Origin: Paraspadella gotoi
Taxonomy: Eukaryota; Animalia; Chaetognatha
Assembly (NCBI GenBank): GCA_051294375.1
Contig: CM119265.1
Coordinates: 62,169 to 126,000 of the forward strand
Reading direction: 5' to 3'
Length of the DNA: 63,832 nt
Shown: positions 1-63,832 of the stretch, in pieces
Layout: each line of letters opens with the position of its first letter
Position numbering within the stretch: the first letter of the stretch is position 1
Notes under the pieces: model-generated
Told to the model about the DNA's origin: nothing
What the model saw: the letters and a program-made list of their open reading frames with translations, nothing else
Databases searched by the model: none
Program-made: the position numbers and the translations under genes

Positions 1-14
1 GCCGGCGGGAGGAG

Positions 15-3000
15 GTGAATTCTATCCCGTCCGGCCATATAATCGATTCAAAAGATTCACTCCTCTTTGTGCACGACGTCGACAATAAGCTCAAGTGGCT
101 CGTCGACGGCGGCGCAACAGTTTCCATCATTCCCCCAACGAGAGNNNNNNNNNNAAGAGGGGAATCTTCTACTAAACTCAAAGCCGCCAACGGCTCCCAT
201 ATAGCCTGCTATGNNNNNNNNNNCGTTCAGATCCGTCTTGGCAAGAGAAAATTTCCCTTCACGGTAACAATAGCAGATGTCACCCAACCCATCCTCGGAT
301 CAGACTTTCTGGCCGAGCATTACTTAGCCCCCAACCATCGCGATGGTTTTTTATTCGATCTGAACGACTTTAGTACAATTCCAGCCTCAAAGGCCAACAA
401 ACAAAATCCTATTCGAATTAACTTTGTTCATCAGGCAGATGACCCATACTATAAGCTCCTCGATACATATCACGACCTTTGTACACCTTCATTCCAACCG
501 ACCGAGCCCAAACATGGAGTCAGACACCATATTCCCACAACAGGCCGTCCAGTACAATCTAGAGCACGTCGCCTCGCTCCAGACAAATTAGAAGTCGCCA
601 AGAAGGAACTCGACAAACTTTGTGACCTCGGCATCGCTCGCCGCGCCAAAAGTGAGTGGGCGTCGCCTCTACTCGTGGTAAATAAACCCGACGGCGGTTA
701 CAGAGTGTGTGGAGATTTCCGCCGCCTGAATAATTTCAACTATCGACGACAAATATCCCGTCAAAACTCTTAACGACTTCAACGCGAACCTCTGCGGCAA
801 AAAAGTATTCAGCAAGATCGATTTACTAAAAGGGTATCATCAGATACCAGTCGCAGAGGAAGACGTTGCAAAAACCGGCGTCATAACACCATTTGGCCTT
901 TACGTCTTTCCCCGCACGCCTTTTGGCTTAAAAAACGCGGGGCAAGACTTTCAGCGCCTTATGGACGAGATACTGGATGGTCTTCCCTTCGTCTTTGTTT
1001 ATATCGACGACATCTTAGTCGCCTCCGAGAATCACGCTGAGCATGAACAACATCTCCGCCAAGTATTCGACACTCTCCATTCGAACGGCCTCGTCGTCAA
1101 CCGACAGAAATGCGTTCTAGGAAAGCCAGAGCTCGAATTTCTCGGATATAAAATCGACGCCAACGGCATCTCACCACTACCGGATAGAGTAGCCGCTATC
1201 AACAAAACGACGCCGCCTACGACGATCAAGGAACTTCAGAGGTTCCTTGGACTCGTCAACTACTATCGACGCTTCATCTCGCGATCTGCACATCACCTCT
1301 ACCCTTTATTCGAGGCACTCAAATCGAAAGAAAGACCACGCGTGCTTAGGTGGACGGAAGATTGTCAAAAATCTTTCGAATCGATCAAAAACGCCTTATC
1401 ACACGCCACAATGCTCTCTCATCCTCGCCCTGGCGCCTCCCTAGCGATTACATCCGACGCATCAAACTCCGCTATCGGAGCGGTGCTGGAGCGAGGCCCG
1501 TCGTGGCTGGGACCTTAGCTTTCTTTTCAGCTAAGTTACAAAAAAATCACAACAGCTTTGGCCTCCCTTCGACAGGGAACTGCTCGCCGCCTGGCGGGCG
1601 ATTCGACACTTCAGGACGATGGTCGAGGGACGCCATTTCACTTTATATACAGATCACAAATCCCTCATCCCCGCTCTCGCCAAGAAATCGGAGCCACACA
1701 CGGCGAGACAAACATACCAACTAGCGGGGATAGCGGAATACACCACTGACATACAATATTTAGCAGGCAAGGCAAACGTCGTCGCCGACTCCCTCTCACG
1801 CCCAAATGTCGAGAGAGAGCCGGAAATAAATCCTACTCCTTCCTCTCCCCCTCCCTCTCCCACTCCCCAACCTCTCTTNNNNNNNNNNTCTGCCCCTAAA
1901 CCCTCTCCTCCCCCAATTATCGCTTCAATCTCAAAAGAAATTCCCGCCGAGAAGCATCAACAACTCGAACAATTCGCTAACTCCATTTTCCAACATGGCG
2001 TCGACATCGAGAAAATGGCCGCGGATCAACCTCTCGACGCAGAATATCGCCAAATCACAAGCGACGCGACATCGGGCTTAAGATTTCGTCAAATCCCCAT
2101 CGGATCGTCGTCAATCGTCGTTGACGTGAGCAACGGCCCACCACGCCCCTTCGTGCCTTTCTCATGGCGCCGTCGCGTCTTCGAAACAATACACAATCTT
2201 GGCCATCCCGGCGTCGAGCGTACTCGACAAACAATTTCAGAAAAATTCGTCTGGCCCTCAATGAGATCGGATGTCTCTCGATNNNNNNNNNNATGCCAAG
2301 ATTGCCAGCGAGCAAAAGTCACGCGCAACACCGTCCCCGAAATCGGCACCTTTGAATTGCCAGAGCGCCGATTTAATCACATCCACGTCGACATCGTCAC
2401 CCTCCCTCCGTCAAACGGCTTCAATTATGTCCTCACCGCGGTCGACAGGTTTACTCGATGGCCTGTCGCCATCCCAATGAAGGACATTTCCGCCAAATCC
2501 GTCGCCGACGCCTTAGTGCATGGCTGGATAGCCTCCTTCGGCGTCCCGTCCACCATAACGACCGACAGGGGTTCTCAGTTCCTCTCATCGACATGGAAAC
2601 AACTCTTAGGATCATGGGGAATCTCTCATAATCTCACAACGTCGTACCATCCGCAATCGAACGGCCTAGTCGAGAGATTTCATCGACGATTGAAAGAATC
2701 CGTTGATAGCTCTCGGCGCGATAACAATGGACGACTGGTACTGGCGCTTCCGTGCTTCCTTGCTCGCCATAGAAGCTACCGCTTAAAACCAGACGTGGGC
2801 GCCTTGTACGGCGAAGCGATCGCTGTACCGGGAGACTTATTAACGACTCAAACCGGAAGTGACGCCCAAGAACGCGAGCGGCGCCGCCGCACGCTCGCCA
2901 ATCTTCAACTCGAGGTCGCTCGTCTCCAGCCGGCGCCAACCACAACGCATCGCCGTCCTCAGATCCATCTACCCGACGCCCTCCTCCACGCTTCACACGT

Positions 3001-3783
3001 ATTCGTACGACGCGGGGGCGTGGCCACGTCACTCGCGGCGCCTTATCTGGGACCATACCGCGTTATCTCACGCGACGGATTAACATTTAAAATAGCGATT
3101 CCCGGGCGAGGCAATGAAAACGTCTCTATATCACGCCTCAAACCCGCTTTCGAGGCCGACGACGCCACTTCCGGTGACGTTAGACCCCGCACGCCATCGC
3201 CTCCTCCTTCGCCTCCACCTCCAGGCCGGCGCCCCGGCATTCGAACGCGATTTCCGCCTCAATCGACGCGAGTCCTCCGATCAAATTCGAATCGAAGAGA
3301 CTTGTCGCCAAATTCTCCTCCTCCTCCTCCTCCTCCTCCTCCTCCTCCTCCTCCTCCTCCCCCCCTCCCCAGTCTCCTCCCCCACCTCCCTCGCCCATCC
3401 CCAGTCGTCAACAACCCCCAATACGCCTCTGCCTTCACGATTTCCCGCCGCTAAACATAAATGTAAACAAAGCGAGAGGAAATGTAAACAAACGAGCAAA
3501 CCATAAGCGACGACGATAATAACGACGACGCCAACGACGCCGACGACGCTCAAAAAATCGATCGAGACGTCGCCGACGACTCCAGCCAACGCTGATTCAC
3601 ATCCTAATCCCTCCACCCCTTCTCTCCCCTCATTTTTCTCAAGACCCAACCCCGAAGACTTCTCTTATCGAGCATCGAGGCGCCAAATTTCAAACGTCAA
3701 CTCAAATAGCCGTTCCTACGCCACAGTATCTGGCGCACATGCTTCAACAAATCAATAACGAGGAGCCGACATCAACAAACTAA
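15..3783 (+). pseudogene. pol: pol polyprotein of A1, split by several frameshifts (possibly assembly indels)
   Basis: ORFs 15-773 (LVDGGA protease), 961-1518 (YIDD RT, TSDAS RNase H) and 1619-3454 (HNLGH..CQDC, TDRG, NGLVER integrase, GPY motif); tail homology continues to about 3783. Confidence 0.9.
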
Positions 3784-4208
3784 TAAACGCGGTCAGTCGT
3801 TTACAAACATTATCTCGATTCAACTCTTTTTAAATCATGTAATTTTCAAAAACTTTTAACGATTCTATTAAATCGTTCCTGTTTATTCCCTTTTTTTCGT
3901 TGTTATTGGCGAATTAATTATCGCCATCGTTACTATTACCGTTACCGTTACCGTTATCGACATTATCATCTAAGTAAACACATCATCATAAACATCAATT
4001 TACAAATCGTTATGATAAATACTCGTTGAAGTATTTAAAACCCTTTATACAATTTCGTTCTACATCTTTTACAAATTTTCAAACTTTTATTTGTTTACTT
4101 TTAATCGAAAACCGATTTTAATATTCTATTTTCTTACGCAAAGGCAAAAGTTTATTTTTAGACAAAAATTTTGTGAAACTATTTTCCCCTAATTTCGTCT
4201 GGGGGGCA

Positions 4209-4623
4209 TGTAGCCTTTGCCCTGGCACAAAAGTAATTTTATTAATTAATTTAATATATCGAATCACATTAGTAATGTTTATAATACTTATATAACTTAA
4301 TTTCGAATCTCCCTTAATTAATTATATTTTATAAATAACAATGTCATCACCGGATTCGAACCTGCGACCTAAGTGATCCTAGGCCGCCGTCTTACCGATT
4401 CTGCCATCGGGCACATTTACCTGAAAACACCCAAAACCTGGATTAATGTTATTAAGACTCTTACTGACGGCCCTTTTGTTTATATAGTCTATCTCGATGG
4501 CCGCCAGTGGCGTTAATACTTGAATCACAGTAGCACACGCTTTTAACTGTAGTTATTGGGAGATGATTCGATATTATCCAATTCCTGTTTTAACCTCATG
4601 GTGCCAGGTTGTACAATATCTAC
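4209..4623 (+). repeat. 3' LTR of A1
   Basis: follows the PPT; near-identical to 23419-23831, which is followed by a PBS. Confidence 0.93.
4342..4414 (-). promoter_or_regulatory. tRNA-like Pol III A/B-box module inside the LTR, antisense
   Basis: reverse complement has TGGCAGAATCGG and GGTTCGAATCC at tRNA spacing; cloverleaf stems mostly unpaired. Confidence 0.7.
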
Positions 4624-4624
4624 G

Positions 4625-4827
4625 TAGGGTTAGGGTTAGGGTTAGGGTTAGGGTTAGGGTTAGGGTTAGGGTTAGGGTTAGGGTTAGGGTGGGAGGGTTA
4701 GGGTTAGGGTTAGGGTTAGGGTTAGGGTTAGGGTGGTTAGGGTAGGGTTAGGGTTAGGGTTAGGGTTAGGGTTAGGGGTTAGGGTTAGGGTTAGGGTTAG
4801 GGTTAGGGTTAGGGTTAGGGTTAGGGT
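4625..4827 (+). repeat. (TTAGGG)n telomeric repeat tract 1
   Basis: tandem TTAGGG lying directly between two LTRs. Confidence 0.99.
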
Positions 4828-5278
4828 TGTAGCCTTCAGTCCTGGCACCAAAATTAATTATTATTAATTATAGTATTTTATTTACAAAGGAACCAATTAA
4901 TAATTATCTTTCGAATTATGTAATACATCTTTTTATGTCTCCTAAATTAATTTATATATTATAAATAGCATGCCCTCACTCGGATTCGAACCCCCGACCT
5001 TTCGAGCCAAAGTCGAGCGTTCTAACCATTAAGCCATGATGGCTCTGTTACTCAAAGACATCCAAAACTCGGAGTAATATTATTTCCTTAATATCTCTTC
5101 TCATATTCGATGCTCTTTTGTTATTATCAACTCCCCTAATGGTTCAAGCTCGTTACTAATAACTCAGAGGGCTCTGTATTCGGAGACTAACCGTTTTCAG
5201 GAATTAACGTTTGGAGACTTTCCTGGTTCCTATTTCAATCCTGTTTTTCCCTCGCGGTGCCAGGCTTTCACATCTACA
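4828..5278 (+). repeat. 5' LTR of A2
   Basis: TGTAG...CTACA termini, followed by 2 nt and the PBS. Confidence 0.9.
4971..5043 (-). promoter_or_regulatory. tRNA-like (Gln-TTG-like) A/B-box module inside the LTR, antisense
   Basis: reverse complement GCCATCA TGGCTTAATGGTTAGAAC G CTCGA CTTTGGC TCGAA AGGTC GGGGG TTCGAAT CCGAG TGAGGGC A; acceptor stem 6/7, anticodon stem 4/5, T stem broken. Confidence 0.75.
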
Positions 5279-5280
5279 AG

Positions 5281-5319
5281 TGGTGAGCCCAACTTAAGAA
5301 CCTAATCCAACCTTCTGAC
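5281..5319 (+). promoter_or_regulatory. primer binding site (tRNA-Trp type) with a second complementary box
   Basis: TGGTGAGCCCAAC 2 nt after the LTR, then CAACCTTCTGA. Confidence 0.8.
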
Positions 5320-5642
5320 ACTATGTCCAACAAATAACTAATGCCTTAGGGAAAACTTATTCATCGAAATAGTACTCATAAGCCTTAGAAACTTTTACCT
5401 ACAAAATTAGAACTGGAAACCTCTGATTCTCTCTCTAAAACTACAAACGAATCTCAATTGAAGAATCAACTACAAGAAGTCAAAACGAGATCAAGTGGAA
5501 GCTCAAGCGGACTATTACTTCTCCCTCAGGTAGGCAAGAAGTGAAATAAAATTAGGCTTTGCATCCTTGCCTATCTCTCATCGCCTTCCACTCTCCCTAT
5601 TATTTCCCTACCAATCTCGAAACCCACGTCGTCCTTCAACGA

Positions 5643-6718
5643 ATGAGTGGTCCCGCTGGAGGCACCCGCGCTCGCGCAGCGCATCAGGACAGCCCCGCCA
5701 ACGCATCTCCGCGTCGACACGAGCATTCGAATCGTCTAGCGCCGCCGGCGCCGATTGGATTCGGTCGAGGGCGTCGCTCTCCAAATCTAAGTGAGGCCCA
5801 GAACGATTTCCAATTCCCCACGACCGCGATGGCCGCGGCACCGGATCCTGATCCCCAAGCCGACCTCGTGCGCACCCTAGCGGCCACCCTCGCAGCGTCC
5901 CTTCAAGGCCTCGCGATCAAAAAGCCAAAATTACCCGACTTCGACGCCGAAAATGTGGAGCTGTGGATACAGCGGATAGAGGCGGCGTACACTCGCGCCG
6001 GCACTTCATCTCCTAAAGAGAAATTCGCCCATCTGGAGGACAAGTTTTCAGTGGACTTCAACCCCCGCGTCAACTCCTTCTTATTCGGCGAGGCAACCGA
6101 GTCTCGTTGGAAAGACTTTCTTGATTATTTGAGAACCGAATATGGCCGCACCCGATCTCAACAGGCCGCCTCCTGATCGACGGCACCCGTCGAGAGGGCC
6201 GGCGCCCATCGCAACTCCTCGCCATCATGAAGGAGAAAGCCGGCAAGGTGAGCGTGGACGACATACTCAAGGAACTACTCCTCAGAGAGCTACCTTCAGA
6301 AGTGCAGCGCAGCCTCGCCGAGCGAGTCGAAAAAGTCGACGCCGAGGCCGCCGCCAAATTTGCCGACGCCTACTTCGACCGCGAAGGCAAATTGATTCAT
6401 CACTCGACTCCCAGCACAGCGTACGCCGTCCAACAGCCAATCACGCCTCTTATGCAAAGCGAGACGCCTTTCTCAGACGACGTTAACGCCATCAATCGTC
6501 AACGACCAGGCCAATCGAATCGTCGACCATTCAACGCACCTCGACGACCAGTGAACGCCAGCAGGGCACCGACATCTCAGCCGAGCAGTCAGCAGAAGAC
6601 GACTAAAGTCGAAATCTGTTTCTATCACAAAAAGTTTGGCGACGCCGCCAAAAATTGTGAACCAGGCTGCTACAGGCAACAGCAACAGGAAAACTCGAGG
6701 GCCGGCGGGAGGAAGTGA
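5643..6718 (+). CDS. gag: Gag of A2 (one frameshift near 6172)
   Basis: LPDFDAENVELWIQR motif; C-terminal C-x2-H-x9-C-x3-C (CFYHKKFGDAAKNCEPGC). Confidence 0.9.
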
Positions 6719-6736
6719 ATGCCATCCCGGCCGGCC
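6688..6736 (+). promoter_or_regulatory. putative -1 ribosomal frameshift signal
   Basis: G_GAA_AAC in the gag frame, 5-nt spacer, hairpin GGCCGGCGGGA/TCCCGGCCGGCC; pol is in the -1 frame. Confidence 0.75.
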
Positions 6737-9700
6737 AAGTAATAGATTCCAAAGATTCACTTTTATTCGCGTACGACGTCGACAACAAATTGAACTGGCT
6801 CGTCGACGGCGGCGCGACCGTCTCCATAGTTCCTCCAACGAATGCTGAGCGGGAACGAGGAGCGACATCAACTAAATTGAAGGCCGCAAATGGCACTCCA
6901 ATACCTTGCTACGGCTACAAGGACGTCCAGGTCCGCCTTGGAGGCCGCAAATTCCCTTTTACAGTAACTATCGCTGAAGTTACACAACCCATACTCGGCT
7001 CAGACTTCTTAGCCGAACACTACCTCGCTCCAAACCACAGAGATGGATTTTTATTCGACCTGAGAGATTTTACAACCATAACCGCATCAAAAGCAAGCCA
7101 AAAACAAACAGTGAATCGCGTCAACTTCGTCAATCAAGCCGACGATCCCTATTATAGACTTTTAGATACATATCACGACTTATGCACCCCGTCTTTCCAA
7201 CCAACAGAACCAAAGCACGGGGTCAGGCATTATATACCCACCACGGGACGGCCAGTACAATCTCGAGCCCGCCGTCTAGCACCAGACAAACTAGAGGTGG
7301 CCAAAAAAGAGCTCGACAAGCTTTGTGAGCTGGGCATCGCTCGCCGCGCCAAGAGTGAGTGGGCGTCGCCCCTCTTAGTAGTGAACAAACCAGATGGTGG
7401 TCACCGAGTTTGTGGCGATTTCCGTCGCCTTAATAACGCCACTCTGGACGACAAGTATCCAGTGAAAACCCTAAACGATTTTAATGCAAATCTAAGCGGA
7501 AAACAAATCTTCAGTAAAATAGACTTATTGAAGGGCTATCACCAGATACCCGTGGCGGAGGAAGACGTGGCAAAAACTGGCGTTATTACGCCATTCGGAC
7601 TATACGTTTTTCCTCGGACCCCGTTCGGACTTAAGAACGCGGGTCAGGATTTCCAACGCCTAATGGATGAGATCCTGGACGGGTTACCCTTCGTTTTCGT
7701 CTATATCGACGATATTCTCGTCGCCTCCGACAATCCTCAACAGCATGAGCAGCATCTCCGCGAGGTTTTCGACGTCCTTCATCAGAATGGTTTAGTCGTG
7801 AATCGACAAAAATGCGTGCTCGGCAAATCAGAACTCGATTTCCTTGGATACAGGATCAACACTAACGGAATCGCCCCTCTACCGGATCGAGTAGCCGCCA
7901 TAAGCGAGACAACTCCTCCGACGACAATAAAGGAACTACAGCGATTCCTAGGACTCATTAACTACTATAGACGCTTCATTCCTCGATCCGCTCATCATTT
8001 GTATCCATTATTCGAAGCACTCAAATCGAAAACGAGGCCACGCGTTTTGAATTGGACTACAGATTGTCAAACAGCTTTCGAGTCAATCAAAAAAGCTCTA
8101 GCTCAAGCGACAATGTTATGTCATCCACGACCAACGGCGAAACTCGCAGTGACATCTGACGCCTCCAATACAGCGATCGGCGCCGTCTTGGAGCAACGGG
8201 GTCCCAAAGGATGGGAACCGTTGGCATTTTTTTCGGCGAAGCTTCAAAAAAACCAACAACTCTGGCCGCCTTTCGATCGGGAGCTGCTCGCTGCATGGCG
8301 AGCAATACGACATTTCAGGCCGATGATCGAAGGCAGAAGTTTCACTTTATATACTGATCACAAGTCTTTAGTCCCAGCACTCGCCAAAAAGACGGAGCCA
8401 CATACCGCGCGACAGACTTATCAATTAGCCGGCATTGCAGAATTTACTACAGATATTCAATACTTAGCCGGAAAAGCCAATGTCGTCGCCGATTCTCTCT
8501 CTCGTCCCAACGTCGAGCCAGAACCAAGAGCAACGTCTCCTCCTCTTTCTCCCCCTCCCCACTCACCAACCCCTTTTTCCCCCTTCTTCCCCTTCCAGGA
8601 AACCCAAATTCCTCCAAATAGTGGCGTCAATCAACAAAGAAGTCGTCCCGGAGAAGAAACAGCTCGTCAATCAACTCGCGGGCTCCATCCTCCAATACGG
8701 CGTCAACCTCGAGCAGCTGGCCGCGGACCAGCCGCTTGACGCCGACTATCGACGCATCTCAACGGACGCAGCTTCTGGACTTCGATTTCGACAGGTTCCT
8801 ATCGGCAAAACATCAATAATCGTCGACGTCAGCAACGGCCCTCCAAGACCCTTCGTGCCTTACTCATGGCGTCGACGCGTATTTGAGACGATCCATAACC
8901 TAGGACACCCAGGCGTTGAACGAACTCGCCAAACGGTGGCTGAAAAATTCGTTTGGCCCTCCATGCGTTCCGACGTCTCGAAATGGTCACGTGAGTGTCA
9001 AGACTGTCAACGAGCAAAGGTGACTCGCAACACTGTGCCGGAAATCGGCACCTTCGAGCTGCCCGACCGACGCTTCAGTCACATACACGTCGATATTGTG
9101 ACCCTTCCCCCCTCCAACGGCTATAATTATATCCTCACAGCGGTGGACCGCTTCACCAGATGGCCGGTGGCCATTCCGATGAAGGATATAAACGCCAAGA
9201 CTGTCGCTGACGCCCTCGTCCACGGATGGGTCTCATCCTTTGGCGTCCCCTCCACTATCACAACCGACCGGGGATCCCAATTTCTCTCGACAACGTGGCG
9301 ACAATTACTTACATCATGGGGAATTAAACATAATACAANNNNNNNNNNNNNNNCTCAATCTAACGGACTCGTGGAACGATTTCACCGTCGCCTCAAGGAG
9401 TCACTCATCGCCCTCGGCGCCGACTCCAGAGGCGATTGGTATTGGCGCCTCCCCTGCTCGCTACTGGCGATACGAACAACTCTAAAACCCGACATAGGAG
9501 CGACGCCGGCCGAACTAGTCTATGGCGAAACGATTGCCGTCCCCGGCGACCTCATTTCCAGCCAAACCGGAAGTGACGCCGGCGAGCGTCAACAACGCCA
9601 GCGCACACTCGCTAAGCTTCAACTCGAAGTCGCCAGGCTCCAGCCCGCTCCTACGACCACACATCGTCAGCCTCAACTTCATCTTCCGGAAGCACTGCGC

Positions 9701-10017
9701 CACGCCTCCCACGTCTTCGTACGCCGAGGCGGCGTCACCTCGACACTCTCCGCTCCGTACCTCGGCCCTTATCGAGTCATTTCCCGCGACGAATTTACTT
9801 TTAAATTGGCAATTCCCGGCCGCGCAAACGAAAACGTCTCCATTTCACGTTTGAAACCCGCCTACGAGGCGGACGACGACGCCGCCGACAACGCCAGCCC
9901 GCCCAACACGCCTTCGACGCCTCCCTCGCCTCCTCCGCCAGGCCGTCGACCCGGCGTCCGCACTCGCGAGCCGCCTCCGTCGACACGAATCCTCCGATCG
10001 AATCGAAATAGTGATAT
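6715..10017 (+). CDS. pol: Pol of A2 (PR-RT-RH-IN; frameshift in the Pro-rich linker near 8560-8620; runs into the gap)
   Basis: ORFs 6715-8739 and 8480-10120 carry all catalytic motifs. Confidence 0.92.
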
Positions 10018-10117
10018 NNNNNNNNNNNNNNNNNNNNNNNNNNNNNNNNNNNNNNNNNNNNNNNNNNNNNNNNNNNNNNNNNNNNNNNNNNNNNNNNNNN
10101 NNNNNNNNNNNNNNNNN

Positions 10118-13100
10118 TGACGCGGGCGACGTTGACTACTTCTCGTCCTTTGCTTGGGATTTCGATGGTAAAGTTTAATCCGTTGCGATTTATAACCCGG
10201 TAGGGCCCTTCGTATGGAGGAACTAAGGGAGGATGAACTCCAGCTCTTCTGACGAAGACGTGTTGTGCAGTTTCGAGATTACTCGGTAGGTGAACATTAG
10301 GCTGATGATGAGCGGATGTCGGAGTTGGTTGAAGGCGAGCGATTTCTACTCTTAGATTCGCCAATTGAGTTCGACGTCGGCGCTGTAGTGCTTCATCGTC
10401 GACTTGTGTGTTATCTACTATGCATCCGGGCACACTTATTCCTTCACCGAAAACCATATCGGCGGCTGAGGCGCCGATATCCTCTTTTATCGTTGTTCTG
10501 ATGGCTAACAAAGTCATTGGGAGTTTCCAGAACCATTTTTCCCTGTTCTCCTTAGCGAGGGCCATTAACGATTCTTTTAAGCGCCTATGAAAGCGCTCAA
10601 CTAGGCCGTTCGCTTGAGGGTGGTACGCAGTAGTGGTCTGGTGTTTGATTCCCCATTGTTTTAGTAATTGTCGCCACAACGCTGAGTTAAACTGCGTGCC
10701 TCTATCGGTTGTAATAATCGACGGTGTTCCAAATACGCTTATCCACTCTAGGCTTAATGCGTCTAGAATTGTCGACGTTAGCGTATTACAGATGGGGATG
10801 GCCGCTGGCCATCTGGAAAATCGATCTACTATCGTCAGTAGGTGAGTAAATCCATTCGAATTTGGCATTTTAACTAAGTCGAGGTTGATGTGCTGAAATC
10901 TTTTAGGCGGGATTTTAAATTCGCCTATTTCAGGAATTGTATGTCTCGTAATCTTAGCTCTTTGGCAGTCGAGGCAGTCTCTAGCCCATCTGGAAATATC
11001 TTGTTTCATGTTTGTCCAGACGAATTTAGAAGTAATGGCCTTGCGCGTAGCCTCGACGCCTGGATGGCCGAGTCCATGAATGATATCGAAGACCTTTCGC
11101 CGCCATGATGCTGGGACAAAAGGTCGAGCAGGTCCGTTCGAAATATCCGCCAAGAGGTCTCGTTCACCTATTTTAATTTTCCTAAACGTAAGTCCCGTTC
11201 GGGCATCCTCCGCTATCTTTTGATAGTCTGGGTCCAACGTTTGCTCACAGGCCATCTGCTCAAAGTCAATTTCGTAGTTTGTCATCGAGGCGATCATAGC
11301 CCGTGCATCCTCGAGGCGATTCGCTTTTATTTGGCGATCGGTTGAGTTATTTAGAGTTGTAGGGCCTAACGGGATCTCTGCCGTCGATGTTGATTCGAGC
11401 GATGGACTTGTTGGCGTCGTTGTCTTGACCTGGGATGACGTTGGTTGAACTGTGGTGACGGGAACTGTTGGCGTTGTCGCTGGTGCTGCTGCTGCCGCTG
11501 CTGCTGCCGCTGCTGCTGCCGCTGGCGCCGCTGCTGCTGTCGATTTTGTTTTCGACGCTGCTGCTGACGATTTCGATTGTTTTTCGGCCGTCAATGTCGC
11601 GGTTGACGCTGCTGGCGACGCTGCTGCTGACGCTGTTGCTGTCGCTGCTGCTGTCGCCGCTGCTGTCGTCGATGCTGCGGGTTTTTCTGATGTCGAAGAG
11701 CTCGTCGTCGCGTTCGGTCGTGAGAGAGCGTCGGCGACGACGTTAGCCTTTCCTTTTAGATAACGGATATCTGTTGTAAATTCGGCTATAACCGATAGTT
11801 GGTAGGCCTGGCGGACCGTTTGTGGCTCCGCTTTCTTTTTGATGGCTGATACCAGGCTCTGATGATCCGTGTATATTGTAAAGGAGCGACCTTCGACCCA
11901 GTGCCTGAAGTGCCTCACTGCCTTGAAAGCTCCAAAAAGTTCCTTATCGAATGGAGGCCACAACTTCTGATTTTTGGCGAGCTTGGTCGAAAAAAATGCC
12001 AGAGGCTCCCATCCCTTAGGTCCTCGTTGTTCCAGGACGGCTCCGACTGCCTGATCTGAGGCGTCGGTTGTAATGCAAAGTTGGGCGCCTGTCCTTGGGT
12101 GATGAAGAAGCGCGGCTTGGATCAGACCTTCTTTTATTGATTCGAACGCGCGTTCACAGTCTGATGTCCATTCGAGTGACTTGGGTTTACCACTAAGGGC
12201 TTCGTATAGCGCGGAGCATCGATGAGCTACTCTGGGAATGAAGCGTCGATAGTAGTTTATCATTCCCAGAAAGCGCTGAAGCTCTTTGATAGTGGTTGGC
12301 CTTGTAGTTTCGCGCAGCGTTTGCACTCGCTCGGGTAGAGGTCTCACCCCGTTTTTATCTACTAAGAATCCCAGAAACTCCAGCGACTCTTGACCCAGCA
12401 GGCATTTTTTAGTGTTGACCACTAAGCCGTTAGCATCCAGAGCCCTGAAAACGTTTTCGAGATCCTTGAGATGTTCCTCTGGAGTTGACGATGCAACCAG
12501 GATGTCGTCCAGGTAAACGAAGGTGTGTGGAATGTCCCCGAGTATTTGGTCCATAAGACGCTGGAAATCTTGTCCTGCGTTCTTAAGACCAAAGGGACAT
12601 CGGGGAAAAACGTACAAGCCGAATGGTGTTATGACTGCCGTTTTTTTTACATCCTCTGGGTTGACCGGGATTTGATGATAGCCTTTTAATAGGTCTATCT
12701 TTGAGAAGATGGTCTTCCCCTCTAATTGCGCGTTGAAATCCGTTAATAGCTTAACAGGATACTTGTCGTCAATTGTTTGTGAGTTGAGGCGCCGGTAGTC
12801 GCCACAACAGCGCCACCCACCATCCGGTTTAGAGACGACGTGGAGCGGAGACGACCATTCTGACTTGCCTCGTTGAGCAATGCCTAGGGAGACCATTTTC
12901 TCCAACTCTTTTTTCGCTACTGCCAATTTCTCTGCGTCAAGTCTGCGAGCTCTGGACTGACAAGGCCTGCCCTCCGTCGGGATGGAGTGCGTGACTCCAT
13001 GTTTCGGTTCCTTTAGTTCGAAGGTAGGCGTTGACAAAGAAGGAAAAGAGTCCAATAGTTTATAATACTTCTCGCCCTGGCGGTCAACGAAATTTACGTG

Positions 13101-13511
13101 GGCGGTCGTTTCAGATGCAGTTGACGCTGTTGACGCTGCTATGGTGGAGTAGTCTTTTAAGTCGAGTAAAAGTCCATCCCTATGATTTGGCGCTAAGAAA
13201 TTTTCGGCCAGAAAATCAGCTCCCAATATATGTTGCTTGACTTCTGCTATGACGAATTCGTAGCTGAATTTCCGGTTTCCAAGCTGTACATCTCTCTCGA
13301 TCGTTCCGTAGCAAGCGATTGGCGATCCATTCGCCGCCTGAAGTTTTACTTCTGGGTCTGGACCGCGTTGACGCTGTTCTTTTGTTGGCGGGACGATTGA
13401 GAGGAGGGCGCCGCCGTCTACCAACCACTTCGTTCTGTCTCCTGCGTCACGAATGTAGAGTAGATCTGATGGCGACGGTGATGACCTTGAAGCTTGGGGG
13501 ACGGCGTTCAC
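10118..13511 (-). CDS. pol: Pol of B1
   Basis: LVDGGA, YLDD, TTDAS, HGLGH..CLDC, TDRG, NGLVER, YEGPY; Ala/Thr-rich linker between RNase H and IN. Confidence 0.95.
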
Positions 13512-14602
13512 CGACGGCGCCCCCCTCTCCCGTTTCCCTCTTTTTTTCGCTGAGTCTCGTCGAATTTGGAGCAGCCTGGCTCACAAGACCAGGCCTCGTC
13601 TCCAAACTTAACGTGCTTGTGACATAGAGTAAGTAGCTTGGGTTTAGCTTTGCCTTTGGAATTTTGGCCTTGATTCCTTTTCTTTCTGGCGTTGAAATTT
13701 TTCTGCTTACTGGCGCCTATGGCGTTGACGGCGTCTTCGTCGGAGGATGAAGTAGATTCTTGGCGTCCTCGACGGCTTGTTCCGATGTTGCTGATCAGGG
13801 CTGAGCTGGACTTTATTTTGACATTCCCCTCGTTGTCAAAATGACGATCGGCGATTTCGCATAATTTGCTCGCTGAAAGGTCATCTGCCTTGTCCTCGAG
13901 TTGACGACGAATTTCGGCAGGCAGCTCCCTGAGTATCTTCTCTTTGCGAATATCGTCTAGCGTTACCGTTCTGGTCTTTTCTTCCAGTTGCGCGAGGAGT
14001 TTCGACGGCTTCATTCCGTCGGCGTCGATGGCGTCGATCATGTTGACGGCCTGCTGGCGCCGCGTGAGGCCATACTCGCGTCGAAGGTAATCGAGGAAAT
14101 TCTGCCAAGATTGCTCTGAGGTTTCACCATACAAAAATTGATTGATTTTTGGGTCGACGTTGACGCCTATTTTGGATTCAAGATGTGCGAATTTTGACTT
14201 GGGCGCCGAGATGCCGGCGCGAGTATACGAAGCCTCTACTCGCTTTATCCAAATTTCTATATTTGTAGTGTCAAAGTCAGGAAGATCGGGTTTCCTGTTT
14301 GATGCTCTTTCGAGGGCCCTGGTGGCGGCGGCGAGGGCGGCGCGAAGTTCGTCATTCTCATCGCGGAGATTGTCTCTAGAAGCACTGCCGCCGGTGGCCA
14401 TGTCGGCGTCCTCGAAATTTTCGCCGCCTGTTCTCCGGAAGTCGAATTCTGGGGCGGCGTCGGCGAAGACAGGTGACGTTGAACGCGATCGGGCGCCGCG
14501 TCCAAAGCCAATGGGGATCTGGAGAGTCGTGGGCGGATCTCGCTGGTCCTCAGCGGCGCGCTGGGCGGAGCGGAGGCGTGAGCGGAGATCTGGGTCGCTC
14601 AT
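13508..14602 (-). CDS. gag: Gag of B1 (364 aa)
   Basis: LPDFDTTNIEIWIKR; CHKHVKFGDEAWSCEPGC CHCC motif. Confidence 0.93.
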   Translation of the reverse strand: MSDPDLRSRLRSAQRAAEDQRDPPTTLQIPIGFGRGARSRSTSPVFADAAPEFDFRRTGGENFEDADMATGGSASRDNLRDENDELRAALAAATRALERASNRKPDLPDFDTTNIEIWIKRVEASYTRAGISAPKSKFAHLESKIGVNVDPKINQFLYGETSEQSWQNFLDYLRREYGLTRRQQAVNMIDAIDADGMKPSKLLAQLEEKTRTVTLDDIRKEKILRELPAEIRRQLEDKADDLSASKLCEIADRHFDNEGNVKIKSSSALISNIGTSRRGRQESTSSSDEDAVNAIGASKQKNFNARKKRNQGQNSKGKAKPKLLTLCHKHVKFGDEAWSCEPGCSKFDETQRKKEGNGRGGRRR

Positions 14603-14811
14603 TTGCGTTGACGTCCTACTTGTATCGCCGTTGGTAGCGTTGTTGACTCCAATTTTTCGTTAATCCGAAAAGAAAGGGAGAGAGGGTGTCAGCGGATGGG
14701 TGGATCGCTTAAATACCCTTTAATTTCACCCAGTCCTACCTGAGGAAGTGGTTGAATTCGTCGTCTCCCGATCTAGAAGGTTGGTCTTGTTCTGCGTCGG
14801 TTTTCACCAAG

Positions 14812-15436
14812 TGTGGCGGGACTCCGAGTGGCGTTGATACGCTACGAGATGGCGCGCCAACTGAGTGGGTCAGTTCTAAGGTAGCGCAGCGAGTTTGATT
14901 AATAACGAGGTAGCGTAGCGCAGGGAAAGTGAAACACGTTTATAATCGAAGTCGTTTTGTTTATTTGTTTTTTATCGATGAGTAGAGATTAATTGATTCG
15001 ACGTTAATAATTAATTATTTAAAGTAGACATTAATTAATCGAGGATAAAAACATTTCTCATATTATCAATGTACTTCATTACATTTGTGAGAAGAAGAAA
15101 AACGATTTGATGAAAGTTTGTGACATGAATTTATTTATTCAAAAGTTGAGACAAGACTGATTTTATCAGATTTGAATTTCATAAAGAAAACAGTTAGAAA
15201 ACAATTGTTTTGTTGGCGGTAAAACCCCTACTGTTTTGTTAAAGAAATCAAAGGAAAACAAAAGGCATCGATTATGTTTTTAAAGCTTTAAAAGTCGAAA
15301 TTGAAACTGGGATTTGCAAGCCGCCTGGTTGGCTGAAAGCTGAGGCTCGACGCTCGCCAGACCCTGAGTCGATGGTTCGAATCCCGGTTGGATTGAGTTA
15401 TTTCTGATTTAGATCTATCTCACTCAGGTGGCCGCA
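14812..15436 (-). repeat. family B LTR shared between B2 (as 3' LTR) and B1 (as 5' LTR)
   Basis: in element orientation TGCGGCC...GCCACA, preceded by a G-run PPT (about 15437-15446) and followed by PBS TGGTGAAAACCGACG; B box GGTTCGAATCCC at 15374-15385. Confidence 0.85.
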
Positions 15437-15539
15437 TCCCCCCCTGTCGTAATATAAGGTATTAACATATTACTACAAAATTGTTGTCGTCCATTCTGAG
15501 TGTTTGAAAGTATGATGAAGAATTAAAATCAATATATTA

Positions 15540-16836
15540 TTCCTTTCCTTTTAGATAACGGATATCTGTTGTAAAAATCGCTATAACCGATAGTTGGTAG
15601 GCCTGGCGGACGTTTGTGCTCCGCTTTCTTTTCTGATGGCTTGATACCAGGCTCTGATGATCCGTGTATATTGTAAGGAGCGACCTTCGACCCAGTGCTG
15701 AGTGCCTCACTTCCTTGAAAGCTCCAAAAAATTCCTTAATCGAATGGAGGCCACAACTTCTGATTTTTGGCGAGCTTGGTCGAAAAAATGCCAGAGGCTC
15801 CCATTCCCTTAGGTCCTCGTTGTTCAGGACGGCTCCTGACTGCTGATCTGAGGCGTCGGTTGTAATGCAAAGTTGGGCGCTGTCCTTGGGTGATGAAGAA
15901 GCGCGGCTTGGATCAGACCTTCTTTTATTGATTCGAACGCCGTTCACATCCTGATGTCCATCTCGAGTGACTTGGGTTTACCACTAAGGCTTCTTATAGC
16001 GCGGAGCATCGATGAGCTACTCTGGGAATGAAGCGTCGATAGTAGTTTATCATTCCCAAGAAAGCGCTGAAGCTTTTGATAGTGGTTGGCCTTGTAGTTT
16101 CGCGCAGCGTTGACAGTCGCTCGAGTAGCAGGTCTCACCCCGCTTTTTATCTACTATAGAATCCAGAAACTCCACGACTCTTGACCCAGCAGGCATTTTT
16201 TAGTGTTGACCACTAAGGCGTCTAGCATCAGAGCCTGAAAACGTTTCGAGATTCTCTGATATTTCCTCTGATTGACGATGCAACCATGATGTCTCCCACG
16301 GTAACGAAGGGTGTGAGCATGTCCTCCGAGATTTGGTCCATATAAGACGCTGGAAATCTTGTTCTGCCGTTCTTAAGACCAAAAGGGACATCGGGGATAA
16401 AACTCTACAAGCCTGAATGGTGTATGACGCGCGTTTTTTTTACATCCTCTTGGTTACCGGATTTCGATGAAGCCTTTAAAAGGGTCTATCTTGAGAAGAT
16501 GTCGTTCCCTTCTCAGATTGGCCGTCGTTGAAACTCTGTTCAATAGCTTAAACAGAGATACTTGTCTGTCAATTGTTTGTGAGTTGAGGCGCCTGGTATC
16601 GCCACAACAGCGCCACCCACCATCCGAGTTGAGACGACGGGATGGGCGAGACGACCATTCTGACTTGCCTCGTTGAGCAATGCCTAGGGAGACCATTTTT
16701 CTCCAACTCTTTTTTCGCTACTTGCAATTTCTTGCTCAAGTCTGCGAGCTCTGGACTGACAAGGCCTGCCCTACCGTCGGGAATAGAGTGCGTGACTCCA
16801 TGTTTCGTTCCTTTAGTTCGAAGGTGGGCTGTTGAC
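15540..16836 (-). other. indel-rich duplicate of the B1 RT/RNase H region interrupting the B2 3' UTR; likely assembly artefact
   Basis: follows about 11750-13035 with many single-base indels. Confidence 0.75.
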
Positions 16837-17021
16837 ATCCATTTCTTTCGCTTCCATAACAATCGAAAAATATCCATAACATTCACAAAAATCGAAAAAT
16901 TACTAAAATTCGTTAAAATTCAATAAAATACTACTAATCTTCTTGGGTAATTGATACATTGGCAGCCGAGGCCGACGGGAGAAGACCGAGGATGCCGGGA
17001 AGAAGATGCTTCGGCTGCCAA

Positions 17022-20000
17022 TTAGGCCGGTAGAAGGGTTTTGTTATTTTTTGTCAATTTGTTGTTGTTGTTGTTTTGTGTTTTTTGTCTGAGAAGCATC
17101 TCCCTTAGTACAACGGCATATGTTGGACGGTTTCGGCCTGGTAACTTGTTTGAGAAGTCGCCTGGTGATGGTTTAGAAAATCTCTCCGTCGTTGGCTCAT
17201 TTTCTTTATTTTTCCCCTTGTTGTTGTTGTTATCCTCGCCTTCGCTTCGTCTCGGTGGACTCGTCTCACGTGGAAGCTGGGAGGAAGGGGAAGATGGGAG
17301 CAAAAAGCGTTGAGAAGGCATGGGTGGGTTGGGGGGAAGGTGGGGCAGTTGGGGAGGGGACAGAGAAGGAGGAGGAGGAGGAGGAGGAGGAGGAGGAGGA
17401 GGAGGAGTGATCGGTTCCGGTGAAGCTGCACGTTGATTCGATGATCGAGTGACTCGAGTCGAAGTTGCTGCTCTTCTCGTCCTCAGGCCCGGCTGGCGGC
17501 CCGGTTGACGTCGCTGAGGATGTCCGGCTTCGACCTCCAACGCCTCGTCGCTCGTCCACGCCGGTTTGACGCGGGCGACGTTGACTACTTCTCGTCCTTT
17601 GCTTGGAATTTCAATAGTAAAGTTTAATCCGTTGCGATTTATGACCCTGTAGGGTCCTTCATAGGGAGGAACTAATGGAGGATGAACTCCAGCTCTTCGG
17701 ATGAAGACGTGTTGCGCAGTTTCGAGGTTGCTTGGTAAGTGAATATTCGTTTGATGGTGTGCGGATGTCGGAGTTGGTTGAAGGCGAGCGGATTCGCCAA
17801 TTGAGTTCAGACGTCGCCGCTGTAAGTGCTTCAGATCGTCGATTTGGTTATTACTATTGATGCCATCCGGTGCACCACTGTATATCTTCCTCAGGCAGAA
17901 ACATTAGCGGAGGCGGCTGAGCGCAACCGATATCCTCTTTTATCGTTGTTCTGTGGCTAACAAAGTCATTGGGAGTTTCCAGAACCATTTTTCTCTGTTC
18001 TCTCTGGCGAGGGCCATTAGCGATTCTTTTAAGCGCCTATGAAAACGCTCTACTAGGCCATTCGCCTGAGGGTGGTACGCAGTTGTGGTCTGATGTTTAA
18101 TTCCCCATTGTTTTAATAATTGTCGCCACAACGCTGAGTTAAACTGCGTTCCCCTATCGGTCGTGATAATCGCAGGTGTTCCAAATACGCTTATCCATTC
18201 TAGGCTAAGAGCGTCTAAAATCGTCGACGTTAGCGTATTGCAGATGGGGATGGCCGCTGGCCATCTGGAGAATCGATCTACTATGGTTAGTAGGTGAGTA
18301 AATCCATTCGAATTTGGCATCTTCACTAAGTCGAGATTGATATGCTGAAATCTTTTAGGCGGGATCTTAAATTCGCCTATTTCTGGTATCGTATGTCTCG
18401 TGATCTTAGCTCTCTGGCAATCGAGGCAATCTCTAGTCCATCTGGCGATATCTTGTTTCATGTTTGTCCAGACGAATTTAGAGGTGATGGCCTTGCGAGT
18501 AGCCTCGACGCCTGGATGGCCGAGTCCATGGATAATGTCGAAGACCCTTCGTCGCCAAGACGTTGGCACAAAAGGTCGAGCAGGTCCGTTCGAAATATCC
18601 GCTAACAGGTCCCGGTCGCCTACTTTGATTTTTCGAAACGTAAGCCCCGTTCGGGCGTCCTCCGCTATCTTTTGATAGTCCGGGTCCAACGATTGTTCAC
18701 ACGCCATCTGTTCGAAGTCGATTTCATAGCTAGTCATCGAGGCGATCATAGCCCGCGCATCCTCGAGTCGATTCGCTTTTATTTGACGATCGGTCGAGTT
18801 ATTTAGAGTTGTAAGTCCTAACGGGATCTCTGCCGTCGATGCTGATTCGACTGATGAAGTTTTAGGCGTCGTCGTTGTCGATTGGGATGACGTTTGTTGA
18901 ATAGTAGTGACGGGAGCTGCTGCCGCTGTCGCTGCCGCTGCTGCTGGCGCTGACGCTGCCGCTGCTGCTGCTGCTGACGCTGCTGCTGCTGCCGATATTG
19001 TTTTTGACGCTGCTGATGGCGATTTCGATTGTTTCTCTGTCGTGAGAGTCGCTGTCGACGCTGCTGCTGACGCTGCTGCCGATGCTGCTGCTGTCGATGC
19101 TGCTGCTGTCGATTCTGCGGGTTTTTCTGCTGTCGAGGAGCTCGTCGTCGCGTTTGGCCGAGAGAGGGCGTCGGCGACGACGTTCGCTTTACCCTTCAAA
19201 TACCGGATATCCGTCGTAAATTCGGCTATAACCGAGAGTTGGTAAGCTTGGCGACTGTTTGTGGTTCCGCTTTTTTTGTGGCTGATACCAAACTTGATGT
19301 CCGTGTTAAGTAAAAGGAGCGGCCCTCGACCCCAATGCCTGAAATCGCCTCACTGCCTTGAAGCTCCAAAAGCTCTTATCGAATGCGAGCTTGGTCGAAA
19401 AAAATGCCAGAGGCTCCCAACCTTTTGGCCCACGTTGTTCCAGGACGGCTCCGACCGCCTGATCGGAGGCGTCGGTCGTGATACACAGTTGGGCGCCTGT
19501 TCTTGGATGATGCAGAAGCGCGGCTTGAATCAGGCCCTCTTTTATCGATTCGAACGCGCGTTCACAGTCTGGTGTCCATTCGAGTGACTTAGGCTTACCG
19601 CTAAGGGCTTCGTATAGCGCGGAGCATCGATGAGCTACTCTGGGAATGAAGCGTCGATAGTAGTTTATCATTCCCAGAAAGCGCTGAAGCTCCTTGATAG
19701 TGGTTGGCCTTGTAGTTTCGCGCAGCGTTTGCACTCGCTCGGGTAGAGGTCTCACTCCGTTTTTATCGACTAAGAATCCCAAAAACTCCAGGGATTCTTG
19801 ACCCAGCAGGCATTTTTTAGTGTTGACCACTAAGCCGTTAGCATCAAGAGCTCTGAAGACGTTTTCGAGATCCTTGAGGTGTTCCTCTGGAGTTGACGAT
19901 GCGACCAGAATGTCGTCCAGGTAAACGAAGGTGTGTGGAATGTCCCCGAGTATTTGGTCCATCAAACGCTGGAAATCTTGTCCTGCGTTCTTAAGACCAA

Positions 20001-20919
20001 AGGGACATCGGGGAAAAACATACAAGCCAAATGGCGTTATGACTGCAGTCTTTTTTACATCCTCTGGGTTGACCGGGATCTGGTGATAGCCTTTTAAGAG
20101 GTCTATCTTTGAGAAGATGGTCTTCCCCTCTAATTGCGCGTTGAAATCTGTTAATAATTTAACAGGATATTTGTCGTCTATGGTCTGTGAGTTGAGGCGC
20201 CGGTAGTCGCCACAACAGCGCCACCCACCATCCGGTTTAGAGACGACATGAAGCGGAGACGACCATTCTGACTTGCCTCGTTGAGCTATGCCTAGAGAAA
20301 CCATTTTCTCTAACTCTTTTTTCGCTACTGCCAATTTCTCTGCGTCAAGTCTGCGGGCTCTGGACTGGCAAGGCCTCCCTTCCGTCGGAATGGAGTGCGT
20401 GACTCCATGTTTCGGTTCCTTTAGTTCGAAAGTGGGCGTTGACAAAGAGGGAAAAGAGTCCAGTAGCTTATAATACTTTTCGCCTTGGCGATCAACGAAA
20501 TTTACATGGGCGGTCGATTCTGATGCGGTTGAGGCTGTTGACGCCGCTATGGTGGAGTAATCCTTTAAGTCGAGTAATAGTCCATCTCTATGATTTGGCG
20601 CTAAAAAGTTTTCGGCCAGAAAGTCGGCGCCTAATATGTGCTGCTTGACCTCTGCTATGACGAATTCGTAGCTGAATTTTCGGTTCCCAAGCTGTACTTC
20701 TCTCTCGATCGTTCCATAGCAAGCAATTGGCGATCCGTTCGCCGCCTGGAGTTTTACTTCCGGGTCTGGACCGCGTTGACGCTGCTCTTTTGTTGGCGGG
20801 ACGATTGAGAGGAGGGCGCCGCCGTCTACCAGCCACTTCGTTCTGTCTCCTGCATCACGAATGTAGAGTAGATCTGATGGCGCCGGTGATGACCTCGAAG
20901 CTTGGGGGACGGCGTTCAC
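17022..20919 (-). pseudogene. pol: Pol of B2 with frameshifts near 19260-19390 and 17790-17950
   Basis: ORFs 19306-20982, 17940-19199 and 17022-17540 are consecutive pol segments. Confidence 0.88.
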
Positions 20920-22010
20920 CGACGGCGCCCCCCTCTCCCGTTTCCCTCTTTTTTTCGCTGAGTCTCGTCGAACTTTGAGCACCCCGGCTCACAAGACCAC
21001 GCTTCTTCTCCGAATTTTACGTGTTTGTGGCACAGGGTGAGTAGCTTGGGCTTTGCTTTGCTTTTCGAGGTCTGACCTTGACTTTTTTTCTTTTTGGCGT
21101 TGAAGTTTCTTTGCCTGCTGGCGCCGATGGCGTTGACGGCGTCGTCGTCTGAGGATGAAGTGGATTCTCGACGTCCTCGACGGCTCATTTCGACGTTGCT
21201 AATAAACGCTGTGTTTGACTTTATTTTGACATTCCCTTCGTTGTCAAAATGTCGATCGGCGATTTCGCATAATTTGCTGGCTGACAAATCGTCTGCTTTG
21301 TCCTCGAGCTGGCGACGTATTTCTGTAGGCAGTTCTCTGAGTATTTTCTCTTTTCGAATATCATCTAATGTTACCGTTCTAGTCTTTTCTTCCAGTTGGG
21401 CGAGTAGTTTCGATGGTTTCATGCCGTCGGCGTCGATGGCGTCGATCATGTTGCTTGCCTGCTGGCGCCGCGTGAGACCATACTCGCGTCTAAGATATTC
21501 GAGGAATAATTGCCATGCCTGCTCTGAGGTCTCTCCATACAAAAATTGATTAATTTTTGGATCTACGTTGACGCCTATTTTGGATTCTAGGTGCGCGAAT
21601 TTCGACTTGGGCGCCGAGATGCCGGCGCGAGTGTACGAAGCCTCTACTCGCTTAATCCAAATTTCTATGTTGGTAGTGTCAAAATCGGGGAGATCAGGTT
21701 TTCTGTTTGATGCTCTTTCGAGGGCCCTGGTGGCGGCGGCGAGAGCGGCGCGAAGCTCATCATTCTCGTCGCGGAGATTGTCTCTAGGAGCGTCGCCGCC
21801 GGTGGCCATGTCGGCGTCCTCGAAATTCTCGTTGTCTATTCTCCGGAAATTAAATTCGGGGGCGGCGTCGGCGAAAACGGGTGACGTTGAGCGCGATCTG
21901 GCGCCGCGCCCAAAGCCCACGGGGACTTGGAGCGCTGCTGGTGGATCTCGCTGGTCCTCAGTGGCGCGCTGAGCGGATCGGAGGCGTGAGCGAAGGTCCT
22001 GATCGTTCAT
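20916..22010 (-). CDS. gag: Gag of B2 (364 aa)
   Basis: homologous to B1 Gag; CHCC motif. Confidence 0.93.
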   Translation of the reverse strand: MNDQDLRSRLRSAQRATEDQRDPPAALQVPVGFGRGARSRSTSPVFADAAPEFNFRRIDNENFEDADMATGGDAPRDNLRDENDELRAALAAATRALERASNRKPDLPDFDTTNIEIWIKRVEASYTRAGISAPKSKFAHLESKIGVNVDPKINQFLYGETSEQAWQLFLEYLRREYGLTRRQQASNMIDAIDADGMKPSKLLAQLEEKTRTVTLDDIRKEKILRELPTEIRRQLEDKADDLSASKLCEIADRHFDNEGNVKIKSNTAFISNVEMSRRGRRESTSSSDDDAVNAIGASRQRNFNAKKKKSQGQTSKSKAKPKLLTLCHKHVKFGEEAWSCEPGCSKFDETQRKKEGNGRGGRRR

Positions 22011-22246
22011 TTGCGCTGTCGTCTTACTTGTTTCGCCGTCGACGATGTTGTTGACTCCAGTGTTTCGTTATTCCGAAAAGAAAGAGAGAGAGAGGGTGTA
22101 AGCGGATGGGTGGATCGCTTTAATACCCTTTAATTTCACCCAGTCCTACCTGAGGAGGTGGTTGAATCCGTCTTCTCCCGTTCTAGAAGGTTGGTCTTGT
22201 TCTGCGTCGGTTTTCACCAAGNNNNNNNNNNNNNNNNNNNNNNNNN

Positions 22247-22784
22247 GAAACTTAGATGTCGTTTTCTCTCAAAAACAAAGGCAAATATTTTAGATAAAAC
22301 CGTTCGAAATATTTTTTTCCCCAATTTTATCTAGGGGGCGTATAGCCTTTGTACCAGGCACCAAAATAATTAAGTATTAATTATTATTAATTATTATTAA
22401 ATGAACCGACTATTTAGAATCGAACTACAAGTGGATATCACTTCGATATAAATTCCCTAATTAATTTATCTCTATAAATAAAGTGCCTTTAGTCGGATTT
22501 GAACCAGCGACCTAATGAGCCACGATCCGACGTCGTTTCCATTACGCCACTGGCACTGTTACCCAGAAATACCCAAAACGAGGAATAATCTTATTATCGA
22601 TATCTCTCTGATTATTCCTGATGTCCTTTTGTTTATCAAGTATTACCAAGCGGCCTTTATGCTTATTAATGAATCAAGATGCCCGACTTGGTAGCAGACG
22701 ATTATTATTAACGTTATGGCACACTTTTCGGTTCATAACCAATTACTGTTTTTACTCTCTCGGTGCCTGGTAATCACCTCTACA
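22247..22784 (+). mobile_element. 3' end of a family A element: UTR, PPT and 3' LTR (22341-22784)
   Basis: AGGGGGCG then TATAGCC...CTCTACA then GGGTTA; U5 end resembles the LTR stub at 38203-38242; antisense A/B-box module at 22484-22556. Confidence 0.85.
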
Positions 22785-22889
22785 GGGTTAGTTGTTAGGG
22801 TTAGGGTTAGGGTTAGGTTAGGGTTAGGTTAGGGTTATTAGGGTTAGGGTTAGGGTTAGGGTTAGGGTTAGGGTTAGGGTTAGGTAGGG

Positions 22890-22943
<54 letters not shown>

Positions 22944-23212
22944 GGTTAGGGTTAGGGTTAGGGTTAGGGGTTAGGGTTAGGGTTAGGGTTAGGGTTAGGG
23001 TTAGGGTGTTAGGGGTTAGGGTTAGGGGGTTAGGGTTAGGGGTTAGGGTTAGGGTTAGGGTTAGGGTTAGGGTTAGGGTTAGGGTTAGGGTTAGGGTTAT
23101 GGGGTTAGGGTTAGGGTTAGGGTTAGGGGTTAGGGTTAGGGTTAGGGTTAGGGTTAGGGTTAGGGTTAGGGTTAGGGTTAGGTTAGGGTTAGGGTTAGGG
23201 TTAGGGTTAGGG

Positions 23213-23253
<41 letters not shown>

Positions 23254-23326
23254 GGTTAGGGTTAGGGTTAGGGTTAGGGTTAGGGTAGGGTTAGGGTTAG
23301 GGTTAGGGTTAGGGTTAGGGTTAGGG

Positions 23327-23367
<41 letters not shown>

Positions 23368-23418
23368 GGTTAGGGTTAGGGTTAGGGTTAGGGTTAGGGT
23401 TAGGGTTAGGGTTAGGGT
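22785..23418 (+). repeat. (TTAGGG)n tract 2
   Basis: tandem TTAGGG between two LTRs. Confidence 0.99.
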
Positions 23419-26130
23419 TTAGCCTTTGCCCTGGCACAAAAGTAATTTTATTAATTAATTTAATATATCGAATCACTTAGTAATGTTTATAATACTTATA
23501 TAACTTAATTTCGAATCTCCCTTAATTAATTTATATTTATAAATAACATGTCATCACCGGATTCGAACCTGCGACCTAAGTGATCCTAGGCCGCCGTCTT
23601 ACCGATTCTGCCATCGGGCACATTCTAACCTGAAAACACCCAAAACCTGGATTAATGTTATTAAGACTCTTTACTGACGGCCTTTTGTTTATATAGTCTA
23701 TCTCGATGGCCGCCAGTGCGTTAATACTTGAATCACAGTAGCACACGCTTTTAACTGTAGTTATTGGGAGATGATTCGATATTATCCAATTCCTGTTTTA
23801 ACCTCATGGTGCCAGGTTGTACAATACTACAACTGGTGGATCCCAACTTGAAAGAAAATAAAACCACCTTCTGAAATATTCTTAATGCAACCTATAGCTC
23901 GGTCAAAGCCTTAGATATACTTTTCCTTCACTAATTAGCCTGGCAAAACCTTTTTAACTCGGAATTCACCTAAACGACAAAAAGTCAAACCAAAGCATCA
24001 AAACAAACAAGAAGATGAATCCAGCAAACCGGGTGAACAACTTTTTCAACGGATTAATATTCTCCCTCAGAGGCAAGTCGCGAATTTAAAAGCTGTGATA
24101 GCCTTGCCGTATCTTCTCACCCTCTCCTTCTCTTTCTCTTTCCCTCAACCCTCCCGTCTCTCGACGAATGAGGTGGGACCTCGCGGCGGCACACTGTGCG
24201 CGCGCGGCGCCTTTTTTGCGCAGCTCAGGCGACGCCCCCCTCTCCACAATCCTCACGGACATTCGAATCAACTCGGCGCCTCCAGCTGGCATCGGCAGTT
24301 CGGTAAGAGGAAGGCGATCTCCCGCTTACATCGCCTTCCCAGTCGAATTTTCAATTCCGATCGACGCCCTCTAACACTGCAGAGATGCAGCAGCGCCAGC
24401 TCCAGACCCACAAACCGAAACTCGTCCGCACTCTCGCGTCGGACACTTGCAGCGTTCTACCAAGGAACTCTCTATCAAAAAAACAAAAGCTGCCAGACTT
24501 TGATCCAGAAAATGTCGAAACTCTGGATCCAGAGAGTGGAGGCAGCGTACACCTCGCGCTGTCGACGACGTCTCAAAGGAGAAATTTCGCGCACATGGAA
24601 GACAAAGTTCCCCGTCGACTTCAATCCTCGCGTAAACGCCTCTTGTTTGGGCGAGGCCAACGACGCACGCTGGACTTCATTCCTCACTAATCTCGATCAG
24701 AATATGGCCGCACTCACAGCAAGCGGCGTCACTAATCGACGGAACTCGTCGAGAAAATCGACGCCCATCTCAACTGCTAGCGACGATTGAAAGAGAAAGC
24801 AGGAAAAGTAAGTTCGAACGACATCTTGAAGGAACTGGCTTTCTCAGGGAACTTTCCTACTGAAGTTTCAACGCAGGCTTTGGCGGAGCGCGTCGAAACC
24901 GTGAGCGCCGGACCGCGCCAAATTTGCCGATGCATCTTTCGATCGTGACGGCAAACTCCTTCACTCAGCAGCGTCGGCGATGCAGCGTACCGCCATCGTC
25001 AATCCAATCACGCCTTCTCATGCCGACAAATCAACGATCTCAGACGACGTTCACGCCGTCAATCGACAGCGTCAATCTCAAACTCCTCGACGACCTAATA
25101 ACGCCTTTCGTCGCCCGACAAACGTCGACAGATCGTCGGGAGCTCAATCATCACAATTCAAAACATCACGAGTCGACATCTGTTTCTATCATAAAAATAT
25201 GGCGGACTCAGCAAAAAAATGTGAGCGGGCTGCGACAGATATCAATCGGAAAAACTCGAAGGGCCGGCGGGAGGAGGTGAATTCTATCCCGTCCGGCACC
25301 CATTAATCGATTCAAAAGATTTCACTCCTCTTTGTGCACGACGTCGACAATAAGCTCAAGTGGCTCTGTCGACGCCGGCCAAACAGTTTCCATCATTCCC
25401 CAACGAGAGACGAGAGGGAAAGAGGGATCTTCTACTAAACTCAAAGCCGCCAACGGCTCCCATATAGCCTGCCTATGGTTACCGGGACGTTGCAGATCCG
25501 CTCTGCAAGAGAATTTCCCTTTCACGGTAACAATAGCAGATGTTCACCCAACCCATCCTCGCGCATCAGACTTTCTGCCGAGCTTACTTAGCCCCCAACC
25601 ATCGCCGATGGTTTTTTTATTCGATCTGAAACGACTGTTAGTACAATTCCAGCCTCAAGGCCAACAAACAAAATTCCTATTCGAATTAACTTTGTCATCA
25701 GGCAGATGACCCATACTATTAAGCTCCTCGATACATATCACGACCTTTGGTACACTTCATTTCCAACCGACCGAGCCAAACATGGAGTCAGACACCATAT
25801 TCCCACAACAGGCCGTCCAGCTACAATCTAGAGCACGTCGCCTCGCTCCAGACAAATTAGAAGTCCCAGAAGGAATCGACAAACTTGACCTCGGCATCGC
25901 TCGCCGCGCCAAAAGTGAGTGGGCGTTCGCCTCTACTCGTTGGTAAATTAAACCCGACGGCGGTTTACAGAGTGGTGGTGGAGATTTCCGCCGCCTGAAT
26001 AATGCAACTATCGACGACAAAATTATTCCCGTCAAACTCTTTAACGACTTCAACGCGAACCTCTTGCTGGCAAAAAAGTATTCAGCAAGATCGATTTACT
26101 AAAAGGGGTATCATCAGATACCAGTCGCAG
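23419..26130 (+). mobile_element. 5' half of an A1-type element (LTR 23419-23831, PBS 23834, gag, start of pol); indel-rich sequence
   Basis: LTR matches 4209-4623; 25263-26130 matches window positions 1-857 with many indels. Confidence 0.85.
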
Positions 26131-26962
26131 AAATCTCTCTCTTCTTGATAATAATTTAACATAAGCTTTAACACCTTGTGTTAAAGGTTTAAACGAAATA
26201 ACGGATAAAAAGACGAATTAGTGAAACGTAACGGATTAATAAAGTGTAAAATTGGATCGAATAAAGTAATTTTCGATCGAGCGATCGAATAACGAGTAAT
26301 AATTTCGCCATGTTCCGCTTTGGGCGGAGTTAAACAGTTTGACGATGATTTAATGCACTGATGATTTTACTGATAGCTTCAGTATGTATACGAGGTTGGC
26401 GTTGGTTACAATAAATATTTACATTGCATAATAACGATTAAAGGAATCGTTTTAAAAGTTTTGAAAATACAGGTTTTACAGCGTTGAGTTAAGATAAGTT
26501 TGTGAACAGACTGACCCGTTTAAATTCGAGTTGAAGTTAGTTCCGGATTCTTGATTTGATGTAGGACGTGGGCCANNNNNNNNNNTACAGCGTTGAGTTA
26601 AAATAAGTTTGTGAACAGACTGACCCGTTTATATTCGAGTTGAAGTTAGTTCCGGATCCTTGATTTGATGTAGAACGTGGGCCAGTACCGCTGCATAAGA
26701 GCGGCGGTTAGCGTTGACGCTCGGCGGTGGGCGTGGCCCAGGGCGGAAAGAAAAATTTTCGGGGGTAGGTTTTGAGAATCTTGAGGGGGGAAAAGGGAAT
26801 CTTGGAGGTTGACCCGACTCATTAGGATTTGACGTCGCTGGCGGATCATTTCCGGATTCGTTGTTATCGTTCTCCTCGTTGTTGTTGTTGTTCTCGCTTT
26901 CATTTCTCCCTTTGTTTACATTTTCATTTCGATTGTTTACGTTTGTGTTTAAAGGGGGAAAT

Positions 26963-29900
26963 TCAGAGAAGGAAAGCGAGTTTGGGGATGAAACTTGGGG
27001 AGGTGGTGCGGGGGGAAGGTTGGGTTGGGGGGAGGGGGAAGGAGGAGGAGGAGGAGGAGGAGGAGGAGGAGGAGGAGGAGGAGAGGAGACGGTATAGCGT
27101 CGGTAAAGGATTCGAATTTAAATTTGAGTTTGAGCGAAGGATTCTTGACGACGGAGGCGGTTGACGGGTTCGAATGCCGGGGCGTCGGCCCGGCGGAGGC
27201 GGAGAGGGGGGAGGCGAAGGCGTTCGAGGCGGGTCTGCGTCATTAGAGGCGTCGTCGCTAGCTTCGAAAGCGGGTTTAAGGCGTGATATCGAAATGTTTT
27301 CGTTGCCTCTGCCTGGAATCGCGATTTTGAATACGAGGTCGTCGCGAGAGATGACGCGATAGGGGCCGAGGTAAGGCGCCGAGAGAGACGTTGCCACGCC
27401 CCCTCGACGGACGAAGACGTGAGAGGCGCGACGCAAAGCTTCTGGGAGATGCACATGGGGTTGTCGATGGGTTGAGGTTTGAGTCGGCTGTAGTCGAGCT
27501 ACCTCTAAGCGTAGATGGGCCAGCGTGCGTCGACGTTGAGTGCGTTCCGCGGCGTCACTTCCGGTTTGTGCTGAAACGAGGTCGCCGGGGACTGCGATAG
27601 CTTCGCCGAAGACTAGTTCGGCTGGAGTAGCGTCGACGTCGGGTTTTAAGGTAGTTCGAATGGCCAGTAAGGCACAGGGGAGGCGCCAATACCAATCGCC
27701 GTTGGTATCCGCGCCGAGGGCGATTAGCGATTCCTTTAAACGGCGATGAAATCGCTCGACCAAGCCGTTTGACTGGGGATGATACGGCGTGGTGAGGTTA
27801 TGGTTAATTCCCCAGGAGGATAGGAGTTGGCGCCATGTTGCTGATAGAAACTGAGACCCGCGGTCTGTCGTTACTGTCGCTGGAACGCCGAATGTCGAGA
27901 TCCAGCCATGGACGAAGGCGTCAGCGACGGTCTTGGCCTGAATGTCCTTCATTGGGACCGCTATTGGCCAACGAGTGAAACGGTCGACTGCGGTCAAGAC
28001 GTAATTGAATCCATTCGATGGTGGGAGGCTGACGATGTCGATGTGGATATGACTAAAACGTTTGTCGGGCAATTCGAATATGCCGATTTCGGGGATCGTG
28101 TTACGAACGACTTTGGCGCGTTGGCAGTCTTGGCATTCTCGAGCCCATCTGGACACATCGGCGCGCATTGACGGCCAAACAAATTTGTCGGAGACGGTTT
28201 GGCGCGTCCTCTCGACGCCGGGATGGCCCAGATTATGAATTGTCTCGAAAACGCGTCGACGCCACGAGAAGGGAACGAAAGGTCTTGGTGGGCCGTTGCT
28301 AACGTCGACGGTGATCGTTGTAGCGCCTAGAGGGAGTTGACGGAAGCGTAGCCCTGATGAAGAGTCGTTCGAAATTCGTTGAAAATCCGCGTCGAGTGGT
28401 TGATCAGCTGCTAGCTTTTCCAGATCTAATCCGTGCTGAAAGATTGAGAATGCAAGCTGTTCGACGAGCTGTTGCTTTGCTGCGGGGATTTCTTTATTGA
28501 TCGAGGCGACTATGGGGGGAGGGTTCGGTTTGGGGGCAGAGAAAGAGGGGAAGAGAGGTTGGGGGGTGGGAGAGGGTGGAGGGGAGAGAGGAGGAGGGTT
28601 GGGGTCCGGATTTTTCTCGGCGTTGGGGCGTGACAGCGAATCAGCGACGACATTTGCTTTTCCGGCGAGATATTGTATATCCGTTGTATATTCGGCTATG
28701 CCGGCGAGTTGGTAAGTCTGTCGTGCTGTCTGTGGTTCTGTCTTTTTGGCGAGAGCGGGTACAAGGGATTTATGATCCGTGTACAAGGTGAAGTTGCGAC
28801 CTTCGACCATCATTTTAAAATGACGAACTGCTCGCCAGGCGGCCAGCAGCTCACGGTCAAAGGGAGGCCAGAGCTGTTGGTTTTTTTGTAGCTTAGCCGA
28901 AAAAAATGCTAGGGGCTCCCAGCCCTTGGGTCCTCGCTGCTCTAGCACGGCGCCAATTGCCGTGTTGGAGGCGTCTGATGTTATGGCTAACGGAGCTCCT
29001 GGACGAGGGTGACGAAGCATTGCTGCTTGTGAGAGGGCGTTTTTAATTGATTCGAATGCTTGTTGGCAATCTGGCGTCCAATTTAAAACGCGTGGCCTCG
29101 ATTTTGATTTTAACGCCTCGAAGAGGGGATAGAGGTGATGCGCAGACCTGGGGATAAATCGTCGGTAATAATTGACGAGGCCCAGGAATCTTTGCAGCTC
29201 CTTTATCGTTGTCGGAGGCGTTGTTTCGTTGATCGCAGCAACTCGGTCGGGGAGTGGAGATATGCCGTTGGCGTCGACTCGGTAGCCGAGGAAGTCGAGT
29301 TCAGATTTCCCTAAGACGCATTTTTGTCGATTCACGACAAGGCCGTTCTGGTGTAGAGTGTCGAAAACCTGACGGAGATGCTCCTCATGCTGCTGGTGGT
29401 TTTCCGAGGCGACCAAGATATCGTCGATGTAGACGAATAAGAATGGAAGTCCGTCGAGGATCTCGTCCATAAGACGCTGAAAGTCTTGACCAGCGTTTTT
29501 AAGCCCGAACGGAGTACGTGGGAAGACGTACAGTCCGAACGGGGTTATAACGCCGGTCTTGGCGATGTCCTCTTCGGCGACGGGTATCTGGTGATATCCT
29601 TTTAGTAAATCGATTTTACTAAATACCCGTTTTCCACTCAGATTGGCGTTGAAGTCGTTAAGCGTCTTGACTGGATATTTATCATCGATGGTCGCGTTGT
29701 TGAGTCGGCGGAAGTCTCCGCAGACTCGATAGCCGCCGTCCGGCTTATTCACGACTAAGAGAGGCGACGCCCACTCGCTTTTAGCGCGGCGAGCGATTCC
29801 AAGGTCGCAGAGTTTATCCAATTCTTTCTTGGCGACTTCGAGTTTATCTGGGGCCAGTCGTCGAGCTCGAGATTGCACTGGCCTGCCAGTAGTAGGTATG

Positions 29901-30415
29901 TAATGCTTCACACCGTGTTTGGGTTCAGTAGGTTGAAATGAGGGGGTGCACAGGTTATGGTAAGTGTCTAAAAGCTTATAATATGGGTCGTCTGTTTGTT
30001 CAACGAAATTAACTCTAATGGGATGCTGTTTGTTAGCCTTCGATGCAGCAATGGTGCTGTAATCGCGCAGATCAATTAAAAAACCATCACGATGGTTGGG
30101 GGCAAGGTAATGCTCAGCTAGGAAGTCCGAGCCGAGTATTGGTTGAGTGACGTCTGCAATGGTTACTATGAAGGCGAATGTGCGCCTTCCGAGACGGATC
30201 TGGACATCTTTGTAACCAAAACAGGAGATAGGGGAGCCGTTTGCGGCTTTAAGTTTTGTTTTGTTTTCTCCATTTTCCCGCTCGCGCCTAGTTGGGGGTA
30301 TAATGGAGACCGTGGCTCCGCCGTCGACGAGCCAATTGAGTTTATTCTCGGCGTCGTGGACGAACAGGAGTGAATCTTTTGAATTGATGACTTGGCCGGT
30401 CGGGATGGCGTTCAC
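26963..30415 (-). CDS. pol: Pol of A3 (1150 aa; tail shifts frame at the CCT run and continues to about 26640)
   Basis: single ORF with PR, RT (YIDD), RNase H, IN and GPY motifs. Confidence 0.95.
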   Translation of the reverse strand: MNAIPTGQVINSKDSLLFVHDAENKLNWLVDGGATVSIIPPTRRERENGENKTKLKAANGSPISCFGYKDVQIRLGRRTFAFIVTIADVTQPILGSDFLAEHYLAPNHRDGFLIDLRDYSTIAASKANKQHPIRVNFVEQTDDPYYKLLDTYHNLCTPSFQPTEPKHGVKHYIPTTGRPVQSRARRLAPDKLEVAKKELDKLCDLGIARRAKSEWASPLLVVNKPDGGYRVCGDFRRLNNATIDDKYPVKTLNDFNANLSGKRVFSKIDLLKGYHQIPVAEEDIAKTGVITPFGLYVFPRTPFGLKNAGQDFQRLMDEILDGLPFLFVYIDDILVASENHQQHEEHLRQVFDTLHQNGLVVNRQKCVLGKSELDFLGYRVDANGISPLPDRVAAINETTPPTTIKELQRFLGLVNYYRRFIPRSAHHLYPLFEALKSKSRPRVLNWTPDCQQAFESIKNALSQAAMLRHPRPGAPLAITSDASNTAIGAVLEQRGPKGWEPLAFFSAKLQKNQQLWPPFDRELLAAWRAVRHFKMMVEGRNFTLYTDHKSLVPALAKKTEPQTARQTYQLAGIAEYTTDIQYLAGKANVVADSLSRPNAEKNPDPNPPPLSPPPSPTPQPLFPSFSAPKPNPPPIVASINKEIPAAKQQLVEQLAFSIFQHGLDLEKLAADQPLDADFQRISNDSSSGLRFRQLPLGATTITVDVSNGPPRPFVPFSWRRRVFETIHNLGHPGVERTRQTVSDKFVWPSMRADVSRWARECQDCQRAKVVRNTIPEIGIFELPDKRFSHIHIDIVSLPPSNGFNYVLTAVDRFTRWPIAVPMKDIQAKTVADAFVHGWISTFGVPATVTTDRGSQFLSATWRQLLSSWGINHNLTTPYHPQSNGLVERFHRRLKESLIALGADTNGDWYWRLPCALLAIRTTLKPDVDATPAELVFGEAIAVPGDLVSAQTGSDAAERTQRRRTLAHLRLEVARLQPTQTSTHRQPHVHLPEALRRASHVFVRRGGVATSLSAPYLGPYRVISRDDLVFKIAIPGRGNENISISRLKPAFEASDDASNDADPPRTPSPPPSPPPPGRRPGIRTRQPPPSSRILRSNSNLNSNPLPTLYRLLSSSSSSSSSSSSSSFPLPPTQPSPRTTSPSFIPKLAFLL

Positions 30416-31491
30416 TTCCTCCCGCCGGCCTTTCCGTTTTCCTGCTGATAGCGATAGCAGCCTTGATCACAGTTTTTTGCTGCATCGCCGAATTTGCGAT
30501 GGTAGTAGCAAACGTCGACTCGCGTGGTCTTCTGTTGATGCTTAGAGGCGTTGCTCGGTACCTTGTCGGCGATCACCGGCCGTCTGGCGCTGCTGAAGGG
30601 TCGGCGAGTGAATTGACCTTGTTTTTGGCGGTTGACGGCGTTGACGTCGTCGCTCGACGATATTTCCTCTTGCATCAGGGGAGTGATAGACGGGTTGACG
30701 TTTTGTATCGCGCTGGAGGTTGCTGAGTGGAGCAGCTGGCCGTCTCGATCGAAGTAGGCGTCGGCGAATTTCGCCGCCGCCTCGGCGTCGACGATTTCGA
30801 CCCGCTCGGCGAGGCTGCGCTGTATCTCCGGAGGGAGCTCTCTCAACAAAAGCTCTTTTAATATGTCGTCCACTGTGACCTTGCCTGCTTTCTCCTTCAT
30901 AATGGCGAGAAGTTGCGAAGGGCGTCGGCCGTCTCGACGGGTGCCGTCGATGAGAGAGGCGGCCTGCTGTGATCGTGTGCGTCCATATTCCTCGCGCAGG
31001 TAGCTGAGGAATTCATTCCAACGAGCGTCGGTAGCCTCGCCGAAGAGGAAGGAGTTAATTCGAGGATTGAAGTCGACAGTGAATTTGTCTTCGAGATGCG
31101 CAAATTTTTCTCGAGCTGAGGTCGTGCCGGCGCGGAGATAGGCTGCTTCGATGCGTTGAATCCACAGCTCTACGTTTTCTGAGTCGAAGTCGGGCAGCTT
31201 CGGTTTTTTGAGCGACATGTTCTGGAATGAAGCTGTGAGCGTTGATGCGAGGGCGCGGACAAGCTCCGCTTGTGGATCAGGCGTTGGAGCTGACGCCATC
31301 ACTGTTGGCGTCGTCGGGAAATCGAAATTCGGTTGGGAGGCGTCCGACGTTGGCGAGCGGCGTCCTCTACCGAAACCGAGGAGAGGTGGAGGCGCGAGGT
31401 GACTAGCGTGGTCGTGAAGAGGCGCAGCGGCGTCGTCGGAGGCGTTAGGTGGCGCTGCGCGTGCGCGAGTGCTCCGGGCTGGTCCACTCAT
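30412..31491 (-). CDS. gag: Gag of A3
   Basis: starts MSGPA like the other family A copies; CYYHRKFGDAAKNCDQGC. Confidence 0.92.
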   Translation of the reverse strand: MSGPARSTRARAAPPNASDDAAAPLHDHASHLAPPPLLGFGRGRRSPTSDASQPNFDFPTTPTVMASAPTPDPQAELVRALASTLTASFQNMSLKKPKLPDFDSENVELWIQRIEAAYLRAGTTSAREKFAHLEDKFTVDFNPRINSFLFGEATDARWNEFLSYLREEYGRTRSQQAASLIDGTRRDGRRPSQLLAIMKEKAGKVTVDDILKELLLRELPPEIQRSLAERVEIVDAEAAAKFADAYFDRDGQLLHSATSSAIQNVNPSITPLMQEEISSSDDVNAVNRQKQGQFTRRPFSSARRPVIADKVPSNASKHQQKTTRVDVCYYHRKFGDAAKNCDQGCYRYQQENGKAGGRK

Positions 31492-31841
31492 TCGATGGGG
31501 TTGATTTGGCGGAAATAAAAAGGAGAGAGAGATGTGGTGAACGGTAGGCAAGATATTTCAGCCTAATTATTCGCAAGACTTGCCTACCTGAGGAAAAAAC
31601 CTCTGGAGCGTCCACGTGGGTCCCGTTGCATTTGCTTCAGCGTCTTGAGATGATGTTGATTTTATTTGATTTGAATTGACAATTCGAGGCATTCGAAATT
31701 TGCTTTTAGAGAGATTCAAGGCTAGTTTGTGTGAAAAAGTATTTCTAAGGCTTACTGTTAGCACGTGGGAGGCAGCAGGCTTGGATTTAGCGTCAGAAGG
31801 TTGGATTTAGTTCAAGTTGGGCTCACCAGTTGTAGAGGTGA

Positions 31842-32590
31842 GATGGGGGAGGGGAAGGAGGAGGGGGATTAGGATCTGGATTCTTTCGGCGTTTGGGCGT
31901 GACAGCGAATCAGCGACGACGTTTGCCTTGCCGGCGAGATATTGAATGTCCGTTGTAAATTCGGCTATGCCGGCGAGTTTGGTAGGTCTGTCGTGCTGTG
32001 TGCGTTCTGTTTTTCTTCGCTAAGGCCGCACGAGGGATTTGTGATCCGTGTAGAGGGTAAAGTTGCGGCCTTCGACCATCATTTTAAATGGCGACTGCTC
32101 GCCAGGCGGCGAGGAGCTCGCGTCGAAAGGCGGCCATAGCTGTTGATTTTTTGAGTTTTGCCGAAAAAAATGCTAGTGGTTCCCAGCCTTTGGGACCACG
32201 CTGCTCCAGAACAGCGCCTATTGCAGTGTTGGAAGCGTCTGAGTTATGCTAACGGAGCTCCTGGCGAGGATGTCGAAGCATAGCTGCTTGAGAAAGGGCA
32301 TCTTGATTGACTCAAAGGCTTGTTGGCAATCTGGAGTCCAGTTCAGTACCGTGGCTTCGTCTTGCATTTGAGGGCCTCGAAAAGAGGATAAAGGTGATGG
32401 CTGATCTCGGACGAAGCGTCGATAGTAATTGACGAGTCCTAGAAATCGTTGCAGCTCCTTTATCGTTGTAGGCGGCGTCGTCTTGTTGATGGCGACGACT
32501 CTGTCGGGAAGTGGAGATATGCCATTGGCATCGACTCTGTAGCCGAGGAAGTCGAGGCCAGGTTTTCCAAAACGCACTTCTGTCGATTTA
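31842..32590 (-). other. indel-rich duplicate of the A4 RT/RNase H region; likely assembly artefact
   Basis: follows about 34966-35730 with deletions; sits where an LTR is expected. Confidence 0.75.
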
Positions 32591-33031
32591 CCACCGAGAA
32601 AATATTTTGCCTTTGTAAGTTTAAATTTGAGTTTCGATAGATTCGTTTCGACTTTAACGCTTTGAGTTAAAGAAATTTGTAAACATATAACTTTTGTAAA
32701 AGTAAAAATAGGGATCCAGTCGCGAAAAATAAATTCGATTTAACAATCGAACAACAGGGGAAAATAATTGACTTAATTATCGAGTAAAAGGGGAAAATAT
32801 TCGCCAGGCTCCGATATTATCGGAGTTAACAATTTAAATAGTGATGATTTGTGATAGTGATGATATTACTGAAGTATTCAGTATTCGTACGAGATTGACG
32901 TTGACGTTTTAACGGTTTGATAATATTTACAACGTAATAAACGATTAAAGGAATCGTTTTAAAGTTTTGAAAATACAAGTTTGATAGTGTTGAATTAGAA
33001 TAAGTTTGTGAAATGACTGACCCGTTCACGT

Positions 33032-33424
33032 TCAGTTTGAAGTTGGTTCTGTATTATCCAGATGGCGCAGGACGTGGGCCAGGACCGCTGCGTATGAGCG
33101 GCGAGTTGAGTTGACGCTCGGAGGTGGGCGTGGCGCCGCGCGGAAAGAAAAATTTTCGGGGGTAGGTTTGGAGAATCTTGAGGGGAAAGGGACAGGTTTT
33201 GGAGCTTGACCCGGCTCGATAGGACTCGGCGTCGCTGGCGGATCGTTTCCACGCTCGTTGTCGTTGTTCTCCCTGTCGTTGTTGTTGTTCTCGCTTTCGC
33301 TTCTCTCTTTGTTTACATTTTTTCCGCGATTGTTTACATTTATGTTTAACGGGGGAAATTCAGATAAGGAGAGCGAATTCGGAGCTGATATTTGGGGAGG
33401 TGGTGCGGGGGGAGGTTGGGTTGA

Positions 33425-33456
<32 letters not shown>

Positions 33457-36400
33457 GAGGAGGAGGAGGAGGAGAGTTTGGCGAGTTCGATGTTGATAAT
33501 GGATTCGGATTTAAATTAGAGTTCGAACGAAGGGTTTCTCGACGACGGGGGAGGTCGACGAGTGCGAATGCCGGGGCGACGTCCCGGAGGCGGGGGAGAC
33601 GGAGGAGGCGATGGCGTCCGAGGCGGATCTGCGTCACCGGAAGTGTCGTCGTTCGCCTCGAAAGCGGGTTTTAAGCGTGAAATTGAAATGTTTTCATTGC
33701 CTCTCCCTGGAATCGCGATTTTGAATACTAAGTCGTCGCGAGAGATGACGCGGTATGGGCCGAGATACGGAGCTGAGAGGGACGTTGCCACGCCCCCTCG
33801 GCGAACGAAAACGTGAGAGGCGTGGCGTAAGGCGTCCGGGAGATGGATTTGTGGCTGGCGATGCGTGGAGGTTTGCGTTGGCTGAAGTCGAGCGACTTCG
33901 AGGCGGAGTTGAGCGAGCGTGCGTCGGCGTTGTGCGCGCTCCGCGGCGTCACTTCCGGTTTGAGATGAGATGAGGTCGCCGGGAACTGCTATGGGTTCGC
34001 CATAGACTAATTCAGCTGGAGTAGCGCCGACGTCGGGTTTTAAAGTAGTTCGAATGGCTAGTAGTGAGCAGGGTAGGCGCCAATACCAATCGCCATTGGT
34101 ATCAGCGCCCAACGCGATTAATGATTCCTTGAGACGGCGATGAAATCTTTCGACTAAGCCGTTTGATTGAGGATGATAGGGCGTGGTGAGGTTATGGGCT
34201 ATTCCCCATGAGGATAAGAGTTGACGCCACGTTGCTGAAAGGAATTGTGATCCGCGGTCGGTCGTCACTGTCGCTGGGACGCCGAATGCTGAAATCCAGC
34301 CGTGGACGAAGGCGTCAGCGACAGTTTTGGCGAGGATGTCCTTCATGGGGACAGCGATTGGCCAACGTGTGAATCGGTCGACTGCGGTTAAGATATAGTT
34401 ATATCCATTCGAAGGGGGAAGGGTGACGATGTCAATGTGAATATGACTGAAACGTTTGTCAGGTAATTCAAATGTGCCGATGTCGGGAATAGTATTGCGG
34501 ACAACTTTGGCGCGTTGACAGTCTTGGCACTCACGAGACCACCTGGACACGTCGGCGCGCATTGAGGGCCAAACGAATTTGTCAGCGACGGTCTGGCGCG
34601 TTCGCTCGACGCCGGGATGGCCGAGATTGTGAATTGTCTCAAACACACGTCGACGCCACGAGTAAGGCACGAATGGTCTGGGAGGGCCGTTGCTGATGTC
34701 GACGGTTATCGTCGAAGCGCCGAGAGGGAGTTGACGGAAACGTAGTCCAGATGAGGCGTCGGTCGAGATGCGTTGGAAGTCGGCGTCGAGAGGTTGGTCG
34801 GATGCCATTTTCTCCAGATCTAATCCATGTTGGAGAATGGAGAATGCTAATTGATTGACGCTTTGTTGTTTTGCTGCAGGCACTTCCTTGTCGATGGAGG
34901 CGACGATTGGTGGAGGATTGGGATTAGTGGAAGAGAAAGAAGGGAAGAGAGATTGGGGAGTGGGGGATGGGGGAGGGGAAGGAGGAGGGGAATTAGGATC
35001 TGGATTCTTTTCGGCGTTTGGGCGTGACAGCGAATCAGCGACGACGTTTGCCTTGCCGGCGAGATATTGAATGTCCGTTGTAAATTCGGCTATGCCGGCG
35101 AGTTGGTAGGTCTGTCGTGCTGTGTGCGGTTCTGTTTTCTTCGCTAAGGCCGGCACGAGGGATTTGTGATCCGTGTAGAGGGTAAAGTTGCGGCCTTCGA
35201 CCATCATTTTGAAATGGCGGACTGCTCGCCAGGCGGCGAGGAGCTCGCGGTCGAATGGCGGCCATAGCTGTTGATTTTTCTGAAGTTTCGCCGAAAAAAA
35301 TGCTAGTGGTTCCCAGCCTTTGGGACCACGCTGCTCCAGAACAGCGCCTATTGCAGTGTTGGAAGCGTCTGACGTTATTGCCAACGGAGCTCCTGGGCGA
35401 GGATGTCGAAGCATAGCTGCTTGAGAAAGGGCATCCTTGATTGACTCAAAGGCTTGTTGGCAATCTGGAGTCCAGTTCAGTACACGTGGCTTCGTCTTGC
35501 ATTTGAGGGCCTCGAAAAGAGGATAAAGGTGATGAGCTGATCTCGGGACGAAGCGTCGATAGTAATTGACGAGTCCTAGAAATCGTTGCAGCTCCTTTAT
35601 CGTTGTAGGCGGCGTCGTCTTGTTGATGGCGACGACTCTGTCGGGAAGTGGAGATATGCCATTGGCATCGACTCTGTAGCCGAGGAAGTCGAGGCCAGGT
35701 TTTCCCAAAACGCACTTCTGTCGATTTACAACGAGGCCGTTTTGGTGCAGGATGTCGAAAACCTGGCGAAGGTGCTCCTCGTGCTGCTGATGGTTTTCCG
35801 AGGCGACCAAGATATCGTCGATGTAGACGAATAGAAAGGGAAGTCCGTCGAGGATTTCGTCCATAAGACGCTGAAAGTCTTGACCAGCGTTTTTAAGCCC
35901 GAACGGAGTACGTGGAAAAACATATAATCCGAACGGGGTTATTACGCCGGTCTTGGCGACGTCCTCTTCGGCGACGGGTATTTGGTGGTAACCCTTTAGT
36001 AGATCGATTTTACTAAATACTCGTTTACCACTCAAATTGGCGTTGAAGTCGTTTAGCGTTTTGACCGGATACTTATCGTCGATAGTCGCGTTGTTGAGTC
36101 GACGGAAGTCTCCGCAGACTCGATAGCCGCCGTCGGGCTTGTTGACGACTAATAGAGGCGACGCCCACTCGCTTTTGGCGCGGCGAGCGATTCCTAACTC
36201 GCAGAGTTTATCCAGTTCTTTTTTAGCGACTTCAAGTTTGTCTGGGGCCAGTCGTCGAGCTCGAGATTGTACTGGCCTGCCGGTAGTGGGTATGTAATGT
36301 TTGACCCCGTGTTTGGGCTCAGTTGGTTGAAAAGAAGGGGTGCACAAGTTATGATATGAGTCTAGTAATTTGTAATATGGGTCATCTGCTTGTTCAACGA

Positions 36401-36806
36401 AATTGACCCTTATCGGTTGTTGTTTGTTTGCTCTAGATGCAGCTATGGTGCTGTAATCACGCAGATCTATTAAAAAACCATCGCGATGGTTTGGGGCAAG
36501 GAAATGCTCAGCCAGGAAGTCTGAGCCAAGGATTGGTTGTGTGACATCTGCGATGGTTACAATGAAGGAAAAAGAGCGCCTTCCGAGACGGATCTGGACG
36601 TCCTTGTAACCAAAGCAGGATATAAAAGAGCCGTTGGCGGCTTTGAGCTTAGTTTTTGTTTCTCCATTTTCCCGCTCACGTTTTGATGGAGGTATAATGG
36701 AGACGGTGGCTCCGCCGTCGACGAGCCAATTGAGCTTGTTCTTGGCGTCGTGGACGAACAGGAGAGAGTCTTTGGAGTTGACTTGGCCGGCCGGGATGGC
36801 GTTCAC
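33032..36806 (-). CDS. pol: Pol of A4 (one frameshift near 33535 in the integrase tail)
   Basis: ORF 33516-36806 plus tail ORF 33032-33637. Confidence 0.92.
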
Positions 36807-37882
36807 TTCCTCCCGCCGGCCTTCCCGTTTTCCTGCTGTTGACGGAAGCAGCCTGGTTCACAGTTTTTAGCTGCGTCGCCGAATTTGCGATGATAATAGC
36901 ACACGTCAACTCGCGTCGTTTTCTGCTGATATTTTGTAGTATTGGTCGGTGCCCGATCGGCGTTCACTGGGCGTCTGACGTTGTTGAAAGGTCGTCGAGC
37001 GGATTGACCTTGTCGTTGACGATTGACGGCGTTGATTTCGTCGTTGGGCGGCGCTTCGTCGTGCATAAGCGGCGTAATGGGCGGGTTGACGTTGTTGATT
37101 GAGCTGGAGGTTGTCGAGTGGAGAAGCTGGCCGTCGCGGTCGAAGTAGGCGTCGGCGAATTTCGCCGCCGCCTCGGCGTCGACGATTTCGACTCGCTCCG
37201 CTAGGCTGCGCTGAATCTCCGTTGGTAGCTCTCTTAGCAGAAGTTCCTTTAAAATATCGTCCACTGTGACCTTGCCCGCCTTTTCCTTCATGACGGCAAG
37301 AAGCTGTGAAGGACGTCGACCGTCTCGACGGGTACCGTCGATGAGTGAGGCGGCCTGTTGCGAGCGTGTGCGGCCATACTCTTCACGTAGATAACCGATG
37401 AATTCGGTCCAGCGAGCGTCGGAGGCCTCACCGAAAAGAAAAGCATTGATTCGAGGGTTAAAGTCCACAGTGAACTTGTCCTCTAGATGCGCGAATCTTT
37501 CCCTAGCGGAGGTCGTGCCGGCGCGGAGGTAAGCAGCTTCGACGCGCTGGATCCATAACTCCACGTTTTCGGCGTCAAAGTCGGGGAGTTTCGGCTTTTT
37601 GAGAGACAAACTCTGGAGTGACGCCGCGAGGGTGGTCGCGAGGGTGCGGACGAGTTCCGCCTGTGGATCAGGCGTTGGAGCTGACGCCATTGCTGGCGGC
37701 GTCGTTGGGAAGTCGAAGTTCGATTGGGAGACGTTTGACGTTGGAGAGCGGCGCCCTCTGCCAAATCCACAGAGGAGTGGAGGCGCGAGACGGTTGGCGT
37801 GGTCGTGGGAAGGCGTGGAGGCGTCGTCTGAGGTGCTGGGCTGCACTGCGCGCGCTCGAGTGCCACGTGCCGGTCCACTCAT
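36803..37882 (-). CDS. gag: Gag of A4 (359 aa)
   Basis: CHCC motif; homology to the other Gag copies. Confidence 0.93.
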   Translation of the reverse strand: MSGPARGTRARAVQPSTSDDASTPSHDHANRLAPPLLCGFGRGRRSPTSNVSQSNFDFPTTPPAMASAPTPDPQAELVRTLATTLAASLQSLSLKKPKLPDFDAENVELWIQRVEAAYLRAGTTSARERFAHLEDKFTVDFNPRINAFLFGEASDARWTEFIGYLREEYGRTRSQQAASLIDGTRRDGRRPSQLLAVMKEKAGKVTVDDILKELLLRELPTEIQRSLAERVEIVDAEAAAKFADAYFDRDGQLLHSTTSSSINNVNPPITPLMHDEAPPNDEINAVNRQRQGQSARRPFNNVRRPVNADRAPTNTTKYQQKTTRVDVCYYHRKFGDAAKNCEPGCFRQQQENGKAGGRK

Positions 37883-38341
37883 TCGTTGGAGTTGATCAGG
37901 CGAAATGGAAAGGAGAGAGGGATGTGGTAAGCGATAGGCAAGTTTTGCAGCCTAATTAATTCACAATTCTTGCCTACCTGAGGGAAAAACCTCTTGAGAG
38001 TCCAATTTGATCCCGTTGGTTTCGACTTCTTTGGATTTGTTTGTTGAAATTGTTTTTAAAACATTCGAAGTAGAGTGTCAGCGAGATTACCAGGCTAATT
38101 TTGTGAAAAAGTATGTCTAAGGCTTATTACAGGTTCGTTAGAGGCAGCAGGCTTTTGATTAGCTTCAGAAGGTTGGTTTTTGTTCAAGTCGGGCTCACCA
38201 GTTGTAGAGGTGAACACCCAGGCACCGAGAGAGTTAAAACAGNNNNNNNNNNNNNNNNNNNNNNNNNNNNNNNNNNNNNNNNNNNNNNNNNNNNNNNNNN
38301 NNNNNNNNNNNNNNNNNNNNNNNNNNNNNNNNNNNNNNNNN

Positions 38342-38744
38342 NGGGTTAGGGTTAGGGGTTAGGGTTAGGGTTAGGGTTAGGGTTATTAGGGTTAGGGGTT
38401 AGGGTTAGGTTAGAGGTAGGTTAGGGTTAGGGGTGTTAGGGTTAGGGTTAGGGTTAGGGTTAGGGTTAGGGTGTAGGGTTAGGGTTAGGGTTAGGGTTAG
38501 GGTTAGGGTTAGGGATTAGGGTTAGGTTAGGGTTAGGGTTAGGGTTAGGGTGGGTTTAGGGTTAGGGTTAGGGTTAGGGTTAGGGTTAGGGTTAGGGTTA
38601 GGTTAGGGTTAGGGTTAGGGTTAGGTTAGGGTTAGGGTTAGGGTTAGGGTTAGGGGGTTAGGTTAGGGTTAGGGTTAGGGTTAGGGTTAGGGTTAGGTAG
38701 GTTAGGGTTAGGGTTAGGGTTAGGGGTTAGGGTTAGGGTTAGGG

Positions 38745-38798
<54 letters not shown>

Positions 38799-39178
38799 GG
38801 TTAGGGTTAGGGTTAGGGTTAGGGTTAGGGTTAGGGTTAGGGTTAGGGTTAGGGTTAGGGTTAGGGTTAGGGTTAGGGTTAGGGTTAGGGTTAGGGTTAG
38901 GGTTAGGGTTAGGGTTAGGGTTAGGGTTAGGTGTTAGGGTTAGGGTTAGGGTTAGGGTTAGGGTTAGGGTTAGGGTTAGGGTTAGGGTTAGGGTTAGGGT
39001 TAGGGTTAGGGTTAGGGTTAGGGTTGGTTAGGGTTAGGGTTAGGTTAGGGTTAGGGTTAGGGTTAGGGTGTTAGGGTTAGGGTTAGGGTTAGGGTTAGGG
39101 TTAGGGTTAGGGTTAGGGTTAGGGTTAGGGTGTTAGGGTTAGGGTTAGGGGGTTAGGGGTTAGGGTTAGGGTTAGGGT
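38342..39178 (+). repeat. (TTAGGG)n tract 3
   Basis: tandem TTAGGG. Confidence 0.99.
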
Positions 39179-39879
39179 TCGCGGCCACTCGAGACAATTA
39201 ATTTCGGTGAAGAAATAATTATTCCAGAGTTGAATTCGAACCATCGAACTCAGGCCTGGGACGCTGGGACTATAGCCAATCAGAACCAGGAGGCCATGAG
39301 TCTTAGATGATTAAAACAGATCTTATAGCTTAAATCTTCTTCGAAGCCTTTGTTTTCAACTCAGATCAACTGATTTGTTCACAATCAATAGATGCTTCCC
39401 GCCTTTTCAAACTGATTAGTTCAACTGATTGTTTACCTGAAAAATCGATTTCTCTGATTATGTCACTGCTGGTTTTTAATCTCGAAATAAAACGTTGATC
39501 TTTCACAATAAAAAACATTGTTTTTAATTCTTCTCTCAATGTAAATAATACATTCTTCAAAGAGAAAAACCTTATTGTTGAAACTCTCTCAATTTGAATT
39601 CGAATTCTTAATAATCAAGTAATTTCTTCTACAAATGATTAAACTTCGATTTAAATATCTCAAACTGATTTAAACTCATTCGACTTGATTTTAACCTCGA
39701 TATTAAAATATCAAATTGAAAACAATCAACTCTGTCTATAATGTGACACGCTTTCCCTGCCCGGCAAGTTCATCTTCACTGAAGTGGATTCACTTTACTC
39801 GATTAGCTACGCGTCACGTTCCTGTCAAGCCGAGCGAGTGCCACGAGTCACGCTGTGGTGACCTCGATGTCGAGCCACA
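39179..39879 (+). repeat. 5' LTR of B3
   Basis: direct repeat of 45253-45947; antisense B-box variant at 39232-39242. Confidence 0.93.
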
Positions 39880-40065
39880 CATGGTGAAACCGACGACAAA
39901 CCAAAGCCAACCTTCAAGAAGGGATTCGACTTCACTCGGCTTTCCCCGAGGTAAGATTGGGCGGCGAAAGGGGTAATTGGCAAATCGCCCAATTATTAAC
40001 ACCCTCACTCCCTTCTTTTCGAATCCTACCGCTACCGGAGTCCACAACGCCACAACTCAGTGTCA

Positions 40066-41148
40066 ATGAGCGACCCCGACCTCCGCTCTCGCCTACGCTC
40101 TGCGCAGCGAAACGTCGACGACCAGCGCGACGCCGCTTCGAACCTACAAATACCCATAGGCTTCGGGCGAGGAGCGAGATCAAGGTCAACGTCTCCAGTT
40201 TTCGCCGACGCAGCTCCATCCTTCAACTTTCAGCCGACGAACGCCGGCAACTTCGTCGACGCCGAGATGGCGACAGGCGCTTCCAATCCACACGACCTTC
40301 AGGATGAAAACGCGGAACTCCGCGCGGCATTGGCCGCCGCCACTCGAGCCCTGGAAAGAGCAGCGAATCGAAAACCGGACTTGCCTGACTTCGACGCCTC
40401 TAATATCGAGATATGGATTAAGAGGGTCGAAGCAGCCTATACTAGAGCAGGGATTACAGCTCCTAAAGCGAAATTTGCGCATCTCGAATCTAAGATTGGA
40501 GTAAAGGTCGACCCGCGAATCAACCAGTTCCTCTATGGCGACCCTACAGAAGCAGCATGGCTCAGTTTCATAGACTACTTAAGAAAAGAGTACGGACTTA
40601 CTCGTCGCCAACAGGCGGCGAATCTACTCGACGCCATCGACGCAGACGGATTAAAACCCTCAAAGATTTTAGCACAACTGGAAGAAAAAACGCGCAATGT
40701 GACTCTAGACGATCTCCGAAAAGAAAAAGTGCTCCGGGAACTACCTATCGAAGTGAGAAGGCAGCTGGAGGACAAGGCGGACGAGTTATCAGCTCGTCAA
40801 CTCTGTGAGATGGCGGACCGCCATTTCGACAACGACGGCAACTTACGAATCCGCCAGTCATCGAATATCGTCAACCACGTCGATAGAAGTCAGCGAGACC
40901 AGAGCGAATCTGATTCGGACGACGACAACGGCGTCAACGCCGTTAACAGCAGCAACAAGCGCGCCTTCAACGCTAAAAAGAAACAACCTCACGCTAGGAA
41001 AGAGAAAGCAAAGGCAAAGCTCGTTACTTTGTGTCAGAAACACATAAAATTCGGGAATGACGCCTGGTCATGTGAGCCAGGGTGTTCAAAATTTGACGAG
41101 AGCCTGAAAAAACGTGAGGGAAACGCCAAAGGGGGACGACGTCGGTGA
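40066..41148 (+). CDS. gag: Gag of B3
   Basis: ATG at 40066 (MSDPDLRSRL); CQKHIKFGNDAWSCEPGC. Confidence 0.94.
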   Translation: MSDPDLRSRLRSAQRNVDDQRDAASNLQIPIGFGRGARSRSTSPVFADAAPSFNFQPTNAGNFVDAEMATGASNPHDLQDENAELRAALAAATRALERAANRKPDLPDFDASNIEIWIKRVEAAYTRAGITAPKAKFAHLESKIGVKVDPRINQFLYGDPTEAAWLSFIDYLRKEYGLTRRQQAANLLDAIDADGLKPSKILAQLEEKTRNVTLDDLRKEKVLRELPIEVRRQLEDKADELSARQLCEMADRHFDNDGNLRIRQSSNIVNHVDRSQRDQSESDSDDDNGVNAVNSSNKRAFNAKKKQPHARKEKAKAKLVTLCQKHIKFGNDAWSCEPGCSKFDESLKKREGNAKGGRRR

Positions 41149-41160
41149 ACGCCGTCCCCC
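41118..41160 (+). promoter_or_regulatory. -1 ribosomal frameshift signal
   Basis: canonical G_GGA_AAC heptamer, 6-nt spacer, hairpin GGGGGACG/CGTCCCCC. Confidence 0.85.
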
Positions 41161-44100
41161 TCGCTTCAACTCAATCACCGTCGACAAATAACCTCTTATA
41201 CATTCGCGACGCCGGCGATCGGACTAAGTGGTTGGTCGACGGCGGGGCTCTACTATCGATCGTCCCGCCTACAAAGGAGCAACGTCAAGCCGGCCCAGAT
41301 CCAAAGATCCGCCTTCAAGCCGCCAACGGCTCACCGATTGAGTGTTATGGGACAGTCGACAAAGTGGTTCAACTCGGCAATAGAAAGTTTAATTATGAAT
41401 TCATCGTCGCCAATGTCAAACAATTCATACTAGGCGCGGATTTCCTTGCTGAGAACTTTCTAGCACCTAACCACAGGGATGGACTACTACTTGATCTGCG
41501 TGATTACTCAACAATCGCCGCTTCAGTGGCGTCAGAAACTCCAGCGCACATCAACCTCGTCGACCGACAGGGCGAGCGATATTATAAACTCCTCGACTCT
41601 TTCCCATCACTAGCCACGCCAACTTTCGAGGTGAAAGATCCTAAGCATGGAGTTACACACTCCATTCCCACTGAAGGCAGACCATGCCAATCAAGGGCAC
41701 GCCGCTTAGATCCAGAAAAGCTGGCCGTCGCTAAACGTGAGCTGGAGAAAATGGTTTCTCTGGGCATAGCTCGACGTGGAAAATCTGAATGGTCATCTCC
41801 GCTTCATGTTGTGGAAAAACCCGACGGCGGATGGCGTTGTTGTGGGGATTACAGGCGCCTAAATTCCCAAACAATAGATGACAAATATCCAGTTAAACTT
41901 CTAACGGATTTTAACTCACAGCTTGAGGGAAAGACGATTTTTTCTAAAATCGATCTTTTGAAGGGCTATCATCAGATACCCGTCAATCCTGATGACGTTA
42001 AAAAAACGGCGGTTATCACCCCGTTTGGATTGTATGTCTTTCCACGTTGCCCATTCGGTCTTAAGAATGCCGGGCAAGATTTTCAGAGGCTCATGGATGA
42101 GATCTTGGGGGAAATCCCCCATACCTTTGTTTATCTTGACGACATTCTTGTTGCCTCATCGTCACCAGAGGAGCATTACCAAGACCTCGAGCGCGTGTTT
42201 AAAGCACTGGATGCCAACGGCTTAGTAGTAAATACTAAGAAATGTCTGCTAGGACAGGACTCGCTGGAGTTCCTAGGCTTCTTGGTGGACAAAAATGGCG
42301 TACGACCTCTGCCTAAACGCGTACAGACTCTCCAAGAAACGACAAGGCCAACTACCATCAAGGAACTCCAGCGGTTCCTAGGTATGGTAAATTACTACAG
42401 GCGCTTTATTCCGAAAGTCGCCCATAGATGCGCACCACTTTACGACGCATTAAGTGGCAAACCGAAAACCCTCGAATGGACAAGCGACTGCGATCGAGCA
42501 TTCGAAGCCATCAAGGAAGGATTAGTGCAAGCGGCTCTCCTCCACCACCCCAGAACCGGCGCTCAATTGTGCATCACGACCGACGCGTCGGACCAGGCAG
42601 TGGGCGCGGTCCTGGAGCAGCGTGGGCCAAAAGGCTGGGAACCGCTCGCCTTTTTTTCGACCAAACTGGCCAAAAACCAGAGGTTATGGCCTCCCTTCGA
42701 CAAGGAGCTTTTCGGCGCCTTCAAGGCCGTCCGGCATTTCCGGCATTGGGTGGAAGGACGTTCTTTTACGTTGTACACCGATCACCAGAGTTTGGTCTCA
42801 GCCATAAGGAAAAAGTCGGAACCACAAACAGTGCGTCAATCCTATCAATTGTCTGTCATTGCAGAATTTACGACGGATGTTAGGTACTTAAAGGGCAAGG
42901 CGAACGTGGTCGCCGACGCCCTATCTCGACCTAACGCCCTGCCGACGACGACGACTCCGCCGACGAATCCCTCCACGTCAGCGACGCAGGCCTCAACGCC
43001 AACGTCAACAGATTCACCGGCGACTCGGCCCAAAAACTCAATGACGACCTCATCATCAAGCGAGACCGCTCATACGCCTTCATCATCGACAGCGACGACC
43101 GATTCCGCGCTCATAGCGTCAACATCCTCAACAGAAAACGAAAAAGAGAGAGGAATAAAGGAGAATCGACTCGAGGACGCCCACGCGTTAATATCGTCGC
43201 TAACAAACTTCGAAATAAACTTCGAACAAATGGCAAGGGAGCAGGTGCTTGATCCAGATTACCAGAGCATAGCAGAGAATGCAAGATCAGGACTCTCATT
43301 TAGAAAAATTAAAGTGGGGGAACAAGATCTACTCGTTGACGTTTCAAACGGGCCGGCGCGCCCATTCGTCCCGGCGTCATGGCGCCGGCGGATTTTCGAC
43401 ATTATACATGGACTCGGCCATCCGGGAGTAGAGGCCACACGCAAAGCAGTCGCGGCCAAATTCGTCTGGACGTCGATGCGCCAAGACGTGACGAAGTGGG
43501 CGCGGGACTGCTTGGACTGCCAGCGAGCCAAAGTTACCAGACACGTTGTCCCGGAAATCGGCGAGTTTAAGGTGCCACCACAACGATTTCAACATCTCAA
43601 CTTAGATCTCGTTAAAATGCCAACGTCTAACGGCTTCTCTCACTTACTAACAATAGTCGACAGGTTTTCGAGATGGCCGTCAGCCATCCCGATCAAGGAC
43701 ACCCTCACTACAACCATTCTAGATGCTTTGAGTCACAATTGGATTAGTGTGTTCGGCACGCCCACAATAATCACCACCGATAGAGGAACTCAATTTAATT
43801 CCGCGCTGTGGCGTCAATTGACCAAAAGCTGGGGAATTAAACATCAGATGACGACCTCCTACCACCCCCAGGCGAACGGCCTAGTAGAACGATTTCATAG
43901 GAGGTTGAAGGAGTCCCTCATCGCCCTCGCTCGAGAAAACCGTGAAAAATGGTTTTGGAAGCTTCCAATGACAATGCTCGCAATTCGTACGACTATCAAA
44001 GAGGACATCGGCGCCTCCGCGGCCGATTTGGTCTTCGGCGAGGGCATCAGAGTCCCCGGCGCCCTTCTCGACGACCCTCAAAACGACAACGCCGAGCTAC

Positions 44101-44912
44101 AACGTCAACGACGGAACCAATTGGCGAAACTGCGCGTCGAGGTGGCGAGGCTACAACCAACTCCAACATCAGCTCATCACCATCCGACAATCCATCTTCC
44201 AAGCAACCTCCAGACGGCACAATACGTTTTCGTCAAACGCGCAGGCGTCAATCCACCCTTGGTCCCGCCCTACGAGGGCCCCTACAAGGTAATTAACAGA
44301 AATGGAATTAATTTTACAATTGAAATTCCCAGCGTCGGACGAGAGACGATCAACATCGCGCGCGTGAAGCCAGCTTGGGTCAGCGACGAGACGCTGGAGG
44401 TCGATCAAGCACACCCCCAGCGACGCCCACCAGGCCGTCGACCCGGTCCCAGGACAACAACGCCGGCGCCAACATCACGAATCACGCGTTCAAATCATCA
44501 ACGCGCCTCTTCACCCGATCCGACGCCTCCGTCTCCTCCTCCTCCTCCTCCTCCTCCTCCTCCTCCTTCACCGACCGTCTCCCCGACCTCACCCAAGCAA
44601 CCCCATCGTCTCCCCGACCCCCACCAGTCGCCTTTACGTTTTTTCTCAAATCCTTCCCATTCTCCCGAGCCTCCACGCAAGACGAGTCCAGCGTCAAAAA
44701 GGCAAAAAGGGGAAGACAACAACAACAACAACGAAAAGAGAGAGAATGAGCCAATCATCGAACGTTTCTCTAAGCCAAGCTCAGACGACTTCTCACGAAG
44801 ATGTCCAGGCATGACAAGACCTACATATTCCGTTGTACTGAAGGAGATGCTCAGAAGACAAAACGATCACAACAACAACAACCAAAAAAGCAAAAGTCCC
44901 CCTGTCACCTAA
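41145..44912 (+). CDS. pol: Pol of B3 (1255 aa, intact; probably made as Gag-Pol)
   Basis: uninterrupted ORF with PR, RT, RNase H, IN, GPY motif and long C-terminal tail. Confidence 0.97.
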   Translation: MNAVPLASTQSPSTNNLLYIRDAGDRTKWLVDGGALLSIVPPTKEQRQAGPDPKIRLQAANGSPIECYGTVDKVVQLGNRKFNYEFIVANVKQFILGADFLAENFLAPNHRDGLLLDLRDYSTIAASVASETPAHINLVDRQGERYYKLLDSFPSLATPTFEVKDPKHGVTHSIPTEGRPCQSRARRLDPEKLAVAKRELEKMVSLGIARRGKSEWSSPLHVVEKPDGGWRCCGDYRRLNSQTIDDKYPVKLLTDFNSQLEGKTIFSKIDLLKGYHQIPVNPDDVKKTAVITPFGLYVFPRCPFGLKNAGQDFQRLMDEILGEIPHTFVYLDDILVASSSPEEHYQDLERVFKALDANGLVVNTKKCLLGQDSLEFLGFLVDKNGVRPLPKRVQTLQETTRPTTIKELQRFLGMVNYYRRFIPKVAHRCAPLYDALSGKPKTLEWTSDCDRAFEAIKEGLVQAALLHHPRTGAQLCITTDASDQAVGAVLEQRGPKGWEPLAFFSTKLAKNQRLWPPFDKELFGAFKAVRHFRHWVEGRSFTLYTDHQSLVSAIRKKSEPQTVRQSYQLSVIAEFTTDVRYLKGKANVVADALSRPNALPTTTTPPTNPSTSATQASTPTSTDSPATRPKNSMTTSSSSETAHTPSSSTATTDSALIASTSSTENEKERGIKENRLEDAHALISSLTNFEINFEQMAREQVLDPDYQSIAENARSGLSFRKIKVGEQDLLVDVSNGPARPFVPASWRRRIFDIIHGLGHPGVEATRKAVAAKFVWTSMRQDVTKWARDCLDCQRAKVTRHVVPEIGEFKVPPQRFQHLNLDLVKMPTSNGFSHLLTIVDRFSRWPSAIPIKDTLTTTILDALSHNWISVFGTPTIITTDRGTQFNSALWRQLTKSWGIKHQMTTSYHPQANGLVERFHRRLKESLIALARENREKWFWKLPMTMLAIRTTIKEDIGASAADLVFGEGIRVPGALLDDPQNDNAELQRQRRNQLAKLRVEVARLQPTPTSAHHHPTIHLPSNLQTAQYVFVKRAGVNPPLVPPYEGPYKVINRNGINFTIEIPSVGRETINIARVKPAWVSDETLEVDQAHPQRRPPGRRPGPRTTTPAPTSRITRSNHQRASSPDPTPPSPPPPPPPPPPPSPTVSPTSPKQPHRLPDPHQSPLRFFSNPSHSPEPPRKTSPASKRQKGEDNNNNNEKRENEPIIERFSKPSSDDFSRRCPGMTRPTYSVVLKEMLRRQNDHNNNNQKSKSPPVT

Positions 44913-45252
44913 CTGACAATCGGAGCGTCTTCTCCCAGGCATCCTCGGTCTTCCTCCCGCCAGCTCCGATTGCCAGTGGCCTAATTGTACAGTATTTTAC
45001 AAATTTGATTATTATTTTACAAAGTTTAGTAATTTTTGGTTGTTATGGAATTTTTTGAAATGTTATGGAATGACGATGGAGTAATTTTTGCACGTTTAAA
45101 CCGGTCTTTAGACCAAATTTTTATTTTTCGTTGTATATAGAAGTATATATATTTTAGAGAAATTAATTATCAACACACAAGTCAAACACACAGATGGACG
45201 ACAACTAATTTTGTTATAATATGTTATTACCCATTATTACAACAGGGGGGCA

Positions 45253-45947
45253 TGCGGCCACCTGAGACAATTAATTTCGGTGTATTCCAGAGTTGGATTC
45301 GAACCATCGAACTCAGGCCTGGGACGCTGGGACTATGAGCAATCAGCACCAGGAAGGCCATGAGTCTTAGATGATTAAAACAGATCTTATAGGCTTTAAT
45401 CCTTCTTCTTCGAAGCCAGCCTTTTGTTTTCAACTCAGATCAACTGATTTGTTCACACAATCAAATAGATGGCTTCCCGCCTTTTCAAACTGATTAGTTT
45501 CAACTGATTGTTACCTGAAAATCGATTTCTCTGATTATAGTCACTCTGGTTTTTAATCTCGAAATAAAACGTTGATCTTTCACAATAAAAAACATTGTTT
45601 TTAATTCTTCTCTCAATGTAAATAATACATTCCTTCAAAGAGAAAAACCTTATTGTTGAAACTCTCTCAATTTGAATTCGAATTCTTAATAATCAAGTAA
45701 ATATCTTCTACAATGATTTAAACTTCGATTTAAAATATTCAAACTGATTTAAAACTCATTCGACTTGATTTTAACCTCGATATTAAAATATCAAATTGAA
45801 AACATCAACTCTGTTATAATGTGAGCACGCTTTCCCTGCCCGGCAGGTTCATCTTCACTTGAAGTGGATTCACTTACTCGATTAGTTACGCGTCACGTTC
45901 CTGTCACGCCACGAGTCACGCTGTGGTGACCTCGATGTCGAGCCACA
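45253..45947 (+). repeat. 3' LTR of B3
   Basis: TGCGGCC...GCCACA after the PPT; GGATTCGAACC at 45295-45305. Confidence 0.93.
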
Positions 45948-46541
45948 TGGGTTAGGGTTAGGGTTAGGTTAGGGTTTAAGGGTTAGGGTTAGGGGTTAGG
46001 GTTAGGGGTTAGGGTGTAGGGTTAGGGTTAGGTTAGGGTTGGGTTAGGGTTAGGGTTAGGGTTAGGGTTAGGGTTAGAGGGTTAGGGTTGGTTAGGGTTA
46101 GGGTTAGGGTGTTAGGGTTAGTAGGGTTAGGGTTAGGGTTAGGGTTTAGGCGTTTAGGGTTAGGGGTTAGGTTTAAGGGTTAGGGGGTTAGGGGTTTAGG
46201 GTTAGGGTTAGGGTTAGGGTTAGGTAGTTAGGGTTAGGGTTAGGGAGGGTTAGGTTAGGGTTAGGTTAGGGTTAGGGTTAGGGTTAGGGTTGTGTGGTGG
46301 GTTAGGGGGTTAGGGGTTAGGGTTAGGGTTAGGGTTAGGGTTAGGTGTTAGCGGGTTAGGGTTAGGGTTAGGTTAGGGTTAGGTGGTTAGGGTTAGGGTT
46401 AGGGTAGGGTTAGGGTTAGGGTTAGGGTTGGGGTTTAGGTTAGGGGTTAGGGTTAGGGTTAGGGGGTTAGGTTTAGGGTTAGGGTTAGGGGTTAGGGTTA
46501 GGGTTAGGGGTTAGGGTTAGTGGTTAGGGTTAGGGTTAGGG

Positions 46542-46578
<37 letters not shown>

Positions 46579-46617
46579 GTTAGGGTTTTAGGGTTAGGGT
46601 TTAGGTTAGGTTAGGGT
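45948..46617 (+). repeat. (TTAGGG)n tract 4 (noisy)
   Basis: tandem TTAGGG with variant units. Confidence 0.98.
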
Positions 46618-47051
46618 TGTAGCCTGTGACCGCAGAAAAATAATAATAATATTTTTATAATAACCGAATCATTAATTATTAATTAATTAATCCTTCCATG
46701 ATTAATATCCTTCTATTACGAGTCCTCTGATAATTAATTACGAGTTATAAATAACACTTACCTGATCGGATTCGAACCAGCGACCTAGCGGCCCATAGTC
46801 CGATGCTCTAACCACTTGGCCGCCGAGACACTTTAGTTACAAATGATTGGAACTTCCTCATATTGAATTCTGAAAGCTCCCGACGTCCCTTTTGTTTTAT
46901 ATATCGAATCCAAGGGCCTTCGTTATCGTTATTAATCCAAAATGGCCGCTGCTGATAAGCAGATGATATTTGTAACCTTTACAGAGACGATTCGGTTATA
47001 AGTCACTTCTCTTTGATCCTGTAACTCTGCCAGGGTATTCGCCTATCTACA
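46618..47051 (+). repeat. 5' LTR of A5, with antisense A/B-box module at 46759-46831
   Basis: direct repeat of 52724-53158; reverse complement has CGGCCAAGTGG and GGTTCGAATCC. Confidence 0.93.
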
Positions 47052-47357
47052 ACTGGTGAGCCCAACTCGAACTGATTTACCAACCTCTGATACTTATCTC
47101 AAAACCTACCGCCAATCTTACTGAGCTTAGAACTTATTCATCGAAAATGAGTCTTTTCCTCTAAACTGAATAAACAACTAATAAATCAAACAAAACAGAA
47201 GAAAACGGAGGACAACGTTTCCAAGAGGTCGTTCAGCGGATCCAATCGTCTCCTCAGGTAGGCAAGACGTGAAGCATTAGGCTAATTTTCCTTGCCTATC
47301 TCTCACCACGACCTTCCTCCCTTTTCTTTCCCCCTTTCCAACGCCATCAACTGACGA

Positions 47358-48449
47358 ATGAGTGGCCCTGCCGGCAGCACCCGCGCACGAATCGCGCAAA
47401 CCAGCAGCACCAGTGAAGCTTCTCCAGGTGCTCCAGACAACGCCGCCTTCCTTCAACCTCCACCTTCCGCTGCAATTGGATTTGGGCGTGGCAGACGCTC
47501 TCCAAACGCGATCGCCGCCCAAGGCAACTTCAATTTCCAACCGACGTCTCCATTCGCCGCCCACATGGCCGCCGCCGCGGCGCCAGATCCTCAGGAGGAA
47601 CTCGTCCGCGCCCTCGCCGCCACGCTCTCTGCATCCCTTCAGGGCATGTCTCTTAAGAAGCCTAAGTTACCCGACTTCGACGCTGATANNNNNNNNNNGT
47701 GGATACAGCGAGTGGAGGCGGCCTACACTCGCGCAGGCACCTCCACAGCCAAGGAAAAGTNNNNNNNNNNAGAGGACAAGTTCGCTGTCGACTTTAACCC
47801 TCGCGTTAACGCCTTTCTCTTCGGAACGGCCGACGACACCCAATGGACAGCTTTCCTCGATTATCTCAGGACCGAATATGGCCGAACTCGGTCACAACAA
47901 GCGTCATCTCTGATCGATGGCACTCGTCGAGAGGGCCGTCGACCTTCTCAGCTCCTCGCCATCATGAAGGAGAAGGCGGGGAAAGTCACAGTGGATGATA
48001 TCCTCAAAGAATTACTCCTACGCGAATTACCAACGGAAATTCAGCGAAATCTAGCGGAGAGAGTCGAATCCGTCGACGCCGAGACGGCCGCCAAATTCGC
48101 CGACGCTTACTTCGACAAAGAAGGAAAACCTCTACACTCAGCGTCATCAACGGCGGCCTTCGCCGTCAATCAGCCGATTCCCAATCTGATGCAGGACGAC
48201 ACCTTTTCAAATGACGACATAAACGCCGTCAATCGACCTCGTCAAGGTCAAGCAGCCCGTCGACCTTTCAGCGCAGCACGTCGACCAGCGAATCCCGATA
48301 AGGCAACTATGGATCATAGCCATCAGTCGAAAACGTCAAAAGTAGAAATATGCTACTATCATCGAAAATTCGGCGACTNNNNNNNNNNATGTGAGTCAGG
48401 CTGTTTCCGTTATCGCACGGAAAACTCGAAGGCCGGCGNNNNNNNNNNA
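47358..48449 (+). CDS. gag: Gag of A5 (end obscured by Ns)
   Basis: MSGPAG start; CYYHRKFGD....CESGC. Confidence 0.88.
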
Positions 48450-51400
48450 ACGCCATCCCGACCGGCCCAATTATCAACAGCAACGATGCCCTTCTCTTCG
48501 TTCACGATAGCGACAACAAACTCACGTGGCTCGTCGACGGCGGCGCCACAGTGTCCATCGTTCCCCCAACTAAACAAGAGAGAGAACGAGGAGAAAATAA
48601 AACTAAACTCAGGGCAGCTAACGGATCTCCCATTCCCTGTTTTGGTTACAAGGACGTCCAGGTCCGTCTCGGAGGTAGAAAATTTCCCTTCACTGTAACC
48701 ATTGCAGAAGTCACTCAACCCATATTAGGCTCAGACTTTTTGGCTGAGCACTATCTCGCCCCAAACCATCGAGATGGTTTTTTAATAGACCTGCAGAATT
48801 TTAGTACAATCCCAGCATCAAAAGCAAATAAGCAACAACCTTTAAGGGTAAATTTCGTCGATCAGGCCGACGACCCCTATTATAAGTTATTAGATACTTA
48901 CCATGACCTTTGCACTCCATCGTTTCAACCAAAGGACCCTAAACATGGAGTGAGACATTACATTCCCACAACAGGTCGTCCAGTTCAATCGCGAGCCCGT
49001 CGATTGGCCCCCGACAAACTCGAGGTGGCCAAGAAGGAGCTGGACAAACTCTGCGAACTAGGCATCGCCCGCCGCGCCAAAAGCGAGTGGGCGTCGCCCT
49101 TGCTCGTCGTCAACAAACCGGACGGCGGTTACCGCGTTTGTGGAGACTTTCGTCGCCTAAACAACGCCACCCTCGACGACAAATACCCGGTGAAAACCCT
49201 TAACGACTTCAACGCCAACTTGTGTGGAAAGAAAGTCTTCAGTAAAATCGATTTACTGAAGGGTTATCACCAGATACCCGTGGCCGACGAGGACATACAA
49301 AAAACCGGCGTCATAACTCCATTCGGCTTATATGTCTTCCCTAGGACCCCGTTCGGTCTAAAGAACGCGGGTCAAGACTTTCAACGCTTGATGGATGAAA
49401 TTCTTGATGGACTTCCCTACGTCTTTGTGTATATCGATGATATACTGGTCGCCTCCAAAAATCACGAGGAACACGAGAAACACCTCCGAGAAGTTTTCGA
49501 TACACTTCACCAAAACGGTCTTGTTGTCAACAGACAGAAATGTGTATTGGGAAAGCCTTCTCTAGAATTTTTAGGCTACCACGTAGACGCCAACGGGATC
49601 TCCCCACTACCAGGGAGAGTGGCCGCCATTAACGAGACCACACCACCCACAACCATAAAGGAACTCCAAAGGTTCCTGGGGATGATCAATTATTATAGGC
49701 GATTCATCCCCAGGTCAGCTCATCACCTCTATCCACTCTTCGAGGCATTGAAAACAAAAACGAGGCCACGCACCTTAGACTGGACGCCAGCTTGCCAACA
49801 AGCTTTTGATTCCATTAAGCAAGCACTCGCTAAGGCCACAATGCTTTGCCATCCTCGACCAGGTGCATCCCTAGNNNNNNNNNNTGACGCCTCAAACACG
49901 GCAATAGGCGCCGTATTGGAACAAAGAGGCCCTCGTGGCTGGGAGCCACTGGCATTTTTTTCTGCCAAACTACAAAAGAGTCAACAATTATGGCCTCCAT
50001 TCGATCGGGAATTGCTCGCAGCATGGCGAGCCATTCGCCACTTCAGAACCATGATCGAAGGCCAAAAATTCACACTCTACACAGACCACAAATCGTTGAT
50101 TCCAGCATTAGCAAAAAAATCAGAGCCACACACGGCACGACAAACTTACCAGCTCGCCGGCATAGCGGAATTTACCACCGATATACAATACCTCGCCGGC
50201 AAAGCAAACGTCGTCGCCGATTCTCTGTCTCGACCAAATGCTGAGAAAAATCCGAATTCGAATCCTTCTCCTCCTACTCCTTCTTCTCCCCCTCCCTCAC
50301 CCACTCCCCAACCTCTCTTCCCTTCTTTCTCTGCCCCCATTCCCTCTCCTCCCCCAATTGTAGCTACAATCGACAAAGAAGTCCCCACGGAGAAGCAACA
50401 AGATCTCGATCAACTCGTTTACTCAATCCTTCAACACGGTTTGGACATGCAAAAGATGGCCGTCGACCAGCCACTGGACGCCGAGTTTCGACGCATCACA
50501 ACCGACGCTAGTTCCAGCCTCCGTTTCCGCCGGATCCCGATTGGAGAAACGTCTATCACAGTCGACATTAGTAATGGCCCTCCTCGCCCCTTCGTGCCAT
50601 TCTCCTGGCGCCGTCGAGTCTTCGAGACGGTCCACAATCTGGGCCATCCCGGCGTCGAGAGGACACGACAAACAATCAGCGAAAAATTCGTGTGGCCCTC
50701 AATGCGCGCCGATGTCTCTCGGTGGGCTCGAGAGTGCCACGAATGTCAGCGGTCCAAAGTAACGCGAAATACGGTGCGGAAATAGGCACCTTCGAAACTC
50801 CCTGAGCGCCGCTTCAATATATTCAACGTCGACATCGTGACCCTTCCATCATCGAACGGATTTAACTATGTCTTAACGGCCGTCGACAGATTCACTCGAT
50901 GGCCGACAGCTATCCCCATGAAGGATATCGCAGCCAAGACCGTCGCCGACGCTCTCGTCCATGGCTGGATATCCTCCTTCGGAGTGCCGGCCACTATTAC
51001 AACAGATCGAGGTTCCCAATTCCTCTCCTCGACATGGCGACAATTATTATCTTCATGGGGAATTTCTCACAACTTAACTACAGCCTACCATCCCCAATCG
51101 AACGGCCTCGTAGAGAGGTTCCACCGGCGCTTAAAAGAAGCCCTCATCGCTCTCGGCGCTGATTCACGAGGAGATTGGTATTGGCGACTTCCCTGCGCCC
51201 TTCTCGCCATCAGGACGACGCTCAAACCTGACGTCGGCGCCTCTCCAGCCGAACTCGTATATGGAGAAGCAATAGCGGTCCCTGGGGACCTAATTTCGAC
51301 TCAGACCGGAAGTGACGCCCGCGAGAGAGAGCAACGACGCCGCACACTCGCCAATTTGCGCCTCGAGGTCTCACGTCTACAACCAGCTCCAACGACAACT

Positions 51401-52240
51401 CACCGTCAACCTCGCGTGCATCTTCCCGACGCCTTACGACACGCCTCACACGTATACGTCCGTAGAGGAGGCGTGGCCACGTCTTTATCGGCGCCATATC
51501 TCGGACCATATCGCGTAATCTCTCGTGATCAATTAACTTTTAAAATCGAAATCCCTGGACGACAAAACGAAAACGTTTCAATCTCTCGCCTAAAACCCGC
51601 TTTCGAGGCGGACGACGACGCCGGAAATGACGCCAGCGGCGGCGCTAGGTCCACCACGCACGCCGTCGCCTCCTCCCTCGGCCCCCGCCGGGCCGGCGTC
51701 CCGGAATCAGAAGCCGTTTCCCCGCTCCATCAACTCGGAATCTTCGATCAAGTACAACCGAGAACTCGTCCGCTCCGTCCTCCTCCTCTCTCCTCCTCCT
51801 CCTCCTCCCTCCCCCCCCCTCACCTGCCCCCCTACCTCCCCGCGACCACATCGACCTTCACTTCCCTCCCTGGTCGATTTCCCCCTTAAAACATAAAAAA
51901 AACAAACCGGGCCAAAAAGTAAACAAAGATGTAAACAAACCGGTAAGATCAAGAGGAGGAAGAGCAATTCGACGCCAACGAAGACGATTCCAGCCCAACG
52001 CAACACGAGGCATCCCCGGAGACGATCCCCTTCCTGCCCTCGTCCCCTCGTCGCTTCCCTCGCCTCATATATTCTCGAAACCAACGCCCGATAATTTTTT
52101 CATATCGAGCGGCGAGGCGTCAAAATTCGCCTTCAAACGTCAACTCCACTCGCCGTCCTACTCGGCGGTCGCTAGCACCATGTGCTCCAGCAAATCAACA
52201 ACGAGGAGACCTCTCCATCACAAACTCGAACGGGTCAGTG
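48446..52240 (+). CDS. pol: Pol of A5 (frameshifts near 50780-50830 and in the tail, likely sequence error)
   Basis: ORFs 48551-50785 and 50837-51889; the tail reads cleanly in the duplicate at 53818-54522. Confidence 0.88.
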
Positions 52241-52723
52241 AATCACAAAACTCATTCTTTTTCAGTTAACCTGGTGAAATTCAATCCTGTCCTGAATTCA
52301 CCCTTTCAAAAAAACTTTAAATTACATTTTTTCAATTTCAATTGTCGTTTATTTCACTCGAATACATCTCGAAATATTTTTAATTATGTTAAACGTTAAT
52401 AAGAACGTTACATAATCATCGAATTAATCGCGAATCTCGTTACTCATCCTAATCATCAAAAATTTAAAACCCGTTACTCGTTCCAAATTATTTATCACCG
52501 TTTACTATCGTTTATCATCTTTAAAAAACGATTCGATTTTTACTTAGCTTGAACGACAGTGTATACTACTATTCTAACGTGTTTTACCTATACCTTTTAA
52601 AAAACTTAGATCACAATCGTAGTAAATACTTTTATTAACAAACGATCTTTATTCACAAAGGCTTTTTAAACTTTAGATAAAATCGCGCCAAAATATTTTT
52701 TCCCCTAATTTTATCTGGGGGCG

Positions 52724-53158
52724 TGTAGCCTTTGACCTGGCAGAAAAAATAATAATAATTATTTTTATAATAACCGAATCAATTATTTAATTAATTAATC
52801 TCCATGTAATATCCTTCTATTACGAGTCTCTGATAATTAATTACGAGTTATAAATAACACTTACCTGATCGGATTCGAACCAGCGACCTAGCGGCCCATA
52901 AGTCCGATGCTCTAACCACTTGGCCGCCGAGACACTTTAGTTACAAATGATTGGAACTTCCTCATATGAATTCTGGAGAAAGCTCCCGACGTCCCTTTTG
53001 TTTTATATATCGAATCCAAGGGCCTTCGTTATCGTTATTAATCCAAAATGGCCGCTGCTGATAAGCAGATGATATTGTTAACCTTTACAGAGACGATTCG
53101 GTTATAAGTCACTTCTCTTTGATCCTGTAACTCTGCCAGGGGTATTCGCCTATCTACA
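52724..53158 (+). repeat. 3' LTR of A5
   Basis: TGTAG...CTACA; A/B-box module at 52862-52935. Confidence 0.93.
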
Positions 53159-53289
53159 GGCTTAGGGTTAGGGTTAGGTTAGGGTTAGGGTTTAGTGTAG
53201 GGTAAGGTTTTGGGGTTAGGGTAAGGGTTAGGGTTAGGGTTAGGTTAGGGTTAGGTTAGGGTTAGGGTTAGGGTTAGGGTTAGGTTAGG
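53159..53289 (+). repeat. (TTAGGG)n tract 5
   Basis: tandem TTAGGG, noisy. Confidence 0.97.
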
Positions 53290-53413
53290 TGTCGTGGCTC
53301 CGAGTGGCGTTGATACGCCACGAGATGACGCGACAACTGAGGGTGGCTACACTAAGCAAGCGTAGCGAGTGACTCCTTCGTGACGAGTTAGCGTAGCGCA
53401 GGGAAAGTGACAC
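53290..53413 (-). mobile_element. U5 end of a family B LTR in reverse orientation, running into a gap
   Basis: homologous to 14812-14937 (CTCCGAGTGGCGTTGATACGC...GCGCAGGGAAAGTGA); no PBS adjacent. Confidence 0.8.
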
Positions 53414-53513
53414 NNNNNNNNNNNNNNNNNNNNNNNNNNNNNNNNNNNNNNNNNNNNNNNNNNNNNNNNNNNNNNNNNNNNNNNNNNNNNNNNNNNNNNN
53501 NNNNNNNNNNNNN

Positions 53514-54522
53514 AAAAGGTATATAAAACACTAAGTGTTCAACTAAGTAAAAATCGAATCGTTTTTTAAAGATGATAAACGATAGTAAACGGTGATAAAT
53601 AATTTGGACGAGTAACGGGTTTTAAAATTTTTGATGATTAGGATGAGTAACGAGATTCGCGATTAATTCGATGATTATAGTAACGTTCTTATTAACGTTT
53701 AACATATTAAAAATATTTCGAGATGTATCGAGTGAAATAAACGACAATTGAAATTGAAAAAAATAAATTTAAAGTTTTTGAAAGGGTGAATTCAGGACAG
53801 GATTGAATTTCACCAGGTTAACGAAAAAGAATGAGTTTGNNNNNNNNNNGACCCGTTCGAGTTTGTGATGGAGAGGTCTCCTCGTTGTTGATTTGCTGGA
53901 GCACATGTGCTAGCACCGCCGAGTAGGAACGGCGAGTGGAGTTGACGTTTGAAGGCGAATTTTGACGCCTCGCCGCTCGATATGAAAAATTATCGGGCGT
54001 TGGTTTCGAGAATATATGAGGGCGAGGGGAGCGACGAGGGGACGAGGCAGGAAGGGGATCGTCTCCGGGGATGCCTCGTGCTTGCGTTGGGCTGGAATCG
54101 TCTTCGTTGGCGTCGAATTGCTCTTCCTCCTCTTGATCTTCCGGTTTGTTTACATCTTTGTTTACTTTTTGGCCCGGTTTGTTTATTTTATGTTTTAAAG
54201 GGGGAAAATCGACCAGGGAAGGGAAGTGAAGGGTCGATGTTGGTCGGGGGGAGGTAGGGGGAGGGGNNNNNNNNNNNNNNNNNNNNGGAGGAGGAGGAGG
54301 AGGAGGAGGAGGAGCGGACGAGTTCTCGGTTGTACTTGATCGAAGATTCCGAGTTGATGGAGCGGGGAAACGGCTTCTGATTCCGGGACGCCGGCCCGGC
54401 GGGGGCGGCGAGGGAGGAGGCGACGGCGTGCGTGGTGGACTAGCGCCGCCGCTGGCGTCATTTCCGGCGTCGTCGTCCGCCTCGAAAGCGGGTTTTAGGC
54501 GAGAGATTGAAACGTTTTCGTT
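53514..54522 (-). other. inverted duplicate of the A5 integrase tail and 3' UTR between two gaps
   Basis: reverse complement of about 51569-52597; bounded by 100-N gaps. Confidence 0.85.
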
Positions 54523-54622
54523 NNNNNNNNNNNNNNNNNNNNNNNNNNNNNNNNNNNNNNNNNNNNNNNNNNNNNNNNNNNNNNNNNNNNNNNNNNNNNN
54601 NNNNNNNNNNNNNNNNNNNNNN

Positions 54623-55938
54623 GGTTTTCTAGTAAAAAACATGAAATGTTCTTGAATGTCATGCAAAAAAAGTCTTTTGATGCATATGATGATAAACGAT
54701 TTATACTTTAGCTCATGGACATTATAAAGTTCCATTTATCAAAGAACAATGGAATGAAGATTTGAATAGTCTTGTTAAATTGATATAATTTTTTTTAGAA
54801 TGACGATGTGTCCAATTCAACTGGAGATTGAGATGGATTTTTTAAAGTAATAGGGTTTTTTTAATTTTTCTTCAATTTTTTTTCTTATCTGTGGGACATT
54901 GTTTTAAAACATTGTTTGTAAGCACTTAGCCTCTAACCTAATTTGTTACCTTACATTCATGCTGGGGCGCAAGCCATTCTCACTCTTCAAAAATAAAGAA
55001 TCAATCCAAAAAAAAAAAAAAAAAATAAATCACGAGATTTAATAAATATAATCACGAGCAGCAGCCAACATGACGTGAGTTAGTAGAGAGAGACGCGAGC
55101 TTTATAGATAGAGAGAGCCAAGAGCGGAGTCAAAAGCTGTTACAAATCAGATAATTTCAATGTTTAGAATCATTTCAAAAAGTTACAGAATATTCCTTCA
55201 TCATGGTTACCCTAATGTTTCCTGGGCAATCTCCTACAGAAGTTTAACGATCTATTGCTTTCATACTTCTTTAAATGGAAAGAGACCAATTAAAAACGAT
55301 GTTCGCACTCTTTGAGAATACTACAGATAATGTGATCAGAAAGGTCTCGCCAATCAGGAATTAAGAACCAAATAATAACCCAATGAAATCACAGAATAGA
55401 AGGACCCGCGAGTTGTGAGAATTTAAGCTAGTACTTATTGTATTCATATAAAACCGAATATTAACTTTCGAAAAAACTAATTAATATTAATAAACTATTT
55501 AACACTTATCAATTAATTTTTAACAAACATTTTTGATTTTTTCATTTAGAACAAAGTTTTTGAAAAGAGATAAACAATGATTTTATTTCAAATTTTTTCA
55601 AATAAATCACAATGAAACAGAAAGGAAAAATACATAATGATTTTTTCATAAAGAAATAATTAAGAGTTTTTTTATTTAGTACTATTTTTTTAGTTTATAA
55701 AATTTTATAAAAACTTCTCTAGATTCTTTAATCACAGTTTCAATTTCATCTGCATTGGGAGTTTAATTGAGATATGCCCCTATATTTTTTTTCAAAAAGT
55801 TTACAAGTAAATTTGTAAAAATGTAAATGTTTTAGTTTAAAAATATTTACTTATTAAATATGAATAAAATGTAGACTTATGTTAATGCTGGTTTATTGCA
55901 TTTTCTTTTTAATTACAGAATAAAGTATCAATAATATG
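54623..55938. other. AT-rich segment with no similarity to the elements; possible host or subtelomeric DNA
   Basis: no long ORF, A-run near 55008-55025, not repeated elsewhere in the window. Confidence 0.55.
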
Positions 55939-56666
55939 TGCGGTCCACTCGATCGAATCCATTTCATTTGGGAAATAAATTCATCATTTATAAAGCTTTA
56001 AATAGAAGACGAGATCTTTTGTTTTACAAAAGATATATCTAACTTCTCCAAGATGTCTCCACATATTAAACCTTTTGTTTGATGACTGTTTACCTTTGTT
56101 ATTGATTTTAATTCTGTTCAGTTCGGTTTTGAATCTTGATTCAAATAGAATCTTTCATCAATTAAAAACTCGTTTTTATTATTCAACAAATGTAAAGCTA
56201 CATTAAGAAAGTGCTGAAATAAAAACTAAATGAACTCGTTAATGTTTCTAACCAATCAATAAAATCTGCCAACCAATCAATTCATCTCTAATCGAATCTT
56301 AGTTATTTCTCAATTGGTTAAACAAATAAACAATCATCTTAATGTTAAACGAATCACCTTCCCTGCGACTTAATCACCTCCGCTAATCACCTTCGGTTCC
56401 AACGTCTTAGGACTGACTCATTTCAGTTGGTCAGTCAACTTCGTTCATTGCTGTGGCCTGTCTCTGTGAGCTAACCACACTTGGTGAGCACCGACAAAGG
56501 ACGTTACCAACTTCAAACGGGAAAGTCGGCGACACCTAACCCTCCTCGAGGTAAGATTGGGTGAAGAGTGGGATTTTAGTGAGTTGCCCCCAATCTTCTC
56601 ACACTTTTCCCTTCTTTTTAAACTTTCCCTTCACGTGAATCGCTGGATCCGAATTCGACGCCGTCA

Positions 56667-57749
56667 ATGAGTGGGTCTGATCTAAGATCACGCTTACGCT
56701 CCGCTCAACGCGACGTCGACGAGCAGGGACAACGCCTCCAGATTCCTTGTGGATTCGGGAGAGGCGCTCGCTCGAGATCGACGTCTCCAATCTTTGCTGA
56801 CGTCGCACCGAACTTCGATTTCCCGACGGCCGGCGCCCACGATTTCGACGACGCCGACATGGCAACGGCCGACGCGACGCCGCGTAGCTTACGCGACGAA
56901 AACGACGAATTGCGCGCCGCCCTCGCCGCGGCGACGAGAGCATTGGAGAGAGCGTCTAATCGCAAACCGGATCTACCGGACTTCGACTCATCTAATATAG
57001 AGATCTGGATAAAGCGTGTAGAAGCCGCCTACACGCGCGCAGGGATCGTCAACCCCAGGAACAAGTTCGCCCACTTGGAATCGAAAATTGGGATAAACGT
57101 CGATCCCAAGATCAACCAATTTCTTTTCGGTGAAACCACTGAGGCGACTTGGGAAGAGTTTATCGCCTACTTACGCAGCGAATATGGACTAACGCGGCGC
57201 CAGCAAGCCGCGAATCTGCTCGACACCCTCGACACAGACGGCGCTAAACCCTCAAAAATCCTCGCCAAACTCGAAGAGAAAACAAGGTCTCTCACTATCG
57301 ACGACGTGAGAAAAGAAAAGATCCTGCGAGAACTCCCAAACGACATTCGACGCCAACTCGAGGAAAAGGCGGATAACCTCACCGCCAGCGAGTTATGTAA
57401 ACTGGCCGACCATCACTATGACAACGACGGCAACGTCAAACTGAAACAAACGTCGTCACTAATCAACAACGTCGAGAGAGATTTGCATAATCATCGCAAC
57501 TCGGACTCAGACGACGACGACGATGCAGTCAACGCAGTCGACGACCATCCTCGACGACACGCTGGAGGAAAGAAGCGTCAACATCCGGCGTCGAAAGGAA
57601 AAGCGAAACCCAAGGCTAAACTCGTCACTCTATGCACCAAACACGCAAGGTTCGGAGACGACACGTGGACGTGTGAAGCAGGCTGCTCTCGCTACGAGGA
57701 GTTCCAAAAGAAAAAAGAGGGAAACGCCAAGGGGGGACGCCGGCGGTGA
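56667..57749 (+). CDS. gag: Gag of B4 (360 aa)
   Basis: CTKHARFGDDTWTCEAGC CHCC motif; G_GGA_AAC at 57719-57725. Confidence 0.94.
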   Translation: MSGSDLRSRLRSAQRDVDEQGQRLQIPCGFGRGARSRSTSPIFADVAPNFDFPTAGAHDFDDADMATADATPRSLRDENDELRAALAAATRALERASNRKPDLPDFDSSNIEIWIKRVEAAYTRAGIVNPRNKFAHLESKIGINVDPKINQFLFGETTEATWEEFIAYLRSEYGLTRRQQAANLLDTLDTDGAKPSKILAKLEEKTRSLTIDDVRKEKILRELPNDIRRQLEEKADNLTASELCKLADHHYDNDGNVKLKQTSSLINNVERDLHNHRNSDSDDDDDAVNAVDDHPRRHAGGKKRQHPASKGKAKPKAKLVTLCTKHARFGDDTWTCEAGCSRYEEFQKKKEGNAKGGRRR

Positions 57750-60700
57750 ACGCCGTCCCCCAAGCGTCAACTTCTTCACCGGCGCCCAACGACCTTCTTT
57801 TCATCAGGGACGCCGGGGACCGGACTCGATGGTTAATTGACGGTGGTGCGTTACTCTCTATTGTTCCGCCGACGCCGCAGCAGCGCAGCAGCGGCCCGAA
57901 TCAAACGACAAAACTGCAGGCGGCCAACGGATCGCCAATATCATGCTACGGAACAGTCGAGAGAACGGTTCAACTAGGAAATAGAAAATACGTTTATCAA
58001 TTCGTAGTCGCCGACGTTAAACAAAGTATACTCGGCGCTGACTTCTTAGCAGAAAATTTCCTGGCGCCCAACCACCGAGATGGCCTTTTACTGGATTTAC
58101 GAGATTACTCTACCATAGCAGCGTCGACGTCAAAAGGAACATCCGCTCATGTCAATTTCGTAGACAGACAAGGCGAACAATATTACAAAATCCTCGAGTC
58201 ATTCCCTTCGCTGGCCACGCCCACTTTCGAGTTGAAAAACCCAAAGCATGGCGTGACACATTCCATCCCTACCGAAGGTCGTCCCTGCCAATCGCGTGCC
58301 CGGCGATTGGACCCTGAGAAATTGGCCGTGGCAAAGAGAGAACTTGAAAAAATGGTATCACTGGGTATAGCAAAGCGTGGCAAGTCAGAGTGGTCGTCGC
58401 CACTCCACGTCGTCGAAAAACCGGACGGGGGATGGCGTTGTTGTGGCGACTATCGCCGTCTCAACGCCCAAACGGTAGAAGACAGATACCCAGTTAAGCT
58501 ACTTACAGATTTCAATTCTCAATTAGAAGGAAAAACCATCTTCTCTAAAATCGATCTTTTGAAAGGGTATCACCAGATACCGGTGAACCCAGATGACATC
58601 AAAAAAACGGCAGTGATAACTCCGTTTGGCCTGTATGTTTTTCCACGTTGTCCTTTTGGACTGAAAAACGCAGGTCAAGATTTCCAGAGACTCATGGATG
58701 AGATCTTGGGGGATATTCCCCATACTTTTGTGTACTTAGACGACATCCTCGTCGCCTCCTCATCTCCAGAGGAACACAAGCAAGACCTCCAGCGCGTATT
58801 CAAAGCTCTCGATGAGAATGGTTTGGTTGTAAATACCAAAAAATGCCTTCTTGGACAAGAATCGCTCGAATTTCTGGGATTTTTGGTCGATAAGAACGGT
58901 GTACGACCACTACCGGAAAGAGTTCAGACACTCCGCGAGACGACACGGCCCACAACTATCAAAGAGTTGCAACGTTTCCTCGGTATGGTAAATTATTACC
59001 GCCGCTTCATACCGAGAGTTGCCCATCGATGTTCAGCTCTCTACGAGGCTTTGAGCGGCAAGCCTAAAACACTGAACTGGTCTGAAGACTGTGAAAAGGC
59101 CTTCGAGGCCATCAAGGAAGGCCTCATCTCGGCAGCACTGCTTCATCATCCTCGGACTGGAGCTCAGTTGTGTATAACGACTGATGCATCAGACAACGCC
59201 ATTGGAGCCGTCCTAGAACAACGAGGACCGAAGGGATGGGAGCCACTAGCTTTTTTCTCGGCTAAATTAGCAAAAAACCAAAAGCTGTGGCCTCCCTTCG
59301 ATAAGGAGTTACTAGGAGCCTTCAGAGCCGTCCGCCATTTCAGGCATTGGGTGGAGGGACGAGCTTTCACGATCTACACCGATCATCAAAGCCTCGTCTC
59401 AGCGATAAAGAAAAAATCCGAGCCACAAACGATCCGACAAGCTCATCAACTATCGTCGATAGCCGAATTTACCACGGATATTAGATATCTCAAAGGTAAA
59501 GCAAATGTTGTGGCGGATGCGCTCTCTCGTCCCAACGCCCCATCGACAACTCCAGCAACGGCGAGAGAAAACTCCGAGTCGAAAAAAGAGCAGCAGACCG
59601 ACAGACCGACCGACGAAAAACGAGACATCGAAAAACGCGAAAAAAGCATTAAGCCAGATCGACTTGAAGACGCTCAAGCCGTCATCTCATCACTCACTAG
59701 CTTTGAGATAGACTTCGAGGACATGGCTCGCGAACAAGTCTTAGACCCTGAATTTCAAAAGATATCTGACGACGCCAGATCGGGACTAAACTTCAGAAAA
59801 ATCCGCATAGGCGATCACGATCTACTCGCCGACATCTCGAATGGTCCAGCTAGACCTTTTGTTCCCGCGTCTTGGCGTCGCAAAGTTTTCGAGGTAATTC
59901 ATGGATTAGGCCATCCCGGCGTCGACGCCACAAGGAAAGCAATATCTGCAAAGTTTGTATGGACTAATATGAGACAGGACGTGTCGAAGTGGGCAAGAGA
60001 CTGTGTTGATTGCCAACGCGCCAAGGTCACGCGACACGTCGTCCCTGAAATCGGGGAATTCAAAGTCCCTCATCGTCGATTTCAACATATTAATCTGGAC
60101 TTAGTTAAAATGCCAAAATCAAACGGATATTCGCACCTATTAACTATCGTCGACAGATTCTCAAGATGGCCGTCGGCCATCCCTATCATCGACACCCTGA
60201 CGCCGACGATCCTCGATGCTCTCAGCCTACACTGGATTAGTGTCTTCGGAACACCAGCTATCATAACCACGGATAGAGGAAGTCAATTCAACTCGGCCTT
60301 GTGGAAGCAGCTAACGAAGCACTGGGGCATAAAACACCAGATGACCACGCCCTATCATCCACAGGCGAATGGTTTGGTTGAAAGGTTCCATCGGAGGCTC
60401 AAGGAATCGCTCATGGCATTGGGGAAAGAGGAGAGACAACAATGGTACTGGAAATTACCGTTGACATTATTGGCAATTAGGACCACGATCAAGGAAGATA
60501 TTGGAGCATCGGCTGCAGATCTTGTTTTCGGCGAAGGTGTAAGCATCCCTGGCAGTATGCTTGGAGACTTTCAAAACGACGACGAGAATCTCAATCGCCA
60601 GCGTCGAAATCAACTTTCGAAATTAAGACTCGAAGTAGCTCGATTACAGCCAACTCCAACGTCAGCACATCAACAGCCCGCTGTACATCTCCCTTCGAAT

Positions 60701-61294
60701 CTCACCACCGCCCAGTATGTCTTCATCAGACGAGCCGGCGTTCAACCGCCGCTGACACCTCCCTACGACGGCCCATTTCGAGTGATTCATCGAAATGGAC
60801 TTAATGTCACCGTCGAAATTCCCAGCTCGGGAAGGGCAACCGTCAACGTCTCCAGAATCAAACCAGCGTGGATCAGCGACGAGCAGCTGGACGTCGACGA
60901 CTCACAACCTCGCCCAGAGAGAGCTCCTGGCCGTCGGCCAGGCGTAAGAACTCGAAAACCGGCGCCAACAACGAGAAAAACGCGATCGGCGAATCGGCGA
61001 GCGTCGTCTCCTCCTCCTCCTCCTCCTCCTTCATCCACCTCTTCGATACTCACCGCGAATCACCCTCAGCCTCTCCCTGACCCACCACGAACGCCTTTAC
61101 GCTTTTTGTCACCATCTTCTCATTTTCCCGAGCCTCCACGCTCGACGACTCCATCATCAAAAAAACGAGAAAATAATAACAACAACAATAACAATCGCCC
61201 AACTTATGCTATCGTCTTAAAAGAAATGCTACAAAGACAAAAAACGGAAAATGACAACAACAAAAACAAAAACAAAACCCTCGCGCTAACATAA
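57746..61294 (+). CDS. pol: Pol of B4 (1182 aa, intact)
   Basis: LIDGGA, YLDD, TTDAS, HHCC, DDE and YDGPF motifs. Confidence 0.97.
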   Translation: MNAVPQASTSSPAPNDLLFIRDAGDRTRWLIDGGALLSIVPPTPQQRSSGPNQTTKLQAANGSPISCYGTVERTVQLGNRKYVYQFVVADVKQSILGADFLAENFLAPNHRDGLLLDLRDYSTIAASTSKGTSAHVNFVDRQGEQYYKILESFPSLATPTFELKNPKHGVTHSIPTEGRPCQSRARRLDPEKLAVAKRELEKMVSLGIAKRGKSEWSSPLHVVEKPDGGWRCCGDYRRLNAQTVEDRYPVKLLTDFNSQLEGKTIFSKIDLLKGYHQIPVNPDDIKKTAVITPFGLYVFPRCPFGLKNAGQDFQRLMDEILGDIPHTFVYLDDILVASSSPEEHKQDLQRVFKALDENGLVVNTKKCLLGQESLEFLGFLVDKNGVRPLPERVQTLRETTRPTTIKELQRFLGMVNYYRRFIPRVAHRCSALYEALSGKPKTLNWSEDCEKAFEAIKEGLISAALLHHPRTGAQLCITTDASDNAIGAVLEQRGPKGWEPLAFFSAKLAKNQKLWPPFDKELLGAFRAVRHFRHWVEGRAFTIYTDHQSLVSAIKKKSEPQTIRQAHQLSSIAEFTTDIRYLKGKANVVADALSRPNAPSTTPATARENSESKKEQQTDRPTDEKRDIEKREKSIKPDRLEDAQAVISSLTSFEIDFEDMAREQVLDPEFQKISDDARSGLNFRKIRIGDHDLLADISNGPARPFVPASWRRKVFEVIHGLGHPGVDATRKAISAKFVWTNMRQDVSKWARDCVDCQRAKVTRHVVPEIGEFKVPHRRFQHINLDLVKMPKSNGYSHLLTIVDRFSRWPSAIPIIDTLTPTILDALSLHWISVFGTPAIITTDRGSQFNSALWKQLTKHWGIKHQMTTPYHPQANGLVERFHRRLKESLMALGKEERQQWYWKLPLTLLAIRTTIKEDIGASAADLVFGEGVSIPGSMLGDFQNDDENLNRQRRNQLSKLRLEVARLQPTPTSAHQQPAVHLPSNLTTAQYVFIRRAGVQPPLTPPYDGPFRVIHRNGLNVTVEIPSSGRATVNVSRIKPAWISDEQLDVDDSQPRPERAPGRRPGVRTRKPAPTTRKTRSANRRASSPPPPPPPSSTSSILTANHPQPLPDPPRTPLRFLSPSSHFPEPPRSTTPSSKKRENNNNNNNNRPTYAIVLKEMLQRQKTENDNNKNKNKTLALT

Positions 61295-61636
61295 ATCAGC
61301 AGCCGGAGCTAGGGATGCTTCATCCATCTTCCTCCATCGTCACGACGTCAGCTCCGACTGCTGAAAAGCTAGCTTGGCTACCACTCTCTATCTTTGTATA
61401 TAGCAAGCTATATAATATTTGATATTTATTCGATTTTACAATATTTTGAATGTTTTTAATTTTTGAAATTTTTATGTCAGTCGGTCAATCGTCTATTTCA
61501 GGAGGAATATCTTAAAATTGTTATTTTTTACCATTTTATTTTCACAAACACACACATACTCGTGGACGACAAACAATATTATTGATATATATTAATTTCA
61601 ATTTTGCTTTATATTATATATCCCAACAAGGGGGGA

Positions 61637-62175
61637 TGCGGCCACTCGATCGAATCCATTTCATTTGGGAAATAAATTCATCATTTTATAAAGCTAAATA
61701 GAAGACGAGATCTTTTTGTTTTAACAAAAGATATATCTAACTTCTCCAAGATGTCTCCACATATTAAACCTTTTGTTTGATGACTGTTTACCTTTGTTTA
61801 TTGATTTTTAAATTCTGTTCAGTTCGGTTTTTGAATCTTGAATTCAAATAGAAATCTTTCATCAATTAAAAACTCGTTTTTTATTATTCAACAAAATGTA
61901 AAGCTACATTAAGGAAAGTGCTGAAATAAAAACTAAATGAACTCGTTAATGTTTCTAACCAATCAATAAAATCTGCCAACAATCAATTCATCTCTAATCG
62001 AATCTGAGTTATTTCTCAATGGTTAAACAAATAAACAATCATCTTATGATTAAACGAATCACCTTCCTGCGACTTAATCACTCCGCTAATCACCTTCGGT
62101 CCAACGTCTTAGGATGACTCATTCAGTTGGTCAGTCACTTCGTCATTGCTGTGCCCTGTCTCTGTGAGCTCCACA
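61637..62175 (+). repeat. 3' LTR of B4
   Basis: direct repeat of 55939-56479; ends CCACA then GGGTTA. Confidence 0.93.
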
Positions 62176-62277
62176 GGGTTAGGTTAGGGTTAGGGTTAGG
62201 GTAGTTAGGGTAGGGGTTAAGGGTTAGGGGAGGGTTAGGCTTAGGGTTAGGGTTAGGGTTAGGGTGGTAGGTTAGGT

Positions 62278-62310
<33 letters not shown>

Positions 62311-63265
62311 GGGTTAGGGGGGAGTTATTAGATTGGTTAGGGTTAGGTTAGGGTAGGGTTAGGGTTAGGGTTAGGGTTAGGGTTAGGTGTTAGGTTAGGT
62401 AGTAGGGAGTTAGGGGGTTAGGGTTAGGGTTGGGGTTAGGGTTAGGGTTGGGTGGTGGTTAGGGTTAGGTTAGGGTTAGGGTTGTTAGGGTTAGGGGTTA
62501 GGGTAGTAGGGTTAGGGTTAGGTAAGGGTTAGGGTTTAGGGTTAGGGTTAAGGGTTAGGGTTAGGGTTAGGGTTAGGTAGTAGGTTAGGGTAGGGTTAGA
62601 GGGTTAGGGTAAGGTTAGGGTTAGGGTAGGGTTAGGGTGGTAGGTAGGGTTAGGGGTTAGGGGGGTTGGGTGGTTGGGTTAGGGTTGTTAGGGTTAGGGG
62701 TTAGGGTTAGGTGGTAGGTAGGGTTTAGGGTAGGTTAGGGTTAGGGTTAGTTAGGTGGGTTAGGGTAGTAGGTTAGGGTTAGGTTAGGGTGGTTAGGGGT
62801 TAGGGTTAGGGTTAGGGGTTAGGGTTAGGGTGGGTTAGGTTAGGGTAGGAGTTAGGTTAGGGGTTAGGGTTAGGGGTTAGGGTTAGTTAGGGTTTAGTGG
62901 TTAGGGTTAGGAGTTAGGGTAGGGGTTTAGCGGTGTTAGGGTAGGGTTAGGTTAGGGTTAGGGTTGTAGGGTTAGGGTTAGGGTTAGGGTAGGGTTAGGG
63001 TTAGGGTAAGGTTAGGGGTTAGGTGTTAGGGTTAGGGTTAGGGTAGGGTAAGGGTTAGGGTTTAGGGTTAGGGTTAGGAGTTAGTAGGGTTGGGTGTTCG
63101 GTTACGGGGGGTTAGGGTTAGGGGTTAGGGTTAGGGAGGTTAGGTTAGGGTTAGGTTAGGGTTAAGGTTAGGTAGGGTTAGTTTTAGTTGGTTAGGGGGG
63201 TGGAGGTAGGTTAGGTTGGGTGGTGGAGGTAGTTTAAGGGTGTAGGTATGGTTGGTTGGCTGGGT
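62176..63265 (+). repeat. (TTAGGG)n tract 6 (degenerate or noisy)
   Basis: TTAGGG with many variant units. Confidence 0.96.
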
Positions 63266-63832
63266 TGTACGCATTGCCAGGTTCACCCGCCTATAAGAAT
63301 GACAACCTTCAGTCCCTGACCCGGTGCTCATTGAGTAAAGCCATCAGCTCATGAACCACTGGTACCCGGGTCGAATCCAACCCGGTCCTACGCCTGCGGA
63401 AGCGTGAGGACGGCCGGTAAACCGCCTTGGGGCGATGGCACCCCTCAAGCCTGGTTCCAAGCCGGACCGTTCCATGGCTACTAAAAGGGGGTTATAGAAG
63501 TTAGGATAGTCATCCTTCAGAACCCACTTAGCGGCCTTATCCACACTGGTGAGCCCTATACCTGTCGAAGCGTATCCAACCTTTCTGATTCAGGCCCATG
63601 GACAGTGCTGAAGATTGCTGCCTCCCTCCACTGGAAGCAGTGAGGGTGGGTTACAAATCTGGGGGGCATGTAGTCGGGCATTGGCCTAGGTTCACCCCGC
63701 CTATAAGCATGACCACTTCAGTCCCTGACCCGGTGGCTCATTGAGTAAAGCATCAGCTCATGACCACTAGGTACCGAGGTTCAATCCCACCCGGTACCTA
63801 CTCTGCGGGAAGCGTGAGGACGGCCGTAAGCC
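63266..63832 (+). mobile_element. non-autonomous miniature LTR element (TRIM); 3' LTR cut by the window end
   Basis: LTR 63266-63545, PBS TGGTGAGCCC at 63547, 123-bp non-coding interior, PPT GGGGGGCA 63661-63668, second LTR from 63669. Confidence 0.88.
63727..63798 (+). promoter_or_regulatory. tRNA-like A/B-box module in the TRIM LTR, sense orientation (also at 63318-63388)
   Basis: TGGCTCATTGAG ... CTCATGA ... GGTTCAATCCC (GGGTCGAATCC in the first copy); TATAAG about 25 nt upstream. Confidence 0.62.

What the first reader, a model, noticed from the sequence alone, without database searches (positions are those of the whole stretch)
4209..63832. Array of Ty3/Gypsy LTR retrotransposons inserted in (TTAGGG)n: candidate telomere-targeting LTR lineage
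Seen: wherever an outer LTR end is resolved without a gap or artefact it abuts telomeric repeat directly (4623, 4828, 22784, 23419, 39179, 45947, 46618, 53158, 53290, 62175, 63266); the only exception is 55939. B3 and A5 are full-length with TTAGGG on both sides, and no element is clearly nested inside another although elements make up most of the DNA. Known: telomere-specialised retroelements are mostly non-LTR or Penelope-like (SART/TRAS, MoTeR, Athena, HeT-A/TART/TAHRE); yeast Ty5 targets silent chromatin rather than the repeat sequence. Inference: a CsRN1-like LTR lineage that targets the telomeric repeat and may contribute to chromosome-end structure. I cannot confirm that it is undescribed.
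Basis: partly seen in the sequence, partly recalled or inferred. Interest (0 to 1): 0.95.

Follow-up and report, generated by a model that had tools for sequence, protein, structure and literature searches.

The report
Gypsy retrotransposons homing into telomere repeats
Several young LTR-type jumping genes, and a tiny gene-less one, sit inside telomere-type TTAGGG repeats, mostly at the same position of the repeat, which likely means their integrase homes in on these repeats, a habit my literature searches found only for other classes of mobile element; whether the repeats are true chromosome ends is untested.

Summary
11 of 12 resolved outer LTR ends abut (TTAGGG)n.
(1) The junctions share one register...GGGT|TG (5 of 6) and CA|GGGT (2 of 5 exact, 2 with one error). 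That is a 4-bp target duplication GGGT, the mark of integrase insertion (7 of 11 exact, P about 0.004).
(2) The LTRs of two lineages (about 69% RT-RH identity) carry a decayed antisense tRNA-derived unit. All 9 exact B boxes in the window lie in LTRs, against 0.5 expected.
(3) The last element is a Helenus-like TRIM at the same register.
The autonomous elements have CsRN1 hallmarks (CHCC gag, tRNA-Trp-type PBS, -1 frameshift) and form their own clade with unnamed metagenome relatives. Short-read contigs from three studies hold the B3 element.
Caveats: the scaffold is noisy and partly misjoined. One junction is not telomeric. Genome-wide flanks, chromosome-end location and host TERT are untested. 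Verdict: probably a real telomeric-repeat-targeting LTR lineage, not found in my 10 literature searches.

The parts
1..4623 (+). A1: 3' part of an A-lineage element (PR-RT-RH-IN, 3' UTR, PPT, 3' LTR 4209-4623)
4330..4413 (-). Antisense tRNA-derived unit (exact B box at 4362) directly downstream of a sense TATAAATA at 4330
4624..4827 (+). (TTAGGG)n tract 1
4828..10017 (+). A2: 5' LTR 4828-5278 (left flank GGGT), PBS, gag, pol, cut by an N100 gap
4971..5043 (-). tRNA-like unit in the A2 LTR, Rfam RF00005 34.8 bits (gathering 29)
10118..15436 (-). B1: pol and gag, with an LTR (14812-15436) shared in tandem with B2; antisense B box at 15374
15437..22221 (-). B2: gag, pol and 3' UTR, with a displaced RT-RH duplicate at 15542-16837; 5' LTR lost in a gap
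22341..22784 (+). A-type 3' LTR with PPT after an N25 gap; right junction CA|GGGT exact; antisense B box at 22505
22785..23418 (+). (TTAGGG)n tract 2
23419..26132 (+). A3: 5' LTR 23419-23831 (left flank GGGT; 0 substitutions against the A1 LTR), gag and start of pol; probably the 5' half of A1
26133..31841 (-). A4: gag and pol; both LTRs lost at misjoins
31842..38242 (-). Displaced RT-RH duplicate (31842-32594), then A5 (gag, pol, inner end of the 5' LTR running into an N100 gap)
38343..39178 (+). (TTAGGG)n tract 3
39179..45947 (+). B3: full-length element; LTRs 39179-39879 and 45253-45947; intact CHCC gag (40000-41148) and -1 frame pol (41118-44912); flanks GGGT| and |TGGG; antisense B boxes at 39242 and 45305
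45948..46617 (+). (TTAGGG)n tract 4
46618..53158 (+).
53159..53289 (+). (TTAGGG)n tract 5
53290..53413 (-). 3' end of a B-type LTR in the opposite orientation, abutting tract 5; register ambiguous
53514..54522 (-). Noisy reversed duplicate of the A6 3' region; probable assembly artefact
54623..55938 (.). AT-rich non-repeat DNA, the flank of the one non-telomeric junction
55939..62175 (+). C1: full-length B-lineage element; LTRs 55939-56479 and 61637-62175 (2 substitutions); left flank not telomeric, right junction CA|GGGT exact; no TSD; no B box in its LTRs
62176..63265 (+). (TTAGGG)n tract 6, the most degenerate (74% matches)
63266..63832 (+). Helenus-like TRIM: 5' LTR 63266-63545 (left flank GGGT), PBS, about 120-bp non-coding core, PPT, 3' LTR from 63669 running off the window; sense-strand A/B boxes (B at 63368 and 63778)

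Best explanation
These are young CsRN1-type Ty3/Gypsy retrotransposons of two deep lineages, plus a gene-less TRIM, lying in (TTAGGG)n tracts mostly at one register, and they likely got there by integrase-catalysed insertion aimed at telomeric repeats. Shown: element anatomy, TG...CA ends, repeat flanks, the GGGT register, both orientations. Inferred: (1) The integrase makes a 4-nt staggered cut at TTA^GGGT^TAG and duplicates GGGT; the site reads A-NNNN-T on both strands, which suits a symmetric intasome. (2) The choice of region most likely comes from tethering to telomere-repeat chromatin, as Ty5 does through Sir4, perhaps through the long Pro/Arg-rich integrase tail (PGRRPG), and local sequence preference fixes the register. 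(3) Repeated insertions break the repeat array into short tracts, giving a SART/TRAS-like mosaic, most likely subterminal, with telomerase still supplying fresh repeat. (4) The decayed antisense tRNA unit beside the LTR TATA box likely acts as a TFIIIC-binding DNA element (a barrier against silencing or a promoter modulator) and not as a tRNA. (5) The TRIM borrows A-lineage machinery.
For: 11 of 12 resolved ends are telomeric. Register: left flank GGGT in 5 of 6; right flank GGGT exact in 2 of 5 and one edit away in 2 more; 7 of 11 exact, P about 0.004 with one free phase. A 4-bp TSD is the CsRN1 norm (PMC2582038) and the animal Helenus norm (PMC10886601). No nesting was seen although repeat is 5.6% of the DNA: a crude random model gives 0.02 for the 15-kb block and 5e-8 for nine copies, or 0.01 with tenfold more repeat. 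The trait is shared by lineages A and B (68-70% RT-RH identity) and by the TRIM. LTR pairs differ by 2-10 substitutions, and B3 has intact ORFs. Short-read contigs of 4 runs from 3 studies match the B3 pol region almost letter for letter. One contig (X6 record 17) aligns 14 letters of repeat flank onto a related LTR start. Exact B boxes: 9, all in LTRs, against 0.5 expected. All 6 plus-strand TATAAATA in the window lie 13-14 nt before a reversed B box. The cloverleaf is not kept: 53% of cells pair against 52% shuffled. The TRIM shares its PBS start, the CAACCTT motif and its PPT with the A lineage.
Against: C1 has a non-telomeric left flank and no TSD, so its family probably has at least one ordinary insertion, or C1 is a chimera. 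The window was singled out for its repeats (ascertainment), and genome-wide flanks were not seen. Three of 5 right junctions and 1 of 6 left junctions are not exact. The scaffold has clear misjoins. The contig support for a junction is 14 letters, below the tool's 31-letter bridging standard, and one of the runs may be the source sample. None of the close relatives fetched (L001-L004, L006, L010) shows a telomeric flank, and none has a resolved outer LTR end. Nothing tests tethering, terminal location or the barrier role. C1 lacks the B box yet looks young and intact.
Confidence: 0.68

Rival explanations
1. There is no regional targeting. The families insert widely with at most a local sequence preference, and copies survive or were sampled in telomeric repeat because insertions there are harmless.
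For: C1's left flank is ordinary DNA. Many related subfamilies exist in the organism (237 contigs laid in X3, 113 under 90% alike), and their flanks were not seen. The window is an ascertained sample.
Against: No nesting into the element DNA that makes up most of the window. The register is fixed. Known CsRN1 elements show no target nucleotide preference (PMC2582038).
Confidence: 0.13
2. The junctions come from end capture and telomerase healing: linear cDNA is joined to a chromosome end, and telomerase extends the 3' CA end with GGGTTAG.
For: CA|GGGTTAG is the register expected if telomerase primes on a terminal A (inference from the telomerase mechanism, recalled). It would explain C1 having one ordinary and one telomeric side.
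Against: It does not predict the matching GGGT|TG left register (5 of 6), nor an opposite-orientation LTR end in a same-polarity tract (53290). A 4-bp TSD explains both sides with one event.
Confidence: 0.07
3. The array is an assembly artefact: repeat-ended contigs were stitched to telomeric reads.
For: 18 N gaps, displaced noisy duplicates, a split copy (A1/A3) and indel-rich LTRs.
Against: An assembler has no reason to join exactly at TG...CA termini in one repeat register, 11 times. One short-read contig shows repeat flank on a related LTR start. The artefact reading explains the order of the blocks, not the junctions.
Confidence: 0.07
4. The elements have been domesticated to maintain chromosome ends, supplementing weak or absent telomerase as SART/TRAS or HeT-A/TART do.
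For: Insertion density is high, the tracts are short, and the copies are young and intact. Bombyx is a precedent (PMC4700185).
Against: Both orientations occur, and insertion is internal, not end-addition. Perfect runs of up to 25 repeats suggest a working telomerase. There are no TERT data.
Confidence: 0.05

Closest known systems
CsRN1 clade of Ty3/Gypsy (CsRn1, PwRn1, AgCR1-14); PMC2582038 (abstract, section 6 and passages read)
   Same: CHCC gag (CX2HX9CX3C), tRNA-Trp-type PBS, 4-bp TSD, -1 frameshift, PR-RT-RH-IN order, GPY/F, no env or chromodomain
   Different: Known members show no target preference. Here there is a fixed site in (TTAGGG)n, a protease motif DGG in place of D[ST]G, antisense tRNA-derived units in the LTRs, and a separate clade (about 49% RT-RH identity to named cestode and nematode elements).
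SART1/TRAS1 of Bombyx (PMC4700185, passages read); MoTeR/FoTeR (PMC12857005, Background and passages read)
   Same: Insertion at a defined position in telomeric repeat, giving element-repeat mosaics
   Different: They are non-LTR elements whose endonuclease reads the repeat (TPRT). These are LTR elements with a DDE integrase, a TSD and both orientations.
TATE of Leishmania braziliensis (PMC6681497, one passage read)
   Same: Fixed position within the same GGGTTA hexamer
   Different: TATE is a DIRS-type tyrosine-recombinase element at GGG^TTA in tandem clusters. Here the enzyme is a DDE integrase and GGGT is duplicated.
Ty5 of Saccharomyces (PMC4700185, passages read)
   Same: LTR element directed to telomeric regions through its integrase
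   Different: Ty5 is a Copia element that targets Sir4 silent chromatin, not the repeat itself, and no fixed register is described in the passages read.
Helenus / TRIMp3 (PMC10886601; parts 1-4 and 6 of 6 read, supplements not read)
   Same: The 63266 element is a TRIM under 1 kb with tRNA-type A/B boxes in its LTRs, a PBS and a PPT; animal Helenus have 4-bp TSDs and are inferred to use Gypsy machinery
   Different: No telomeric targeting is mentioned in the parts read. The paper analysed only TRIMs and expects autonomous partners to have plain Pol II LTRs, whereas here the autonomous LTRs carry a tRNA-derived unit themselves, antisense.
TelKA of bdelloid rotifers (PMC5408684, passages read)
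   Same: LTR retrotransposon clade (its subtelomeric origin is recalled, not seen in the passages)
   Different: TelKA carries dUTPase and often env; neither was found here, and no repeat targeting appears in the passages.

Membership tests
Ty3/Gypsy LTR retrotransposon | LTRs with TG...CA ends, PBS and PPT | tested here: met
Ty3/Gypsy LTR retrotransposon | pol order PR-RT-RH-IN | tested here: met
   Pfam RVT_1, RT_RNaseH, Integrase_H2C2 and rve in this order in 5 long pol ORFs; protease weak hits N-terminal in 2 ORFs
CsRN1 clade | Gag CX2HX9CX3C (CHCC) | tested here: met
   7 of 7 gag ORFs examined, one with N-masked spacer letters; definition
CsRN1 clade | PBS complementary to tRNA-Trp (TGGTGAG/CCCCGT/A) | tested here: met
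   A lineage TGGTGAGCCC(A/G)AC in 4 of 5; B lineage more diverged (TGGTGAAAC..., TGGTGAGCAC...); host tRNA-Trp not available
CsRN1 clade | 4-bp TSD | tested here: met
   GGGT inferred from the pooled junctions; neither complete copy shows it error-free on both sides
CsRN1 clade | -1 frameshift or fused ORF; GPY/F; no chromodomain or env | tested here: met
   -1 offset in 6 of 6 examined; GPY/F-type motif in 6 of 7; no chromodomain or env hit among the 26 ORFs scanned
CsRN1 clade | Protease DT/SG tripeptide | tested here: not met
   DGG in 3 of 3 window pols and 5 of 5 close relatives shown; a general Gypsy motif, not clade-defining, so treated as a derived variant
CsRN1 clade | RT phylogeny groups with CsRn1/PwRn1/Kabuki | tested here: inconclusive
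   No named CsRN1 reference was available. The quick tree joins the window clade with CsRN1-like Sparganum and Trichuris proteins (SH-aLRT 95) against distant Gypsy loci, with a long-branch warning
Helenus (TRIMp3), element at 63266 | TRIM under 1 kb with two LTRs, PBS, PPT, no coding | tested here: met
   280-bp LTR and about 120-bp core; the 3' LTR runs off the window
Helenus (TRIMp3), element at 63266 | tRNA-like sequence with A and B boxes in the LTRs | tested here: met
   B box exact at 63778 and with 1 mismatch at 63368; TGGCT A-box start; ARAGORN calls a tRNA only at a relaxed threshold
Helenus (TRIMp3), element at 63266 | 4-bp TSD (animal Helenus) | not testable with these tools
   The right end lies outside the window; the left flank ends GGGT
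Telomere-specialised retroelement | Copies largely confined to telomeric repeat genome-wide | not testable with these tools
   No whole genome is held; in the window, 11 of 12 ends
Telomere-specialised retroelement | Location at true chromosome ends | not testable with these tools
   The uniform polarity of all six tracts fits but does not prove it

The most novel reading that the evidence does not exclude
A whole CsRN1-derived clade of Ty3/Gypsy elements, widespread in unnamed metagenome assemblies, is the first LTR/DDE-integrase lineage specialised for the telomeric repeat itself. It inserts at TTA^GGGT^TAG, builds the subterminal DNA of its host's chromosomes, uses an antisense tRNA-derived TFIIIC site in its LTR to stay active in telomeric heterochromatin, and is the autonomous partner of a Helenus TRIM.
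Probability: 0.35. Interest if true: 0.9.

Novelty: new variant of a known kind. Interest (0 to 1): 0.74.

Why it matters
Telomere-repeat specialists in the papers I read are non-LTR or DIRS-type elements. The one LTR case, Ty5, targets chromatin and not the repeat. A DDE integrase that lands at one register of TTAGGG would be a new solution to safe-harbour integration and a tractable model for how integrases choose sites. It would also be a new way of building subtelomeres. The same locus offers a candidate autonomous partner for an animal Helenus TRIM, and autonomous LTRs with tRNA-derived promoter boxes, which the Helenus paper did not expect.

Tried and rejected
No whole genome is held, so there was no genome-wide flank census and no TERT search.

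Default ARAGORN found 0 tRNAs in the window. Rfam found 1 tRNA hit in the window and none in 6 related loci, so the antisense unit in the L006 LTR rests on alignment only. A functional-tRNA reading was rejected: cloverleaf pairing is at the shuffled level (214 of 500 shuffles as high).

Two scans of viral contigs found no relative. The metagenome scan gave 80 loci. Only L045, a distant element (39%), had a run of the hexamer (3 units), and the six close relatives are short and have no resolved outer LTR end. Two protein searches gave no named close relative: the 66-71% RT hits and 37-46% gag hits are unnamed, and the Atlas gave no taxa for the top clusters. The host phylum therefore stays unknown; 'animal' is an inference from the CsRN1 affinity and TTAGGG.

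Only 4 of the 9 organism-A runs were laid, and only on B3. The 55939 junction and the A-type junctions remain unchecked against short-read data.

A shelterin-docking [FYH]xLxP motif is not conserved in the integrase tails (2 of 99 relatives) and was rejected as the targeting motif. The careful tree did not finish, so the quick tree is reported; it used 61 rows (8 window proteins, 36 of 120 protein hits, 17 of 80 loci).

Ten literature searches found no LTR element targeted to telomeric repeats and no autonomous Gypsy with an antisense tRNA-like LTR unit. The library lacks most subscription papers and Repbase reports, and the Helenus supplements were not read. Searches of earlier scan findings by sequence and by place were empty.
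Full report
1. What is in the window. The 63.8-kb window is a noisy, gapped scaffold (18 N runs). It consists almost entirely of LTR retrotransposon DNA, six (TTAGGG)n tracts of 131-1090 bp (about 3.56 kb, 5.6%) and 1.3 kb of AT-rich non-repeat DNA. All tracts have the G strand on + (430 TTAGGG against 9 CCCTAA). Self-comparison and Pfam resolve two lineages of Ty3/Gypsy elements, A (A1-A6 and one isolated 3' LTR) and B (B1-B3, C1 and one LTR end), in both orientations, plus a TRIM at the right edge. No whole genome was held.

2. Observation check. Of the 12 listed outer LTR ends, 11 abut telomeric repeat and 55939 does not. I saw no nesting. The scaffold order is unreliable. A1 and A3 have LTRs with 0 substitutions and overlapping internal DNA with 4 substitutions, so they are probably one copy split in two. 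Three stretches are displaced near-duplicates, and B1 and B2 share one LTR. The 11 junctions therefore represent 8-9 copies. The best block is 38343-53413.

3. The register. Left flanks end in GGGT before the LTR's T in 5 of 6 cases; 53290 is ambiguous. Right flanks after the terminal CA begin GGGT exactly in 2 of 5 (22784, 62175), are one edit away in 2 (45947 TGGG, 53158 GGCT) and are noisier in 1 (4623). Seven of 11 exact has P about 0.004 with one free choice of phase. A left flank ending GGGT and a right flank starting GGGT is a 4-bp target-site duplication at TTA^GGGT^TAG. Four bases is the TSD length of CsRN1 elements, which otherwise show no target preference (PMC2582038 section 6). 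The LTR pairs differ mostly by indels (11-55 gap columns against 0-10 substitutions), so imperfect junctions are expected from the sequence quality. A crude random-insertion model gives 0.02 for the best block and 5e-8 for nine copies, or 0.01 with tenfold more repeat. It ignores selection and fresh repeat synthesis.

4. Outside support. Nine runs of one organism, in three studies, hold 45-71% of the words of 44000-53400; one may be the source sample. Four were laid on B3. The long contigs over pol match with 0-3 differences and correct indels in the LTR. Three contigs begin right at the LTR start, as expected at a branch point. One contig (X6 record 17) aligns from 39165, carrying 14 letters of repeat flank into a related LTR (15 differences over 118 letters). 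That is suggestive and below the tool's 31-letter bridging standard. Many related subfamilies exist in this organism (113 of 237 laid contigs in X3 under 90% alike), and their flanks were not seen. The 55939 junction and the A-type junctions are unchecked against short reads.

5. Family. Gag carries CX2HX9CX3C in 7 of 7 copies. Pol is in the -1 frame in 6 of 6. The PBS is TGGTGAGCCC-like. A GPY/F-type motif is present, and there is no env or chromodomain hit. These match the CsRN1 definition. The protease motif is DGG, not D[ST]G. In a quick RT-RH tree, lineages A and B (68-70% identical to each other) and unnamed metagenome relatives form one clade (SH-aLRT 99), next to Sparganum and Trichuris proteins at 46-50%. 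No named CsRN1 reference was in the tree, so membership rests on the motifs.

6. The LTRs carry tRNA-derived units. Exact B boxes number 9 in the window against 0.5 expected, and all lie in LTRs: 8 antisense in autonomous A and B LTRs and 1 sense in the TRIM. The A2 unit passes the Rfam tRNA gathering score (34.8 bits). Across 8 units the boxes are kept but the cloverleaf is not (53% paired against 52% shuffled). In A LTRs the unit ends beside a TATAAATA at a fixed spacing of 13-14 nt to the B box (6 of 6). A relative from another assembly (L006) has a similar antisense unit, by alignment only. C1 has none. The element at 63266 is a TRIM with sense A/B boxes, which fits Helenus (PMC10886601). 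It shares its PBS start, a downstream motif and its PPT with lineage A, and it sits at the same GGGT register. That paper expects autonomous partners to have ordinary Pol II LTRs. Unchecked earlier scan notes report tRNA-like blocks in other autonomous Gypsy elements, so this feature alone may be recurrent.

7. Mechanism. The best reading (0.68) is integrase-catalysed insertion aimed at telomeric repeat. The register is set by a symmetric A-NNNN-T site preference. The region is probably chosen by tethering to telomere chromatin, as for Ty5-Sir4 (PMC4700185). The Pro/Arg-rich integrase tail (PGRRPG in the window; RG?RP in 89 of 99 relatives) is a candidate only. The antisense tRNA unit is probably a TFIIIC-binding barrier or promoter modulator; tDNA barrier activity is recalled knowledge and untested here. 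The rivals are wide insertion with selective survival or ascertainment (0.13), end capture with telomerase healing (0.07), assembly artefact (0.07) and domestication in place of telomerase (0.05). C1, with one ordinary flank and no TSD, is the main result against strict targeting. It may be a chimera or recombinant of a telomeric and a non-telomeric copy, or the proximal border of an array.

8. Novelty. Fixed-site insertion into telomeric repeat is known for non-LTR SART/TRAS and MoTeR/FoTeR and for the DIRS-type TATE. Ty5 is LTR but chromatin-targeted. Ten searches of the open library found no LTR/DDE-integrase element doing this; Repbase and most subscription papers were not searchable. I rate it a new variant of a known kind, interest 0.74, and 0.9 if clade-wide terminal targeting is confirmed (probability 0.35).

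Noticed in passing
window 4330, 4960, 22473, 23538, 46746, 52849: All six plus-strand TATAAATA in the window lie 13-14 nt upstream of a reversed B box in A-type LTRs, so the predicted Pol II start would fall on the B box.
   Followed up: partly
L006:446-1222 (unit at 699-770, minus strand): A relative from another assembly has an LTR with an antisense tRNA-like unit (variant B box), preceded by a PPT and followed by a PBS, as in a tandem or collapsed copy.
   Followed up: partly
window 5308, 14783, 22193, 31803, 38175, 39908, 63577; L001, L002, L003: A CAACCTT(T)C[TA][GA] motif shortly downstream of the PBS is shared by both lineages, the TRIM and relatives; candidate packaging or primer-activation signal.
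   Followed up: partly
pol ORFs, e.g. window 41118-44912: The protease active site reads DGG in place of D[ST]G in window elements and close relatives: a marker for this clade.
   Followed up: partly
window 14812-15436: One LTR is shared between B2 and B1 (88% alike internally), a tandem dimer without telomeric spacer; recombinant or collapse.
   Followed up: no
table 5c, runs X3, X5, X6: A contig in three samples has 22 non-repeat letters between two telomere-like sides, at up to 2-3 times the B3 depth; possibly a variant subtelomeric repeat.
   Followed up: no
window 55939-56479 and 61637-62175: C1, the only copy with a non-telomeric flank, is also the only complete LTR type without a B box (n = 1).
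   Followed up: no
P0004-P0120: Over 100 unnamed metagenome proteins at 66-71% RT identity lie mostly on contigs of 4-10 kb, about one element long; a large undescribed radiation.
   Followed up: partly

What the first reader, a model, noticed from the sequence alone, without database searches (positions are those of the whole stretch)
4342..5043. Antisense tRNA-like A/B-box module conserved in otherwise diverged LTRs of autonomous elements
Every full family A LTR (4342-4414, 4971-5043, 22484-22556, 23549-23621, 46759-46831, 52862-52935) has a roughly 73-nt minus-strand unit with an A box, the AGGTC variable loop and GGTTCRAATCC, while stems and anticodon position drift (AGG, TTG, GTG, ATG). 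It begins just after a plus-strand TATAAATA. B1 and B3 LTRs keep an antisense B box too (15374-15385, 45295-45305); B4 lacks a clear one. Keeping the boxes but not the cloverleaf suggests selection for TFIIIC binding. Inference: a barrier against telomeric silencing (tDNA and B-box barriers are known in yeasts) or a Pol III antisense RNA promoter.
Basis: partly seen in the sequence, partly recalled or inferred. Interest (0 to 1): 0.8.

Follow-up and report, generated by a model that had tools for sequence, protein, structure and literature searches.

The report
Backwards tRNA-like gene in telomere retrotransposons
Jumping genes that sit inside this genome's telomere repeats carry, in their end repeats, a backwards tRNA-derived cassette that keeps the start and stop signals for RNA polymerase III but has lost the tRNA shape, and it likely works as a small built-in gene that would keep the element's promoter open in silenced chromatin.

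Summary
The window is an array of CsRn1-type Gypsy LTR retrotransposons inserted into (TTAGGG)n, mostly at a fixed GGGT site. Ten of 11 LTR families examined (6 of 7 in the window, 4 of 4 in relatives from metagenome contigs, Gag core about 50% identical) hold a 72-75 nt antisense tRNA-derived unit. A box, AGGTC, B box and tRNA spacing are kept; the stems pair at chance level. New here: a T-run starts 14-16 nt after the B box in all ten families. So this looks like a complete Pol III gene (promoter plus terminator), not a bare TFIIIC site. Family B4 has deleted it and still has open reading frames. Best reading: a selected, transcribed Pol III unit that keeps the LTR open (0.5). Rivals are a functional antisense RNA, primer-tRNA pairing, Pol II motifs and a relic. 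No RNA or chromatin data were available. Closest known: Helenus TRIMs (sense, non-autonomous). A Helenus-like TRIM sits in the same window. The scan noted an antisense tRNA-like unit once before, inside a fungal Gypsy (not in its LTR).

The parts
4209..4624 (+). 3' LTR, subfamily A1 (after polypurine tract, before telomeric repeats)
4341..4413 (-). antisense tRNA-derived unit A1: A box, AGGTC, B box (4352-4362)
4333..4338 (-). TTATTT, predicted non-canonical Pol III terminator (other strand of TATAAATA)
   Evidence: motif class from PMC3141230
4625..4827 (+). (TTAGGG)n array between two elements
4828..5278 (+). 5' LTR, subfamily A2, preceded by GGGT
   Evidence: short-read contig match
4971..5043 (-). 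antisense unit A2, the most tRNA-like copy; TATTT follows at 4963-4967
   Evidence: Rfam RF00005 34.8 bits
5281..5295 (+). primer-binding site of tRNA-Trp type
   Evidence: compared with PBS printed in PMC2582038 and PMC10886601 Fig. S2
14814..15436 (-). LTR of family B1, shared between tandem units (polypurine tract before, PBS after)
15323..15395 (+). unit B1, antisense to its minus-strand element; TTATTT at 15398-15403
22341..22784 (+). 3' LTR, subfamily A3, followed by GGGT
22484..22556 (-). antisense unit A3
23548..23620 (-). antisense unit, second A1 copy (5' LTR about 23419-23831)
39221..39295 (-). antisense unit in the 5' LTR of family B3 (LTR 39179-39879)
40000..44912 (+). gag (CX2HX9CX3C) and overlapping pol (RT, RNase H, integrase) of the B3 element
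45284..45358 (-). antisense unit in the 3' LTR of B3; this copy lacks about 10 nt holding the T-run
46757..46829 (-). antisense unit A4 in 5' LTR 46618-47051
52860..52933 (-). antisense unit A4 in 3' LTR 52724-53158
55939..56479 (+). 5' LTR of family B4, unit deleted; left flank is unique AT-rich DNA
56622..61294 (+). open gag and pol frames of B4
61637..62175 (+). 3' LTR of B4, unit deleted, followed by GGGT and telomeric repeats
63241..63832 (+). short non-coding LTR element (TRIM) with the same PBS and polypurine tract type and a sense tRNA-like unit; Helenus-like

Best explanation
The LTRs of these Gypsy retrotransposons carry an antisense, tRNA-derived cassette with an A box, a B box and a T-run at tRNA spacing, which is likely a working RNA polymerase III gene that would make a short non-tRNA transcript and, by loading TFIIIC, TFIIIB and Pol III, likely keeps the element's own promoter region open in telomeric or tandem-array heterochromatin. 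Shown: the sequence anatomy, its conservation against flanks and stems, its presence in three distant Gag groups, the antisense orientation in every autonomous case, and insertion into TTAGGG repeats. Inferred: factor binding, transcription of an 80-nt RNA ending at the T-run, and the benefit to the element. Also inferred: the reverse orientation is kept because the long genomic RNA must be made by Pol II and would otherwise carry a tRNA-like processing substrate.
For: B box 10/11, AGGTC region 6/8 and A box 6/12 invariant among four subfamilies versus 24% in flanks; the best 19-nt window of the LTR is this block. Combined A+B+T-run score reached by 0 of 1000 composition-matched random LTRs in nine families and 4 of 1000 in B3 (the T-run term was chosen after seeing the alignment). 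A profile built only from window units finds the four foreign LTR units as its top four hits in 59.8 kb (E 3e-4 to 3e-3; next 0.36). T-run at +14 to +16 in 10 of 10 families, chance 0.02-0.10 each, about 1e-4 counting three clades once: TTTT(T) in the four foreign LTRs, T2AT3 or TAT3 in the window, a class shown to terminate human Pol III (PMC3141230, passages). Stems at chance: anticodon 21/50 vs 19.4 shuffled, outer T-stem 15/30 vs 13.6, acceptor 29/70. Two extra antisense units in L019 and L009. Precedent: a fission-yeast tDNA barrier needs TFIIIC and Pol III and is orientation-independent (PMC2040200, abstract).
Against: No RNA, ChIP or chromatin data. B4 has deleted the unit and keeps open gag and pol frames and near-identical LTRs, so it is dispensable in at least one family. 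B4 also keeps AAATAA, so that motif may serve the plus strand. L015 and L022 have a non-purine at B-box position 57, and among the four foreign units the anticodon arm (8/18 invariant) is conserved too. One of the two B3 copies lacks the T-run (noisy assembly). A T-run after the unit is also seen in Helenus LTRs, so it may be inherited with any tRNA-gene capture. Telomeric flank seen in only 1 of 4 foreign LTRs. The Pol II start site in these LTRs is unknown.
Confidence: 0.5

Rival explanations
1. The unit is a Pol III gene whose RNA product matters: an abundant ~80-nt hairpin RNA, fully complementary to the element's own LTR RNA, acting as a self-limiting antisense regulator, a small-RNA precursor or a decoy for host silencing.
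For: A1-A3 units fold into long non-cloverleaf hairpins only on the tRNA-like strand (z -2.8 to -3.4, versus -1.1 to +1.0 on the other strand; 3 of 46 control windows reach -2.2), each pairing the GGUCG block with a different partner. Foamy viruses carry Pol III pri-miRNA cassettes in LTR U3 (PMC7693620, passages).
Against: B1 and the four foreign LTR units show no folding excess (z above -0.9); A4 is -1.5 and B3 -1.5 to -2.3. No shared structure or seed across families. The strand bias could be left over from the ancestral tRNA.
Confidence: 0.17
2. The antisense unit acts in the genomic RNA as a second primer-binding site that pairs with the T and D arms of the primer tRNA, as in Ty3.
For: The conserved blocks are complements of the T and D loops; the PBS is short and degenerate. 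Ty3 has such a 3' PBS in U3 (PMC5371799, passages). L019's unit matches the tRNA-Trp 3' end at 8 of 12 positions.
Against: The primer is Trp-type, with A at position 62 in both the published Trp end and the element's own PBS; all 10 units have C62 and match the Trp end at only 44 of 120 positions. Two units have A54. It does not explain the T-run. B4 lacks the unit. Host tRNA genes were not available, so the test used a bee tRNA end.
Confidence: 0.1
3. The conserved blocks are plus-strand Pol II signals (TATA box, initiator or transcription-factor sites, polyadenylation signal) that happen to lie in an old tRNA insertion.
For: TATAAATA is invariant at 8 of 8 in family A, more than a terminator needs; AAATAA survives the B4 deletion. 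A B2 SINE giving an antisense Pol II promoter is a recalled precedent, not checked.
Against: B1, B3 and three of the four foreign LTRs have no TATA consensus at that place; the foreign ones read GAAAAG. A-to-B spacing stays at tRNA length while the unit's place in the LTR varies (B box at nt 64-65, 154-165, 275, 321).
Confidence: 0.13
4. The unit is a neutral relic of one or several tRNA, SINE or Helenus insertions.
For: Loss in B4; degenerate B boxes in L015 and L022; extra copies in L019 and L009 show that such captures recur; a very abundant tRNA-derived TRIM is present in the host.
Against: Boxes are held while stems and flanks diverged to near background; all 12 units in autonomous elements are antisense; the T-run distance is fixed.
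Confidence: 0.1

Closest known systems
Helenus TRIMs / TRIMp3 (Kojima 2024, PMC10886601) and Cassandra
   Same: tRNA-derived unit inside the LTR with conserved A and B boxes, an AGGTC-like loop, no functional cloverleaf, often a T-rich run behind it; animal Helenus use Gypsy-type PBS and 4-bp TSDs.
   Different: Helenus are 0.3-1.3 kb, non-coding, and the unit is sense in the supplement sequences I saw (three antisense B-box strings had 0 hits). It is proposed to drive the element's own RNA. Here the elements are 6.5-7 kb, autonomous, and the unit points away from the genes. The paper says autonomous partners must use Pol II and are unlikely to share LTR sequence; it mentions other Repbase LTRs with tRNA-like parts but did not analyse them.
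CsRn1 clade of Ty3/Gypsy (CsRn1, PwRn1, AgCR; PMC2582038)
   Same: tRNA-Trp PBS TGGTGA(G/C)CCC, CX2HX9CX3C Gag, 4-bp TSD, overlapping gag and pol.
   Different: Described members show no target preference; here the target is mostly GGGT within TTAGGG. No tRNA-derived LTR unit was mentioned in the passages read.
tDNA and B-box chromatin barriers of yeasts (PMC2040200, PMC3395662)
   Same: A/B boxes predicted to load TFIIIC next to repeat heterochromatin; orientation-independent barrier precedent.
   Different: Those are host loci with measured occupancy; here the unit is carried by the mobile element and nothing is measured.
Pol III pri-miRNA cassettes in foamy-virus LTR U3 (PMC7693620)
   Same: A short Pol III unit inside the LTR of an autonomous retroelement.
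   Different: Those make defined miRNA hairpins with shown expression; here the unit is tRNA-derived and antisense, and hairpins appear only in family A.
Ty5 and telomere-specific non-LTR elements SART/TRAS, HeT-A/TART (PMC4700185)
   Same: Retrotransposons living at telomeres.
   Different: Ty5 targets silent chromatin through Sir4, not a sequence; sequence-specific telomeric elements in that review are non-LTR.

Membership tests
CsRn1-clade Gypsy | PBS complementary to tRNA-Trp | tested here: met
   TGGTGAGCCC(A/G)AC in family A matches the printed motif; B-family PBSs are more degenerate
CsRn1-clade Gypsy | Gag CX2HX9CX3C signature | tested here: met
   6 of 6 Gag frames examined
CsRn1-clade Gypsy | RT-RNase H-integrase order in pol | tested here: met
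   Pfam; protease match weak
CsRn1-clade Gypsy | 4-bp target duplication | tested here: met
   GGGT next to the LTR at 6 of 10 telomeric junctions exactly, 3 within one base, 1 unclear; noisy assembly
CsRn1-clade Gypsy | RT phylogeny with reference CsRn1/Kabuki | not testable with these tools
   no named reference sequence among the hits
Helenus / TRIMp3 | tRNA-derived sequence in the LTR with conserved A and B boxes, non-functional as tRNA | tested here: met
Helenus / TRIMp3 | non-autonomous, under about 1.3 kb | tested here: not met
   gag and pol present
Helenus / TRIMp3 | unit oriented to transcribe the element | tested here: not met
   antisense in 10 of 10 LTR families that have it
Functional tRNA gene | cloverleaf stems | tested here: not met
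   ARAGORN 0; stems at chance; only A2 passes Rfam
Type-2 Pol III gene | A box and B box at tRNA spacing | tested here: met
   B 9-10 of 10 and A 5-6 of 6 pattern positions in ten families; two foreign B boxes deviate at position 57
Type-2 Pol III gene | T-run terminator just downstream | tested here: met
   +14 to +16 in 10 of 10 families; non-canonical form in the window
Type-2 Pol III gene | TFIIIC/Pol III occupancy and transcript | not testable with these tools
   no RNA holder listed
tDNA-type chromatin barrier | blocks spread of silencing | not testable with these tools
   needs reporter or ChIP data
Ty3-type bipartite PBS | LTR sequence complementary to the primer tRNA's T and D arms | tested here: inconclusive
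   C62 vs Trp A62 in 10 of 10, 44/120 over positions 62-73; host tRNA-Trp unavailable and D arm not compared

The most novel reading that the evidence does not exclude
A widespread Gypsy lineage integrates into telomeric repeats by sequence and has repeatedly captured tRNA genes backwards as a portable anti-silencing device: a Pol III gene that insulates the LTR and, in family A, makes a hairpin RNA that blunts or tunes host small-RNA silencing, a retrotransposon counterpart of viral Pol III RNAs.
Probability: 0.2. Interest if true: 0.85.

Novelty: new variant of a known kind. Interest (0 to 1): 0.64.

Why it matters
How retrotransposons that target heterochromatin get themselves transcribed is an open question. 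A 75-nt cassette with a natural deletion variant (B4) in the same genome makes it directly testable. It extends small-RNA-gene capture in LTRs from non-coding TRIMs to autonomous elements, in the opposite orientation and with a different job. The array also appears to be an integrase-type LTR element with a fixed site in TTAGGG repeats, which my four literature searches did not find described. Such units can be miscalled as tRNA genes (one copy passes the Rfam threshold).

Tried and rejected
No whole genome is held for the window, so genome-wide copy numbers, host tRNA genes and the share of telomeric insertions could not be measured. No RNA holder listed; run X9 is only guessed to be RNA and was not used as evidence. 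ARAGORN and Rfam found nothing in the 25 related loci; the units are too degenerate. Viral contigs and prokaryote genomes gave no relatives. Host identity: all top Gag and Pol relatives are unnamed metagenome proteins; the protein atlas did not answer and the cluster look-up could not be made. Functional tRNA gene: rejected (stems at chance). Assembly artefact: rejected for the A1 and A2 LTRs. B box in B4: best antisense score is reached by 380 of 1000 random LTRs and the trained model finds nothing there. The TRIM's first LTR copy did not beat chance (596 of 1000); its tRNA-like reading rests on the second copy and on read variants with canonical B boxes. Single versus repeated capture is unresolved: outside the boxes identity between groups is 0.26-0.42. 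The Gag tree is a quick tree with open forks and two frameshifted long rows; it shows three separate groups and B4 inside B, no more. Rows left out: 21 of 25 loci lack the LTR stretch that would hold the unit (upstream DNA of 12 was read; L023 has a PBS with no LTR before it). The paper on a tRNA-like sequence in HIV-1 U3-R was not retrieved and is recalled only.

Full report
Setting. The window is a noisy, gapped scaffold of an unidentified eukaryote made of Ty3/Gypsy LTR retrotransposons (gag; pol with RT, RNase H and integrase) separated by (TTAGGG)n arrays, all G-rich on the plus strand. LTRs run TG..CA, 415-450 nt in family A and 540-700 nt in family B. The PBS is tRNA-Trp type and all 6 Gag frames examined carry CX2HX9CX3C, the marks given for the CsRn1 clade in PMC2582038 (passages). 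No reference-based RT tree was possible. At 10 LTR-telomere junctions (9 in the window, 1 in L022) the flank next to the LTR is GGGT exactly in 6, within one base in 3 and unclear in 1. One B-type LTR end abuts an array in the opposite orientation (53290), and the 5' flank of B4 is unique AT-rich DNA. Whether the arrays are true chromosome ends is not known.

The observation. All six family-A units are present, with small coordinate corrections. Exact B boxes number 8 against 0.16 expected; all are in LTRs and antisense to the element. The six copies are four subfamilies at 54-62% identity. Invariance across them is 10/11 in the B box, 6/8 in AGGTC plus 5' T-stem, 6/12 in the A box, 2/17 in the anticodon arm, 1/11 at positions 63-73 and 76/317 in flanks. 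A second block, CTTTTGTT, 60-72 nt further along, is nearly as conserved (9 of 11 columns) and is also in all B families; its role is unknown. Only the A2 copy passes Rfam's tRNA threshold and ARAGORN calls none. Short-read contigs confirm the A1 and A2 LTR sequence.

Beyond the window. A Gag alignment found 25 related loci in metagenome contigs. Four hold the relevant part of the LTR (L009, L015, L019, L022) and all four have an antisense unit, with the B box at LTR nt 275 in three of them. L019 has a second unit in its LTR and L009 one in the 3' untranslated region, both antisense. L022 is preceded by TTAGGG repeats; L009 and L015 are tandem units sharing an LTR, as is B1 in the window; L019 starts at the contig end. 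A profile from the six window units alone ranks the four foreign LTR units first to fourth (E 3e-4 to 3e-3, next 0.36), and the reverse profile ranks the six family-A copies first. A model of all units finds 17 matches in 123.7 kb, all training units or their sister copies, none in coding DNA or B4. A quick Gag tree separates window A, window B and the foreign group, with B4 inside B, so B4's lack is most simply a loss; pairwise alignment shows a clean gap of about 80-95 nt.

Anatomy. Units are 72-75 nt with tRNA spacing. Stems pair at chance: anticodon 21/50 (shuffled 19.4), outer T-stem 15/30 (13.6), acceptor 29/70. In the alignment of all units a T-run lines up behind the B box. It starts at +14 to +16 in 10 of 10 families, with a chance of 0.02-0.10 each: TTTT or TTTTT in the foreign LTRs, TTATTT or TATTT in the window. 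T2VT3 and TVT3 motifs are sub-optimal but working terminators for human Pol III (PMC3141230, passages). One of the two B3 copies lacks it.

Mechanism. A terminator matters only if the unit is read, so the sequence fits a complete type-2 Pol III gene better than a bare TFIIIC site (inference). Because the RNA's sequence and fold drift while the signals stay, I rank the act of loading and running Pol III above the product (0.5). A fission-yeast tDNA barrier needs TFIIIC plus Pol III and works in either orientation (PMC2040200, abstract); B-box-only ETC sites are the alternative model (PMC3395662, passages). Against: B4 does without it; two foreign B boxes deviate at position 57; Helenus LTRs also have T-rich runs behind their units, so the run may come with any capture; only one foreign LTR shows a telomeric flank. 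The product may matter in family A, where A1-A3 fold into strand-specific hairpins (z -2.8 to -3.4; controls 3 of 46), but B1 and the foreign units do not; 0.17. Pairing with the primer tRNA as in Ty3 (PMC5371799, passages) is weakened by C62 in all ten units against A62 in tRNA-Trp and 44/120 identity over the 3' end; 0.1. Plus-strand Pol II signals 0.13; neutral relic 0.1.

Comparison with what is known. Kojima 2024 (PMC10886601; main text parts 1-4 of 6, supplement parts 1 and 10 of 11 and string searches) describes Helenus TRIMs with the same box-not-cloverleaf pattern, non-autonomous and sense in the sequences seen, and notes that other Repbase LTRs hold tRNA-like parts without analysing them. 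The present elements fail two Helenus criteria (autonomy, orientation) and are filed as a CsRn1-type Gypsy variant. Foamy viruses give a precedent for Pol III cassettes in LTRs of autonomous retroelements (PMC7693620, passages). Four searches and passages of one review (PMC4700185) gave no report of an antisense tRNA-derived unit in autonomous LTRs or of an LTR element with a fixed TTAGGG site; the library lacks most subscription papers and Repbase Reports, so this is limited. The HIV-1 U3-R tRNA-like sequence, the B2 SINE antisense promoter and adenovirus VA RNA are recalled, not checked.

Companion element. At 63241-63832 a short two-LTR element with the same PBS and polypurine-tract type has a sense tRNA-like unit. 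Read contigs show canonical B boxes, very high summed depth and mostly AT-rich flanks. It is likely a Helenus-like TRIM mobilised by these Gypsy elements, which would supply a candidate autonomous partner.

Verdict. Real, conserved across distant relatives, a new variant of a known kind; function inferred, not shown. Interest 0.64.

Noticed in passing
window 63241-63832: Helenus-like TRIM: two ~305-nt LTRs (second cut by the window end), ~120-nt interior with the family-A type PBS and polypurine tract, sense tRNA-like unit; very high summed depth in read contigs and mostly AT-rich flanks, so dispersed rather than telomere-specific.
   Followed up: partly
window 4828, 22784, 39179, 46618, 62175; L022:41: LTR ends meet TTAGGG arrays at a fixed GGGT site: apparent sequence-specific integration of a CsRn1-type Gypsy into telomeric repeats, not found in my literature searches.
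   Followed up: partly
window 54623-55938 and 55939-62175: B4, the only family without the unit, is also the only one with a unique AT-rich, non-telomeric 5' flank; its 3' end is telomeric. Could be a chimeric join or a hint that unit loss goes with leaving telomeres (one case).
   Followed up: partly
window LTRs, e.g. 5112-5122, 15258-15266, 56014-56024; L015:945, L022:538: A conserved CTTT(T)GTT block in all window LTR families, 55-72 nt from the unit's 5' end; may be the Pol II start or a transcription-factor site.
   Followed up: no
window 14814-15436; L009:938-1679; L015:446-1222: LTRs with a polypurine tract before and a PBS after: tandem elements sharing one LTR.
   Followed up: no
L019:155-230 and L009:590-670: Extra antisense tRNA-like units, one as an insertion in an LTR and one in a 3' untranslated region, suggesting repeated capture.
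   Followed up: partly
L009, L015, L019, L022 units: Foreign units keep a GCA triplet at the anticodon position (Cys-like) while window family A has AGG/TTG/GTG/ATG, so donors may differ.
   Followed up: no
window 4867-5106, 22523-22692 (joints): Read contigs that share LTR ends but differ inside point to more LTR subfamilies in the host than the window shows.
   Followed up: no
window 11450-11700 and 18900-19120: Long Ala/Ser/Thr-rich low-complexity insertion between RNase H and integrase in B1 pol.
   Followed up: no

Follow-up and report, generated by a model that had tools for sequence, protein, structure and literature searches.

CsRn1-like LTR retrotransposons in TTAGGG tracts of a chaetognath genome, probably inserted by an integrase at TTA^GGGT

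How do LTR retrotransposons come to lie inside telomeric-type repeats, and what fixes the point at which element and repeat meet? The question is raised by a stretch of Paraspadella gotoi DNA (assembly GCA_051294375.1, contig CM119265.1, positions 62,169 to 126,000), the whole 63,832 nucleotides of which we call the window. It is an array of Ty3/gypsy elements of apparent CsRn1 type, with two lineages (families 1 and 2) and a Helenus-like TRIM, and six TTAGGG tracts space the elements. Of the 11 tract ends that are sequenced (every end not at an N gap), each adjoins an LTR terminus, and internal element breaks account for none (0/11). The partner LTR, the PPT, and the PBS served to set the LTR ends without use of the repeats; the window lacks a partner LTR for E1, and its terminus was taken from a sibling family-1 LTR. 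We consider it likely that these elements were inserted into TTAGGG tracts by an integrase with a 4-base stagger at TTA^GGGT, their delivery to the tracts being the least certain step.

The features lie on the forward strand, with one exception. The window opens with the 3′ part of a family-1 element, E0 (1–4624; 3′ LTR 4209–4624), followed by tract 1 (4625–4827) and the family-1 element E1 (4828–10017; 5′ LTR 4828–5278), which is cut by an N100 gap. A family-1 3′ LTR preceded by a PPT (22341–22784), tract 2 (22785–23418), and a family-1 5′ part, E2 (23419–26131), come next; the E0 3′ LTR and the LTR at 23419 share 97% identity, and the E0 and E2 parts are probably two halves of one insertion. 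Tract 3 (38343–39178), bordered on the left by an N100 gap, leads into E3, a full-length family-2 element (39179–45947; LTRs 39179–39879 and 45253–45947) with a CHCC Gag at 40000–41148 and Pol in the −1 frame at 41118–44912. Beyond tract 4 (45948–46617) lies E4, a full-length family-1 element (46618–53158; LTRs 46618–47051 and 52724–53158), and then the noisy tract 5 (53159–53289), adjoined by the 3′ end of a family-2 LTR on the reverse strand (53290–53413). E5, a full-length family-2 element (55939–62175; LTRs 55939–56479 and 61637–62175), precedes tract 6, the noisiest (62176–63265), and the TRIM (63266–63832), which has a 280-nt LTR, a sense tRNA-like stretch in the 5′ LTR (63266–63545), a PBS, an internal part of about 120 nt, a PPT, and a 3′ LTR that begins at 63669 and runs off the window. 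The PBSs begin TGGTG(A/G), 1–2 nt past the LTR, a start that we take to be similar to a tRNA-Trp PBS.

A CX2HX9CX3C (CHCC) signature is present in 7/7 Gag frames examined, one of which has X's between motif residues, and the Gag resembles DUF7041 clusters. Matches to RT, RNase H, H2C2, and rve occur in that order in five unbroken Pol frames, with a weak protease match in one other frame, and a GP[YF] motif is present in alignment A1; among 18 frames scanned there was no match to env and, with Pfam, none to a chromodomain. By their CHCC Gag and RT-RH-IN order the elements would be placed, from sequence, with the CsRn1 clade of Ty3/gypsy, to which CsRn1, PwRn1, and AgCR1-14 belong (PMC2582038). 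The available portion of that account describes the same Gag signature, PR-RT-RH-IN order, a GPY/F-like motif, gag and pol frames that overlap at −1, neither an env nor a chromodomain match, and a 4-bp target-site duplication (TSD) for all CsRn1-like elements, as the preliminary description had stated; a 4-bp duplication is by itself ordinary for this clade.

What sets the array apart is the register in which LTRs meet the repeats. The preliminary description listed left junctions reading GGGT|TG at 4828, 46618, and 63266, with near matches at 23419 and 39179, and right junctions reading CA|GGGTTA at 22784 and 62175, with near matches at 45947 and 53158; these positions and letters are correct, and its list omits the reversed LTR at 53290 and the non-telomeric left flank of E5. 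The tract at 63266 is very noisy. Each of the four near matches, including both junctions of E3, is one edit from the GGGT model and ties with another register (AGGG at 23419, GGTT at 39179). At 4623 the register TAGG fits one edit better than GGGT, and at 53289/53290 the reversed LTR end meets the tract as TTAGG|TG, where GGGT is not favoured. Scored by edit distance, GGGT is thus uniquely best at five of the 11 tract ends, tied at four, and not best at two (4623 and 53289); the recurrence of one register in both families and the TRIM is partly confirmed. The exact-register insertions include members of both families as well as the TRIM, and their LTRs are 31–66% identical to one another. Five exact independent insertions would all share one of six registers by chance with a probability of (1/6)^4 = 7.7e-4, a figure that counts exact insertions only and leaves out the 3/8 insertions that are tied or discordant. 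Among 18 register/length options, moreover, GGGT alone has TA immediately 5′ of each of the two cuts, and flanks that are complementary at ±1 and also at ±2 likewise occur in 1/18, a symmetry noticed only after the register was known.

Accurate short-read contigs bear on the right junction. An E4-type LTR end followed by GGGTTA is present in contigs from X1, X5, and X6, which are three samples from two studies, and confirms CA|GGGTTA for E4. Among the matches listed, which include none from X3, the only sequence that continues past the E4-type LTR as a loose end is telomeric repeat starting at GGGTTA (3/4 runs). Because the contigs show GGGTTA at this point, the C three bases past 53158 is most likely a read error. 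The contig support covers the right junction of this one subfamily, and the left register is read from the noisy assembly. For the E5 LTR, no telomeric loose end was found among the 18 contig matches listed, of 21.

We propose that the integrase would attach one element end to the G strand at TTA^GGGT and the other to the C strand at CTA^ACCC, and that repair would turn the 4-base stagger into a GGGT duplication; the stagger is likely, given the left and right registers together with the known 4-bp TSD of the clade. The register may be chosen because only here in the repeat does TA precede each of the two bonds attacked, so that a two-fold symmetric intasome would meet an equal flank on each side. 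Delivery could most plausibly involve a host tether at telomeres or heterochromatin, with some copies landing elsewhere, and the TRIM presumably borrows family-1 enzymes, as its PBS start and PPT are the same as those of family 1. Integrase-determined site choice, as put forward in the preliminary description, is retained for the register and not for the bringing of elements to telomeric DNA. A TRFH-docking F/YxLxP motif was considered as a targeting signal and rejected, as it occurs in 2/6 frames at unrelated places. It is possible, and we lean slightly against it, that these are LTR elements specialised for telomeric repeats, a pair of CsRn1-type lineages together with a Helenus-like parasite, with a DDE integrase that is held at telomeres by a tether and acts in one orientation on the TTA^GGGT site.

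The delivery step is the only one contested by the leading alternative, in which the same chemistry operates without telomere targeting: elements would insert genome-wide with a mild local preference, and the array would reflect accumulation and retention in tracts that simply tolerate insertions and hold a large number of equally good sites, all alike. We regard this as less likely than not; E5 speaks for it. The E5 5′ LTR (55938/55939) is preceded by AT-rich non-telomeric DNA ending TATG; its right junction is exactly CA|GGGTTA, and its flanks carry no matching duplication. As a check on whether this left flank could be a GGGT collapsed by homopolymer error, it was compared with a high-depth X1 contig, which agrees with it up to 55938 with no additional letters and then continues with four further letters; from 55953 to 56060 the X1 contigs have a coverage hole and are uninformative. 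An E5-type LTR start with an A-rich non-telomeric flank is found in X7, and X1, X5, and X7 each hold an E5-type LTR fragment inside a 12-bp satellite. Telomeric targeting is thus not exclusive, as E5-type LTR sequence has non-telomeric flanks in both the window and the contigs, and the reversed junction departs from the pattern as well; the E5 subfamily is not confined to telomeric repeats, and for the E4 subfamily a telomeric right flank only is seen. TA beside the presumed 4-mer occurs in 0/3 non-telomeric E5-type flanks, two of which are not clean integrase junctions, and the unmatched flanks of E5 itself could reflect recombination of a copy outside telomeric repeats with one inside them, or an assembly chimera.

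Phylogeny also gives this alternative some room: among 30 outside relatives the two families sit on different branches (SH-aLRT 93 and 95), which does not imply a telomere tether common to both, and known CsRn1 members are without target preference in the available portion of their description (PMC2582038). However, a single clade for both families was not rejected in an AU test (p 0.21) using 30 of 120 homologues listed, picked as neighbours of both families in a 128-row tree. Purely symmetric choice would not predict the one common orientation of 10/11 junctions, and the E4 LTR end shows one flank type, telomeric, in three samples despite a far deeper contig than E5 (in X6, depth 118.7 versus 5.6–8.7 for E5 pieces; contig depth does not equal copy number, and contigs drop rare variants).

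Could the junctions instead be telomerase healing of breaks at LTR ends, with the array built by later chromosome-end exchange? Telomerase priming on the 3′ A of an LTR end is expected to give CA|GGGTTA, so the right register alone is also compatible with telomerase, the junction confirmed in contigs is a right one, and healing would account for the telomeric right and non-telomeric left flanks of E5. It offers no way of putting G-strand repeats ahead of a 5′ LTR, yet at five left junctions the tract runs up to the first base of the LTR, three of them exactly GGGT|TG, and 0/11 tract ends lie at an internal break. We consider healing very improbable.

With insertion by an integrase as the preferred reading, the length of the duplication follows from the left and right registers as 4 modulo 6, and among insertions in non-periodic DNA none with both flanks was found; a 4-bp GGGT duplication is the best reading and fits the clade, and that part of the preliminary description holds with the modulus and a left register from a noisy assembly attached to it. 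Its caution that a 10-bp TSD is formally possible in a periodic target was justified. We think it very improbable that the duplication is 10 bp, or 5 bp (GGGTT) with the third T lost to homopolymer error. The assembly is indel-rich (11–29 indel events per LTR pair), and the tie at 39179 is between GGGT and GGTT; however, 5 bp needs TTT to have been read as TT at four left junctions (p 1.6e-4 to 4.4e-4, from the tract G-run shortening rate of 59–76 of 524 and assuming independent errors) and fits 23419 one edit worse, and the TSDs of CsRn1-like and animal Helenus elements are 4 bp in the available portions of PMC2582038 and PMC10886601. Least credible of all is an assembly artefact in which collapsed elements and telomeric reads were stitched and the joins homogenised by polishing: 18 N gaps, duplicated and inverted blocks, and noisy tracts invite it, and the order and orientation of blocks may be wrong, but stitching gives no reason for joins at LTR termini in one register, and the LTR-to-repeat junction in contigs of the two second-study samples (X5 and X6) already refutes it for the E4 right junction.

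Comparisons with known systems draw on the available portions of the sources cited. Fixed positions in short telomeric repeats, and element arrays spaced by repeat tracts, are familiar from the non-LTR elements TRAS/SART, MoTeR, FoTeR, and Tx1-1_ACar (PMC4700185, PMC10088271, PMC12857005), and all surveyed telomeric-repeat-specific elements fall in LINE clades (PMC10088271, Fig. 5 legend). TRAS/SART-type elements use an endonuclease and target-primed reverse transcription, whereas the elements here have LTRs, a PBS, a PPT, and a DDE integrase, and so lack non-LTR structure. Sequence-specific Ty3/gypsy integrases that prefer palindromic targets are known; those of the Drosophila errantiviruses gypsy, ZAM, and Idefix likewise prefer a short target, but their duplicated 4-mers are palindromic (TATA, CGCG, ATAT) and dispersed (PMC5408687), whereas here a tandem repeat is the target, and the 4-mer, itself non-palindromic, has symmetric flanks. 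For CsRn1 elements no preferred target nucleotide is reported (PMC2582038), unlike here, where most junctions fit one 4-mer in telomeric repeats.

A literature search found no LTR element that inserts at a fixed point of a telomeric repeat; in-phase insertion of this kind has so far been reported for non-LTR retrotransposons. The copia-type elements Ty5 and Tal1 offer a model for the putative tether. Both are steered to repeat-rich domains, Ty5 to telomeric heterochromatin via Sir4 (PMC4700185) and Tal1 to CENH3 chromatin (PMC12859917); they are chromatin-tethered, and the available portions describe no fixed register in a telomeric repeat. A metagenome scan for relatives with flanks returned one locus (L001) from 476 pattern matches, its LTR cut by the contig start, and viral contigs returned no such relatives (0/60) and no match to the exact left-junction pattern.

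If these elements are indeed specialised for telomeric repeats, they would be an LTR counterpart of TRAS/SART, extending the telomeric-repeat survival strategy to a third chemistry, and their integrase, of retroviral type, would be one with a natural specificity for a site in TTAGGG. With a periodic target, one substrate would present six registers for comparison, a simple system for telling tethering apart from direct reading of the target. Should the tracts be chromosome ends, the arrays would also bear on telomere structure and on the poor assembly of those ends.

The TRIM resembles Helenus elements in being short and non-coding, with a PBS, a PPT, and a tRNA-like stretch with box A and box B in the LTR; animal Helenus elements duplicate 4 bp of their target and are presumed to rely on Gypsy enzymes (PMC10886601, available portion). 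The main text of that paper does not contain the word 'telomer', and the TRIM here adjoins a telomeric-type tract. Its tRNA-like stretch is not called by ARAGORN or Rfam; in the 3′ LTR copy, box A starts TGGCT and box B reads GGTTC. The LTRs of the larger elements, at 410–700 bp, differ from those of the CsRn1 clade, and several carry an antisense tRNA-like stretch.

Six TTAGGG tracts (130-1090 nt, all on the + strand) alternate in the window with blocks of LTR retrotransposon, and of their 12 ends one lies at an N gap, while an LTR terminus adjoins each of the other 11. LTR ends were set from the partner LTR, the polypurine tract (PPT) and the primer-binding site (PBS) before register scoring, and each junction was scored against all six TTAGGG registers. 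The preliminary description held that one register recurs, with left junctions GGGT/TG and right junctions CA/GGGTTA (slash, element boundary); this GGGT register is uniquely best at five of the 11 junctions (4828, 46618, 63266, 22784 and 62175) and tied for best at four (23419, 39179, 45947 and 53158), but other registers score better at 4623 and 53289. Those five uniquely best junctions represent five insertions, which are not copies of one event because their LTRs are only 31-66% alike; the probability that five insertions share one of six registers is 7.7e-4, a calculation that excludes the tied or discordant E0/E2 and E3 and the reversed LTR.

The right register is also found in short-read contigs. 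Among the loose ends listed, the only one behind the last base (47051) of the 5′ LTR of E4 (46618-53158) is telomeric repeat starting GGGTTA, in runs X1, X5 and X6, with X3 absent from the rows listed and 28 rows beyond them; X1 may be the assembly's source, and X5 and X6 represent different samples, taken in another study. The register is therefore real, in accurate data, at right junctions of the E4 subfamily. At left junctions, read in the noisy assembly, a fixed register is likely.

Because left flanks end in GGGT and right flanks start with it, the duplication is 4 modulo 6, and 4 is the natural value since all CsRn1-like elements in the available text of PMC2582038 have 4-bp duplications. 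Telomerase healing, as the origin of the LTR-tract junctions, accounts for the right register but leaves five left junctions unexplained. The error model argues against a 5-bp duplication masked by homopolymer error: G runs are shortened at a rate of 59-76 in 524, and a loss would be needed at each of four left junctions (p = 1.6e-4 to 4.4e-4).

For integration with a 4-bp duplication, the G strand would be attacked at TTA^GGGT and the C strand at CTA^ACCC, with TA preceding both cuts. Of 18 pairings of a register with a length of 4, 5 or 6, only GGGT with 4 bp gives flanks that are complementary at ±1 as well as ±2, so an intasome with two-fold symmetry that modestly favours TA ahead of the cut would pick the GGGT register without reading the whole repeat. 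This TA symmetry was spotted after the register was known, and TA at the cut is absent from all three non-telomeric flanks seen. The shared orientation of 10 of the 11 tract junctions points to an asymmetric tether delivering the elements to tracts, by analogy with Ty5, tethered via Sir4 (PMC4700185, in the portion available); a Pfam scan and motif search of the window frames found no targeting domain. Three minus-strand blocks (10118-22221, 26304-38242 and 53514-54522) are bounded by N gaps with no tract junction, so their orientation is uninformative.

There are exceptions to this pattern. A family-2 LTR (the family of E3 and E5) meets a tract in reverse orientation with its 3′ end at 53290, reading TTAGG/TG; the GGGT model requires two homopolymer losses at this junction, which lies in noisy sequence, 124 nt away from a gap. 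The 5′ LTR of E5 (55939-62175) is preceded by AT-rich DNA ending in TATG, and GGGTTA follows its 3′ LTR; E5 therefore lacks a duplication. The left flank is present in X1 at high depth as a repeat, with the match reaching 55938, an A-rich flank occurs at an E5-type LTR start in X7, and telomeric repeat is found on none of the 18 E5-type loose ends listed (21 in all) in short-read contigs. In X1, X5 and X7 a 12-bp satellite is fused to a left-truncated E5-type LTR fragment (contigs on 56127-56482), with a depth in X1 of 76 versus 21 for the element's own PBS path; this join may not be an integrase product, since three of its letters also occur on the PBS side and no LTR terminus forms its left end. 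E5-type LTRs are nevertheless found outside telomeric repeats too, and in-phase use of these repeats is a preference, not an exclusive rule. In the E5 left flank region, a frameshifted fragment (54623-54790; KKSFDAYDDKRF ... AHGHYK) is, by motif, a putative match to the terminus of a Polinton-type DNA polymerase.

Judged by motif, the elements probably belong to the CsRn1 clade and would work alike. Models of reverse transcriptase (RT), RNase H or integrase match 11 of the 18 long frames scanned, arranged as in Ty3/gypsy; CX2HX9CX3C is present in all seven Gag frames examined, and E3 (39179-45947) and E5 have a -1 overlap of pol with gag. In Pol frames (e.g. 41118-44912 and 9804-13580) a Ser/Thr/Ala/Pro low-complexity linker of variable length separates RNase H from integrase, and the GP[YF] motif is followed by a proline-rich tail. 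The elements form two lineages, families 1 and 2, whose RT-RNase H regions are about 68% alike; in a tree with 30 outside relatives they branch separately, though their grouping in one clade is compatible with the data (AU p 0.21), so their origin may be shared or repeated. The best homologues among those listed are 61-67% identical to E3 Pol. A related element on a metagenome contig (L001, 1-2200; 60% in Pol) shares the CHCC Gag and has TGGTGA as its PBS, but the contig begins within its LTR; no related loci with flanks were found in other organisms among metagenome and viral contigs.

The assembly contains 18 N gaps and duplicated and inverted blocks, and LTR pairs differ mainly by indels (11-29 events versus 1-9 substitutions). 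The E3 pol region is present in eight runs from one organism and two studies. E0 (1-4624) and E2 (23419-26131) are probably a single element split by assembly; their LTRs are 97% identical and an overlapping 857-nt piece 91%. At 14812-15437 (- strand) a single LTR has a PPT before it and a PBS after it, like a tandem pair with a common LTR, an arrangement that may be assembly collapse because 15542-16837 duplicates 11747-13036 (91%).

A 4-bp duplication is ordinary for the CsRn1 clade; unlike published members, the elements here have a preferred target, and the new part is the use of telomeric repeats in phase by LTR elements. The accessible parts of the literature describe TRAS/SART, MoTeR and FoTeR in the same kind of location, but these are non-LTR elements and the window elements are thus not members (PMC4700185, PMC10088271, PMC12857005); strict targeting of repeats by non-LTR elements and by a few DNA transposons (PMC3706591, PMC8869645); sequence-specific Ty3/gypsy integrases, on palindromic 4-mers, in errantiviruses (PMC5408687); and at least one telomere-specific non-LTR family, in Repbase Reports (PMC10088271, reference 7). 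Full-text searches covering few subscription journals and not Repbase Reports yielded no LTR element that inserts at a fixed site within telomeric repeats, nor was a telomere-targeted one described in the accessible text of PMC3026039, PMC12471100, PMC12859917 and PMC12581995; an earlier description is possible.

The autonomous LTRs carry an A/B-box tRNA-like stretch antisense to the element, which at 4971-5043 (- strand), in the LTR of E1 (4828-10017), exceeds the Rfam tRNA threshold (34.8 bits); matching spots lie in LTRs at 4362, 15374, 22505, 23569, 45305, 46778 and 52881, and the E5 LTRs lack the B box. In family 1 (E0, E1, E2 and E4) TATAAA lies ~20 nt ahead of its start, and the stretch could be a Pol III barrier or an antisense promoter. 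The TRIM at 63266-63832, which shares its PBS start with family 1, has a sense tRNA-like stretch and fits Helenus as described in the available text of PMC10886601.
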